From assembly GCA_963751445.1 (NCBI GenBank), contig CAVVUL010000013.1:5552-69551 (forward strand): a stretch of DNA of 64,000 bases, given 5' to 3'. Source of the stretch: an uncultured Acidobacteriota bacterium. Lineage in GTDB: Bacteria > Acidobacteriota > Vicinamibacteria > Vicinamibacterales > SCN-69-37. The notes beneath the pieces were generated by a model. That model was not told the origin of the DNA, did no database searches, and saw nothing but the letters and a program-made list of their open reading frames with translations. The number at the start of each line of letters is the position of its first letter. Positions within the stretch are counted from its first letter, which is position 1. Of the stretch, positions 1-64,000 are shown in pieces. Position numbers and translations under genes: made by a program.

Positions 1-239
1 GGGGCCGCGTCTTCCATTTCCAGATCGGACACGAGCAAGTGCGGATGCGGCGCGACGGCCATCGCGGTCATCGCGAAGCGGTGCGCGGCCGAGGCGTAGG
101 GCCTGCCGCGATGGGACGGGATTCTCGCCGGAACGAACACGATGCGATCGAGGCCGAGGGCGGCGCGGGCCGCTTCGGCGAGATCGAGATGGCCCTGGTG
201 CACCGGATCGAACGTGCCGCCGAGAAAGCCCTCTCTCAT
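1..239 (-). CDS. nadD: Nicotinate-nucleotide adenylyltransferase, 5' part (runs off window edge)
   Basis: Not in ORF track. Manual translation from ATG at 239 gives MREGFLGGTFDPVHQGHLDL (GGTFDP/HxGH motif). The ATG overlaps the obgE stop (ATGA). Confidence 0.88.
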   Translation of the reverse strand, partial: MREGFLGGTFDPVHQGHLDLAEAARAALGLDRIVFVPARIPSHRGRPYASAAHRFAMTAMAVAPHPHLLVSDLEMEDAA

Positions 240-1282
240 GCCTGCGCGGCGGCCAGTCGCTCGGCCGCGATTTGCTTCCACAGCGCTTCGAGCAGCTGCG
301 GGACGCCTTCGCCCGTGACGGCGGAAATGGGGTAGAGCGGCACCTTGAGCTTCTTCAAATGGCGGGCGAGCTTCTTCAGGCGCTCGGGCTCGTCGATCGC
401 GTCGATCTTGTTGGCGACGGCGATGCGCGGCTTGTCGGCCAGCATCACGGCCGTGTCGTCGCCGCCGCCGGCAAACAGCTCCAGTTCCCGCGAAATGATG
501 TCGAAATCCTTCGCGGGATCGCGGCCGGTTGCCGACGAGACGTCGATCAAGTGCACCAGCACTTTCGTGCGTTCGAGATGGGCGAGGAACTTCATGCCGA
601 GCCCGTGGCCTTCGTGGGCGCCTTCGATGAGGCCGGGCACGTCGGCGACCACGAAGCTGCGGTCGTCGCTCAGCCGGACCACGCCGAGATTCGGCGTCAG
701 CGTGGTGAACGGGTAGTCCGCGATCTTCGGGCGCGCGTCCGAGATGCGCGCGATCAGCGTGCTCTTGCCGGCGTTCGGGAAGCCGACTAGTCCGACGTCG
801 GCGAGGAGCTTGAGCCGGAGGCGCAGGACGCGCTGTTCGCCCGGCCATCCCGGTTCGGTGCGGCGCGGCGCGCGATTAGTCGCCGTCGCGAAGGCGTTGT
901 TGCCGCGGCCGCCGTCGCCGCCGCGCGCCACGAGCACACGCTCGCCGACCTCCTTGAGATCCGCCAGCGGGATCAGGTCGTCGCCGTTCTTTTCGTACAC
1001 GACCGTGCCCGGCGGCACTTCCAGTTCCATGTCGTCGCCGCCGTGGCCCGTGCAGTTGGAGCCCAGGCCGTGTTCGCCGCGCTGGGCCTTGAATTCGGGA
1101 TGGAACCGGTAGGTGACGAGCGTGTTCTGGTGGGGACTGGCGACCAGGTAAATCGAGCCGCCCTTCCCGCCGTCGCCCCCGCTGGGCCCGCCGCGCGGCA
1201 CGCGCATTTCCCGGCGGAAGGCCATGCAGCCGTTGCCGCCGTCGCCGGCCTGGACCTGGATGTCGACTTCGTCGACGAACAT
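236..1282 (-). CDS. obgE: GTPase ObgE/CgtA
   Basis: MFVDEV..AGDGGNG Gly-rich Obg fold, GFPNAGKS P-loop, DYPFTTL, DVPG, NKID; downstream of rpmA. Confidence 0.97.
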   Translation of the reverse strand: MFVDEVDIQVQAGDGGNGCMAFRREMRVPRGGPSGGDGGKGGSIYLVASPHQNTLVTYRFHPEFKAQRGEHGLGSNCTGHGGDDMELEVPPGTVVYEKNGDDLIPLADLKEVGERVLVARGGDGGRGNNAFATATNRAPRRTEPGWPGEQRVLRLRLKLLADVGLVGFPNAGKSTLIARISDARPKIADYPFTTLTPNLGVVRLSDDRSFVVADVPGLIEGAHEGHGLGMKFLAHLERTKVLVHLIDVSSATGRDPAKDFDIISRELELFAGGGDDTAVMLADKPRIAVANKIDAIDEPERLKKLARHLKKLKVPLYPISAVTGEGVPQLLEALWKQIAAERLAAAQA

Positions 1283-1304
1283 GGGGAGGGGATCCCCGCC
1301 GAGC

Positions 1305-1568
1305 CTATTTCTGGTCGACGGGGTAGATGCTGATCACGCGGCCGTGCGCGCCGTGATCCGAGAACTTCACCTTTCCCGTCACCTTCGCGAACAACGTGTC
1401 GTCCTTGCCGCGGCCCACGTTCAGGCCCGGCTTGAAGCGGCGGCCGCGCTGCCGGACGAGGATCGACCCGCCGGGCACGAGGTTGCCATCATGGCTCTTG
1501 ACGCCAAGACGCTGCGAATTGCTGTCGCGCCCGTTCCGTGAACTGCCTTGCCCTTTTTTTGTTGCCAT
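1305..1568 (-). CDS. rpmA: 50S ribosomal protein L27
   Basis: [24 protein letters not shown]...[10 protein letters not shown]. Confidence 0.97.
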
Positions 1569-1576
1569 GGCTGCCC

Positions 1577-1891
1577 TTAGAGGTTGATGCTCTGCACGCG
1601 GACGCGGGTCTCGAGCGTGCGGTGGCCCTGGGTCTTCTCGTAGCCCTTGCGCCGCTTCTTCTTGAAGACCACGATCTTCTTGGCCTTGGTCTGCGCTTCC
1701 ACCACGCCGGTCACCGACGCGCCCGCCACGTAGGGGGTGCCGGCGACGAACGCGCCGTCAGCCGTTTCCACGAGCAGGACCTTGTCGAACTTCACTTCCG
1801 CGCCGGCCTTGAGGTCGACGTGGTCGATGATCACCAACCCGCCTGGCGCGACCTTTTCCTGCCGGCCGCCAGCTTCAACAATCGCGAACAT
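1577..1891 (-). CDS. rplU: 50S ribosomal protein L21
   Basis: [14 protein letters not shown]...[15 protein letters not shown]; start moved to ATG at 1891 (GGAG upstream). Confidence 0.95.
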
Positions 1892-1967
1892 GTCCGGATG
1901 CTCCTGCGTGATAGAACCCGTGCACGGCACCCGTCCGGATGCCGGCCAGAACCTATAAGACTAGCAC

Positions 1968-2068
1968 AAATTCGAATCCGGGATTCTCTTTTTGGCCCAA
2001 AAATCGATCGAATTCCTGAGCATTTCAGTCGATTTTGGAGCCGAAAAAAGAATCCCGGATTCGAATTT
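1968..2068. repeat. AT-rich 101-bp palindromic element, about 40-bp imperfect inverted arms
   Basis: AAATTCGAATCCGGGATTCT at 1968-1987 has an exact reverse complement at 2049-2068; arms extend imperfectly to about 40 bp around a 21-nt loop. Confidence 0.85.
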
Positions 2069-2856
2069 ATTTGACCAGCAGGACCCTGGTGCCGCGGATG
2101 GACTGGGTGCTGAGGGTATTCAGGAACCCCGGCAGCAGCTTGTCCATCATCTCGAAATAGGACGACAGGGCCGGCGTGTTCTGGCCCTCGTTGTACAGCG
2201 CCTCTTCGTAGAACGACTCCGAGTGGAGCTGGGTGCCCGTGCGGCCGTCGATGAAGATGAACTTGGGGGTCAGCGAGTAGCCCTTGAGATTGGCGAACTC
2301 CCGGACGTCCTCATACTGGGTGCGCCCCATCGAGTCGACGTACTGGCGCAGCCGCGGGACCATCCCGCTTCGGGCCACCTCGGTGAACAGCACCGTGCCG
2401 GTGATGATCAGCGGGTCCGAGTACTCGCTGCCGACCTTCTTCCAGTAGTCCTGGTCCTTCAGGATGGGCTCGTATTCCTGCAGGTCCTTTTCATCCTTGA
2501 TCTTCGGCGCGTCGGTCCCGGGCTTGGCGGGGTCGGCCGGATTCGGCGCCGCCGCCACCGGTGCCGGGCCGGCGCTTGTCCATCTCGGCGGCGAGTTCGA
2601 TGACGTCCGCGTCGATGATCTTGAGGTCGGTCTTCGAGCGCAACTGGCTGCGCAGCAGCCGCGCCGTTTCCGCGTTGGCGTCGATGTTCCTGGTGCCGCC
2701 CGTGACGAACCCCGCGACCAGCACGTTGCGGTACGCGGTGATGTCCAGCTTGGCCCGAATCGGCGTCTCGACGGTCACCTCGTAGAAGCTGAGGCAGCCG
2801 GCCGACGCGATCGCGAGAGCGACGCTAACGGCCGCGAGCGCGGTTCTGCCGGTCAT
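2067..2856 (-). CDS. Hypothetical lipoprotein (frameshifted near 2560)
   Basis: MTGRTALAAVSVALAIASAG-C lipobox in ORF 2491..3171 continues in ORF 2067..2558. Confidence 0.65.
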
Positions 2857-3184
2857 AGATTTCCCTGAAGCTCTCGTAGTTTCCGCGAATGTACTCGTTC
2901 TTCGGCTCGAGACTCGATCGCCCGCTCGTAGGCTTTCTTGGCGTCCTCGAACCGGCCCAGTTGTTCGTAGCCAATGGCCAGGTTGTTCCACGCCGAGGCG
3001 TAGGCAGGGATCGATTCGCGGTGGCGCTTTCCCACCGCGGAGTGTGGCTTCCTTCCACAGGCCCTTCTGCGCGACGGTGATGCCGAACGACACCTGCGCT
3101 TTCGCGTCCGACCGCTTGTCGGCTAACGCGGTCGCCGATAGTCCAATCAAGAATCGCGGCAACGAGCCCAATCCGGAGTCTCAT
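2825..3184 (-). CDS. Secreted TPR protein (frameshifted)
   Basis: Fragments in three frames join to signal peptide + AQKGLWKEA..AWNNLAIGYEQLGRFEDAKKAYERA..PKNEYIRGNY, a TPR pattern. Confidence 0.7.
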   Translation of the reverse strand: MRLRIGLVAAILDWTIGDRVSRQAVGRESAGVVRHHRRAEGPVEGSHTPRWESATANRSLPTPRRGTTWPLATNNWAGSRTPRKPTSGRSSLEPKNEYIRGNYESFREIYDRQNRARGR

Positions 3185-3303
3185 GGTGGCCTGCTTGAAC
3201 CCATCATAGCGCCGTTCCCGTGCCTGACGGCAAAGGCAGAGGGAGGGGCGGGGTCAACCGGAGCGGAGTTCGTTGGCACGGCCGCTGCAAGCGCAGCAGC
3301 GCC

Positions 3304-4435
3304 GTGACTCAACCTGACCCCTGGCCGACCCCGCCGCCCTGCCAGCCCTTGTGGCCATCTCGCTGCTGCGCAGCGGCCTCGACGCGCAGGCTGCCCGCCA
3401 TGCCAAAACTGTGCTTGCCGAGCGTCCCGCGGCCCGAGTGGCTCGCCCAGGTCGCGCGCCAGATGTGGAGCAGGCCGGCCGACCGCCAGCAGAACGTCGG
3501 GTGGGCGCTGGCGCGGGTGGACGAGTCCCTGCGGCTGGCGGCGGCTGGCTGGGCACGGGATCCTGACCTGCCTGGACGCCCGCTACCCGGAACTGCTCGG
3601 GACGATTCCCGACCCGCCTGTCGTGCTGTGGACCCAGGGCGACGCAGGCGCTATTGCGTCGCGCCGTCTGTCGCGATCGTGGGTTCGCGGGACGCGACAC
3701 CGGCCTCGCTCGCCGTCGCCAGGCGGCTGGCCCGTGACCTGGCCGCGGCCGGCGTGATCGTCGTCAGCGGCATGGCGCGGGGTGTGGATTCCGCGGCCCA
3801 CGCTGGTGCCCTCGAAGGCGGCGGCCGGACGATTGCCGTCATTGGCTCCGGGCTGAACGCACGTCTATCCCAAGCGCAATGCCAGCCTGGCGGCCCGAAA
3901 TCCGAGCCGCCGGCGCCATCGTGTCGGAGCTTCCAGCCAACGCGCCTGCCGCTTCCGCCGCACTTTCCCCTGCGGAACCGGATCATCAGCGGCCTGAGTC
4001 TGGCGACGGTCGTGGTGGAGGCCGGGGAACGATCGGGCTCGCTGATCACCGCCCGGCAGGCACTCGAGCAGGGCCGGGACGTGCTCGCGGTTCCGGGCGG
4101 AATCCTGTGCGGGAACCACCGCGGTTGCCACCGGCTCATAAAGGACGGCGCGCGTCTGGTCGAGAGTGTTGACGACGTGCTGGACGAGATCGGCTGGTGC
4201 GAACCGCGCGGCGGTTCAGGCCGAAAATAGCCCCAACCACTTGCAATTGAGTGACTTAGAGTCCAACATGGCGAAGGGCGAGCCATATTCTGTTGATAAT
4301 CTGGCAGAGAGGACGGGGCGGACCGCCTCGGACTTGCTCACGGAATTGTGCTTGCTCGAGCTGTCAGGCCGCGTGATGCGCACGGCCGGAGGGCAGTTCG
4401 TCCGGATGGCCGGTCCGGAACGCAGGGAGGGGTAG
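3304..4435 (+). CDS. dprA: DNA-processing protein DprA/Smf (frameshifted)
   Basis: [46 protein letters not shown]; C-terminal winged helix in ORF 4166..4435; upstream of topA; start uncertain. Confidence 0.88.
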
Positions 4436-4448
4436 TGAAAGGACAGTC

Positions 4449-6903
4449 ATGGCAAAGGCACTGGTAATCGTCGAGTCGCCCGCGAAGGCGAAGACGATTA
4501 ACAAGTATCTCGGGAAGGACTACAAGGTCATCGCCTCGATGGGGCACGTGCGCGATCTGCCCAAGAGCAAGCTGGGCGTGGACGTGGACCAGGGGTTCGA
4601 GCCCGAGTACGTGGTGATTCCGAGCCGGGCCAAGGTCGTCAAGGAACTGAAGGACGCCGCCAAGTCCGCCGAGATCATCTACGTCGCGACCGACCCGGAC
4701 CGCGAAGGCGAGGCCATCGGCTGGCACCTGGCCCAGGAGCTCACCGGCTCCAAGAAGAAGATCCGCCGGCTGATGTTCAACGAGATCACCAAGAAGGCGA
4801 TTCTCGAGGCCATGAAGCATCCCACCGAGCATCGACATGAAGATGGTCGATGCGCAGCAGGCGCGGCGCGTGCTCGACCGGCTCGTCGGCTACAAGATCA
4901 GTCCCATCCTGTGGGACAAGGTGCGCCGCGGGCTCAGCGCCGGCCGCGTCCAGTCGGTCGCGCTCAAGCTGATCTGCGATCGCGAGCGCGAAATCGAAGC
5001 GTTCGTGCCGGAAGAGTACTGGCACCTGACGGCGCGCCTGCTCGCCGCCGATGCCGCCCGAATTCGACGCGCGCCTGATGCGCAAGGGCGACGCCGCCGC
5101 CAAGATCCGCAACGAGGCCGAAGCCAAGGCCGTGCTGGCGGACCTCGAACGCGCGACGTTCGTGGTGTCGTCGGTCGCGACCAAGGAACGCAAGAAGAAC
5201 TCCGTGCCCGCCGTTCATCACCAGCAAGCTGCAGCAGGCCTCCCGCTTCCCGGTCAAGAAGACGATGATGGTGGCGCAGCAGCTGTATGAGGGCATCGAG
5301 CTGCCGGGCGAAGAGGCGGCCGTCGGCCTGATCACCTACATGCGAACCGACTCGGTCCGCGTCGCGGACCAGGCGCTCGAGGACGTCCGCGTGCACATCC
5401 GCGAGAAATACGGCGACCCCTACGTGCCGGAGGAGCCGAACAAGTTCCGCGTGAAGTCCACGGCGCAGGACGCGCACGAGGCGATTCGCCCGACCTCGAT
5501 GGCCTACACGCCCGAGTCGGTGCAGGCGCACCTCACGCCGGATCAGTTCTACCTCTATCGGCTGATCTGGAACCGCTTCGTGGCGTCGCAGATGATGCCG
5601 GCGACGTTCGACGACACCACGGTCGGACATCACGGCTGCGGGCTACGTGTTCCGCGCCAAGGGGTCCGTGCCGAAGTTCGCCGGTTGGCTGGCCGTCTAC
5701 GGCCAGGGCACAGGCGAGGCCGAGGAAAGCGAGCGGACGGAGCAGCCGGCCACGCCCGCGCCCGGCGCGGCCGCGGAGACCGACGATGACGCGCCGCAGA
5801 GCGGCGTGCTGCCGGTGCTGACGCGAAGGGCAGACGCTCGAGCTGCGCGAGCTCCGGCCTGACCAGAAGTTCACGCAGCCGCCGCCGCGCTTCAACGAAG
5901 GGTCGCTGGTCAAGGCGCTCGAAGAGGACGGCATCGGCCGGCCCAGCACCTACGCGTCGATCATCTCGCGTGCTGCAGGCCCGCGAGTACGTCAACAAGA
6001 TCGAAGGCAAGTTCCGGCCGACGATCCTCGGCCGGCGCCTGATCGACAAGCTCCTGCATCCGGTGTTCGACGACATTCTCGACGTCGAGTACACCGCGCG
6101 CATGGAGGATCAGCTCGACGGGATCGAGCAGGGCAAGGCCGACTACAAGGAAACCCTCTCCGCGTTCTACAAGGTCTTCAAGAAGGACCTGAAGCGCGCC
6201 GCCAAGGAGATGCCCAACTTCAAGGAAGGGCAGCCGACCGGCCAGACGTGCGACAAGTGCGGCACGGGCGAGATGGTCGAGAAGGCCGGCCGGTTCGGCA
6301 TCTTCCTGGCCTGCAGCCGCTATCCCGACTGCGACAACACGCAAGGAACTCGAACCGGCCGAGAGCGCCGACGGAGGAGACTCGAGGAGAACTGCGAGAA
6401 CTGCGGCAAGCCGATGGTCGCTGAAGCGCGGGCGGTTCGGCATGTTCCTCGCGTGCACCGGCTATCCGGAGTGCAAGACCACGCGGAAGATCATCGCGAC
6501 CAAGCAGGGCATGAGCGCGGCGAAGCCCGACCAGATCCTCGAGGAGCTCTGCCCGAACTGCGGCAAGAACCTGGTCATCAAGCAGGGCCGGTTCGGCGAG
6601 TTCACCGCGTGCACGGGCTATCCCGAGTGCCGCTACGTGAAGCTGAAGTCCACGGGCATCGTGTGCCCGAAGGACGGCGGCGACGTGGTCGAGCGGAAGT
6701 CACGCCGCGGCAAGGTCTTCTACGGGTGCGCGAACTACCCGAAGTGCGACTTCACGCTGTGGAACAAGCCCGTGCTCGAGCCGTGCCCGACGTGCGGCCG
6801 GCCGTTCCTGACCGAGAAGATCACCAAGCGCCTCGGCCGCCAGCTCCTCTGCAGCAACGAGGAGTGCGACTACGTGCGCAGTGAAGAACTTGCGCCCGCC
6901 TAG
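4449..6903 (+). CDS. topA: DNA topoisomerase I with C-terminal Zn ribbons (several frameshifts)
   Basis: [59 protein letters not shown], four CxxC..C..YPxC ribbons. Confidence 0.96.
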
Positions 6904-6916
6904 ATCCTGATAAGAA

Positions 6917-7025
6917 GGGGACAGGCCTCCGTGAGAGGCCTGTCCCCGCTGCCCCCAACGGAGCCGGGATGCCGACTGAGCTGTCTGAGAGGCCTGTCCC
7001 CGCCGCCCCCAACGGAGCCGGGATG
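6917..7025. repeat. GGGGACAGG-type hairpin (6917-6947) plus 40-bp direct repeat (6932-6971, 6986-7025)
   Basis: GGGGACAGGCCTC-cgtga-GAGGCCTGTCCCC; TGAGAGGCCTGTCCCCGCYGCCCCCAACGGAGCCGGGATG occurs twice, 54 bp apart, one mismatch. Confidence 0.85.
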
Positions 7026-8444
7026 TCCATTGAGATTATTGGCGGCGGCCTCGCGGGCTGCGAAGCGGCCTGGCAGGCGGCGTCAATGGGCGTGCCCGTC
7101 GTGCTCCACGAGATGCGGCCCGTGGTGCGGACCGCCGTGCATCAGACCGATCGGCTCGCGGAACTCGTCTGCAGCAATTCCTTTCGCGGCGACAAGCTCG
7201 ACAATGCCGTCGGCCTGCTGAAGGAGGAAATGCGGCGGCTGGGCTCGCTGATCATGCGCGAGGCCGACCGCGTGCGTGTGCCGGCCGGCGCGGCGCTTGC
7301 CGTCGATCGCGAGCAGTTCGCCGAAGGCGTGACGCGCGCGATTCACGGCCATTCGCTGATTACGGTGCAGCGCGGCGAAGTGACGAGCGTGCCCGAGAGC
7401 GCCGTCGACCGGCCGGTCATCGTTGCCACCGGACCGCTGACGTCCTCCGCCCTCTCGGCCGACATCGCGCGCTTCGCGGGCACGCGACCATCTCGCCTTC
7501 TTCGACGCCATCAGCCCCATCGTCCTCGCCGAGACGATCGACATGAGCAAGGTGTTCCGGCAGTCGAGGTGGGACAGGAGTTTCAGGAGCACGGCCGAAC
7601 ATCGATACTCAATCAGCGGCAGCGGGGACAGGGCTCGCTGCGCGACCCCTGTCCCCTCCTGAACCAACAGCGGATGCGTCTCAGGGCGATTACCTGAACT
7701 GTCCGTTTACTCAGGACGAATACATCGCGTTCTCATGCGGCCATCGTCTCCGCTGAAAAGGCGGAGGTGCACGACTTCGACCACACGAAGTTCTTCGAGG
7801 GCTGTCTGCCGATCGAGGTCATGGCGCATCGCGGGGTGGACACGCTGCGGTTCGGGCCGATGAAGCCGGCGGGGCTGCGCGATCCGCGCACGGGCCATCG
7901 GCCGTATGCGGTTGTCCAACTCCGGCAGGACAACCTGGCCGGTGATCATTTCAGCCTCGTGGGTTTCCAGACCCAGCTGAAGTGGGGCGAGCAGGCGCGC
8001 GTCATGAAGATGATCCCCGGTCTGGAGCACGCGGAGTTCGTGCGGTTCGGCATGATTCACCGGAACACGTACATCAACGGCCCGACCGTGCTGACCGAGA
8101 CGTGGCAGACGCGAACGAGGCCGAGCCTCTTCTTCGCCGGGCAGGTGTCCGGCGTGGAGGGCTACGTGGAGTCGACGGCCTCGGGCCTGATCGCGGGGCG
8201 CAATGCGGCGGCGCTCGCGCTCGGCCGGGCGCCCGCCGCACCGCCGCGGACGACCGCGATTGGCGCGCTGGCTCACTACGTGTCGCACGCCGATCCGGCC
8301 CGCTATCAGCCCACGAACATCACGTTCGGCATCATGCCGCCGCTGGACGCGCCGCCGCGCGCCCGCCACGATCGCGCCGAGGCCACGAGCGCGCGCGCGC
8401 TCGCCGATCTGGCGGCCTGGATCCAGGAAGCGGCGCGCCCATGA
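7023..8444 (+). CDS. trmFO: Folate/FAD-dependent tRNA m5U54 methyltransferase TrmFO (frameshifted)
   Basis: [70 protein letters not shown]. Confidence 0.94.
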
Positions 8445-9440
8445 GCCGATCGGTGCGCACCGGCGGGGGACTGGCCGAGCTGAAAGCCGCGTTCCTGCAG
8501 TTTCTCCGCCACAACCGCAACATGTCCCCGCACACCGTGCGGGCCTACGACGCGGACCTCAGCCGGTTGCTCGAGCATCTGGCGGCGCGGAAGACGTGCC
8601 GGCAAAGCGAACTGACCCTCGCGCATTTCGACACGGACGGCGTGCGCGGCTACCTCGAGGACGCGCACGAGCGCGGGATCAGCCGCTCGTCCGCGGCCCG
8701 GCGCCTGGCGACCCTGCGTTCGTTCGCGCGCTATCTCATCCAGGAGGAGCGGTTGGAGGCGGACCCCACGGCGCTGGTGGGATCGCCGCGACGCGACAAC
8801 ACGCTGCCCGCGCACCTCGGCACGGCCGACATGGACAAGCTGCTGCTCGCGCCGGACTCGGCGACCGCCGCCGGCCGGCGTGACCGCGCCATCCTCGAGC
8901 TGTTCTACGCGTCCGGCCTCCGGCTCAGCGAGCTCTGCGATATCGATCTGGAGGACGTGAACCTGAACCGGCGCTCGGTCCGCGTGCGAGGCAAGGGCGG
9001 GAAGGAGCGCATGGTCCCGTTCAACGGCGCGACGGATCAGGCGATGCGGGCGATGATCGCTGACCATGTCAGACTTCGAACGTCGAAGTGCGAACTTCGA
9101 AGCTGGCGGGCGCGAAGACAGCGAAGCCGCGCGTCCGCGCGATCCGTTGTTTCTCAGCCTGCGCGGCGCCCGTTTGACGACGCGCAGCGTCGATCGCATC
9201 GTGCGGCGGTACACGCGCGAGGCGGCGATCGCGCAGGGCATCAGCCCCCACGCCTTGCGCCACACCTTCGCGACCCATCTGCTGCGCGCCGGCGCGGACC
9301 TGCGGGTGATTCAGGAACTGCTGGGACACGCGCAGCTCAGCACGACGCAGCGCTACACGCACCTCGACGTGGGGCACCTGATGGACGTGTATCGGGAGGC
9401 GCACCCGCGCGCGAAGCGGGGCAGAGCGACGGAGAAGTGA
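8441..9440 (+). CDS. xerC: Tyrosine recombinase XerC (frameshift near 9065)
   Basis: [59 protein letters not shown]; topA-trmFO-xerC synteny. Confidence 0.88.
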
Positions 9441-9456
9441 CGGAGCGTCGGGATCC

Positions 9457-9571
9457 GTTCACACGGAGGCACGGAGCGACGGAGGTGCGGAGTGTCTTCT
9501 TGGGGTGACCGCGTGATCCGCAGCCCCCCAAGCCGCTCCGCGCCTCCGTCGCTCCGTGTCTCCGTGTGAAC
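9457..9571. repeat. Family A palindromic element (CACGGAGG-unit arms), copy 1
   Basis: GTTCACACGGAGGCACGGAGCGACGGAGGTGCGGAG ... CTCCGCGCCTCCGTCGCTCCGTGTCTCCGTGTGAAC, between convergent genes. Confidence 0.9.
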
Positions 9572-9575
9572 GAGA

Positions 9576-10992
<1,417 letters not shown>

Positions 10993-10997
10993 GTCCC

Positions 10998-12202
10998 TTA
11001 TCTCCCCAAACTGCGTTCAGATGGCACCACCGGCAGCGTGACTTTGAAGGTCGTGCCGCGGCCGGGCGCCGACGAGGCGTCGATACGTCCGTCGTGGGCG
11101 TCCACGACGTTGCGCACAATGGCCAGGCCCAGGCCGGTGCCCTGCGGCTTCGTGCTGAAGAACGGGCTGAAAATGCGTTCGAGATCCTCCGGCGCGATGC
11201 CGGGCCCGTTGTCGTGCACTTCCACGACGACCTGCGGCGGCTGCGGATCGGCGCCGAGGGATTCCTCTTCGCCGGGCAGCAGGCAGCGCGCGGATGTCCA
11301 CGTGGCCCTCGCCGCCGAGCGCCTCGAAGGCGTTCGCCAGCAGGTTCGAGAACAACTGGCGCAGCTGATGCGGGTCGGCCAGCAGTTCCGGCACATCGGT
11401 CTCGATGCTCGTGTTGATGGAGACCGAACCGCGGCGCATCTTGCCCTCCGCGAGCGTGATCGAGTCTTTCAACACTTCGTTCAAATCAGCCCGCTCGACC
11501 TGCAGCTGGATCGGCCGGACGAATTCGAGGACTTCGACCACGATGGCGTTCGCCATCTTGGCTTCCTTGATGATGTCGGTCAGGATGTCGAGCGCGTCCT
11601 CGCGGTCGTGGAGTTGCCGCTTGAGCACGCCGGCCATGACCTCGATGCTCGCGAGCGGGTTCTTGACTTCGTGCGCGATCGCGGCCGCCATCTCGCCGAG
11701 CGCGGCGAGCCGGTCGCGCAGGCGGTCCCGCTCTTCCATCTGCTCGACCCGCGTCAGGTCCTTGAAGAACATCGTCGCGCCCACCATCCGGCCGTCATCG
11801 TCATGGATGTGGGACAGGGTGTAGCCCATCGCGCGGCCGGTCTTGCGCAGGCGCATTTCGGCGCGGTTGGGGAGGTCGTTGACTGTCGAAGGCCTGCTGG
11901 AGGACCCGCATGACTTCCGGCACGTCGTGCAGGACCTCCGCGAAGGGCTGGCCGATGTAGTCCCGCCGGCCGGGCAGGGCCAGCACACGGTAGGCCATGT
12001 CGTTCATGGCCGCGACGCGGCCGTCCCGGGTGATGGCCAGGACGCCCGTGCGGAGGTTGAAGACCAGGTGCCGGAAGAACCGGTCCCCGAGGAGGTCCTC
12101 GGATTTCGGGCGCCCCAGAACCGGTTCGGCCGGCAACCGGTTCTTGGAGACCCGGTCGGGCCGTTCTGAGCTGATGATGCCAGTCTGACGCGCCATTATC
12201 AT
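10998..12202 (-). CDS. PAS-domain sensor histidine kinase, no obvious TM segment (frameshifted)
   Basis: PAS-like GVLAITRDGRVAAMN, H-box IAHEVKNPLA, N-box NLLANAFEA, DNGPGI, PFFSTKPQGTGLGL. Confidence 0.9.
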
Positions 12203-12232
12203 GTCCCGCTCCTGCGGGCGGACAATGTCAAG

Positions 12233-12248
12233 GCAATCCTTGTGCCCA
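12233..12248 (-). promoter_or_regulatory. Sigma54 -24/-12 promoter
   Basis: Minus strand TGGGCACAAGGATTGC = GG-N10-GC with GGCAC...TTGC, about 30 bp upstream of the kinase gene. Confidence 0.75.
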
Positions 12249-12362
12249 CCCAGTTGGCCGGTTTACCCACCAAAACCGTGCGTAGGTTGTTATCGGCAAC
12301 TGGGAAAAACGGTCTAGGCGATTACAGAAAGGGTAGACAATTACAAAATAGTAACAGAATTG

Positions 12363-14384
<2,022 letters not shown>

Positions 14385-14546
14385 GCCAAGACATGATAGC
14401 GGCCGCGGCCCTCAGGCGCCCTATACTGAGGTTATCCAAGGAGTTCCGCCCGTACAGGCCGGTACTCCCATTGGGCCGTCTAACCCGGCAGAGGCGCTGG
14501 GAGACGGTCTGCAGGCTGTTCCCGGCGCTCGAGGCGCCCCATAGGC

Positions 14547-15157
14547 ATGACCCGGACGGATGAGGAGCTCGTCGCCCTGGCGACGGCGGGAGATTTGGAC
14601 TGCTTCAACCAGCTGGTCGCCCGCTGGGAGCGGCCGATTTACGCCTTGGCCTACCGGACGCTGGGCCGCGAAGAAGAAGCCCGCGACGTCGTCCAGGAAG
14701 CCTTCCTCCGGGCCTTCCGGGGGCTGCAGAAGTTTTCGCGGCGACGCGAAGTTCTCGTCCTGGCTCTACCGCATCACGCTGAACCTGTGCCGCGACTGGA
14801 TTCGGCGCGAGCGCCGGGCGCCCATCGCCCAGATGCCGGAAGGCGTGGACGCGATGGACGTGGCGGACGAACACGTCGTCGCCGACCGAATCGGTCGAGG
14901 ACCTGGTCGCGCGGCGCGAGATGTCGGAGGCCGTCTCGCGAGCGATGGCGGAACTGCCGGAAGAGCAGCGCATGGCGATCCTCCTGAAGGAGTACCACGG
15001 CCTCACGTTCCAGGAGATTGCGGATCAGTTGAACTGTCCGCTGAGCACGGTGAAGACGCGGCTCTACCAAGGCTTGTCCGTCCTGCGGCGGCGTCTCGAG
15101 CGGCGCCAGTCCGAAGAAGCGAGCCTGAGGCGGGCGACGTGGGAAAGCACGAGCTAG
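14547..15157 (+). CDS. ECF sigma-70 factor (frameshifted)
   Basis: DEELV..F..LVARW, DVVQEAFLRA, FSSWLYRITLNLC, LTFQEIADQLNCPLSTVKTRL. Confidence 0.9.
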
Positions 15158-15212
15158 AACGACGGGAACGACTGGGGAACGAACGGGAACGACGGGAACT
15201 GGGGAACTGAAC
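15157..15212. repeat. Family D short tandem repeat (GGGAACGAC/GGGAACTG units), single arm
   Basis: Fills the sigma/anti-sigma intergenic gap; 15185-15207 is identical to 43021-43043. Confidence 0.85.
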
Positions 15213-15896
15213 ATGTGCAATCAACGTGAACGGCTGATTGGGTATCTCTACGGCGAGGGCGACGCGGCTGACCGCGCCGAGGTGCAGCGGCACGTCGATG
15301 AGTGCGCTGACTGCCGGGCCGAGATGGCCGGCCTCCGTTCGGTCCGCGAGGACCTGCTGGCGTGGGACGTGCCGGAGCATCAGTCCGTGTGGCGGCCGTT
15401 CGTCGCCGCGCCCGTGATGCCCTGGTGGAAGCAGGTGCCGGCGTGGGCCATGGCGGCCGCCGCGGGCGTGATGCTCATGCTCGGCGCGGCCGGCAGCGTT
15501 GCCGTCCACGCGTTCGCGCCCGACCAGACGATGGTGCGCCAGTCGGAAACGGTGGCGGTGCCCGGCAGGCCCGTGCTCACCGCGGCGGATCTCTCGGCGG
15601 CCGAGCAGCGGATCCTCGCGTCGGTGGAGCAGCAACTCGGCGTCGTGGGTGCCCGGGTGCAGCAGGTCTCGAACCGCTCGCAGTCGGTGAAGGCGCTCGA
15701 AGGCGATCACAGCGCGCTGGCCGACGAAGTGCTCAAGTTGCAGCAGGAGAACCGCGCCCAGCTGGATGCACTCAAGAGCATCTACGCCAGCCTGGATCAG
15801 ATGCGCACCACATCGGCGGCACGGAACACGAATCTGAAAACAGAGATCGACAATCTTCGCAGCCTGGTTGTGTCCCAGCTGCAACTGAATCGGTAA
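15213..15896 (+). CDS. Zinc-finger (ZAS) membrane anti-sigma factor
   Basis: HVDECADC (HxxxCxxC), one TM helix, C-terminal coiled coil; directly follows the ECF sigma. Confidence 0.85.
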   Translation: MCNQRERLIGYLYGEGDAADRAEVQRHVDECADCRAEMAGLRSVREDLLAWDVPEHQSVWRPFVAAPVMPWWKQVPAWAMAAAAGVMLMLGAAGSVAVHAFAPDQTMVRQSETVAVPGRPVLTAADLSAAEQRILASVEQQLGVVGARVQQVSNRSQSVKALEGDHSALADEVLKLQQENRAQLDALKSIYASLDQMRTTSAARNTNLKTEIDNLRSLVVSQLQLNR

Positions 15897-15910
15897 GACG
15901 GAGGCAGAGC

Positions 15911-16619
15911 GTGGTATTTCGAAGCATCGTCGTCGCAGGGATCCTCGGCGTGGCCAGCGCGGCGTCTGCGCAGACGCCGGTGGACGTGCAGGTGTCGCAG
16001 GACACGCTTCGGCCAGGTGCAGGCGTTCGAGAACAACCTGCGCGTGGCCATCGAGCGGGCGGGCGCTCAACTGGGCGAGCGCGCCCGCCAGGTCGTGCCG
16101 GACATCAGCCTCCGATTCGAGACGCAGCCGAAGGTGACCGGCTTCGTGCTCCCGGAAGGCGAGGGTATTCTGTTCGCCATCGAAGTGCCGGGCATCGAGG
16201 GCTCGAGCGTCATGTTGTGGGAGATGTCCCGACGCATGGCGCAAAACCCCAATGCGCAGAATCCGAATCTCCCGCGGATGGGCAATGGGGTCAATCCGCC
16301 GAATCCAGCCAGTCCGTCGATGCCGGTCCCTGCCGGCGTCGTCGGCGTGATGATCACCAACCCCGAACAGGAATACTCCGAGTACACGCGCCAGGCGCTC
16401 CTCGACGCGATGCTGGACCAGGCGTTCGCGCTGCCGCTCAAAGAGAACCAGACGCTCACGCTGAGCGTCGGTGTGGCGGAAGTGGCTCCGGCCAACCCGC
16501 TGGCGGCGATTCCGCGCCGGCTTTACCTCCGCTTGAAGGGCGAGGACCTGCTGGCCCTCCGCCAGAACCGCATCACCCGGGACGAGGCCAAGAAGCGCAT
16601 CCTGGAATTCCGGTACTGA
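15911..16619 (+). CDS. Hypothetical secreted protein (frameshift near 16010)
   Basis: GTG start, signal peptide VFRSIVVAGILGVASAASAQ joined to ORF 16017..16619. Confidence 0.6.
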
Positions 16620-16636
16620 TCTACAATCCCGCCAGT

Positions 16637-17158
16637 ATGCGATGGCGGTCGCCAGTCGTTGCCGTTGCCTGCCTCTGGCTGATCGCAAGCTGGGGGTGCG
16701 GGCCCCAGCCTGATCTCAAGTCGGTCAAACTGATTCCCGGGATCTCGGGCTACTACGACGCCGGCGTGGTCCGGGAGGGGCCGGAAAAAGGCCAGAACAA
16801 ACTCGTTCCAGCGGTCACGTTCCAGCTGAAGAACGAAGGCAGCCTGCCCATTGAATACCTTGACCTGGTGATCGCCTACTGGCGGATCACCGACGATGGC
16901 GAGAAGGACTCCAAGCTGATCCAGGGCATCGGCCGGACCCCGTTGGCGCCCGGCGCCACCACCGAGACGATCACCGTGCGATCGGATGTGGGGTATACGT
17001 CCCCGCAGGCTCGGGCGGAGTTCTTCGTAAGTTCCTATTTCGTCGATTTCAAAGTGAAGGTCTTCGCGAGGCGATCCGGCAAGATGGCGTCGCTCGGGGA
17101 GTTGCCCGTGGAACGGCGCCTGTTGCCAGCCGCCCGTCAAGACGGCCCTCGCCCGTGA
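16637..17158 (+). CDS. Hypothetical lipoprotein
   Basis: MRWRSPVVAVACLWLIASWG-C lipobox-like N-terminus; 3' part of ORF 15362..17158. Confidence 0.65.
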   Translation: MRWRSPVVAVACLWLIASWGCGPQPDLKSVKLIPGISGYYDAGVVREGPEKGQNKLVPAVTFQLKNEGSLPIEYLDLVIAYWRITDDGEKDSKLIQGIGRTPLAPGATTETITVRSDVGYTSPQARAEFFVSSYFVDFKVKVFARRSGKMASLGELPVERRLLPAARQDGPRP

Positions 17159-18570
17159 GTCGGTCGCTGTCCGCCCAACCATCACGCCCGCCTGAAATCA
17201 CCCTCGAACGCCGGCTCGGGCCGTTCGACGCGGCCGCCATTGTCGTGTCGAACGTCATTGGCGGCGGCATCTTCTTCGTGCCGATCATCGTCGCCGGTCT
17301 CGTCCCGTCCGGCGCGTCGATGATCGGCGTGTGGATCTTTGGAGGCGTGCTCGCGTTTGCGGGCGCGATGGCCTACGCCGAACTGGCGACCCTGCGGCCG
17401 AGATCCGGCGGCGAGTACATCTATCTTCGCGATGCCTACGGCCCGATGGCCGCGTTTCTGACGGGCTGGACGTCCTTCGTCGCGGGCTTTTCCGGCGCGA
17501 TCGCCGCCAGCGCCGTCGCGCTCGCGGAATACATCGGCCGTTTCGCGCCCGCCGCCGCCAACCAGACGCCGCTGCTGAGACTGCCGATCCCGATCGTGGA
17601 CCTGGTCGTCACGCCCCAGGCGCTCATTGCCATTGCCGCGATTGTGGCGTTGTCGTTCGTGCACCTGCACGGATCCGGTCGCGTGGTGCACAACATCCTG
17701 GCCGGGGCCAAGGTCTCCGCCCTGCTCGTCTTCATCGCGCTCGGGTTTGGATGGGGCCACGGATCGTGGGGCAACCTGACGGGCGCGCACGACGTGGCCA
17801 ATGTCAGCACGGGCTGGTTACTGGCGCTCGTGCCCATCATGTTCACCTACTCCGGGTGGAATGCCGCGGCGTACGTCGCCGAGGAAATCCGCAACCCCAG
17901 CCGGAACGTGCCCCTCGCGCTGGGCCTGGGCACGGTCGGCGTGGTGGCGATCTACATTGCGCTCAACGCGCTCTACCTCTACGCCATGCCGATTGGCGAT
18001 CTGTCGGCACTGAGCGGGCGCTTGACGGATATCGTGGCCGAGCGCCTGTTTGGATTCGTCGCGGGCAACGTGATCGCGATCTTCACGATCATCAGCATCG
18101 CGGCGAGCATCAGCGCCATGGTGATGGCCGGGCCCCGCGTGTACTACGCGATGGCGCGGGATCACATGTTCCTGGAAGCCGCCGCCAAGGTCCATCCGAA
18201 ATATCGCACGCCGGTCCTCGCGATCTTCGCGCAGGCCGCGTGGAGCAGCCTGCTGGTGCTCTCGGGGTCGCTGCCCAAGCTCGTGAACTACACCGGATTT
18301 GCCGTCGTGCTGTTCTCGGGGTTTGCGGTGCTGTCCGTGTTCGTGCTGCGCCACCGCGAGCCGAAGGCGGAACGGCCGTTCAAGGCGCTCGGCTATCCGC
18401 TGGCGCCGGGTTTCTTCGTGCTGGCCAGCGCGGTGATGGTCGCGCGCGAATTGATTACCAACACGGGGACGACGCTGGCCGGACTGGCCGTCATCGGGGC
18501 GGGCGTGCCGATTTATTTCGTGTTCACGTGGCGTGAACGGCGCCGGCATGCGCCGGCGCCCCGGGCCTAG
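17155..18570 (+). CDS. APC-family amino acid permease
   Basis: VSNVIGGGIF, YAELATLRPRSGGEYIYL, YSGWN..EEIRNP, about 12 TM segments. Confidence 0.93.
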   Translation: MSRSLSAQPSRPPEITLERRLGPFDAAAIVVSNVIGGGIFFVPIIVAGLVPSGASMIGVWIFGGVLAFAGAMAYAELATLRPRSGGEYIYLRDAYGPMAAFLTGWTSFVAGFSGAIAASAVALAEYIGRFAPAAANQTPLLRLPIPIVDLVVTPQALIAIAAIVALSFVHLHGSGRVVHNILAGAKVSALLVFIALGFGWGHGSWGNLTGAHDVANVSTGWLLALVPIMFTYSGWNAAAYVAEEIRNPSRNVPLALGLGTVGVVAIYIALNALYLYAMPIGDLSALSGRLTDIVAERLFGFVAGNVIAIFTIISIAASISAMVMAGPRVYYAMARDHMFLEAAAKVHPKYRTPVLAIFAQAAWSSLLVLSGSLPKLVNYTGFAVVLFSGFAVLSVFVLRHREPKAERPFKALGYPLAPGFFVLASAVMVARELITNTGTTLAGLAVIGAGVPIYFVFTWRERRRHAPAPRA

Positions 18571-18601
18571 ATGTCGGCCGGCCCTGCAGGGCCGGTGGGC
18601 C

Positions 18602-19597
18602 CTAGTTCACTTTCTTCAGCGTGATGCGCACGGTCTGCGTCTTGCCGGACGCGACCACGATTTCCTGCGTGTAGTTCTGGTACCCGTCCGCCTTGATGCC
18701 GAGCACATGCCGGCCGCTGTCGATTTCCAGGTGGTCGTTCAAGCCGTCGAACTCATCGACCGTGCCCACCAGCGCGTTGTCGATGTAGACCTTGGCGGTC
18801 TTGGGCGTGGTCAGGATGCGCACGTCTCCGGTCGTCTTGCGCGCCTTCGCTTCGCCGCCACCCCCGCCACCGATGTCCACGCCGAAATAGGCGGGCGCAG
18901 AGTAGGCACCCCAGCAGTACCCATACGGGTCATACCAGGGACCGTAGATGCCCCAATTCCAGCACGTCGCGCCGTAGTACCACGGGTTGTAACCCATGTA
19001 GCCCGCGTACCAGCCGAAGCCGGACGAGTACCACGGATAGTAGCCGCCCCACGGACCGTAGAACGGGAACGACACGTAATCGCCGCCGCCACCGAATTGC
19101 CCGGGTTGTCTCATCGTGGCCAGGCCCGTGATGGGCTGGTCGCCGCGTGGTCTGGCCGCCGCCGCCACGCTCGATGAGAACGTGTCAGAACCGGCCGCCC
19201 GCCGGCCCGAACCGGAATCAACCAGTGCGGTGCCGCCAGCCGGGACGGCCACGGCCACGCCACCGGGGGAGGGCGCCGATCGTGCCGCGCCGCTGTTGAC
19301 GCCGCCGCCTCGCACCGCGCCGGCCGAGCGCGAACCGCTGTCCGACGAACCACTGGGGATCCGGCTCGGCGACCCGCCCGAGGACCCGCCTGAAGGCGCC
19401 GACGGCGGCGCGGACACCCCAGACCCGCCGACCGCACCTCCGCCGCCACCCGAACCCGACGAACCCGACGAACCTGACGAACCCGACGAACCCGACGAAC
19501 CCGATGTCCTCGGTATCGCCTGCCCGTTGGCCAGCACCGGGATCGCTAATGCCACGACGACGCCGAGAGAGGCGATGAGATAAATGGGCTTAGCCAT
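18602..19597 (-). CDS. Secreted PEGA-domain protein with Gly/Ser-rich and Tyr/Trp/Gly-rich low-complexity regions
   Basis: Signal peptide MAKPIYLIASLGVVVALAIPVLA; C-terminal TPKTAKVYIDNALVG..GRHVLGIKADGY (PEGA). Confidence 0.78.
   Translation of the reverse strand: MAKPIYLIASLGVVVALAIPVLANGQAIPRTSGSSGSSGSSGSSGSSGSGGGGGAVGGSGVSAPPSAPSGGSSGGSPSRIPSGSSDSGSRSAGAVRGGGVNSGAARSAPSPGGVAVAVPAGGTALVDSGSGRRAAGSDTFSSSVAAAARPRGDQPITGLATMRQPGQFGGGGDYVSFPFYGPWGGYYPWYSSGFGWYAGYMGYNPWYYGATCWNWGIYGPWYDPYGYCWGAYSAPAYFGVDIGGGGGGEAKARKTTGDVRILTTPKTAKVYIDNALVGTVDEFDGLNDHLEIDSGRHVLGIKADGYQNYTQEIVVASGKTQTVRITLKKVN
19452..19505. repeat. Coding 9-bp tandem repeat (GSS)n
   Basis: GAACCCGAC repeated about 6 times, encoding SGSSGSSGS. 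Confidence 0.8.
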
Positions 19598-19645
19598 GGC
19601 ATCTGCTCCCGAGGCCCTGCGCAGACCTCTGTCGGGTGGTTCAAC

Positions 19646-19661
19646 TGCAAGTCTACGGCCA
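19646..19661 (-). promoter_or_regulatory. Sigma54 -24/-12 promoter
   Basis: Minus strand TGGCCGTAGACTTGCA (GG-N10-GC), about 50 bp upstream of the PEGA gene. Confidence 0.65.
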
Positions 19662-19774
19662 GCGGCCCCTGACCGCAATCGGCCAGATCCTGGCGGTCCG
19701 GGGGCCTCCGGGAGGGGAATTGTCCTGTCGCGGTGCCCTCCCGGGCGGACGAAAACTCCGATACGATGCGGGGA

Positions 19775-20308
19775 ATGCAGCTATCGCACGCCACGACCGT
19801 GCTGGGCGTCCGCCACCAGGGCAAGGTCGTGCTGGCCAGCGACGGCCAGGTCACATTGGGCCAGACCGTCGTGAAGCACCAGGCGAGGAAGGTCCGTCGC
19901 CTGTACCACGACAAGGTTCTGGCCGGCTTCGCGGGCACGGCGGCCGACGGCTTCGCGCTGTTCAGCCGCTTCGAGAGCAAATTGGAGGAGCACCGCGGCA
20001 ACCTCGAACGCGCCGCGGTGGAACTGGCGCGCGACTGGCGCACCGACCGCGCGCTGCGCCGTCTCGAGGCCATGATGCTCGTCGCCGACACGCGCGTCAT
20101 GTACCTGGTGTCCGGCACCGGTGACCTCATCGAACCGGACGATGGCGTGATGGGGATCGGGTCGGGCGGGCCATTCGCGTTGGCGGCCGCGCGCGCCCTG
20201 GTCCGCCACAGCCCGCTCGATGCGCGCGCGATTGTCGAACGGGCGATGGCCATCGCCGCCGAGATCTGCATCTACACGAACAGCCACCTCGTCATCGAAG
20301 AACTCTGA
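19775..20308 (+). CDS. hslV: ATP-dependent protease subunit HslV
   Basis: [46 protein letters not shown]. Confidence 0.96.
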
Positions 20309-20310
20309 TC

Positions 20311-21702
20311 ATGACCGCAGTGCCGTTGCCCTCCTTGCCGGCGCCCGCCGGTTCGTCGCTGACGCCGCGTGAAATCGTCGCCGAGCTCGACAAGTACGTC
20401 GTCGGACAAGCCCGCGCGAAACGCGCCGTCGCGATTGCGTTGCGCAATCGCTTCCGGCGGCAGCGGCTGTCGCCGGAGCTGGCGGAGGAAGTCGCGCCGA
20501 AGAACATCCTCATGATCGGGCCGACCGGCGTCGGCAAGACCGAGATTGCCCGGCGGCTCGCGCGCCTGGCGCAGTCGCCGTTTCTCAAGATCGAGGCGTC
20601 GAAATTCACCGAAGTCGGCTATGTCGGCCGCGACGTCGAGTCGATGGTGCGCGACCTGGCCGAGATCGCCATCAAGATGGTGCGTGAGGAGCGCGAGGCG
20701 GACGTGCGCGACAAGGCCCGCCGGGCGGCTGAGGAGCGGCTCCTGGACTTGCTGCTGCCGCCGTCAGTCGCCTCCCCGCTGGGTGAGGGATCGACGGACG
20801 CGGAGCTGGTGCGCGAGCACCAGACGACCACACGCGAACGGCTGCGCGAGCAGCTGCACGCCGGCCGCCTCGATACGAAGGCCGTGGAGATCGAGACGCG
20901 CGATCGCTCGATGCCGTCCTTCGAGCTGATCCAGGGCGGGTCGATCGAGGAAATCGGCGTCAACCTGCGGGACATGATGCCGGGCATGTTCCAGGGCCGC
21001 ACGCGCAGCCGGCGGATGCCCGTGCCCGAGGCGTTCGACTACCTGACGCAGGAAGAGGCGCAGAAGCTCATCGACATGGACGCGGTGTCGCGCGCCGCGC
21101 TGAGCCGCGTCGAGGATGCCGGCATCATCTTCCTGGATGAGATCGACAAGATCGCCGGCCGCGAAGGCGCCCACGGGCCCGACGTGAGCCGGGAGGGCGT
21201 GCAGCGGGACATCCTGCCGATCGTCGAGGGCACCACCGTCAACACGAAGTACGGCATGGTGCGCACCGACCACATCCTGTTCATTGCCGCCGGCGCGTTT
21301 CACGTCTCCAAGCCGTCCGATCTGATTCCGGAACTGCAGGGGCGGTTCCCGATTCGCGTGGAGCTCGACGCGCTCGGCAAGGACGAATTCGTGCGCATCC
21401 TGACGGAGCCGAAGAACGCGCTGATCCGGCAGTACACGGCGCTCATGGAGACCGAGGGCGTGACGCTCGCGTTCGCGCCGGCCGCGATCGAGCGCATCGC
21501 GGAACTGGCGACATTCGTCAACGAGCGCACCGAGAACATCGGGGCGCGCCGGCTGCACACCGTGCTGGAGCGCCTGCTGGACGAGGTGTCCTTCCACGCT
21601 CCCGAATTGGGCGGCCAATCGATTACGATTGACGCGCCCTACGTGGACCGCATGCTCGAAGACATTGCCAAGAGCGACGATCTGTCGCGATACATCCTGT
21701 GA
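20311..21702 (+). CDS. hslU: ATP-dependent protease ATPase HslU
   Basis: [41 protein letters not shown]-terminal DLSRYIL. Confidence 0.97.
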
Positions 21703-22814
21703 GCCTGCCTCGCGCCGCCTCCGTCATCGTCGCGATGGGCCTCGGGTTCGGCGCCGTGGCCTGCGGGCACAAAGGCCCGCCGCAGGCGCCGTTGCGGCCG
21801 GTGCCGGTCGCCGTGTCGGCGTGGTCGGTCGAGCGCATGGGCGCCGCCGTCCGCCTGCAGTTCACCGTGCCGGACGCCAACCGTGACGGGTCCACGCCGC
21901 CGGCCGTCGATCGCGTCGAGATCTTCGCCCTGTCACAAGCCGCTGATGCGACGCCGCCGACCGGGGCTGCCGTCGCCGTGCCCGCGAATCTCATCGCCAC
22001 CGTGAGCGTGAAATCGGCCGAGCCGCCCGCGCCCGGTGCGCCGCCCGATCCGCGGCCTGCGGCCGGCGAGGTCGCCTCGCACGTTGATGCCGTCGCGGCA
22101 TCGGCCGGCGAGTCCGCCACCCCGATGGTGCGCTACTACATGGTCGTGCCCGCCGCGGGGCGCCGGCGCGGTCCGGCGTCGGCCATCCTGCCCGTGCCGT
22201 TGTCGGTGTCGCCCGCGGCTCCGACCGGCGTGAAGGCTGACTACACCGAACAGACGCTGACCGTGGCGTGGGACGTGTCAGCGCCGGGTCAGCGCTACGT
22301 CATCGAGGAGACGGACGAGCGCGGCGCCGGGGCCACGCGGCTGTCGGGCGCGCCGCTCGACGCCGTGACGTTCGACCTGCCGGTGCAGTTCGGGCAGGTG
22401 CGGTGCTTCGCGGTGCGCGCCGTGGAGACGCGCGGCGCCGTGTCCGTGATCGGCGAGCCGTCGCCGCCCGTCTGCGTGACGCCGCGGGATCGTTTTCCAC
22501 CGCCGGTGCCGACCGGCCTGCTCGTCGTGCCTGGCGACGGCGCCATTGAACTGGCGTGGACCGGCGTGGCGGCCCCCGACCTCGCCGGCTATGTCGTGCT
22601 GCGCGGGGATGGCGCGAACGGCGCCCTGCAGCCTCTGACGCCGGCGCCCCTGGCCGCCGCGTCGTACCGCGACACGACCGTGCGCGCGGGCGCGACGTAC
22701 GTGTACGCCGTGATCGCGGTGGACACGGCGACGCCGCCCAATGCGAGCGCGACGTCCGATCGGAAGGTCGTGTCGGCCCGCGCGGCCACGCCCCGTACCC
22801 CTGTCGAAAGGTGA
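21699..22814 (+). CDS. Lipoprotein with fibronectin type III-like domains
   Basis: Lipobox [13 protein letters not shown]; FN3-like P.APTGV...W and PPVPTGL...LAW...GYVV.R...Y.YAV.AVD. Confidence 0.72.
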
Positions 22815-22821
22815 GACCCCG

Positions 22822-23598
22822 ATGACGCGTTTGTATCGAATCCTGCATGACGGCGCACCGCGCTACGCGGTCGAACGCGACGATGTCTGGCGGCTCGTGG
22901 ACGGCGACGTGTTCGGCCGGTTCTCGAAGGGCGGGGCGGAAATCGACGGCGCCACGGCGCGCATTCTCGCGCCGGTCCTGCCGTCGAAGATCGTCTGCGT
23001 CGGGCTGAACTACCGGGACCACGCCGCCGAGCAAAACAAGCCGCTGCCGCCCGAACCGCTCCTGTTCATCAAGCCGTCAACGAGCGTGATTGGCCCGGGC
23101 CAGGCGATCGAGGTGCCGGCGTGGGCCGGGCGCGTCGATCACGAGGCCGAACTGGGCGTCGTCATCGGCAAGGTCGCGCGCGACGTGTCCGCCGCCCAGG
23201 CCTACGACCATATCCTCGGCCTCATCGCGGTCAACGACGTGACGGCCCGCGACCTGCAGAACAAGGACGGGCAATACACCCGCTGCAAGGGCTTCGACAC
23301 GTTCGCCCCGATCGGCCCGTGCATCGCCGTCGGCCTGGACGGGAAGGATCTGGCGGTGCAGGGGTTCGTGAACGGCATGCTGCGCCAGAATTCCCGGAGC
23401 CGCGAGCTGATCTTCACGATTCCGGAACTCGTGCAGTTCATTTCCTCCGTCATGACGCTGCTCCCGGGCGATATCATTTCGACCGGCACGCCGTCGGGCA
23501 TCGGCCCGATTCGGCCCGGGGATCAGGTCACCGTGCACGTCGAAGGCGTCGGCGCGCTCACGAATCCGGTTGTGGTCAGGGAAGGGTCCGCATCATGA
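22822..23598 (+). CDS. Fumarylacetoacetate hydrolase family protein
   Basis: KIVCVGLNY, DHEAELGVVIG, NDVTARD, KGFDTFAPIGP, TGTPSG. Confidence 0.93.
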   Translation: MTRLYRILHDGAPRYAVERDDVWRLVDGDVFGRFSKGGAEIDGATARILAPVLPSKIVCVGLNYRDHAAEQNKPLPPEPLLFIKPSTSVIGPGQAIEVPAWAGRVDHEAELGVVIGKVARDVSAAQAYDHILGLIAVNDVTARDLQNKDGQYTRCKGFDTFAPIGPCIAVGLDGKDLAVQGFVNGMLRQNSRSRELIFTIPELVQFISSVMTLLPGDIISTGTPSGIGPIRPGDQVTVHVEGVGALTNPVVVREGSAS

Positions 23599-24245
23599 AG
23601 TTCTTCGTCGATACCGGCAATCTGGACGACATCAAGCGGCTCGTGCCGCTCGGCATCGTCGACGGCGTCACCACGAATCCGTCGCTGATGGCGAAGGAGA
23701 AGGGCGATCCGGCCGAGATCATCCGCACGATCTGCCGCACCGTGCAGGGCCCGGTGAGCGCCGAGGTGATCGCCACCGACGCGGACGGCATGATCGCGGA
23801 AGGCAAAGCGCTGGCCGCCATCGATCCGCACGTGGTCGTCAAGGTGCCGTTCACCCCCGCCGGCGTGCGCGCGACCAAGGTGCTGGCCGAGGCCGGCCAT
23901 CGGGTGAACGTCACGCTGATCTTCTCGCCCACGCAGGCGCTGATTGCGGCCAAGGTCGGGGCGGCCTACATCAGCCCGTTCGTCGGGCGGCTGGACGACA
24001 TCGCGACGGACGGGATGGAGACCGTGCGGCAGATCATCGAGATCTACCGCAACTACGACTTCAACACCGAGGTGCTCGTGGCCAGCGTGCGGCATCCGAT
24101 GCACATCGTCGAGGCCGCGCGCATGGGCGCCGACGTGTGCACCTGCCCGCCGGCCGTGATCGAAGCCTGCTTCAAGCATCCGCTCACCGACATCGGGCTG
24201 GAGCGGTTCCTGAAGGACTGGAAGAAGGCGCAGGAGAGCCAGTAA
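23595..24245 (+). CDS. fsa: Transaldolase / fructose-6-phosphate aldolase (short type)
   Basis: MKFFVDT, GVTTNPSL, VVKVP, NVTLIFS, YISPFVGRLDD, ASVRHP, HPLTDIG. Confidence 0.9.
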   Translation: MKFFVDTGNLDDIKRLVPLGIVDGVTTNPSLMAKEKGDPAEIIRTICRTVQGPVSAEVIATDADGMIAEGKALAAIDPHVVVKVPFTPAGVRATKVLAEAGHRVNVTLIFSPTQALIAAKVGAAYISPFVGRLDDIATDGMETVRQIIEIYRNYDFNTEVLVASVRHPMHIVEAARMGADVCTCPPAVIEACFKHPLTDIGLERFLKDWKKAQESQ

Positions 24246-24287
24246 GAGGCCGGCTGACTTCTGACGTGCCCAAGGTAAGCTGAAGGC

Positions 24288-27200
24288 GTGGCAGAGTCGC
24301 CCCAAGAGCCCGGCGAAACCGGGCGACCCGGGCCGGAGGCGTCGGCGCCGTCCGCCGGCGCGGCCGCGCGCCCGCGCGGGCGCAAACGGCGGGCGGTTCG
24401 GCGTTGGACCCGGCGACTCGTGGTGCTGGTCGCGGTCATCATCGCGACCGTCGTCGTCACCGTCTTCACGGTCGACATCGGCCGGATTTCGATTGGCGGC
24501 AAGTCCATCCGGACCGTGGCCGAATCCCAGGCCTCGAAGTTCCTCGAGCGCAAGATGCGTATCGGCGCGATCCGGGCCTACCTGACGCCCGGCAAGTTCG
24601 CGTTCGAGGACGTCGTGATCGAAGGCCCGACGTCCGACGCGCGGCCGTTCTTCAGCGCCAGACGCATCACCGTCGAGGTCCCGTGGTGGACGTTGTTCCG
24701 CAAGGACCGGGACCTGTATATCGACGTCCGCCTCTACGACTGGCGCATGGTCGTGGAGAAATGGCCTGATGGCCAGGCGCACCTGCCGAAGCTCACATCG
24801 AAGGGCCAGGGCGGCAAGTTTCCCGCGAAGATTCGCAGCCTCTCCGTCATCGGCAGCGGCGGCGAGTTCATCTACGACGATCACCTCACGCCGTGGCGCG
24901 TGACCGGCCCGAATCTCAAGTTCGCGCTGGTGCGCGCCAACAATCTGAACACCTACGTCGGCCAGGCGCAGTTCACCAAGGGCGCCGTGCAGATCCAGAA
25001 TTTCGAGCCGATGTCCGCCGACTTCAGCACCCGCTTTCAGGTGGACGGCGGCGTGGTCCGGCTGAAGCACATCGATCTGCTGACCGATGGGGCCGAGTCG
25101 CACATCAGCGGCTTCGTCAACTTCGGCCGGTGGCCCGAGCAGGAGTACCGCATCCAGTCGACGGTGGACTTCAACCGGATGCGCGAGTTGTTCTTCGCGA
25201 AGGCGACCTGGCGTCTGTCGGGCGAGGGCCGCTTCAACGGCGTGTTCAAGATCTTCAAGAACGGGTTCGACCTGAGCGGGCTCTTCCGGAGCGACGAGGC
25301 CGGGCTGGGCCTGGGCAATTCCGAATGGCGGTTCGTGAACCTCGACGGCGCGCTGCAGTGGGCGCCGGATCATTTCATCGTCAGCCGCGCGGATGCGGAG
25401 TTTCTCGGTGGCCGGATGCGGCTTGCGTATGGATTGAGCCCCTTCGGACAGCCCGGTGGCGCGACCGCGACGCTGACCGCTGACTATAGCGGTGTCGATC
25501 TGTACCGGTTCACGCGGCAATTCGGCTGGACCGCGCTGGAGCCGCAGGGATCGATGCGCGGTCAGGTGTCGATGGCGTGGCACAACGGCCAGTTCACCGA
25601 GACGCTGCAGGGACGCGGCGCGACGGTCGTGGCGCCGCCCGACGGCCAGTCCCTGGCGACGGCCGTGCTGCCGCCCGGGGCCGAGCCCGTGCCGGCCGAG
25701 CGCCCATTCCAGAAGTACCGGCCGTTCGGCGAGTTCGCGATCGGCGCCGACGCGGCCTACCGCTTCACCGGCTCGACGCTGGATTTCGATCCGGGCTGGG
25801 TGGCGACGCCGACGACGTTCGTGCGGTTTCAGGGGCACGCGCGCGGCGGGGACGTCAATGTGCCGTTCCACGTGACGAGCCACGACTGGCAGAATGGCGA
25901 TCGGCTGTTTTCGGCCATCATGTCCAACTTCGGCCATCCGACTGGCGCGATCGACGTCGGCGGCCGCGGCACGTTCGACGGCGCGCTGACGAAGGCCTTC
26001 AACGCCCCGCGGATCGACGGCCGCTTCGACGGCGACCTCATGCGGGCGTGGGGCGTCGTGTGGGGCGCCACGACCGGCCGGATTGTGATCGAGAACGGGT
26101 ACCTCGATCTGATCGACGGCCGCATTGCGACTCGCGACGGCGGCCGCGTCCTGACGTCGGGCCGGTACGCGCTGGGGTTCCCGCGCGCCGACCACGGCGA
26201 GGAAATCCACGCGACGATCCACGCGGAACAGATGCCGATGCAGGCGCTCCGCACCGCGTTCGACCTCGAGGACTGGCCCGTGGACGGCACGCTGGCTGAG
26301 GCCAATCTCGAGCTGACCGGTGCGTACGAGAAGCCGGCAGGCCGGGGCACGATGCGCATCGAGAACGGCACCGCGTGGAAGGAGCCGTTCAACGCCGTCG
26401 GCGGTGAACTGCTGTTCGACGGTGACGGGTCCGTCAGGATGCACGGCATCACGTTGGTGAAGGGCGCCGGCGCCGCCGGCGGCACCGTGACGGGCACCGC
26501 GCATCTCAGCTGGGCCGAGAAGTCATTTTCCGTCGATGCCGCCAGCGAGGGGCTGCCCGTCGAGGAAATCGCGGCCTTCCGGTTCGAGGGCACGCCGTTG
26601 CACGGCATGCTCCGCGGTTTCAAGGCCAGAGGGTCAGGCAGTTTCGATCGTCCCGTCTGGGACGTGGAAGGCTACGTGCCCGACCTGTACATCGCCGACG
26701 AAGGCATCGGCGTGTTGCGAGGGACGCTGACGCTCGAGAACAACGAGCTGACGATCAAGGAACTGGCCGCGGCCTCCGAACGCCTCGATGTCGGGTGCCA
26801 GGGGACGATCCAGCTGAACGCGGTGTACGACGCGAAGGTGAACTGCCGGTTCGCGAAGACCTCGCTCGATCCGTACTTCAAGTTCGTCGGGCGCGAACTG
26901 CCGCTCAACCAGGTGATTGCCTCGGGTTCGTTCAGCGTTGCCGGTCCGCTCAAGGACACGACCCGGCTCGCGGTCGATGCGCGCGTGGACGATGCGTCGC
27001 TGCGGTTCTCCGGCTACCTCCTGGAGATCGACAAGGGCGAGAAGGGCGACAGCCCGCTGCAGTTGGCGTTTCGCGAGAATGCGTTCAGGCTCGTGCGCGT
27101 GAGGTTCCAGGGGAAGGACACGAGCCTCGACCTGTCCGGCACCGCCGATCTGACCGCCAGAGCCTTCGACGTGACGGCGAGGGGACAGGCCAGCCTCGGG

Positions 27201-28506
27201 GTCCTCCAGGCGTTCTATCCAACCCTGACCGCCTCCGGCAGCGCGACGCTCGGGGCGCGCCTGACCGGCAGTTTCGACAAGCCTGAATTGACGGGCCGCG
27301 CGGACATCACCGACGGGAAGTTGCGCCCGGAGGCCATGCCGCAGGGACTCAGCGAGATCAACGGGCCCATCACGTTCGCCGCCGGACGCATTTCGGTGGA
27401 CGGGTTGCAGGCGGTTCTGGGCGAAGGGCCTGTGTTCTTCACGGGCGGGATCGTCCTGGACGGCTATCGTCCGGACCAGTTCGATCTGCATGCGAAGGGG
27501 GAGTCCCTGCACCTGCGGTATCCCGATGGCCTGCAATCGACGGTCATCGCCGGATCTGGACCTGATCGGGCCGGTCACGTCTCCGACCCTCTCCGGGACC
27601 GTGGACGTCCTGCGCGCGTCGTACTCGCTCCGGTTCCAGCCGGAGAAGGGCTATTTCAGCTTGTTCGGCGGCGGTGGGGCCGATACCGGCGGCGGAGACT
27701 TCGCCGTTGCGCCCGCGCCGTCGGCGATTCCCCTGGCGCTCGCGATCAGGATTCGCGCACCGATTACGCAGTTCGTCGAAAACAAAGCGGCCAGTGCCAA
27801 GATCTACGCGAGCGCGGACGTGTTCGTCTCCGGGACCATCGATCGCCCGGTGATCACGGGGCGCGTCAACGTGCCGCAGGGCGAATGGATCTTCAGCGGC
27901 AACCGCTATCACGTCCTGAGCGCGTCCATCGACTTCAGCAATCCGCTCAAGTTCGACCCGTTCTTCGATCTCACCGCGGAGGTTCGCGCCCGGACGCCGG
28001 GCCAGACCTACCAGATCACCGTTCGCATTACGGGCACGATCGACAAGCTGAACCTCGGGTTGAATGCGGAGCCGTGGCTGTCGGAGTTCCAGATCATGTC
28101 GCTGCTGCTGGGCGAGACGCCGGACGTCGGCACGGCCGAACTGCGCGCCCTGGGGTCACCGCAGGAACTTCAGGCCCAGGCGATGCGGACGGCCGGCGCG
28201 GCCATTCTGACCAGTCCGGTCACGGCCACCGTCGGCAGCGCCGTCCAGAAGGCCACGACGATCACCGCGCAAGTGGTGCCGATCCTCGGTAACGAAGCCC
28301 AGCAGCTCAACCCGACCGCCCGCCTCATTCTCGGCCGGCGGATCTCGGAACGCGTCTACCTCACCTACGCGCGCACGCTCACCGGCGCGCAGAACGAGAT
28401 CATCCTGGTCGAATTCGATCAGAACGACCAGGTGTCCTGGGTGCTGTCGCGGAACGAGGACCGTTCGTTCGCGCTCGATTTCAGGCTGCGGTACGTGTTC
28501 CGATGA
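24288..28506 (+). CDS. TamB/AsmA-like translocation and assembly module protein (frameshift near 27550)
   Basis: N-terminal TM anchor, about 1400 aa of beta-taco-like repeats, DUF490-like C-terminus; adjacent to an Omp85 gene. Confidence 0.82.
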
Positions 28507-31491
28507 AGCCAGGCCTGACCCGCATCGCCGGCATCGCCATCGCCCTGTGCCTTTGGGCCGCCCCGGCGCGCGCCCAGGACGCGATCGATCGCCTGATCGG
28601 CCGGCCCATCGTGGCCGTGGAACTCCGCGTGGAGGGACGTGCCGAGACCGCGCCCCCGCTGCTCCAACTGATCGATGTGCGCCCGGGTGACCGCCTGAGC
28701 CCGGAGGCCTGGCGCCGTGTGACCCAACGGTTCGATCAGGTGCCCCGGTTCGAAGGGATCAGCGTCCAGGTCGACCCACGGCCCGACGGGGTCGTGCTCA
28801 TCTTCGACTTGATGCCGAAGCATCCCGTCGACGCGTTTCAGTTCTCGGGGACGACCGGAGTGCCGGCGAACGAACTGGACCGTCAGGTGCGTGAGCAATT
28901 CAACGGCATGCCGCAACTGGCGCGCCTCGACGGACGTGGAAGACGCCGTGCGGCGAATCCTCAAGGAAGAGGGATACCTGTCGACGTCGGCGACGGCCCG
29001 CGTCGTGCCGTACCACGATCCCGATCGCGCGACCATGGTGGTGACGGTCGACGCCGGCCCGCGCACGGTCATCGCCGCGGCGGAGATCAAGGGGCAGTCT
29101 CCGCTCGATCCGGCCCGGACGCTCGCCCGGCTCGGCGTGACGCCGGGGTCGCCGTTCCGCGAGCGCGCGCTGGCCGCGGGCCTGGCGCAGATTCGCGATG
29201 AACTGCGCGCGAAGCAGTTTTATGCCGCCATCGCGCAGTATCAGCGGCCGACGCTCAGCCCGGATGGCACCCGCGCGTCGCTCATCATCACGATCGACGC
29301 CGGCCCGGTCGTGGAGCTCCACGTGAACGGGGAGTTGCCGGGGCGCGTGGACGACTTCATTCCCATCAAACGACAGAGCTCGGTGGATGCCGATTTGCTG
29401 GATGACGCGCGCGCCGCGATCGTCGCCGGCCTCCAGCGTCAGGGCTATTGGCGCGCCAGGGCGTCCTACGCGGAAACGCGCCCGTCTCCCGATCGGCTCC
29501 TCATCACCTTCACCGTCGATCGTGGCAAGCGGTATCGCGTCGCGCAACTCGACCTGCCTCCGGGCCTGCAGGTGAGCCCCGCGGAGTTCGAGGCCCAGAA
29601 GGCGCTGAAGCCGGGGGAATGGTTTGACGAGAAGGCCGTGGAATCGGCGCTCTCGGTCATCAAGCGCACCTATCAGGCGCGCGGGTTCCACCGCGTCGAC
29701 ATGACGAAGCCCGGCTACAAGGAGGGCGACGGGCCCAATGCGCAGGAAGGCGTGATTGTCATCCACCCCAACATCACGGAGGGCCCGAAGGCCGTGGTGA
29801 CGGCGATCACCTTCGATATGGACCCGCAGCCCGTCGTGACGGAAGCCGTGCTGCGGAACCTGATGCAGTCCAAGGAGCAGAAGCCGCCCGCGCCCTACAG
29901 CCTGGCCAGCCTGGCCGTCGATTCGCAGCTCCTGCCGGCGTACTACGAGAGCCAGGGATTCTTCGCGCGGTCGGTGACCGTCACCCCCGAGTTCAACGCC
30001 GCCGGCACCGAGGTGAAGCTGAGGGTGTTCGTACGCGAAGGGCCCCAGCTCCTCGTGGGCGAGATCCTCGTCGTCGGCAACGAGAAAGTGTCGGCCCGGA
30101 CGATTCTCGACGAAATCAAGCTCGCAGTCGGGTCATCCTACAGCGAAATTGCGCGCGTGGAGAGCCAGCGGGCGCTCTACAACCTCTCGAGCTTCCGCAC
30201 CGTCCGGATCGCGAAAGACGAACCGCTGCCGGGTGAAACGACGGTTCGGGTCGTGATCTCCGTCGAAGAAGCGGACACGAAGAGCTACGAGATCGGCGGC
30301 GGTCTCGAAGGCGGCACGCATCCGCGAGCCGTGGAGGGCGGCGGCGTGGAAGATCGCGTGGAGTTTGCACCACGGGCGTTCGTCGGCTTCGGCCGGCGCA
30401 ACCTGGGCGGCCGAAACCGCACGCTGAACGGGTTCGCGCGGATCAGCCTCAGGCCGAAGAACGCGCCCGGTGACCCCACGCAGGACGGCCAGGGGCTCGG
30501 CAGCCCGGACTACCGGGTCACGACCGCGTACCGTGAGCACTACGCATTCAATTCCGCGTCGGACCTGCTGCTGACCGCGACGGCCGAGCAGGCGCTTCGC
30601 ACCAACTACAACTTCATCCGCCGCGTGGCCTCGGCTGATTTCCTCCGGCCGGTGTCGCCCCATCTGACCGCGCTGGGCCGCTATTCGATCGAATGGACGA
30701 AGCTGTTCGACGAGGTCATCCCGCCCGAAGATCAGCCGCTCATCGACCGCCTGTTCCCGCAAGTGCGCATTTCGATGTTCTCCGGCGGCGTGGTGTGGGA
30801 TCGCCGTGACGATCCGCTGTACACCACGCGCGGCGGGCAGGTGAGTGCCAACCTGGATCTCGCGCTGGAGAAGCTGGGATCCGAGGTGGGCTTCGTCAAG
30901 TCGTTCACGCAGGCGGCCTACTTCATTCCGCTTGCCGGGAAGCGGCTCGTCTTCGGCGGCCGGGCGCAGTTCGGGATTGCCCGTGGGTTCGAACACGAGG
31001 TGCCCCTCGAAGACGCCAACGGCAACCCGGTGCTGGGCCCGGGCGGCAATCAACTCACCGCCGTCGTCGAGGATCTCCCGGCCAGCCAGCGGCTCTTCGC
31101 CGGCGGCAGTACCTCGCAACGGGCCTTCCAGCTCGACCGTCTGGGCGTGCCAGACATCCCCGGGGTCAAGGGCGTCTTAACACCAGACGGGTTGTCGAAC
31201 GGCGGCAACGGGTTGATGGTGTTCAACGCCGAGCTGCGCGCGTTGGTGGCGAGGCCGTTCAATCGGGATTTGTCGGTGGTGGGCTTCGTGGACAGCGGCA
31301 ACGTGTTCCGGCGGGCCAGCGATATTGACGTGACCCGGCTGCGCACCGGCGTCGGATTCGGCGTGCGGTGGGACTCGCCGGTCGGCCCGCTGCGGCTCGA
31401 TTTCGGATTCAAGACGGATCGGCTGCTCGTGTTCACCGGCGGTCCGGAACGTCGATGGGAGTTTCACCTGAGCATCGGGGAGGTGTTCTGA
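28503..31491 (+). CDS. Omp85 family (BamA/TamA-like) protein with multiple POTRA domains (frameshift near 28925)
   Basis: Signal peptide, repeated POTRA motifs, barrel motifs DRRDD, AGGSTSQRAF, FVDSGNV, SPVGPLRLDFG, terminal F. Confidence 0.88.
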
Positions 31492-32036
31492 TGCGCGGTC
31501 CAGTGGCTGGTGTGGTGTTCGGGGCGTGGATGCTCGCGGGCGTGGCGGGTGCGGCGCAGCAGGTCGAGGTGGATCGCACGCTGCAGCGCGTGAACGGCAC
31601 GCCGATCATGGCGTCGGACGTCCGGGAAGCGCGCCTGCTCAAGCTGGTGCCGGAAGCGGCCGCGGGCGACGAGGCCGTGCAGCGGGCGTTGGAGAATCGC
31701 GTGCTGATGCTCGGCGAAGTGTCGCGCACGACGCCGGCTGTGCCCGGCGGCGACGCCATCGCGGCGCGCCGGCGGGTCTGGACCGCTTCGTGGCCGCCCG
31801 GCACCGACCTGCCCGCGCTCATGACGCGCGTCGGCACGACCGATCAGGCGCTGGATGGCTGGTTCAGGGACGATCTGCTGATCGCGGCCTATCTCAATCA
31901 GCGGTTCGGGGCGCAAGCCGACGCCGCCCGCGCGGCCCGCATCGCGGAGTGGATCGCCGAGATGCGCAAGCGGGCGAATCTAGCGGGGAAGACCGCCCAG
32001 CAGTTCCTCGTACACCGCAATCTGCCGATCGACTAA
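31491..32036 (+). CDS. Secreted protein resembling SurA N-terminal domain
   Basis: Signal peptide then VDRTLQRVNGTPIMASDV and C-terminal WIAEMRKRA, resembling SurA/PpiD ends; no PPIase domain seen. Confidence 0.5.
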   Translation: MRGPVAGVVFGAWMLAGVAGAAQQVEVDRTLQRVNGTPIMASDVREARLLKLVPEAAAGDEAVQRALENRVLMLGEVSRTTPAVPGGDAIAARRRVWTASWPPGTDLPALMTRVGTTDQALDGWFRDDLLIAAYLNQRFGAQADAARAARIAEWIAEMRKRANLAGKTAQQFLVHRNLPID

Positions 32037-33260
32037 CTGTTCCCACGAGAACTCGCGCTCGACGATGTCGCGGCTGCGCGCGCCCAGGTCGGACAGGCGC
32101 GCGCGGGCCTGGAGCGCTTCACGGATCGCCCCGGCCAGCGCCGGCGCATCGCCAGGTTCCACCAGCCAGCCGTTGACGCCCGGCCGCACCTTGTCGGGCA
32201 GGCCGCCGGCGCGGGTGGCGATGACGGGCTTGCGGTGCGCCATCGCTTCGAGCGTCACCAGCGAACTGCCTTCATACAACGTGGGATGCACGAAGATGGA
32301 CGCCGCCTCGTACCAGCGCGTGCAGGTCGGCATCGTCCACACGTCCCGCCATGATGACGTGCGTCGCGATGCCGGCGCGCGCGATCGCCGCGTCAATCTC
32401 CGCCTGGGCCGGGCCGGCGCCGACGATGACCCAGCGCCAGGGCAGGCGAGCGAGCGGGCCGGTCGCCGGCCGCCAACTGGCCGAGCGCGGCCGCCAGCAC
32501 GTCGAATCCCTTGTTCCGTTCGAGCCGGCCGGCGCTCACGAGCACGAAGTCCTCGGCGCCGATGCCGTGCGCCTGTCGCGTGCGCGCGCCGTCCGCGGGT
32601 CCGGCGAGCGCCGCGGCGGCGGCGAGGTCGATCCCGTTCGGGATCGTGCGCATCCGGCCAGGCGCCAGGTGGAGATGGCGCTGGACCGTGGCTTCGAGCG
32701 ATCGGTCCGTCGCGATGACGCAGTCGGCCGCGCGCGCGCATCGGCGGACGGCCCAGCGCAGCGGCGTGTAGCCTACGCGCTTCAGCAGGGGCTGGGAGGC
32801 GAGCGTCGCGCCGAACTCCTCGAGGCCCTGCGGGTTGAACACGAGCGGCGCCGGCCGCGGCGCCGGCCATCGCGCGTAGCCGAGCACGGCGGCGCCGAAG
32901 CCGTGCACGATATCCGCTTCGCCGGCGGCCGCCAGCTCGCCGGCCACGCGGCCGGCGCGGGCGCCGAACAGCAGGTACGACGTGCTGCGATCGAGGATCG
33001 TCGTCCCGCGCCGGTTCGCGAACGGGAACGTGGGGTAGGGCACATGACGCAGGCGGATGCGCGGCGAGGCGAGCGCGCCGAGGCCGGCACCCGACGCCGC
33101 CGCTCGTGGCGGCGGCGTGATGAGCGTGACGGCGACCTGACGCGCCGCCAGGTGCCGCACGAGGTCGGCGACGGATCGCTCGAGACCGCCCAGCGCCGTG
33201 CAGCGGCGCGACCGCCCGGGCCACCACCGCGACACGGAGCGCACGCGCGTCAGCCATCAC
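31980..33260 (-). CDS. Glycosyltransferase family 4 (frameshifted)
   Basis: GGLERSV, IPNGID, SAGRLERNKGF, PTLYEGSSLVTLEAMA, GGLPDKV. Confidence 0.85.
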   Translation of the reverse strand: MMADARALRVAVVARAVAPLHGAGRSRAIRRRPRAAPGGASGRRHAHHAAATSGGVGCRPRRARLAAHPPASCALPHVPVREPARDDDPRSQHVVPAVRRPRRPRGRRAGGRRRSGYRARLRRRRARLRAMAGAAAGAARVQPAGPRGVRRDARLPAPAEARRLHAAALGRPPMRARGRLRHRDGPIARSHGPAPSPPGAWPDAHDPERDRPRRRRGARRTRGRRAHATGARHRRRGLRARERRPARTEQGIRRAGGRARPVGGRRPARSLACPGAGSSSAPARPRRRLTRRSRAPASRRTSSWRDVWTMPTCTRWYEAASIFVHPTLYEGSSLVTLEAMAHRKPVIATRAGGLPDKVRPGVNGWLVEPGDAPALAGAIREALQARARLSDLGARSRDIVEREFSWEQLVDRQIAVYEELLGGLPR

Positions 33261-34539
33261 GCCGCCCGCGGGGACAGCAGCCCGCGATAGACCTGTTCGA
33301 CGCGCTCGACCACCGAAGACGCCGAGAACTTCGCGTGGGTTTCGATGCGGGCCTGCGCGCCGAGGGACGCGCGCAATCGCTCGTCCGTGAAGAGCGTGTG
33401 AAGGTCGCGTGAGAGGCCGGCCGCGTCAGCCGAGAGCAAGCCGGTCAGGCCCGGATGCACGATGTCGCGCGTGCCGCCCGTGTCCATCGCGGCGATCGGC
33501 ACGCCGAGCGCGGAGGCTTCGATCAGCACGCGGCTGAGCGATTCGGGCCCGTAGGACGGAAACGCCAGCACGCCGGCGTGTCGCATCCAGGCGAGCGTGT
33601 CGTCGCGCGTCAGCCAGCCGAGCATCCGCACGTCCATGCCGCGCTGCCGCGCCTCGGCCTCGAAGGCCGCGCGCAGCGGGCCGTCGCCGGCGATGACCAG
33701 CGGCCAGGTGAGGCCGGCGTCGGCGCAGGCCTGCAGCAGAAACTGCACGCCTTTGTTCGTGGCGAGCTTCCCGACGTAGAGCGCGTAGGGATCCGCATGC
33801 GGTCTCGGCGCGTGCCGGTACACCTCGTCGAGGCGCGGTCATGTCCACGGGATTCGGAATCGTGTAGAGCGGCGTCTGCGCCAGTTCGGGCGCGCGCTCT
33901 TTCAGATCGCGGGTGATGGCGTGACTCGGCGCGATGATCGCGCCGGCCGCGCGCCAGCGTCGTGCGCTTCGTCTTCAGGTTCGTGAGCATGTACGGGAAT
34001 CAGCGACCAGGCCGCGGCGCCGGCGGCGCCGGCGCGCGGCTTGATGCAGCGCGTCATCATGCTCGCCGAGCAGGCCGGGCACAGCTCCGGCTGCGACGGG
34101 TCGTAGATCAGAATCGGACCAGTAGCAGACGGGCCAGTAGTCGCGGACGGTGGCGACCGACGGGACGCCCGCCTCGCTCGCGGCGTTGATCGCCGGCACG
34201 ATCGTCATGCGCGTGCTGGCCGTGGACGAGGTCGAAACGGCCGTCGGCGATGCCGGCCGGCCAGGAAGCGTCCGAGCGCGGACCAGAGGCGTTCGTTCTT
34301 CTCGACGTTGCGGATGAACGGGATGTTGCTGGCGCGGCTGCCGGTATTCCGTGACGCGCAGGCCCTCGACCGTCGTGTCCACCACGCGCCGTGGGCACGG
34401 TCGTGACGACCTTCACGACTTCCACGTGGTGCCCGAGGGCGACCAGTCCCCGCGCCAGTTCCAACGTGCTCCAGCCGCTGCCGCCGCACACCGGCGGGAA
34501 CGCGTCGGTGACGAGCAGCACGCGAAGGGGAGCGCTCAC
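33257..34539 (-). CDS. Glycosyltransferase family 4 (frameshifted)
   Basis: RVLLVTDAFPPVCGGSG N-terminus; VGKLATNKG, PSYGPESLSRVLIEA, GGTRDIV. Confidence 0.82.
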
Positions 34540-35700
34540 GCGGGTCACGATCTCCTGGAACCGCGCGTCGAGGGCGCGCGCAGTGCGCCTCCCAGCTGAA
34601 ATCGCGGACGACGCGCGCGCGCGCGGCCTCGCCCATGCGCCGGCGGACGCGCCGGGTCGGCCAGCGACACGAGGGCGCGTGTCGAGCCCTCGCGGATCAG
34701 CGGGATCGTACAGCACGCCCTCGCGGCCGTGGTCGACGAGCGCGGCTCAGGCGCGGGATGCGCGGGCGCGACCACGGGCAGCCCCGCGGCCATGTACTCG
34801 AAGATCTTCAGCGGCGACCAGTAGAAGCCCAGCTGCAACGGCGCGTGCCGGCCCGGATCGAACGGCGCGACGCCGATGTCGGCGCGTGCGCCAGCGCCGC
34901 GGGCATGCGCGCGTGCGGCAGCGCGCCCGTGAAATGCACGCCGTGGCACGCCGCGCGCCGCGGCCTCGGCGGCCGCGCGTTCCGGCCCGTCGCCGATGAA
35001 CACGCCGCCGAACCGCGTGTCGCCGGCCGCGTGCAGCCGCGCCAGCGCCGCGCGACAGGTGCGCCGCGCCGTGCCACGCGCGGAAGGCGCCGGCGAACAC
35101 GCACACGATCCGGCGCCGGGTCGCGCGTGAACGGCGCGGGCGCCGGCGGCGTCCGGCCGGAAGCGATCGACGTCGGCGCCCCATTCGACCTCGAGCACCG
35201 CGCGCGCGATCGACCCACGACGGAAGGATGTCGCGCCGACGGCGTGACGAACAGCGCGGTCAGCCGGCAGAGCCGATCGCGCCAGCGCCGCATGGGTTCG
35301 ACGAGCAGCGCGCGATCGAGGCGGCGCTTCGTCGATCCCGCGAAGTCGACGATCGGCGCGTTCACCTCGAGCACGGCGGGAATGCCGAGTCTCGCGCCGC
35401 CAGCATGCCCTCGCCGCCGAAGTTGTAGTAGCGCTCCATGATCGACTCGGCGCGCACCTCGCGCGCGAGCGCGGCGACCGCGCCGCCGCGCAGCCAGCGC
35501 AGCTGCGGGCGGCCCAGCGGCGGCGCCATCGCATGCCAGTGCACGCGCCCGGACGGCCAGGCGCCGCCCGGCTGCACGGCCACGTGGACGTCGTGTCCAG
35601 CGCCGCCAGGCCCGCGGCGACCGACTCGCACGTGGACGGATCCGCCGAGCGTGCCGGGCACGGTCTGGTCGAGCGCGGCGTAGAGGATCCAGCATCGCAT
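34536..35700 (-). CDS. Glycosyltransferase family 4 (heavily frameshifted; ends approximate)
   Basis: ILYAALDQTVPGTLGGSVHV, LEVNAP, FAGAFRAWHG, IGDGPER, WSPLKIFEYMAAGLPVV. Confidence 0.78.
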
Positions 35701-35731
35701 CGCGCGGGCCATGCTGACCTACCGGCGCGAT

Positions 35732-36790
35732 TCAAGCAAGCGGCGGGGGGCCGATCTTCCGGAACAGGGCGAAGAACGGGCCGGACTTCATCCGGCCGAA
35801 GCAGAGGACGTCGAGGTGCATGACCCACGACACGATCGTGAGCGCGCCGAAGACGAAACCGCCGCGGCCCACGCGGGCCTGCGCCGACCGCCGCGCCGCC
35901 CGCACGGCGTCCGCCGCGGTCGCTCCCGGCGCCGGCCCTGGCCGCCTGCCGGCGGGTCAGCCATTTCTCCGCCATCCGGACCAGCACGTTCTCGACGAAC
36001 GCGCCGATGATCGGCGTGTAGTACGTCACGCGTTCGATCCGGAATCCGCACTCGGCCGCCACGCGCGCGAGATCGTCGTGATCGGCCAGCGGATTCACGT
36101 GGTCCGACTTGCGCAGCCGTTCCTGCCCGAGGTCGAGGAGCCCCAGCCGCTCGCAGAACGCGGCGAACCGGTTGACCAGGCGCGTGCCGGCCGCGACCCA
36201 GCCGTTCTTGCGCACGTGCGTGTAGACGAACAGCGCGCCGTCGTCGCCGAGCACGCGGTTGGCTTCCTTCAGCAGTCGCGACCAGCGCCGGCCGCGACAG
36301 ATGCTCGAGCACATCGAGCGACCACGCCTTGCTGAACGACCCGTCGCGGATCGGCAGGCGCCGCAGGTCGCCGAGCAGCAGGTCGGACTTGGCGATGGTC
36401 TCGTGCGCGAAGTACGGCGCTGATGTCGATGCCCGTCAGGCGACGCGCCGGACGCCGCATTCCACGCGAGCGTGCGGCCGCTGCCGCATCCCAGGTCGAT
36501 GATGCGATCGGCCGGTCCCGGCTGCAGAAAGCGCGCGCAGCATGTCGTTGCGGATTTGGATCCGAGCAGCGGCGGCGGCGATGGCCTCATGGCGCGCGTC
36601 GGCGTGCAGGGCGTCGTCCAGGTACTTCGTCTGCTCCTGGAACGACGTCGCGCGGCCGCAGGTCGAGGTAGCCGGCATCGGCCGCGAACGTGCGCCCGCA
36701 CCCGTCGCAGCGATAGCCGCCCGCGGCGGCGGCGATGCGCCCGCCGCAGTCGGGGCACTGCACGACGTCCACGAGGCGGGGGGAAATCAT
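35732..36790 (-). CDS. Class I SAM methyltransferase with N-terminal Trm112-like Zn knuckle (frameshifted)
   Basis: CPDC..CDGC at the N-terminus, IIDLGCGSG, DVLEHL, EANRVL. Confidence 0.75.
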
Positions 36791-37980
36791 GACGCGCGCG
36801 CGGCCTCGATCGCGGCCCCAAATGTGATCTCGAGGCGTGCGGCGCGCGCGGCCCAGGTGTAGCGAGGCGCGAGGGTGGCCGCCGCATCGCCAAGCGACCG
36901 CGCCAGCGCCGGTTGCTGCTGCAGTTCCACCAACGCCGCGGCCAGCGCGGCGGCATCGCCCGGCGGCACCAGGAGCGCCGTTCGGCGATCGTCCAGCACT
37001 TCCCGGATCGCCGGAGAATCCGAAGCGACGATCGGGCGCCCGATCGTCAGATACTCAAACAGCTTCAGCGGCGACGTGTAGCGCTCGGAGATGGCGGACG
37101 CGGTGTTCGGCAGCACCAGCGCCGACGCGTCGGCCAGGCGCGTCCGGACCTCCCGAGGCGGCACGAGGCCCGTGATCGTCACGCGCGACGCGAGCCCAAG
37201 CTCCTGCACCAGGCGCGTGACGCGTGCCAGGTCCGGTTCGCCTGGATGCCCGCCGACGATCAGGCCGTGCATGCCCGGGGCGATCGCCAGCGCGCGAATG
37301 AAGATGTCCACGCCCTTCCAGGGATACAGATGACCGGCGTAGCCGGCAACGAACGCGGCGGCGGAGCGGGGCGCCGACGAGCCGGGCTCGGCGGGCCAGG
37401 CGCCGTCCGGCACGACGAACACCCGCGGCCTCGGTCCGAAGCGCGCGGCCAGTTCGTCCGCGAGCGCCTGGGTAATCGTGACGTACGCCGAGGCGCGGGC
37501 CCAGACGCGCGCCTCCCGGCGCGCCAGGCGATGCAATTTCCCGGGCGACGGCGCCAGCGCCGCGCGGCCCAACAGCGCGGGCATTTCCGCGGCCACCGTG
37601 TCCGCCAGCCCATGCGACTCGTAGACGAGCGGCGGACGGGTGGCCTTCGGCAGTTGCAGCAGCCACGCGGCGAGACCCAAATCGCGGGTCAGCACGACGC
37701 CATGGCGGCCCGTCGCGGCGATGCGCGCGGCCGACAGCAGGAACCGGAGCCGCCGCGTCCGGCCCGCGCCTCCAGCCGCCACGGTGCGCACGTGAAGCGA
37801 AGCGATCGGCGCGAGGCCGTAGAACGCGAACGGATCGCGCGGCACCGGCGCGCTGTCAGGCCGGACGACGAGCGTCACGTCGTGCCCGCGAGCGGCGAGC
37901 GCATGACACGTCGCCATGGTCTGCACGCCGTTGGCGCGCTCAATGGGAAATCGGGTGTCCGCGAAGCACAGCACCGTCAC
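36787..37980 (-). CDS. Glycosyltransferase family 4
   Basis: YAGHLYPWKGVD, TSPLKLFEY, SDSPAIREV, YTWAARA; intact ORF. Confidence 0.9.
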   Translation of the reverse strand: MTVLCFADTRFPIERANGVQTMATCHALAARGHDVTLVVRPDSAPVPRDPFAFYGLAPIASLHVRTVAAGGAGRTRRLRFLLSAARIAATGRHGVVLTRDLGLAAWLLQLPKATRPPLVYESHGLADTVAAEMPALLGRAALAPSPGKLHRLARREARVWARASAYVTITQALADELAARFGPRPRVFVVPDGAWPAEPGSSAPRSAAAFVAGYAGHLYPWKGVDIFIRALAIAPGMHGLIVGGHPGEPDLARVTRLVQELGLASRVTITGLVPPREVRTRLADASALVLPNTASAISERYTSPLKLFEYLTIGRPIVASDSPAIREVLDDRRTALLVPPGDAAALAAALVELQQQPALARSLGDAAATLAPRYTWAARAARLEITFGAAIEAARAS

Positions 37981-38026
37981 GCTGGCAGGCGATCCACGCC
38001 GAGGGTCCGCAGGCCGCGCAACGCCA

Positions 38027-38815
38027 TCAGACTCCGAGACTTCGCGCCAGCACGCCCTGCAGTACCTGCAGGGCGTTGAAGCCGGCGTGATTGGTCATGC
38101 CCATGACCGCCGACCCCCGTTTGATGTACAGCACCCCCCAGAACAGCCCCAGCGATCCGACGGCGATCGCCACGTCGCCGCCCTGGTCGACGTGCAGCGC
38201 GGCGAACACCACGCTGAAGATCACGAGGCCCAGTTTCACGCCGCCGAGACACTGTTCGAAGCGGTGCAGGATGAACGCGCGCTGCAATTCCTCGCGCACG
38301 CCGCCGCCCAGCACGACGACGATCAGGAAGATCGAGGCATCGAGCGGCGAGCGCATGTACTGTTCCAGCGGGCTCACCTTCACCGTGTGCAGCCACGGCG
38401 CCACGGCCCGGAGGCCCAGCACGATCCCCGTGACCGCCGCGAACATGACCGGTACCAGCAGCACGCCGCGCACGATTTCGCCCAGGACCGGCCGCCGGCC
38501 GAGGAACACGCTCCGGGAGTCCTCTCCGCTGAGTTCCAGGAACACGCGGATGAGCAGCGCAATCAGGGCGGTATCCAGCAGCGTGACCGTGGACAGGAAC
38601 TCGAGCGACAGGCCGTTGCCTTCGAACGGCTGCATGTTCGTCGTCAGGACCACGCCCAGCGCGACGACCAGTCCGGTCGGCACGCCCGACACCGCGATGG
38701 ACTGCACGATGGCGAACCAGCGGGGCAGCGATCGCGCGCGCACCGGGGACACGGCCGCCGGTGCGGCCGGCGAGGCCGCGTCCTCGACCGGCAGGGCGAA
38801 TTCCGGTTCTTCCAC
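38027..38815 (-). CDS. CPBP (CAAX/Rce1-like) intramembrane glutamic endopeptidase
   Basis: REELQRA (EExxR), FAALH, HAGFN motifs; multi-TM. Confidence 0.85.
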   Translation of the reverse strand: MEEPEFALPVEDAASPAAPAAVSPVRARSLPRWFAIVQSIAVSGVPTGLVVALGVVLTTNMQPFEGNGLSLEFLSTVTLLDTALIALLIRVFLELSGEDSRSVFLGRRPVLGEIVRGVLLVPVMFAAVTGIVLGLRAVAPWLHTVKVSPLEQYMRSPLDASIFLIVVVLGGGVREELQRAFILHRFEQCLGGVKLGLVIFSVVFAALHVDQGGDVAIAVGSLGLFWGVLYIKRGSAVMGMTNHAGFNALQVLQGVLARSLGV

Positions 38816-38856
38816 ACGCAGAACTTTATCAGGGCCGGGGTAAGCTGGGCGACGTC

Positions 38857-40699
38857 ATGACGATGTCGCCACGCCTGGCCCGCGCGTGCCACTTGTGCCT
38901 GGCGTGTCTCTGGGTGATGCCGTTGTGGTCCGTGATGCAGATTCGGGGCCTGCCCGACATCTACCCGGGACTGATCGTCACCCTCCTGGTCGTCACCGTC
39001 TGGCGGCCCGCGGCCGGCCTGCTCCTGTTCGCGCTGCTGCTGCCGCTCGCGTTCGCGCTCGTCGATCTGGCGGCGCTGCCGCAGAGCGCGCCGCACGCGG
39101 TTGAGGGCGCGCTGCTGGCGTTCCTGGCCGGAGCCAGCCTGCGAGCGGTCGTGGATCGGGGCGAGCGCCTGACGTCCCGGCTCGCGGTGCCGGCGTTCTC
39201 GCTGGGGCTCGTGCTGGCCGCCGGGGCGCTGATGGCCGCGTTCGCCCAGTTCGGCGCCATGGGTGAGGCGGGCAGGGAGATCTGGCGGCACATGACCCGC
39301 GACTATCTGTCCGGGGCCGGCACGGTGCAGGGCCTGGGCGCCTCGCTCCGGTGGATGGAAGTCACGACGCTGGCCGTGATGGCGGAGCGGACGATCCGAA
39401 TCCGCGCCCGTGTGGTCTCCGCTCATTCTGGCGTCGTGGATCGGCGCGGGCGCCGCGACGGCCGCGCAAACGCTGGTGCGCGTGGCCCGGGTGTCTCTCG
39501 CCCGGGGTGAGGGCCTGTCTGGCGCGTTGAGTGTGCTGCACACCACGCGCGTCAGCGCGGTGTATCCCGACGTCAACGCGGCCGGGTCGTTGTTCGCCCT
39601 GCTCGCGGTCACCGCGCTCCTGTTTGGCGTGGCGCGCCGCCGATGGTTGTTGGTTGTTGCCGTGGCGCCGGTGCTGCTGGCGGCGATGCTGGCCACCCAG
39701 TCGCGCGCGGCGATCGTCGCGGTGGTCGTCATGCTCGGCGTGAGCCTGGTGGCGACACTGGCGCGGCCGGGCCGCCGGGCGATGGTCGCCGGCGCCCTGC
39801 TGATGGTCCTGGCAGCCGCCACGGCCGTCGTCATGGCCCGGGGCCCGGCGCAGGTGGCGCCGCAAGCCGCGCTGTCCTCACGCGTCGAGATGTGGCGGGT
39901 GGCGCTCAAGATCGCCAGGGAGGACCCGCTGTTTGGCGCCGGCGCGGGGCGATTTCAGACCGCGTCGCGTGACTACCTGTCGCCGGATCTCGTCGCATCG
40001 TTTCCCGAAGCGGCGGCCGGCGAAAACGCGCACAACATCTTCCTGCAGGTGCTGGGCGAGCTGGGGCTGACCGGACTGACCGCCTTCGCGTGGATGATCT
40101 GGGCCGTCCTCGGGCGCGGCGCCTGGCACTCCGGCGCCGAGTACCACGCCCTGGCTGCAGGGCTGGCGGCATTTCTGATCAGCGCGCTGTTCGGCCATCC
40201 GCTGCTGACATTTGAGATCGCCGCCGCGTTCTTTCTGGCGCTCGGACTGGCAGCCGGGTCGGCCGCGGAGCCGGTCCGGCCCGTGCGCGTGTGGCAATTC
40301 GCGGTGGTGGCCGTCGTGCTGGCGTCGCTGCCGTGGCGCGCGGTCGTCGCGCTGGCGCCGGACGCGCCCGACGTGATCGGCGCGCACGCCGCGTCGGGCC
40401 AGCTCGACGGCCAGTCGTACCAGGTGGCCGAGCCGGTGTCACGGTGGCGGCTGCGGACGCACGCGCGCGCCGCGCTGTTTCCCATGCGGTGGGACGCGGC
40501 CGCCGGCCAGGACTGCCGCGTGCAGATTGTGATCAACGGTCAGCGCGTCGACGAAGTGGCGTTGACCGCGGACATGTGGACGCCCGTGCCGCTGATCGTG
40601 CCCCCCGGCGGCCGCGAGAGCGTCGCGGCCGAAGTCGAACTGCGCGTCTCGGCGAACACGTGCAGGCTCCTCATCGGATCCATAAGAGCCTGGCGATGA
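38857..40699 (+). CDS. O-antigen ligase / Wzy-like membrane protein (frameshift near 39400)
   Basis: D.NAAG, TQSRAA, R..MW..AL...DPLFGAGAG, AHNIFLQVLGELG. Confidence 0.82.
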
Positions 40700-40848
40700 G
40701 AAAGTCAAAAGTCAAAAGTCAGAAGTCAAAAGTGTGGAATGGACTGACGCGATTCATCTTTTCTTGGTTGCCGGGCCATGAATGAACGAGATGACCCGCG
40801 TCAGTTCGTTCCACACTTTTGACTTTTGACTTCTGACTTTTGACTTTC
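40700..40848. repeat. Family B element: inverted arms of AAAGTCA heptamers
   Basis: GAAAGTCAAAAGTCAAAAGTCAGAAGTCAAAAGTGTGGAATGGACTGACGCG (40700-40751) is mirrored at 40797-40848. Confidence 0.92.
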
Positions 40849-41960
40849 TACACCGTCACCCGATTGTGCGTCACGAACGCCAGGATCATCAGGACGCCAA
40901 AGACGAGGTTGATCGCGATGATCGTGTGGCGCACGTCGTCGCGGTCTTCGGCCAGCGCGAGCGTGAGCGGGACGAGAGGCACCATGTAGCGGTAGATGCC
41001 GTGGAAGGCCTCCTGCTGCGTGGAGATGACTAACACGCCGGCGCAGAACAGCACCTCGCCGAGCGGCAGCCGCCGCCAGTAACGCGCGAGCAAGCCCAGA
41101 TACAGGAACCAGAACGCCCCGTGCAGCCATCCGCTGATGCGCGTCGGGAACTGCACCAGGCCGACGAGCGCCTGGAACGGATACGGCGAGGGGTTGCCCC
41201 ACATGTCCTGCCGGGCGACGAACGCGCTCCACGAGCCCTGCACCTGCGCGAGGTACGCGAGATAGATCGCGATCGGCACCGCGAACAGCGCGAGGGCGGC
41301 CGCCGCTCGCGTCCAGCGCGCGCGCCCGGCGAGCGCGCCGTCCAGCCAGCAGGCCATCACCGGTACGGCCGCGAGCGCCAGGCCGTGTACGCGCGTCGTG
41401 GCTGACAATCCCGCCAGCAGGCCGGCCAGTTCGTAGCGCCGCCGCCGCGTGGCGACCAGCGTGCCGACCACGAGGAGGAGGAACAGGCCCTCCGTGTAAG
41501 GAATCGACAGATAGAACGAGCCCGCCGAGGTCATCATGATGGTCATGACTCGGCCGACGAGATCGTCGCGCGGGATCAGGCTGCGCGCGAGCAGGAGCAG
41601 CGCGGCGAGCGTGGCGAGGTTCGAGACAATCGTGGCCACCCAGAAGAAGGAGAGGGCCGGCGCGAGCTGCAGGATGAGCCGGATCGTCAGCGGGTAGAGC
41701 GGGAAGTAGCCCGCGGCGGCCTGGCCTTTCAGCGTGTTCAGTTCGTAGCCGTAGCCGTGCTCCGCGATGCGCTCGTACCAGAGCGAGTCCCACGTGTGCC
41801 AGACGTTCGCGGGATTGAGCGCGGCCGTCGTGTCGAGCACGGCCGTGCCCTGATCGGTGAACGTGGCGAAGGTGGCGACGCCAATGACGCCGAGCGCCGC
41901 GATGGCGAGCCGCGAGGCGGTGAACCAGGCGACAACCGTTCTCGCGCGCGATCCGCTCAT
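40848..41960 (-). CDS. GT-C mannosyltransferase, PIG-V/GT76-like
   Basis: WDSLWYERIAEHGY, YFPLYP, PYTEGLFL, TRVHG; multi-TM. Confidence 0.8.
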   Translation of the reverse strand: MSGSRARTVVAWFTASRLAIAALGVIGVATFATFTDQGTAVLDTTAALNPANVWHTWDSLWYERIAEHGYGYELNTLKGQAAAGYFPLYPLTIRLILQLAPALSFFWVATIVSNLATLAALLLLARSLIPRDDLVGRVMTIMMTSAGSFYLSIPYTEGLFLLLVVGTLVATRRRRYELAGLLAGLSATTRVHGLALAAVPVMACWLDGALAGRARWTRAAAALALFAVPIAIYLAYLAQVQGSWSAFVARQDMWGNPSPYPFQALVGLVQFPTRISGWLHGAFWFLYLGLLARYWRRLPLGEVLFCAGVLVISTQQEAFHGIYRYMVPLVPLTLALAEDRDDVRHTIIAINLVFGVLMILAFVTHNRVTV

Positions 41961-41995
41961 GAGCGCCCCGATTGTATGGGGAAAGCGCCGGGTCT

Positions 41996-42122
41996 GTCAG
42001 GTCACACGGAGGCACGGAGGGACGGAGGCACGGAGGAACTTCCTGGTTTTCGGCCCGCGTGCGAGCCGTTCCCCCAAGGGAGCTCCGCGCCTCCGCCCCT
42101 CCGTGCCTCCGTGTGACCTGAC
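41996..42122. repeat. Family A palindromic element, copy 2
   Basis: GTCAGGTCACACGGAGGCACGGAGGGACGGAGGCACGGAG ... CTCCGCGCCTCCGCCCCTCCGTGCCTCCGTGTGACCTGAC. Confidence 0.9.
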
Positions 42123-42135
42123 GACCCCCGTGCCT

Positions 42136-42939
42136 CTATTTGTTGCGCGTCGCCGTCCAGCCGGTGCCGCTCATCGTGTTGCCGGACACGGTGCCCGTGT
42201 ATTTCGTCGAGCCCGCCGTGAACGTGATTTGCGCGCCGTTCAGCCGGCCGTTCGTGATCCTCGTCGATCCCAGCGTGCCGGTGATGACCTGGAACTTCTG
42301 TGTCAACGTGAGCGGGCCGCCCGCCATAACCCAGGCGCCATCGACTTTCGCCGGCACGATCCACAGCATCGCCGTGCACCAGCTCGTGCAGTCCGGGATC
42401 GTCTCCGTTTGATCCGCTTCCCAGTCGTCCATCGTGAAGCTGTTCGACACGACGCGCGTGCCGGGCTTCATGTCCAGGATCGTGGGCCGCAGTTTCAAGT
42501 TGATGCTCGGCAGCAGGAACATCGTGATGACGTCGGCCTTGGAGAAGTCCGTGGCGAACAGATCGGCCTGGGTGAATTTCGTCATGGCCGAGACGCCGGC
42601 GGCTTCGGCGTTCTTCTTCGACAGCGCCACCATGTCCGGGTTGTATTCAATGCCCTCGGCGTGGAGCCCGCGCTTGGCGGCCGTGATGACCGTGATGCCG
42701 TCGCCCGACCCCAGGTCCATCAGGTAGTCCTTGGGCGTGACCTTGGCCATGTCGAGCATCTTGTCCACCAGGGCCTGGGGCGTCGGCACCCAGACGACGT
42801 CCTTGCCTGCCTGGCCGACCGTTGGCTGGAACCCGCGGCCGCCCTGTGTCTGGGTGGCCGTGCCCTGCGCGGCCACCGCTGCGGCCGCGACGACGAACGA
42901 CAGAATCAACGAGGCCTTGAGCACCTTCCGCATGCGCAT
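42136..42939 (-). CDS. Secreted class I SAM-dependent methyltransferase
   Basis: Signal peptide; DVVWVPTPQALVDKML, DLGSGDG, ADVITMFLL, KPGTRVVS. Confidence 0.85.
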   Translation of the reverse strand: MRMRKVLKASLILSFVVAAAAVAAQGTATQTQGGRGFQPTVGQAGKDVVWVPTPQALVDKMLDMAKVTPKDYLMDLGSGDGITVITAAKRGLHAEGIEYNPDMVALSKKNAEAAGVSAMTKFTQADLFATDFSKADVITMFLLPSINLKLRPTILDMKPGTRVVSNSFTMDDWEADQTETIPDCTSWCTAMLWIVPAKVDGAWVMAGGPLTLTQKFQVITGTLGSTRITNGRLNGAQITFTAGSTKYTGTVSGNTMSGTGWTATRNK

Positions 42940-43010
42940 CTCCTGCCCCAAAGGGCCAGCCGAACCGCGGCGATCGGGCGAACTGTGGCGCGGTAGGGCG
43001 GGAAAGTCAA

Positions 43011-43128
43011 GGAAACGATCGGGAACGACGGGAACTGGGGAACGACGGGAACTGAAGATCTTCATTCACCAGTTCACCAGTTCACCAGTTCTCCCGTTCT
43101 CCAGTTCTCGATCGTTCCCGTCGTTCCT
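43011..43128. repeat. Family D element: GGGAAC(GAC/TG) arm and inverted CCAGTTCA/CGTTCC arm around palindrome TGAAGATCTTCA
   Basis: Seen directly; abuts the stop codon at 43130. Confidence 0.85.
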
Positions 43129-43129
43129 G

Positions 43130-44064
43130 TCATTTTGCCGGCGCGATCGTGATCTTGATCTTGCTGTCCGTCGTGATCGCCTGGCTCTGGCCGCCGAGGT
43201 TCATTGTCATGGACATGGAACTCTCGGAGTTCATCTCGCTCGTCGGCACCAGCGAATCCAGATGAATCACCGTCGTGCCCGTGCCAGACCCGGCCATCTT
43301 GTCCATGTACATCTCGGAACCCGCCGGCAGCGCGGGATTGCTGACGGACTGCGGTGGCGCCGTTTGCTCGGATGTGACCTTCAGGGACACCGTCGATCCC
43401 TCGATCGACACGACCTGGTAGATCGACTTCTGGAAGATCGTCTGTCCGCCGCTGGAGGCGGTGGTGCGCACTTCCCATCGCGCGCCCACGCCCACGGTTT
43501 CTTCGGGAAACGGCATCGACAGATTCTCGGCGGTCGAGGTCACCGAGCCCAGCATCTGTTGCAGCGATGGATCCGCCGCTTCCATCTTGGAGGACTTGGT
43601 CACGCCGCGGCTCGAGATCGTGGTGCTGCCCTTGATCGACGTGATGCTCGCCTGGAGCGGCTGCAGCGCGGCGGCAATCGTGGGGTTGGCGTCCGCCGAG
43701 CTGTCGAAGGTGAGCCCGGTGAATCCGAGGTCGTAGGTAATGTCGCCGTTCGGCGCGACGCCGGTCACGGCCACCGCCATGGTCATCTTCATGCCCGGAA
43801 AGTCCATCGGCATGGACATGCCAGCCGCGTTCATCGCCATCGACATGTTCATCGTCATGTCCGCCCGGGCCTTCTGGCCGGCGGGAATCGTGTAACGCAG
43901 GGCTTTTCTCGGGGCGGCCCCGGGCTCGAGGAGCGTGACGATGGCCGGTGCTCCGACCGCCGGGTAGCCCGCCATCGTGGGCGACTGGGTCAGCGCGCGC
44001 GGGGCGATGCCGGCAACGAAGGTGCAGGCGAGGAAGAGGACGGGGAATAGACGGGATGATTTCA
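43130..44064 (-). CDS. Hypothetical secreted beta-rich protein (DUF6263-like)
   Basis: GTG start with GGAGG, signal peptide, PFPEETVGVGARW motif, Met-rich strands. Confidence 0.6.
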
Positions 44065-44156
44065 CGCGAAGCCTCCACGGGTATGGTAAATCAAGAACGG
44101 GCGTCACATTCGTATCAGGCGCTGAAACGCGTGCACCAGCAATTCGAAGAGTCCTG

Positions 44157-44197
44157 CTCCGCGCCTCCGTCGCTCCGTGCCTCCGTGTGACCTGACG
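44157..44197. repeat. Family A solo right arm, copy 3
   Basis: CTCCGCGCCTCCGTCGCTCCGTGCCTCCGTGTGACCTGACG next to the stop at 44201. Confidence 0.85.
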
Positions 44198-44200
44198 ATT

Positions 44201-45601
44201 CTAGTGCGGCGGCAGTTTGTAGAGTGACGATCGGTCCGTGAGGTAGCGCCACGCGATCGCGGGCGCCTCGAGCGGCAGTTCGAGGAACGTGACGCGCGCG
44301 TTCTCGACGAGCGTGAGGCGCTTCCGATCCATGCGATTCAACCCGAACTGAGCCATCAGACCCAGATTCCACCAGAGGCACAGGACGATGGTGACGACGA
44401 GCACGCGCCGCGGCCATCCCGCGCGGACGCGCGACCACAGCGCCGCCAGCCCGAGCACGAGCAGGGGCGTGATGGCGACGAATCGGCGCTGCCCGAACGA
44501 TCCCGAGACCGTCCAGGACTCGACGCTGCCCGACGAATACGCCTGCAGCGCGATCATCAGCAGCGCGAGGCCGGCGATCCGCCGCGCCGCTCGCGCGTCC
44601 ACGCGACCGCGCGACTGGGCGCCCGCATCGCCCGGCCCACGCAGCCACAGGGCCACGAGGCCCGCGACGCCGACGAGCGCGAGCGGCGTCCACGCGAACA
44701 GGCCGTGTGCCGGGTTGAACAGCACGGACAGCGCATGCGGCGCGGTCCACGTCATCTTGCGCGCCGCGGTTTCCGTCGGACCGGGATGGCCGTTGAGCGC
44801 GGCGTACGCGAACAGTTGCGGCGTATAGGCCGCGATGAACGCCGCGGCGCCCGCGATGGCCGTGACCAGCGACGGACGCGCCGCGCCGGACGCCGCGCGC
44901 CGCGCGCCGAACCAGGCAATCACGAAATCCAGCGCCGGTCCGATGACCAGGAACAGATCCTGCTCGCGCACGAGCGCCATGAGGCCGCCGCTCAGCCCGA
45001 GCGCGATCGCATCGCCGACCGACCAGCGTTCGCGCACGCGGATCCAGGTCCAGACGAACAGCGACACCGCAAACGCCGATGTGGCGTGGCCGAATCCCGG
45101 CGCCAGATACGCGTAAAACAGCAGCGGCGTGCCGGCCGCGACGCAGAGACTCGCGCGGAGGCCGTGGCCGACGACGCGCCGCGCGGCGAGCGCCGAGATC
45201 AGCACGGCGAGAAACGCGTAGCACGCGGACCCGTAGGCGACGGCGGCGATGTAGGGCCGGCTGAACCCGTCCGCGGGCGCGCCGGTCGCGAGCGCGACGC
45301 CGTGGCCGATCGCGTAGAAGGGCGCCCACAGCAGCGCGGATCCCGGCGTGGTGTAGTTGATGCGGCGGCCGGCTTCGGTCGTGCGTTCGAGAAACGTCTC
45401 GTGGAACTCCGGGCTGCGCGAGACGCCGGCGTCGTAGAAATGCTGGTATTCGTTCTGGAAGTCCGCGTCCCGGTCGAACGCGATCGAATGCAGCCACGCG
45501 AAGTACTCGACCTCGTCCGACGCGTAGAGCCGCGTGGTCACGGCCGGCAGGGACACGACGAACACCAGGCAAAGAAGGACGAGTTCCCGCCGCGTCAGCA
45601 T
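44201..45601 (-). CDS. GT-C fold membrane glycosyltransferase (GT39/PMT-like)
   Basis: SDEVEYFA acidic loop, multi-TM, HGLFAWTP, FGQRRF. Confidence 0.7.
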   Translation of the reverse strand: MLTRRELVLLCLVFVVSLPAVTTRLYASDEVEYFAWLHSIAFDRDADFQNEYQHFYDAGVSRSPEFHETFLERTTEAGRRINYTTPGSALLWAPFYAIGHGVALATGAPADGFSRPYIAAVAYGSACYAFLAVLISALAARRVVGHGLRASLCVAAGTPLLFYAYLAPGFGHATSAFAVSLFVWTWIRVRERWSVGDAIALGLSGGLMALVREQDLFLVIGPALDFVIAWFGARRAASGAARPSLVTAIAGAAAFIAAYTPQLFAYAALNGHPGPTETAARKMTWTAPHALSVLFNPAHGLFAWTPLALVGVAGLVALWLRGPGDAGAQSRGRVDARAARRIAGLALLMIALQAYSSGSVESWTVSGSFGQRRFVAITPLLVLGLAALWSRVRAGWPRRVLVVTIVLCLWWNLGLMAQFGLNRMDRKRLTLVENARVTFLELPLEAPAIAWRYLTDRSSLYKLPPH

Positions 45602-45680
45602 CTGGGGTCACATGCTAGCCGCAAGGGACCCTGGGTCCCAAAATAGGGCAAGTGAAAGAACCTCCGTACAGTTGACAAAA

Positions 45681-45728
45681 ACTCAAGATGTGGCGTCCTC
45701 CCGACCCCGGGGCCACAACATGTCGTAG
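45681..45728 (+). promoter_or_regulatory. Tandem NrdR boxes
   Basis: ACTCAAGATGTGGCGT (45681-45696) and CCACAACATGTCGTAG (45713-45728), 32 bp apart, match acaCwAtATaTwGtgt; upstream of an RNR gene. Confidence 0.78.
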
Positions 45729-45736
45729 GTTCACTC

Positions 45737-45765
45737 TTGACATCCAGCCACGCCGGGCGCATATT
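45737..45765 (+). promoter_or_regulatory. Sigma70-type promoter of nrdJ
   Basis: TTGACA-N17-CATATT; a second TTGACA at 45672 adjoins NrdR box 1. Confidence 0.6.
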
Positions 45766-45933
45766 CGTCGTCCGGTACCGCAAAAGACCCACGGCGATCC
45801 TCCCAGCGATTGCCAGAAGCCTTGCCCGGCAGGTTGGTTGCGGCGTCGATACAAACGAGTCGGATGGGAACGGGACGGTCGAACGGGGCCGTCGCGCCGG
45901 TGTGTACGGAAGACGGAATCTGGAGAAGCGGGA

Positions 45934-48753
45934 ATGCAGAGAGCTCAGCACGCGGAGTCAGCGGCCGAAACGACGGGGCGGACGTTTGGTCCGTCGAGTG
46001 ACGTCACCGGTCTCGAATTCGAGCGGTATTTCACGAAGGACGGCGTGGATCCGTTCGATGAAATTGACTGGGAGCTCCGCTCCGCCGTGATCGCCAACGA
46101 GCGCGGCGAACTGGTGTTCGAGCAGCGCGATGTGGAATTTCCGCGCTTCTGGTCCCAGCAGGCCACCAATATCGTCGTCTCCAAGTATTTCCGCGGGCAG
46201 CTCGGGGCGCCGCGAGCGCGAGCGTTCGGTCAAGCAGTTGATCGGCCGCGTGGTGGACACGATCACGCAGTGGGCCCGCGAACAGGGCTATTTCGCGTCC
46301 GAGGACGACCTGCAGGCGTTCAGCGACGACCTCAAGCACCTGCTCGTGTACCAGAAGGGCTCGTTCAACAGCCCGGTCTGGTTCAACTGCGGGTTCGAGA
46401 AGGCGCCGCAGTGCTCGGCCTGCTTCATCAACTCCGTCCAGGACACGATGGACTCGATCCTGACGCTGGCCAAGACCGAGGGCATGCTGTTCAAGTTCGG
46501 ATCGGGCACCGGCTCGAACCTGTCGTCGATCCGCTCGTCGCGCGAAGTGCTCGCCGGCGGCGGCACGGCGTCGGGCCCGGTGTCGTTCATGAAGGGCTTC
46601 GACGCGTTCGCGGGCGTGATCAAGTCCGGCGGCAAGACGCGCCGCGCCGCGAAGATGGTCATCCTCAACGCGGAGCATCCCGACATCGTCGACTTCATCA
46701 ACTGCAAGGTCGAGGAAGAGAAGAAGGCGTGGGCGCTGATCGACGCCGGCTACGACGGCTCGTTCACCGGCCCGGCGTATGCGTCGGTGTTCTTCCAGAA
46801 CTCGAACAACTCCGTGCGCGTGACCGACGAATTCATGCGCGCGGTGCTCGACGACGGCGAGTGGCAGACGCGGTCGGTGACGCACGGCGAGGTGATGGAC
46901 ACCTACAAGGCGCGCGACCTGATGCGCATGATCGCCGAGGGCACGTGGGTGTGCGGCGATCCGGGCATGCAGTTCGACACGACGGTCAACGACTGGCACA
47001 CCTGCTCGGAGACCGCCCGCATCAACGCGCAGCAATCCGTGCTCCGAATACATGTTCCTGGATGACTCGGCGTGCAACCTGGCGTCGATCAACCTGATGA
47101 AGTTCGTGGGCGAGGACGGCGAATTCGACGCCGTGGCGTTCGAGCGCGCCGTGCTGGACGTTCATCACGGCGCAGGAGATCCTCGTCGACAATTCCAGCT
47201 ATCCGACCGCGGCGATCGAGCGCAACAGCCACGCCTACCGGCCGCTCGGCCTGGGCTACGCGAACCTGGGCGCGCTCCTGATGTCGCGCGGCCTGCCGTA
47301 CGACAGCGACGCCGGCCGCGACTACTCGGCGGCGATCACGGCGATCATGCACGGCGCGGCCTACGCGCAGTCGGCGCGCGTCGCGCGCGACCACGGCGGG
47401 CCGTTCCCCGGCTACGCGAAGAACCGCGAGCCGATGCTGCGCGTGATGCGCAAGCACCGCGCCGCGCTCAAGGACATCGACCGCACCCACGTCCCGGCCG
47501 CGCTGTTCGATCGCGCGAAGGCGATCTGGGACGAGTGCATCGAGCTCGGCGAGCAGCACGGCTACCGCAACGCGCAGGCCACGGTGCTCGCGCCGACCGG
47601 CACGATCGGCTTCATGATGGATTGCGACACCACCGGCGTCGAGCCGGACATCGCGCTCGTGAAATACAAGAAGCTCGTCGGCGGCGGGTTGATGAAGATC
47701 GTCAACAACACCGTGCCGATGGCGCTCGACAAACTCGGCTATACCCCCGCGCAGGTCAAGGACATCGTCGGCTACATCGACGAAAAAGAGACGATCGAGG
47801 GCGCGCCGCACCTCAAGGACACGGACCTGCCGGTGTTCGACTGCGCGTTCAAGGCGACGCAGGGCGTCCGCTCGATTCACTACATGGGCCACATCAAGAT
47901 GATGGGCGCCGTGCAGCCGTTCATCTCCGGCGCGATCAGCAAGACCGTCAACGTGCCGAAGGCCGCGACGGTCGAGGAGATCGAGCAGGCCTACATCGAC
48001 TCCTGGCGGATCGGCGCGAAGGCCGTGTCGATCTACCGCGACGGCAGCAAGCGCACCCAGCCGCTGAACACGGGCCGGGACAAGGTCGAACCGCGTCCGG
48101 GCGCGAGCCCCGCGGAAGCGGGCGTGGACGCCGGGCCGCGCCGCCACAAGCTGCCGGACGAACGGCAGTCGATCACCCACAAGTTCGACATCGGCGGCCA
48201 CGAAGGCTACATCACCGTCGGCCTCTACGAGGACGGCCAGCCGGGCGAGCTGTTCCTCACGATGGCGAAGGAAGGCTCGACGATCTCCGGCTTCGCCGAC
48301 GCGTTCGCGCAGGCCATCAGCTACGCGCTGCAGTACGGCGTGCCGCTGCAGGACCTGGTCGACAAATTCAGCCACGTCCGGTTCGAGCCGGCGGGGATGA
48401 CGCGCAATCCCGACATCCGCTTCGCCAAGTCCATCGTCGATTACATCTTCCGGTGGCTGGCCGCGAAGTTCCTGTCGCCGGAAGCGCAGTACCGCGCGGG
48501 CCTGAACGTGCCCGAGACGCCGACGACGCCGGAACAGCTGGTGCTGGATGTGAACGCGACCGCCTCCGCCGCACAGGGCGCGGCGACGGCGGACAAGTCC
48601 GCGGCCAAGACGGCCAAGCCGCAGGGGTCGAAGTTCGCCGCGATGCAGAACCAGGAAGACGCGCCGCCGTGCAGCACGTGCGGTTCGATCATGGTGCGCT
48701 CGGGCGCCTGCTACAAGTGCGCGAATTGCGGCACGACAAGCGGCTGCGCATAG
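45934..48753 (+). CDS. nrdJ: Class II (B12-dependent) ribonucleotide reductase with TSCPD domain and Zn ribbon (frameshifted)
   Basis: [31 protein letters not shown] at 47034-47048 (manual reading across an indel), [15 protein letters not shown]-terminal C..C..C..C. Confidence 0.94.
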
Positions 48754-48754
48754 T

Positions 48755-48849
48755 AACCAACAACTGACAACTAACAACTAACAACTGACGGCGGGCACGC
48801 AGCCCCTGTTAGTTGTTAGTTGTTAGTTGTTCGTTGTTAGTTGTTAGTT
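48755..48849. repeat. Family C element: inverted arms of AACAACT heptamers
   Basis: (AACAACT)n at 48755-48788, GC-rich core, (AGTTGTT)n at 48808-48849; starts right after the nrdJ stop. Confidence 0.9.
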
Positions 48850-48902
48850 TCTACCCATCCCCTCCCGTATAATGTCCCCGGGTTCAGCCCACAGGACACC
48901 TC

Positions 48903-51899
48903 ATGTCGCTAGAGACCGGTACACGTCTCGGTCCGTACGAGATTCTCAGCCCGATTGGGGCCGGAGGCATGGGCGAGGTCTACCGCGCCCAGGACACCCG
49001 GCTCAACCGCGTCGTCGCCATCAAGGTCATGCCGCCGCATTTCGCGGATGACCCGGAGATGAAGCAGCGCTTCGATCGCGAAGCGCAGACGATCGCCAGC
49101 CTCAATCACCCCAATATCTGCGTGCTGCACGATGTGGGCTCCGTGGAGTCGACGTCGGGCGTCGTGTCCGCCGCGTCCGGGCCCGAAGCGAATCCCGGTT
49201 TCGTGTCGGCCGGCCCGGTGTCGTACCTGGTGATGGAGTTCCTCGAGGGCGAAACGCTCGAGCAGCGACTGGAGCGCGGCCGCGACCCGTCAAGCTCCAG
49301 TGCGCGGCGTGGTTCTGGTGCGCCTCCCGCGGCCGCCGCGCCGGCGAGCGGGACGGGCAGTGGCGCCGGCAGCGCGGCCGGCAAGTCCTCCAGCAAGCTC
49401 CTGTCGCGCGGATTCACGATCGAGGAATCGCTCGGCATCGCGATCCAGATCGCCGACGCCCTCGACAAGGCGCACAGTCACGGCATCGTCCATCGCGATC
49501 TGAAGCCCGCGAACGTGATGCTCTCGAAGAACGCCTCGTCGCGGCCCGGCTCGCCGCAGGTCAAGCTCCTCGATTTCGGTCTGGCGAAATGGAAAGCGCC
49601 GCTCGATTCGCTCGCATCGGCGGTGACGATCCAGGCGGACATCACGGTCAAGGGCGCGGTCCTGGGGACGATGCGCTACATGGCGCCGGAGCAACTGGAA
49701 GGCGAGGAAGCCGACGCGCGCACCGATATTTTCGCGTTCGGGACGATCCTGTACGAAGTCATCACGGGCAAGAAGGCGTTCGACGGCAAGAATCAGCCGA
49801 GCCTGGCCGGCGCGATCATGACGGCGGAGCCCTTGCCGATCTCGAGGCTTCAGCCGCTCACGCCACCGCCACTCGAGCGCGTGATCAAGCGGTGTCTGGC
49901 CAAGGACCCCGACGATCGCTGGCAGACCGCGCACGACCTGCTCATCCAATTGCGCTGGATCGCCGAGCAGGGCGTCAACGCCGCCGAACCCGCCGCGGAC
50001 ACGGCAACGGGCAGGAAGAAGGACTGGCTCGCGCTTGCCGGCATCGGCCTCGGCGTGCTGCTCACCGCGGCCGCGGCGTGGCCCGCGTATCAGTATCTTC
50101 GCGGCCCGGCCCCGCAGGATGAGCTCCAGTTCCGCGTCCCGGTGTACGGCCTGAGTTCTGCGGGCATCTCCATCTCACCGGATGGCAAGACGATGGCGCT
50201 GGTCGCGCGTCCCAACACGCAGGAAGCGCCCGCCCTGTTCATGCGTCCAGTGGGTGCCGTGAAGTTCACGCGCGTGGCCGGCGCCGAAGAAGCTGCGCTG
50301 CCGTTCTGGTCGCCCGACAGCAAATCGGTCGGGTTTGCCGCCGGCGGCAGGCTGAAGAGAGTCGAGGCGGCGGGCGGGCCGGTCAAGGACCTCGGCGAAG
50401 CGGCGGGATTCACCGGCGGTACGTGGAGCAAGGACAACGTGATCCTGTTCGGCTCCGCCGCGGGGCTGCGCCGCGTGTCCGCCGAGGGCGGCCAGTCGGA
50501 CGCGATCACGACCGTCGCGAAGCCGGAGACCGGACACTTCTGGCCCTGTTTCCTGCCGGACGGCAAGCACTATCTGTTCTTGTCCTGGTCCGATGATGCG
50601 AAGAAGCGCGCCATCATGATCGGGGCGATCGATTCCCCTGACAAAGCAACGCTGATGGCCGGCGAGTCGAATGTGGCGTATGCCTTGCCGGGTTACCTGC
50701 TGTTTCATCGTGACGCGACGGTCTTTGCGCAGCGATTCGATCCCGGCCGCCGCACGCTCGGCGGCGATCCCGTTCGGGTGGCCGGCGACGTGGCGTTCAA
50801 TCCGGCGAACGGCCGGGGCAGCTTCGACGTGTCGCAGACCGGCGCGTTCGTCTACTTCCAGGGCACCGGCGGCCCCACGGGCCGGGGCAACGTCAACAAC
50901 AACTCCGTGTTCGGCTGGCGTGACCGGACCGGCAATATCCTGGCGCAGGCCGGCGACCAGGGCCCGTACGGGGACATCGACTTGTCTCCGGACGGCACCC
51001 GCATCGCGGTCACGCGGCAGGACGTCGGCGCGGCATCCGCCGACGTCTGGGTAACCGACTGGGAGCGCAACGTCACCCAAAAACTGACCCTCGATCAGGC
51101 CGACGACATCAATCCGGTCTGGTCGCCGGACAACAGGTGGATTGCCTTCACGTCGTATCGGAACGGAAACGCCGACGTGTTCGTGCGGCGCTCCAACGGC
51201 GACGGTCAGGACGTTCCGATTCTCAATTCTCCGCGCGATGAGTCCGTCGAGGACTGGTCGAAGGATGGCCGCTCCATCGTCTACAAACTCGGGCAGGACG
51301 GCTACGACGATCTGTATGTGCTGCCGATCGACGCCGATCTGAAGCCCGGGAAGCCGTTTCCGGCCGTCCAGGGCAAGTTCCAGAAGGACGAAGCCCAGTT
51401 CTCGCACGACGGGAAATGGCTGGCGTACATCTCGGATGAATCAGGCACCTTCCAGGTCTACGTGATGACGTTTCCCGGATTGTCGGAGAAGCACCAGGTG
51501 ACGCCGCCCGAAGGCGGAGGCCAGCCGCGCTGGCGGAAGGATGGGAAGGAACTCTACTATCGCGCGTTCGACGGCCGGGCCATGGCGGTGGACATGACCC
51601 TGGGCGCGACGGCCGTCTCCGGCGTCCCGCGCGAACTATTCGTCACCGCCGCGAGCATTACCTCTCGCGATCCCACCCGCCACATGTGGTCCGTGTCGCC
51701 TGACGGGAAGCGGTTCCTGGTTCGCCTGGCGAACGGCAGCGGCGTGACGGGCGGCAACAGGGGCGGCGCACCCACGGCGCCGACCAACTTCAACGCGTCG
51801 ACGCAGGTAGGGGGGGCTGCGGCATCGACAGGCCCGCTGACGAACGGCCTCACCGTCATCCTCGGCTGGCCGGCCGCGTTCACGAAGGCGGCGAAATGA
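48903..51899 (+). CDS. Ser/Thr protein kinase with TM helix and TolB/PD40 beta-propellers
   Basis: [29 protein letters not shown]; repeated FWSPD/SPDG/WSKDG motifs. Confidence 0.94.
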
Positions 51900-51906
51900 A
51901 GAACAA

Positions 51907-51937
51907 ACTTCAAAGTCCGAAGTTCGAAGTTCGAACT
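51907..51937. repeat. Family E heptamer tandem (ASTTCGA)
   Basis: ACTTCAA AGTCCGA AGTTCGA AGTTCGA ACT between the two kinase genes; same unit as 9073-9102. Confidence 0.7.
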
Positions 51938-51948
51938 GGGGCGAAGAC

Positions 51949-54754
51949 ATGGCTCTAAATCCCGGAACTCGCCTCGGTCCCTATGAAATCGTCAGCGCCA
52001 TCGGCGCCGGCGGAATGGGCGAGGTCTACAAGGCGACGGACACGCGCCTCTCGCGCACCGTGGCGATCAAGGTCCTGCCGCCGCACTGGGTGGCCGATGC
52101 GGAGATGAAGCAGCGCTTCGAGCGCGAGGCGCAGACGGTCGCGTCGCTGAAGCATCCGAACATCTGCGTCCTGCATGACATCGGTGCCGACAACGGTGTC
52201 GATTTCCTGGTCATGGAGTTCCTCGACGGCGAGACACTGGCCGAGCGGATCAAGCGCGGCCCCGTCCCGCTCGATGAGGCGCTTGAGGTCGCGATTGCCG
52301 TGACTGACGCGCTCGACAAGGCCCATCGGCAGAACGTGATCCATCGCGATCTCAAGCCGTCGAACGTGATGCTGACGACGTCCGGACCCAAGCTGCTCGA
52401 TTTTGGATTGGCAAAAACGGCCGCCGTGCCGGACGCCCAGGCGCTCAAGTCCGGTTTGACGACGCCCGGCATGCTGATCGGCACGCTGCAGTACATGGCG
52501 CCGGAACAACTGGAAGGCGGCGACGCGGACGCCCGCACGGACATCTTCGCGTTGGGCGTCCTGCTGCACGAAATGGTCACCGGCAAGAAAGTGTTCGAGG
52601 GCAAGAGCCGGGTGCTGCTGATGTCGGCGATCGCCACGTCCGAGCCGCCGCCGCTCTCGGCGGCCGAACCGTCAACGCCGCCCGCGCTCGAGCACGTCGT
52701 GCGCACGTGCATGGCGAAGGAACCGGCGGACCGCTGGCAGACGGCGCGCGATTTGCTCGCCGAACTTCAGGCGATTGCCGCGGGCGCGGACGACGGTTTC
52801 GTGGCGGCGTCGGCGTCGGCCAAGCGGCGGAAGTCGCGCCTCCTCCCGCGCGTGGTGGCGGCGACGGTCCTCGTCGCCGGCATCATGATGTCCGTGCCGG
52901 CGTATCGCCATGTTCGCGGGGAGGCGGCGCCTGATGAGCTTCGCTTCCGCATTCCGATTCAACTGTCCGCCGATCCGGCGACCATCAATCTTGGGGGCAC
53001 GGCGGCCGGGAACGGCGGCTTGTTTCGTCCGGAGGCGTTCGCCGTGTCGCCGGACGGCCGATGGGTGGCGATGTCGGCGCGCAGCGGCGGGGCCGATCCC
53101 TGGTTGCTCTATGTGCGGCCGCTTGGCGCCGTCGCTCCGCAGCGCTTCCCGGGCACCGAGGATGCCGCGCAGACATTCTGGTCCGCGGACAGTCGTTCCA
53201 TGGCCTTTGTGGCGAGCGGCAAGCTCAAGAGGGTCGAGGCGACCGGCGGACCGCCCGAGGACGTATGCCCCGTGACGGATTTCTTCGGCGGCTCGTGGAA
53301 CCGCGACGGCACGATCATCTTCGGTTCCTCAAAGGGCCTGTTCAAAGTGGCGGCGGAAGGCGGAACGCCCGAGTTGATCACGACGCTCGACGCCTCGGAA
53401 AGCGGCCACTACTGGCCGCATTTCCTGCCCGATGGTCAGCACTATCTGTATACCGGATGGGGCCAGCCTCGCGCGCGCGCGGTCTACGTCGGGACGCTCG
53501 GATCGAAGGACAAGACCAAAGTCCTGGCGGCCGAATCGAACGGGGCGTACGTGCAAACAGGATCCGCCGGCTACCTCGTGTTCTACCGCGACCGGGCGGT
53601 CTTCGCGCAGCCGTTCGACCTGAAGACGATGACACTGTCCGGCGAGCCGCAGCGCATCGCGGACGACGTCACGGCAGAGGCCAGCAGCGGCCGCGGTCAC
53701 TTCTCGGCGTCCCTCGGCGGCGCGGTGGTCTACTTCCAGAACGCGGGCGCCACGGTCATCGGCGGCCGGCAGTCCGAGCTCGCGGAATGGCACCTGGCCT
53801 GGGCCACCCGGAGCGGCCAGCAAATCGACACGCCCGGCCCTCCCGGGGTCTATCGCGGCGTGGAGGTGAGCCCGGACACCAGGCGCATTGCGGTGCACCG
53901 CCATGAAAAGGACGGCGGCGACATCTGGATCGTCGAGCCGACGGGCGCCGAGCTGCGCCTGACGTGGGACGCGTCGCAGCACAATGCCAGTCCGATCTGG
54001 TCACCTGGCGGAGAGTCGATCGTCTTCAGTTCCACCCGGAACGGGAAAGCCGGTCTGTATCGGAAGCCGTCGGATGGATCGGGCGTCGAGGAACTGCTCG
54101 TCGAGTCGGAATTGCCGAAGGCGCCGATGTCGTGGTCTTCGGATGGCAAGTACATCGTGTTCGGTGTGCAGGATCCCAAGACCGGAGCAGACATCTGGCT
54201 GTTGTCCGTGGCCGACAAGAAGGCCACGCCGTTCATCGCGACGCCGTACACCGAAACCCACGCGCAGATTTCCGCGGACGGCAAGTGGATCGCCTACGCC
54301 TCCAACTCGGTCGGCGGCCGACGTGAGATCCACGTGCAGGCATTTCCGTCCGGCGCGGGCCATTGGCAGGTGTCCGACGCCGGCGGCGACTGGCCTCGCT
54401 GGCGGAAGGACGTCAAGGAACTGCTGTATCACTCGCTCGGCCCAAGTCAGGCTCCGACCCAGACGTCGCTGCCTGTGCCGATCGGTCCGGTGTACTCCGT
54501 GGCCGTCACCGTCAACGGCCAGGCGTTCGTCCACGGCGCGCCCGCCGAGGTCCTCACGTTGCAGGTACTCGGCTTTCCGCATCCGGGTGGCGACTATCAC
54601 ACGTATGCCATTTCCCCTGATGCCGAACGATTCCTGTACTTCCAACTCGTGCCGGCGACGGCGGTCACGACGGGATCGGTCGGGCCGGAATCCGACGACC
54701 GGACTGATGGCGGTCATGAATTGGGCGAAACCGGTGAAGGCCGTGAAGAAGTAG
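51949..54754 (+). CDS. Ser/Thr protein kinase with TolB/PD40 beta-propellers, paralogue 2 (frameshift near 54690)
   Basis: Same architecture; the C-terminus TTGLMAVMNWAKPVKAVKK in ORF 53984..54754 parallels [16 protein letters not shown] of paralogue 1. Confidence 0.92.
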
Positions 54755-54801
54755 GGTCGCGCGGCGCCTGGTGGCGGCCCCATGAGACGATGGGGCCTTA
54801 T

Positions 54802-57800
54802 ATGCGTCGCCTCATGGTCCTGCCGCTGCTGGCGCTTGCCGGAAGCGTCCTCATCGCCTCACCGCGGCAACCGGAGCGCCTGACCGCGCTCGTCGATCCG
54901 TTCATCGGCACCGGCGGTCACGGCCACACGTTTCCCGGACCCAGTCTTCCGTTCGGCATGATTCAGCCCGGGCCTGACACGCAGGCTGACCGGATGGGAT
55001 TCATCGTCCGGCTACCACTACAGCGACACGCGCATCGTCGGCTTCTCGCACACGCACCTGAGCGGCACCGGGATTCCCGACTACAACGACGTGCTCCTGA
55101 TGCCGGTGACGGGCGAGATGGGCCCTGCGCTATTTGCGACGGGACCAGCGGAGGTGCCTGGCTACGCGTCGTCGTTCTCGCATGCCGAGGAGCAGGCGAG
55201 TCCTGGCTACTACGCGGTGACGCTGCGTGATTCCGGCGTTCGCGCGGAGCTGACCACGACGCTGCGCGCGGGCCTGCATCGCTACGCGTTTCCGGCCGGC
55301 CGTCCGGCGCGCGTCGTCCTCGACTTGACGCACCGGGATCAGGTGCTGGATTCGTCGCTGACGACGGTGAGCGACCAGGAGCTGACGGGCCATCGCCGAT
55401 CGCGCAGCTGGGCGCAGGACCAGCGGCTGTTCTTCGTGATCCGATTCTCGCAGCCGTTCGCGGAGTCGCTGATCTCCAAGGGCGACCAGCCGAACGACAG
55501 CCTCGACGAAACCACCGGCACCGCCATCAAGGCCGTCTTTGACTTTGGCGCACTCAGCGAGCCGCTCCAGGTGAAGGTCGGGATCTCGGCGGTCAGTGTG
55601 GAGGGCGCCCGGCGCAACCTTGACGCGGAATTGCCGGGCTGGGATTTCGACGCGGTCCGCCGGGCGGCTGATGTGGCTTGGGAACGCGAACTCGGGCGCA
55701 TCCGCGTCGAGGGCGGCGCGCGCGACCAGCGCGTCGTGTTCTACACCGCGCTGTACCACTCGATGCTGACGCCCAATGTCTACATGGATGTGGACGGTCA
55801 GTACCGAGGCCGCGATCTTCAGGTGCACACAGCCGACGGGTTCACGTACTACTCGGTGTTCTCTCTGTGGGACACGTTCCGCGCGCTGCATCCGTTGCTC
55901 ACGCTGATCGACCGCGCGCGTACGGGGGATTTCGTCCAGACGATGCTGCGGCAGTATCAGGAGGGGGGACGGCTGCCGGTCTGGGAGCTGTCGGGGAACG
56001 AGACGGACACGATGATCGGCTATCACGCGGTGCCGGTGATCGCGGATGCGATCCTCAAAGGCATCGGCGGCTTCGACACGGCGCTCGCGTTCGAGGCGAT
56101 GGTGAAGAGCGCCGAAGGCGACCGCGCCGGCCTCGACGCCTACAAGCGACGCGGCTACATCGACGGCGAGGACGCCAGCGAGAGCGTGTCGCGCACGCTC
56201 GAATACGCCTATGACGACTGGTGCATCGCGATGGTCGCGGCCAGGCTGGGGCGCACCGAGGACGCCGCGCGTTTCTTCCGCCGGGCGCAAGGCTGGAAGA
56301 ATGTGTTCGATCCGTCCACCGGGCTTCATGCGCGCGCGCGTGGGAGGGCAGTGGTTCGGTCCGTTCGTCCGCGTCCGAGGTCAACGTCCACTACACCGAG
56401 GCCAACGCCTGGCAGTACAGCTTCTTCGTGCCGCAGGACATCGACGGCTTGATGCGCGCGCACGGCGGCGATGCCGCATTCGCGCGCAAGCTGGACGCGC
56501 TGTTTTCGGCGGACAGCCAGACCACCGGCCGCGACCAGGCGGACATCACCGGGCTCATCGGCCAGTACGCGCACGGCAACGAACCGAGCCATCACATCGC
56601 GTACCTCTACGCGTTCGCCGGCCAGCCGTGGAAGACGCAGGCGCTGGTCCGCCGCATCGTGGACACCATGTATGCGCCGAAGCCGGATGGCGAGATCGGC
56701 AACGACGACTGCGGCCAGATGAGCGCCTGGCTGGTGCTGAGCGCGCTCGGCTTCTACTCCGTGACGCCGGGATCGGATCAATACGTCATTGGAAGCCCGC
56801 TCTTTCCGGCGACGAAGATCGCCCTGGAGAACGGGCGGGTGTTTCGGGTCGGTACGACGGATCACGACAGGTACACGGGTACGACGGGTGCGGGGCACGG
56901 TGCATACATTCAGAGCGCACGGCTGAACGGTGCCGCCTACACGAAGTCCTATCTGAACTATCGCGATGTCGCCGCGGGAGGGGAACTGAGCTTCGTGATG
57001 GGGGATGCGCCGAACGTGTCGTGGGGCGCGGGAGTGGCCGACCGGCCGAGCACATCCATTCCCGGGCCGCAGATCGTGCCGGCGCCGTTCGTCACGACGG
57101 GGTCGAGCGTGTTCCGCGACCGCACGACCGTGGGATTTGGCCATGTCGAATCGGGCGTGGAGCTGCGGTACACGCGTCGACAGGATCCGCCGTCGGGGCC
57201 GGCCTCGCCGCGATTACGACCGCCCGTTGACGATGACGGAGACGACGACCGTCAACGTCCTCGCCCGCCGGCCGAACGGCGAGACCAGCCTGCCGTTCAG
57301 CGCGACATTCCACAAGATTCCCGACGGCCGGCGCGATCACCCTGAGCGCGCGCTACGCGAACCAGTACAACGCCGGTGGCGACGACGCGCTGATCGACAC
57401 CCTGCGCGGCGGGCCGGAGTTCCGCAGCGGTCGCTGGCAGGGCTACCTCGGCACGGACCTGACCGCGGTCGTCGATCTCGGTTCGCCGCGCGAAATCACG
57501 CGCGTCGCGATGGGGTTCCTGCAGGACGTCGGGTCCTGGATTGTTCTGCCGCGACGCGTGCGCGTCGAGGCGTCGGAAGACGGCGTCGCGTATCGAGCGC
57601 TCGGCGAGGCGACGCACGACGTGTCGGATCGCGACAACACGCCGGTGACGCGCGATCTGTCCATCACCACGGCGCCCCTGCGCGCGCGCTACGTCCGCGT
57701 CACCGTCGAGCGCTACGGCCGCCTGCCCGCGTGGCATCCGGGCAAGGGCGAGGAGGCCTGGTTCTTCGCTGACGAAATCATCATCGACGGCCGCACCGCC

Positions 57801-57830
57801 GGCGCGGCCACGCGCCCGGCGGGGAAGTGA
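54802..57830 (+). CDS. GH92 alpha-1,2-mannosidase with C-terminal Fn3/F5-8-type modules (frameshifted)
   Basis: VDPFIGTGGHGHTFPG, FSLWDTFRALHP, SRTLEYAYDD, YTEANAWQY, HGNEPSHH, GNDDCGQMSAW. Confidence 0.93.
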
Positions 57831-59668
57831 CGATGGCGGGCGGCGCAACGCCGGCGAGCGTCCTGCTCCCGGTGCTCGAACAATATTGGGGCTACACCTC
57901 GTTCCGGCCGCTGCAGCGGGAGGCCATGGAGGCGGTGATCGAGGGGCGAGATTCCCTGCTCGTGCTGCCGACCGGCGGGGGCAAGTCGATCTGTTTTCAA
58001 GCGCCGGCGCTCATCAAGGACGGGCTCGCCGTTGTCGTCTCGCCGCTGATTTCGTTGATGAAGGATCAGGTGGACACGCTCGTCGGCAACGGCGTGCCGG
58101 CCGCCTGCTTCCACAGTGCGCTCACGCCCGACGAAAAGAGCCGCGTCATGTCCGGTCTTCGCGAGGGCCGGTTCCGCCTGCTCTACGTGGCGCCCGAACG
58201 GCTGGTGGGGGAGGGCGGCGAGAGCTTCACGGGTCTGGTCGGGCGGCGTCCCGTCAGCTTCGTCGCCGTGGACGAGGCGCACTGCATCAGCCAGTGGGGC
58301 CACGATTTCCGGCCGGAGTACCGGCAACTGGCGCAGTTGCGCGATCGCTGGCCCGACATCAGCCTGCACGCGTACACCGCGACCGCGACCGAGCGCGTGC
58401 GACGCGACATCGTCTCGCAACTGGGACTGCGGCAGGCTGTCCAACTCGTCGGCTCGTTCGATCGGCCCAACCTGGTGTACCGCGTGCTGCCGCGCGGCAC
58501 GCTGAAGAAGCAACTCACCGATGTGCTCGCGCGCCATCGCCAGCAGTCGGGCATCGTCTACTGCCAGTCACGCCGCGAAGTGGACGCGCTCGCAGCCTGG
58601 CTGTCGGAGAACGGCGTCCGTGCGGTGCCGTACCACGCCGGTTTGGAAGACGACGTGCGGCATCGCAATCAGGACGCGTTCCTGAACGAGGACGTCGAGG
58701 TCGTCGTCGCCACCGTGGCGTTCGGGATGGGCATCGATCGATCCGACGTGCGATACGTCGTGCATGCCGGCGCGCCCCAGTCGCTCGAGCACTACCAGCA
58801 GGAATCCGGCCGGGCGGGTCGCGACGGCCTCGAGGCGGAATGCGTGCTCATCTATTCCGGCGGCGATTTCGCCCGCTGGCGCGCGATGTTCGAGCAGAAC
58901 GGCGAATGGAACGACGCGAAGCGGACGTTGCTCCGGGACATGGAGCGGTACGCCGCGAGCGTCGGCTGCCGGCATCGCCGCCTGGTCGGCTACTTCGGCG
59001 AGCGCTACGGCAAGGACGACTGCGGCGCCTGCGACTTCTGCCTCGGAGAACTGGAGGCCATCGCCGACCCGTCGACCGTGGCACGCAAGATCCTCTCGAC
59101 CGTCGCGCGCGTCGGCCAGCGCTTCGGCGCCGCGCACGTCACGAACATCCTCCGCGGCAGCGAAAGCGAAGGCGTCGTCTCGCGCGGGCACAACACCCTG
59201 AGTGTCTTCGGCCTGTTCGGCGACGCCACGGTCGATGAAGTCCGCGGCTACATCGATCAACTTATCGCCCACGAACTGCTGCGGCAGACCGAGGACCAGT
59301 TTCCGGTGCTGCAACTGACGGCCGACGGCGTCGCGTTGATGAAAGATGCGGCGGCGTCGCCCGATCTCGCGCTGGCCCGGCAGAAGAAGCCGGAGAAGGG
59401 CAAGCCTCAGCCGAAGTCACGGGCGGAAGCGGCCTCATGGGCAGGCGTCGATCGCGAACTGTTCGATGCGTTGCGCCAGCTCAGGATGGAGATTGCCCGT
59501 GCCCGCCGTGTGCCGCCCTACGTCGTGTTCCACGACACCACGCTGCGCGAACTGGCCCGGCTGAAACCGGCGACCGCGGCCGACCTGCGGCACGTCTACG
59601 GCATCGGAGACAAGAAGGCGGCAGACTTGGGGGAGAAGATCTTGGAAGTGATTCGCACGCACGCGTGA
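57827..59668 (+). CDS. recQ: ATP-dependent DNA helicase RecQ
   Basis: PTGGGKS, DEAHCISQWGHDFR, YQQESGRAGRDG, Zn-binding cysteines, RQC and HRDC domains. Confidence 0.96.
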   Translation: MTMAGGATPASVLLPVLEQYWGYTSFRPLQREAMEAVIEGRDSLLVLPTGGGKSICFQAPALIKDGLAVVVSPLISLMKDQVDTLVGNGVPAACFHSALTPDEKSRVMSGLREGRFRLLYVAPERLVGEGGESFTGLVGRRPVSFVAVDEAHCISQWGHDFRPEYRQLAQLRDRWPDISLHAYTATATERVRRDIVSQLGLRQAVQLVGSFDRPNLVYRVLPRGTLKKQLTDVLARHRQQSGIVYCQSRREVDALAAWLSENGVRAVPYHAGLEDDVRHRNQDAFLNEDVEVVVATVAFGMGIDRSDVRYVVHAGAPQSLEHYQQESGRAGRDGLEAECVLIYSGGDFARWRAMFEQNGEWNDAKRTLLRDMERYAASVGCRHRRLVGYFGERYGKDDCGACDFCLGELEAIADPSTVARKILSTVARVGQRFGAAHVTNILRGSESEGVVSRGHNTLSVFGLFGDATVDEVRGYIDQLIAHELLRQTEDQFPVLQLTADGVALMKDAAASPDLALARQKKPEKGKPQPKSRAEAASWAGVDRELFDALRQLRMEIARARRVPPYVVFHDTTLRELARLKPATAADLRHVYGIGDKKAADLGEKILEVIRTHA

Positions 59669-59674
59669 GGATCA

Positions 59675-59789
59675 GTTCACACGGAGGCACGGAGTAACGG
59701 AGGCACGGAGAAGTGATCTTGAAGGGCTCCAGCCTGCGTGCCGAAACCAAAAGAGAAGATCTTCTCCGTCGCTCCGCGCCTCCGTGTGA
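59675..59789. repeat. Family A palindromic element, copy 4
   Basis: GTTCACACGGAGGCACGGAGTAACGGAGGCACGGAG ... CTCCGTCGCTCCGCGCCTCCGTGTGA, between convergent genes. Confidence 0.88.
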
Positions 59790-59805
59790 GATGACCTCCG
59801 CGACC

Positions 59806-60120
59806 TCATCTGTGCTTTTTCACAAATACGAGTCGGCTGATCTGCCTCCACTCACGCCGCAAGGTCTGTCGGTCTTCCTTGGACAGTGTGCCGTCCGCGC
59901 GCAGCTGCTTGGCTTCGGCCCGGAAGGCCTCCAGACGCTGTCGGATCTCCGCGCGCTCGTCGGGGGTAATCTGACCTGACTTGACGCCCTGGCGGATGCG
60001 CTTCGCCATCAACGTCTTCTGCGCGTTGACCCGAACTTCCGGCCGTGGCTTCGTCTGGGCCGCCACGGGCCCGGCCAGCGTCACGCCAATCACCAGGGCG
60101 GCTGTAATATGCTTCAGCAT
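59806..60120 (-). CDS. Small secreted helical protein of unknown function
   Basis: Signal peptide, GGAGG RBS, duplicated G.IT..E/GTLS..D helical motif. Confidence 0.7.
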   Translation of the reverse strand: MLKHITAALVIGVTLAGPVAAQTKPRPEVRVNAQKTLMAKRIRQGVKSGQITPDERAEIRQRLEAFRAEAKQLRADGTLSKEDRQTLRREWRQISRLVFVKKHR

Positions 60121-60152
60121 CTTGGTGCCTCCGTGTCTGGGTTCCTGTTTAC

Positions 60153-60181
60153 TTGGACCGCCAGGGGCGGCCAGAGGTTAC
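60153..60181 (-). promoter_or_regulatory. Putative ECF-sigma promoter
   Basis: Minus strand GTAACC-N17-GTCCAA (AAC...GTC pattern), about 30 bp before the ATG. Confidence 0.45.
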
Positions 60182-60204
60182 GCCACCGCCATCGGCACTG
60201 ACGC

Positions 60205-61341
60205 ATGAATTCCTCCGACGACCTGAACCGTCTTGCGGCGGCGCTCTCCGCCGAGCCGCCCGGCCCGTCGGCCGCCGGGGCCGGTCTCATGGGCTGGCTG
60301 TCGGTCATGGCCGACCGCGAGGCCAGCGACCTGATCCTCGTCGCCGGCGAGCCGCCGACCCTCCGGATTGACGGACGCCTGGTGCGATCGAGCGGCCCGG
60401 TGCTGGACGGCGACGACGTGTTCGAGCTGGTGGCGCCGGAACTGGCGCCGCACGCCCAGCGGGCGTTCAAGGCGCACGGGATCGCCGACGCCGCCATCAA
60501 GGTGCCCGGGCTCGGCCGGTTTCGCGTGAATCTGCACCACGAACGCGGCCGCGTGGCGGCCACGATCCGACGGCTCCCGACCCAGGTGCCGGCGCTGGCC
60601 TCGCTCAACCTGCCGCCTGGAACCGAATTGCTTTCGCGGCTGCCGCGCGGTCTCGTCCTCGTGGGCGGGGCCACCGGCTCCGGCAAGACGACCACGCTCG
60701 CGGCCATCGTGGATGACATCAACCGGCGCGACGAGAAACACATCATCACGATTGAGGATCCGATCGAGTACGAGCACACGAACCGGAAGAGCCTGATCCA
60801 GCACATGGAGATCGGGACGGACGCGCCGGACTTTCCGACGGCGCTCCGGTCGGCGCTGCGGCAGGCGCCGGACGTCATCGTGGTGGGTGAGATGCGCGAC
60901 CCGGAAACGATGAAGATCGCGGTCGCGGCGGGTGAAACGGGCCATCTCGTGCTGTCCACGCTGCACACGACGGACGTGCCGTCCACCATCGCGCGGATGA
61001 CCGATTCCTTTCCGCCGGAACGGCAGCCGACGATTCGCCAGGAAATCGCCGCCGCGCTGTCGGCCGTGTTCGTGCAGATGCTGCTCCCGTCGGCGTCGGG
61101 CGGTCGCGTGCCGGCTGCGGAGCTGCTGATGCTGCAATACGGCGCGCGGCAGCACATCCGCCGCAACACGCTCCACCAACTGCACCAGGAGATCACGATG
61201 TCGCGCCGGTACGGGTCGTTCACGCTCGAGGAGTGCCTCGCCAGGCTCGTCACGCGCGGCGTGGTGGAACGCGGGGAAGCGGCCCTGCGCGTGAATCATC
61301 TCGACGACTTCGAGTCCGCGCTCGGAGTCGCAGGCCGCTGA
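60205..61341 (+). CDS. pilT: PilT/PilU family type IV pilus ATPase
   Basis: ASDLIL, RFRVN, GATGSGKTTT, ITIEDPIEY, ALRQAPDVIVVGEMRD, ETGHLVLSTLHT. Confidence 0.85.
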   Translation: MNSSDDLNRLAAALSAEPPGPSAAGAGLMGWLSVMADREASDLILVAGEPPTLRIDGRLVRSSGPVLDGDDVFELVAPELAPHAQRAFKAHGIADAAIKVPGLGRFRVNLHHERGRVAATIRRLPTQVPALASLNLPPGTELLSRLPRGLVLVGGATGSGKTTTLAAIVDDINRRDEKHIITIEDPIEYEHTNRKSLIQHMEIGTDAPDFPTALRSALRQAPDVIVVGEMRDPETMKIAVAAGETGHLVLSTLHTTDVPSTIARMTDSFPPERQPTIRQEIAAALSAVFVQMLLPSASGGRVPAAELLMLQYGARQHIRRNTLHQLHQEITMSRRYGSFTLEECLARLVTRGVVERGEAALRVNHLDDFESALGVAGR

Positions 61342-62456
61342 TGGTCCAGCCGGGTTCAGCGCCGTCGGCCGCGCGCCGATGGCTCGTCCTCATCCTGGTC
61401 CTGGTCGTGGAGTTCGCGGCACTCGAGGCCGGGCTCCGCGTCTACGGCGCGTCTGAGGGCACCACCACCTTCCAGTCGCTGTTCACGTCCGACCCGCACG
61501 TCGGCGTCCGGTTGCGGCCCGGCGCGCACATTCGCTATACGACGGTCGAATTCACCACCGACATTGCCGTCAATGCGCAGGGCGTGCGCGACGACGAGCC
61601 GCTGGGGCCGAAGCCGCCGGGCGAGCGGCGCATCGTCGTGCTCGGCGATTCGCTCGTGCTGTCGGTGCAGGTCGAACTGGCGGAGACCTTCTGCAAGAAC
61701 CTCGAACGCCGGCTGAACGCGCACGGCGGGCCCGACCACTGGCGGGTCATCAACGGCGGCGTGCAGGGCTACGGTCCGGTGCAGGAGTGGTTCTTCTTCG
61801 ACAAATACGGCGCGGCGTTTCAGCCGGACGTCGTGCTGATTGTGGCGTTCGTCGGCAACGACGCGATTGAAGCGGCGGATGCCGCGTCGGCGCTCGAAGC
61901 CGGGCGCCCTCCGGAGGATCAGCAACCGGCGCTGAACCAGATGCGCCGCCTGGTGCGCTCCAGCATCGTCATGCAGTACGTGCGGATGCGGTGGGACCAG
62001 TTGAGCGGCCGGTTCGCCACGGGCACGCCGGAGCGGCCGCTCATCAGCTACCTGTCGGATCCGCCGCCGATCCTGCAGCAGGGCCTGGAGGTCAGCCGGC
62101 GCGCGTTTCAGTTGATCGCCGATCGCGCGCGCGGCGTCGGCGCGCGCACGGGCATCGTGCTGATGCCCGCGCGGTTCCAGACCGACGACCCCGACTACGG
62201 CCGGCTGGCCGAGATCGTGAAGAGCGCCGGCGGCACGCTGGTCCGCAACTCGGCGTCGGAGCGATTTCAGTCTGCGCTCGCGCCCATCGGCGCGCCGATG
62301 ATCGATTTGCAGCCCATCCTGGCCGCCCAGCCGGACCGCATCGGCCTGTTCTTCCAGCGCAACGTCCACCTGACGCCGCGCGGCCATGACGTCGTCGCCG
62401 GCGCGCTCTTCGACTTCCTCGAGGCCAACGGCCTCACGGGGCCGGTGGGCCGATGA
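61341..62456 (+). CDS. Membrane-anchored SGNH/GDSL hydrolase (AlgX/AlgJ-like)
   Basis: LGDS, NGGVQGYG, GND, NVHLTPRGH; adjacent to an MBOAT gene. Confidence 0.82.
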   Translation: MVQPGSAPSAARRWLVLILVLVVEFAALEAGLRVYGASEGTTTFQSLFTSDPHVGVRLRPGAHIRYTTVEFTTDIAVNAQGVRDDEPLGPKPPGERRIVVLGDSLVLSVQVELAETFCKNLERRLNAHGGPDHWRVINGGVQGYGPVQEWFFFDKYGAAFQPDVVLIVAFVGNDAIEAADAASALEAGRPPEDQQPALNQMRRLVRSSIVMQYVRMRWDQLSGRFATGTPERPLISYLSDPPPILQQGLEVSRRAFQLIADRARGVGARTGIVLMPARFQTDDPDYGRLAEIVKSAGGTLVRNSASERFQSALAPIGAPMIDLQPILAAQPDRIGLFFQRNVHLTPRGHDVVAGALFDFLEANGLTGPVGR

Positions 62457-63877
62457 TCTTCACGTCGCTGCACTTCGTCGTGTTCTTCGCGGTCGTGTAC
62501 GCGCTCTACCGCGCGCTGCCGCACCGCGGCCAGAACCTGATGTTGCTGGCCGCGAGCTACTACTTCTACGGGTCGTGGGACTGGCGCTTCCTGAGCCTGC
62601 TGCTCGGATCGACCATCGTCGACTACCTCGTCGGCCGCTACCTCGGGCGCGAGACCGACCCGCGCAAGCGGCGCCTCGCCCTCATTCTGAGCCTCGTCTT
62701 CAACTTCGGGATGCTCGGCTTCTTCAAGTATTTCAACTTCTTCGAAGGCAGCCTGGTGGCGATCGCGGGCCGCGTCGGCTGGCATCTCGATCCGCTCACG
62801 CTCGACGTGATCCTGCCGATTGGCATTTCGTTCTACACGTTCATGACTGTGAGTTACGTCATCGACGTGTACCGCCGCGACATCACGCCGACCACGCATC
62901 CGCTGGATTTTGCGTTGTTCGTGGCGTACTTCCCGCACCTGGTCGCCGGGCCCATTCTGCGGGCGTCGCTGCTCCTGCCGCAGATCGAGCGGCCGCGCAC
63001 GATCACCCGCGAGCAGATCGTGAGCGGGTTGTGGCTCATCGGCTGGGGCTGTTTCCAGAAGATGTTCGTCGCGGACAATCTGGCGCCGCTCGTGGACACC
63101 GTGTTCGGGCCGTCGGCGACGCCGCATGGCGCGGACATCCTGGTGGCGGCCTGGGCGTTCGCGTTCCAGATCTACGGCGACTTCGCCGGCTATTCGAACA
63201 TCGCGCGCGGCACCTCGAAGCTGATGGGCATCGAGCTCAACGTCAACTTCCTCTTCCCGTACTTCGTGATGTCGCCGCAGGCGTTCTGGCGCAACTGGCA
63301 CATCAGCCTGTCCACCTGGCTTCGCGACTACCTCTACATTTCGCTGGGCGGAAACCGCCACGGATCGTGGAAGACGCACCGCAATCTGATGATCACCATG
63401 GCCCTGGGCGGCTTGTGGCACGGCGCGGCCTGGACGTTCGTCATCTGGGGCGTCTATCAGGGGCTGGTGCTGGTGGTGGCGCGCGTGATTGCGCGCTGGT
63501 CCGCGCGGGCCGGCATCGTCATCCGCGACGGCTTCAGCCTGCCGCGCCTGGCGCTGGGCGTCGTGATGTTCAACGTGACGTGCTACGGCTGGCTGATCTT
63601 CCGCGCGGACTCTTGGCGGCAGCTGGTGTCATTCACGCGTCTGCTGTTCACCGACTTCCAGCCCACCCTCGCCACGGTGGATTCGCTGCTCGTGCCCATG
63701 CTGCAGGTCGTGGCGCCGCTCATGGTCGTGCATGCCTACCAGGCGCGAAAGGGCAGCGAGACGGCGCCGATGGAGTTGCCGCTAGTGGCTCGCTACGCGC
63801 TGTATGCCGCGGTCTTCTACCTGGTGCTGCTGTTCGGGGATTTCGAGGGGGCCCAGTTTATCTATTTCCAGTTCTGA
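62453..63877 (+). CDS. MBOAT O-acyltransferase (AlgI/DltB-like)
   Basis: LPIGISFYTF, FPHLVAGPI, QIYGDFAGYS, FWRNWHISLSTW, GLWHGA, FIYFQF. Confidence 0.94.
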   Translation: MIFTSLHFVVFFAVVYALYRALPHRGQNLMLLAASYYFYGSWDWRFLSLLLGSTIVDYLVGRYLGRETDPRKRRLALILSLVFNFGMLGFFKYFNFFEGSLVAIAGRVGWHLDPLTLDVILPIGISFYTFMTVSYVIDVYRRDITPTTHPLDFALFVAYFPHLVAGPILRASLLLPQIERPRTITREQIVSGLWLIGWGCFQKMFVADNLAPLVDTVFGPSATPHGADILVAAWAFAFQIYGDFAGYSNIARGTSKLMGIELNVNFLFPYFVMSPQAFWRNWHISLSTWLRDYLYISLGGNRHGSWKTHRNLMITMALGGLWHGAAWTFVIWGVYQGLVLVVARVIARWSARAGIVIRDGFSLPRLALGVVMFNVTCYGWLIFRADSWRQLVSFTRLLFTDFQPTLATVDSLLVPMLQVVAPLMVVHAYQARKGSETAPMELPLVARYALYAAVFYLVLLFGDFEGAQFIYFQF

Positions 63878-63900
63878 CAAGGAGGCCACGGAGAAGGCCT

Positions 63901-64000
63901 TTCACACGGAGACACGGAGGGACGGAGGCACGGAGCGGTTCATTCTTTGGGGTTTCTGCACGCGGGCTTCCGCACGTCCAAGAAGATCTCTCCGCGCCTC
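63901..64000. repeat. Family A palindromic element, copy 5 (truncated by window end)
   Basis: TTCACACGGAGACACGGAGGGACGGAGGCACGGAG, core, then start of the right arm CTCCGCGCCTC. Confidence 0.85.

Follow-up and report, generated by a model that had tools for sequence, protein, structure and literature searches.

The repeat families A to D of the window (the whole 64,000-nucleotide stretch of DNA analysed here) probably belong, as forms without a gene, to a class of small cassettes whose ends are complementary arrays of short tandem units. Gene-bearing members of the class in this genome wrap either a four-helix-bundle gene (PF05635/TIGR02436), with arms that include those of B, C and D, or a GxxExxY gene, with the unit class of family A. 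Short tandem 7- to 9-mers are among the commonest unexplained repeats of bacterial genomes, and the four-helix-bundle (23S rRNA intervening-sequence) and GxxExxY proteins form very large families with, to our knowledge, no known function. This genome connects the repeats with both protein families, since it has cargo genes wrapped by such arms and gene-less hairpins with the same arms; the cassettes' own arms are a concrete candidate substrate for both.

The elements of the window are as follows (position, strand, identity; a dot stands where no strand is assigned).

6917-6947, strand., plain, REP-like family F hairpin
7624-7656, strand., plain family F hairpin (F2), within a broken trmFO/gid-type gene region
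9073-9100, strand., single family E array (E1), within a frame-broken integrase-type gene
9456-9572, strand., complete family A hairpin (A1), flanked by convergent gene ends
15157-15209, strand +, family D solo left arm (D1), with a sigma-factor stop on one side and an anti-sigma start on the other
19451-19504, strand +, solo array (CGAACCCGA)x6
40699-40849, strand., complete AAAGTCA hairpin (B), occupying a whole convergent spacer
41990-42127, strand., complete family A hairpin (A2), 8 nt from the stop of gene 42136-42951
43011-43135, strand., complete family D hairpin with compound arms (D2)
44157-44195, strand., family A solo right arm (A3)
48751-48853, strand., complete AACTAAC hairpin (C), directly 3' of a ribonucleotide reductase stop
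51907-51937, strand., second single family E array, with a kinase gene on either side
59675-59790, strand., complete family A hairpin (A4), with the recQ stop on one side and a convergent small ORF on the other
63901-64000, strand., family A hairpin truncated by the window end (A5)

Gene calls come from our own crude caller, and the assembly is rich in frame breaks. The right arm of A5 lies just past the window, at 64006-64020 in window numbering (C13:69557-69571). The array at 19451-19504 was absent from the preliminary description; its unit is the right-arm unit of a cassette at C9:276473-277099. The family E unit holds the palindrome TTCGAA, and only nine plain hairpins of the family F type occur genome-wide. 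An Rfam scan of the window returned no family at gathering score, rRNA included.

Families A to D are hairpins of 95 to 150 bp in which each arm consists of four to six tandem 7- to 9-mers. In A1, A2 and A4 the architecture is (CACGGAGG-type x4)-core-(reverse complement x4). As RNA, the complete copies fold far more stably than shuffled sequence: A1 (-103.3 kcal/mol, z -14.5), A2 (-106.5 kcal/mol, z -11.3), A4 (-62.2 kcal/mol, z -6.3), B (-99.9 kcal/mol, z -18.9), C (-57.6 kcal/mol, z -11.1) and D2 (-65.8 kcal/mol, z -7.7). The solo arms D1 (z 0.2) and A3 (z 1.0) show no folding beyond that of shuffled sequence. A genome census found 167 inverted pairs in about 38 unit classes, and among 1101 arrays the same-unit neighbours lying no more than 250 bp apart were inverted in 140 cases and direct in nine (binomial P = 2e-31). 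The genome contains 100 matches to the family A pattern and four to that pattern read backwards. The coordinates, folds and census thus confirm the preliminary description of A to D as inverted tandem-unit hairpins. Arm order is fixed inside each family, and 46 full-length family A copies agree in how their unit variants are ordered and in a conserved, asymmetric core; they are therefore copies of one source and not local inventions. A universal polarity with a purine-rich 5' arm was considered and rejected, as it is seen in 122 of 158 elements but in only 18 of 31 families.

The families had been described as unrelated in sequence, which holds for their arms but not for their cores, some of which are shared. 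The cores of C and D have GACGGCG[G/T]GCACGCAGCC in common, and the B core recurs in the AAGTCAG and AGAGGTC families. Among family A cores 39 of 59 contain CACGCGG/CCGCGTG, as do 5 of 13 from C and 2 of 13 from D; of the B cores, 8 of 29 contain ACGCGGG. This enrichment of loop motifs is real, and in part it is just the palindromic apex (GCGTGCACGC).

All 11 PF05635 genes of the genome are bracketed by inverted tandem-repeat arms when read by eye. An automated bracket test passed seven of the 11, compared with 11 of 1851 other small genes (P = 7e-13). The arms of a cassette are about 32 nt long. Those of B agree with the arms of C10:469883-470471, a four-helix-bundle cassette (28 of 28 nt, and 93% over 44 nt), those of C match the PF05635 cassette C10:181220-181817 (94 to 95% of 43 to 49 nt) and those of D2 match the PF05635 cassette C14:94620-95349 (95% of 40 nt). 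The arrangement is also widespread among relatives: inverted tandem arrays enclose the best PF05635 locus in 24 of the 28 other genomes from this GTDB family, and nearly every genome has a different unit. A profile of 24 four-helix-bundle proteins matches PDB entries 2GSC (E = 6.5e-37) and 2RLD (E = 2e-11), each of which contains five chains. The palindrome TTGCA-N5-7-TGCAA is found 5' of cassette genes and 5' of unrelated genes too.

The sole GxxExxY (PD-(D/E)XK) gene of the genome (PF13366, E = 1.3e-40; TIGR04256, E = 1.3e-42) has complete family A hairpins on both sides; its protein had no match in a PDB sequence search. At least three consecutive C-R-Y-G-N-A-G units occur at 13 of 29 GxxExxY loci in relatives (P = 8e-8), and at none of 28 PF05635 loci and none of 29 other loci used as controls. 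Under a strict test for a single bracketing pair only four of the 29 GxxExxY loci pass, and in the assembled 4.48 Mb (60.9% complete) no gene-bearing copy has a single pair of family A arms. Larger copies with a cargo gene between the arms had been predicted in the preliminary description, with four-helix-bundle and GxxExxY genes among the candidates; both candidates are borne out, the first by the 11 bracketed PF05635 genes and the second by the single gene flanked by family A hairpins and by the unit class at the relatives' loci. It had also noted that the window holds no such gene, and none was found there or on the rest of its contig.

One supposition about the gene-less copies is not supported. 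They had been taken for remnants of a cassette-type mobile system, but the interiors of B, C and D have no significant match to the interiors of the cassettes whose arms they resemble, and one interior module is also found with different arms. Simple gene deletion is therefore no explanation for the gene-less copies. Conversely, a gene could have been inserted into a pre-existing hairpin.

If A to D are gene-less cassettes, the arms would be the part recognised by the cargo protein, and the gene-less copies may have arisen by multiplication in trans or from cassettes by recombination; in family A the two flanking hairpins could have recombined with each other, much as solo LTRs arise. Once transcribed, the arms would pair into a long stem 3' of the stop codon, comparable to 23S rRNA intervening sequences excised by RNase III. 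In the 75 elements whose transcription direction is known, arm positions that are not Watson-Crick pairs are of G-U type in 116 cases and of A-C type in 103, no significant excess (P = 0.42), so nothing points to selection on an RNA stem in particular. We tentatively suggest a fuller scheme, in which the arms are arrays of binding sites for the enclosed protein, a ring-forming four-helix bundle or a PD-(D/E)XK nuclease. Arms and protein might then form a selfish module that recognises itself and is copied when the extruded hairpin is cut in a structure-specific manner and repair synthesis follows. Unit class and cargo family would have been paired early enough for Acidobacteriota and Geobacter to have the pairing in common, and the gene-less hairpins would be parasites or solo remains.

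At 12 of the 14 listed sites (the exceptions are E1 and F2) an end lies within 25 nt of a stop codon, and genome-wide 66% of 207 stop-facing ends do so (median 11 nt). The proximity to stop codons seen in the preliminary description is thus genuine, but it is mostly what 40-nt spacers produce. The real placement signal is enrichment between convergent genes, whose spacers contain 66 of 151 intergenic elements but make up only 597 of 3773 spacers (odds ratio 4.1, P = 3e-15). Divergent spacers contain 10 of the 151 elements (596 of 3773 spacers), and in tandem spacers 56 of 75 elements are closer to the stop than to the start. It had further been proposed that the elements target gene 3' ends. 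Enrichment downstream of genes is upheld, whereas active targeting is not needed, as short spacers together with avoidance of promoter sides could produce this placement. Two apparent preferences beside elements disappeared when well-scored convergent gene pairs were used as the proper control: TAG stops fell from 48% versus 29% to 51% versus 49%, and C-terminal lysine from 23% versus 9% to 22% versus 16% (P = 0.14). The first comparisons were skewed because frame breaks gave false gene ends. TGA stops did not differ beside elements (34% versus 40% in the control, P = 0.29).

Location downstream of genes and between convergent genes is also what would be expected of host features born in place, either terminator or mRNA-end hairpins that slippage has lengthened or site arrays bound by a global regulator. 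The second form was published for Geobacter metallireducens in 2009, where four classes of paired tandem-repeat sites were interpreted as 'putative global regulator binding sites' (PMC2700814). These sites closely resemble A to D, with three to five tandem 7- to 9-mers that recur on the other strand at a distance that varies, and several classes per genome; reverse-complementing the family A type gives the class 2 unit TCTCCGTS, and doing so with the family B type gives a sequence that fits the class 3 unit MTYCTGA (PMC2700814). The preliminary description was consequently mistaken in stating that no published account covers several such families together. What distinguishes the Geobacter sites from the cassettes here is their interpretation: in the main text and 12 of the 19 supplementary files they are tied neither to four-helix-bundle or GxxExxY genes nor to mobility, and the term 'four-helix' has no occurrence there (PMC2700814). 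Several paired classes per genome were therefore already known; the link to genes is absent from those parts of that report (PMC2700814).

Comparison with relatives bears on the same question. The preliminary description had suggested looking for empty sites in close relatives, and the sites of A2, A3, A4 and D2 are all empty in the same-genus genome G002, which indicates that copies were gained or lost. There the spacer orthologous to that of A2 is about 20 nt long and element-free, and at the A4 site two stops lie about 17 nt apart with no element. In a second relative, G001, the A3 site has an AAGTCAG-type hairpin. The C site has other hairpins in both relatives: in G002 a one-unit hairpin with a T-run and in G001 a duplicated version of the G002 unit, suggesting that some arms may grow in place, as an origin as host features would have it. 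Such an origin is nevertheless unlikely overall. It does not account for dozens of loci with the same order of unit variants and asymmetric cores, for sites empty in a congener, or for the link to two small gene families. Nor do the elements look like ordinary intrinsic terminators, in which a G+C-rich stem runs straight into a series of T. Direct reading of the tails shows no T-run after A1, A2, A4, B or C, and D2 alone is followed by TTTT. None of A2, A3, B, C and D2 is among the 13 terminator-like sites called in 39000-52500 by a scan limited to 20 pairs and loops of 3 to 8, which long stems may escape; the array at 51907-51937 is the sole listed element flagged as terminator-like (minus strand). 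For annotation, the elements are useful as marks of gene ends that vary among congeneric species.

Many dispersed copies, inverted ends and presence or absence between species are also properties of ordinary MITEs, deletion derivatives of insertion sequences mobilised by a transposase that recognises their terminal inverted repeats. An IS-derived MITE has terminal inverted repeats and a target-site duplication of fixed length, and its parent element has a transposase gene between the same ends. Neither mark was found here. The outer ends of 158 elements have no direct repeat of fixed length, and thus no constant target duplication; a TA duplication of the IS630/mariner type, hinted at by some GGTTCCGG copies, was not general and was discarded. 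Same-unit inverted arms up to 6 kb apart enclose no transposase in this 60.9% complete genome, the genes found between them being four-helix-bundle, GxxExxY, toxin-antitoxin-type or housekeeping genes. As about 38 unit classes would also require many transposases, an origin as MITEs is improbable.

REP/REPIN repeats flank a RAYT (Y1 HUH) gene. They are like the elements here in that many gene-less hairpins lie downstream of genes while a low-copy partner gene has the same flanking repeats, and the genome does have four Y1_Tnp genes. Spread of A to D by RAYT transposases is even less probable than a MITE origin, however. Each of the four RAYT genes has its own ordinary inverted repeat of the REP type and none has tandem-unit arms, which disposes of RAYT as one of the cargo genes previously proposed. 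Tandem-unit arms, which are arrays and not single palindromes, bracket other gene families, and their partner is of a kind other than a Y1 transposase. The REP unit is a short (20 to 40 bp) imperfect palindrome (PMC3733652), whereas A to D measure 95 to 150 bp. Only family F fits the REP size, and its hairpins are similar to the sequence beside one of the RAYT genes (GGGGACAGGTCTC versus GGGGGACGGGTCTG).

Error-prone long-read assembly might be suspected from the many frame-broken genes of the window and the completeness of 60.9%, but with hundreds of consistently built copies and related elements in other genomes an artefact is extremely unlikely. Two contigs from public runs, which may include the source sample, agree with the assembly: one of 151 nt covers 42083-42234 (the right arm of A2 and its flank) with one difference, and a second covers 44021-44171. 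These runs, all with DNA contigs, hold at most 12% of the sampled words, and none of their contigs spans a whole element; a look for expression found no RNA run listed for this DNA.

The cassette interpretation can be set beside three further systems; literature searches returned no paper that puts PF05635 or GxxExxY genes between tandem-repeat arms. The 23S rRNA intervening sequence of Coxiella burnetii is a selfish element with a PF05635-family gene (S23p) that RNase III excises from the transcript (PMC4990558). Its cargo is of the same protein family as that of the four-helix-bundle cassettes here, but it lies in helix 45 of 23S rRNA while the present elements lie in spacers of protein genes and are mostly gene-less, and tandem-unit arms are absent from its description in the abstract (PMC4990558). 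The classic rRNA intervening sequence could belong to a broader class of such cassettes.

Heptamer arrays of Xanthomonas (GGGAATC) and Nostoc (GGGGA(C/T)T) are scarce between divergent genes and frequently lie no more than 50 bp from a stop codon, as here, and Xanthomonas has 70 to 75 convergent inverted pairs of its tandem heptamers per genome (PMC4692102). Those arrays are one G-rich family, viewed as quadruplex-forming DNA and with no cargo gene named in the account of them (PMC4692102), whereas the present genome has many families, mostly without G-tracts. The cassette interpretation thus offers an alternative reading for repeats published as regulator binding sites or as quadruplex DNA. 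TAACTGA heptamers of Beggiatoaceae and cyanobacteria are likewise abundant intergenic tandem repeats; almost all are direct and lie 5' of start codons, with one inverted set among 170 (PMC4679880).

The repeat-armed elements described from the window are real, as confirmed by Tandem Repeats Finder (TRF) and direct reading. A1, A2 and A4 (copies of family A), B, C and D2 are whole elements of 103-151 bp, in which tandem units, a core and tandem reverse-complement units follow one another. A5 is interrupted by the window end, and A3 and D1 consist of one arm each. Family E is a single array whose unit core is self-complementary, and family F is a plain hairpin. Folded as RNA, complete copies gave -58 to -107 kcal/mol (z -6 to -19 against shuffles), and the single arms A3 and D1 showed no fold relative to shuffles. 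Directly 3' of the first F hairpin (window 6948-7020), a stretch of ~60 nt (GAGAGGCCTGTCCCCGC[T/C]GCCCCCAACGGAGCCGGGATG) is tandemly repeated. The F hairpin at 7624-7656 lies within a broken trmFO/gid-type gene region, not 3' of a stop codon. One array is absent from the preliminary description:

Window 19451-19504: (CGAACCCGA)x6, a nearly perfect solo array between divergent genes

The unit of this array is the arm unit of a gene-bearing cassette on another contig (C9:276473-277099).

It had been proposed that larger copies elsewhere carry a cargo gene between the arms, and such copies exist. When the whole genome was searched for inverted arms of the same unit 250-6000 bp apart, small genes were found between them, three of which resembled four-helix-bundle proteins. 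A genome-wide search for PF05635, the four-helix-bundle family, gave 11 matches, and all 11 genes are enclosed by inverted tandem arrays, the unit differing from gene to gene. A strict automated bracket test was passed by 7/11 PF05635 genes compared with 11/1851 other small genes (P = 7e-13) and 23/3782 other called genes of any size. In these cassettes the left arm directly adjoins the stop codon of the host gene lying upstream, and three of them bear arms of the window's B, C and D families. The 11 proteins, two of whose genes are truncated, form two subfamilies. Their similarity partly tracks that of the arms (59% both for GGTCCTAG with GGTCCCAG and for GACAGGTAC with ACAGGTAACG). A profile of 24 four-helix-bundle proteins from the organism's own bacterial family matches PDB entries 2GSC (XCC0516 of Xanthomonas campestris) and 2RLD, both of which were deposited as five chains.

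A palindrome, TTGCA-N5-7-TGCAA, precedes four-helix-bundle genes within cassettes (G000:C10:470377, C11:261135, C11:1192022 and others; G000 is the genome containing the window), and a related sequence, TTGGCAATTTCTGCCAA, lies upstream of the genome's GxxExxY gene. As similar sites also occur upstream of unrelated genes, this palindrome may act as a promoter or operator element in this organism. At G000:C1:9742-19140, MazF-like, PIN-domain and HigA-like genes lie inside inverted AACTGGGG-type arrays; these toxin-antitoxin-type genes may represent another cargo type, or their position may be due to chance.

The extent of the short-period repeats was established by running TRF on the whole genome, where arrays occupy 0.96% of the sequence. 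The largest families, with numbers of arrays, were:

ACGGAGGC: 90
ACCTCTG: 72
AACGACGGG: 68
AACCCCGG: 49
ACTCTGG: 48
AACAACT: 47

Among 1603 merged arrays of period 6-10 there were 167 pairs of inverted partners ≤ 250 bp apart, in ~38 unit classes. Same-unit neighbours were inverted in 140 cases versus direct in 9 (1101 arrays not purely G+C), and the order of the arms is constant inside each family. Arms built of 7-mers (4.6 copies) or 8-mers (4.0 copies) measure ~32 nt and those built of 9- or 10-mers ~65 nt, with a median element length of 115 bp. The 46 full-length copies of family A can be aligned end to end; their unit variants follow an identical order, and the core (GGGAGTG[A/C]CCGCGTGATCCGCAGCCCC) is conserved and asymmetric. 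This shared order and asymmetry indicate that all were copied from a single source sequence. The family is almost confined to this genome, which has 100 occurrences of its pattern versus 19, 10, 8 and 4 in the next-best four of 40 related genomes.

GxxExxY, a small nuclease gene, had been named as a second cargo candidate, and this suggestion fits family A. In this genome the sole GxxExxY gene (TIGR04256; PF13366, PD-(D/E)XK) has complete family A hairpins on both sides, one of them upstream and two downstream; no single family A arm pair surrounds a gene in the assembled sequence. RAYT, the third candidate, was not supported: the genome's four RAYT-type genes carry flanks of their own. These RAYT-like Y1 transposase genes, each with REP-type inverted repeats, are:

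L001, G000:C14:6850-7206
L002, G000:C14:38807-39085
L003, G000:C10:199428-199739
L004, G000:C12:41206-41550

One of the four lies between purN and purM.

Copies also turn over between species, as seen from empty sites in a close relative. In G002 (same genus), the spacers matching A2, D2, A3 and A4 measure 17-35 nt and lack the element. At the A3 site, G001 (a related genome) has an AAGTCAG-type hairpin. The position 3' of the ribonucleotide reductase stop is occupied by family C in the window, by a GGACGTGAAG-armed hairpin in G001 and by a single-unit hairpin with a T-run in G002. For the B, C and D arms, matches are numerous in G001 but scarce in G002 and in G003, another related genome.

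The inference of a cassette-type system is supported for cargo genes and turnover. The part of it that treats the window copies as remnants found no support in their interiors: those of the gene-less B, C and D copies did not significantly match the interiors of the cassettes that share their arms. The B interior was found again with other arms, and the loops of C and D share a motif, so arms and interiors combine as separate modules. The gene may have been lost from gene-bearing copies or inserted into gene-less ones. No constant target duplication was found at element ends, the transcribed orientation showed no excess of G-U pairs, and most elements have no T-run on their 3' side.

Of 41 genomes in the organism's GTDB family (one of them unpublished and left out of the analysis), 39 have PF05635 and 27 have GxxExxY. 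Inverted tandem arrays surround the gene in 24/28 best PF05635 loci, and almost every genome has a unit of its own. The strict bracket test was passed by only 4/29 GxxExxY loci, but runs of three or more units of the family A class (C-R-Y-G-N-A-G) occur in 13/29 GxxExxY, 0/28 PF05635 and 0/29 other loci. Additional GxxExxY loci have looser arrays of this kind, often after TTCAC, as in family A. The window's repeat-element design, with other units, is also seen in two loci of other Acidobacteriota MAGs: (CGACTAA)x5 directly 3' of the recQ stop (L012:4821-4854) and a hairpin ~280 bp long whose arms are of the CGCGGAGAT type (L034:2638-2848).

Related arrangements have been reported in other bacteria. 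Four classes of paired sites, with tandem 5-9-mers on opposite strands, were described in Geobacter metallireducens in 2009 and interpreted as sites where a regulator binds; in reverse complement, the unit types of families A and B match class 2 (TCTCCGTS) and class 3 (MTYCTGA), respectively (PMC2700814). Xanthomonas is described as having 70-75 convergent GGGAATC array pairs near stop codons (PMC4692102). The Coxiella 23S rRNA intervening sequence, which RNase III excises, carries a gene of the cassettes' PF05635 protein family (PMC4990558). Literature searches gave no paper in which tandem-repeat arms enclose a PF05635 or GxxExxY gene.

Elements were said to be placed at stop codons. With genes called by our own crude caller in an assembly rich in frame breaks, 66/151 intergenic elements lie between convergent genes versus 597/3773 spacers (odds ratio 4.1, P = 3e-15), and 10/151 between divergent genes versus 596/3773 spacers; 14 more elements overlap called genes. 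Among elements in tandem spacers, 56/75 are closer to the stop than to the start. The median stop-to-array distance is 11 nt, but this nearness is largely due to short spacers: the spacers of well-scored convergent pairs have a median length of 40 nt if array-free and 143 nt if they contain arrays (65/207 spacers have arrays). Apparent preferences for TAG stops and for C-terminal lysine beside elements vanished against the well-scored convergent-pair control. Genome-wide, such pairs use TAG (49-51%), TGA (34-40%) and TAA (11-15%); TAG as the commonest stop is unusual at 67% G+C.

The source assembly comprises 14 contigs (4.48 Mb, 67-68% G+C) with a completeness rating of 60.9%, and the window is G000:C13:5552-69551. 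Within the window, several housekeeping genes appear to be split by frame breaks:

4449-5075, 5265-5786 and 6442-6900: topoisomerase I, three pieces
7023-7694 and 7767-8441: trmFO/gid-type gene, two pieces
46238-47062 and 47281-48750: ribonucleotide reductase, two pieces

Together with the low completeness, these splits (window 4449-8441 and 46238-48750) point to indel errors of the assembly or to pseudogenes. The closest named relatives of the window RecQ protein are from Vicinamibacterales and other Acidobacteriota MAGs (68-69% identity).
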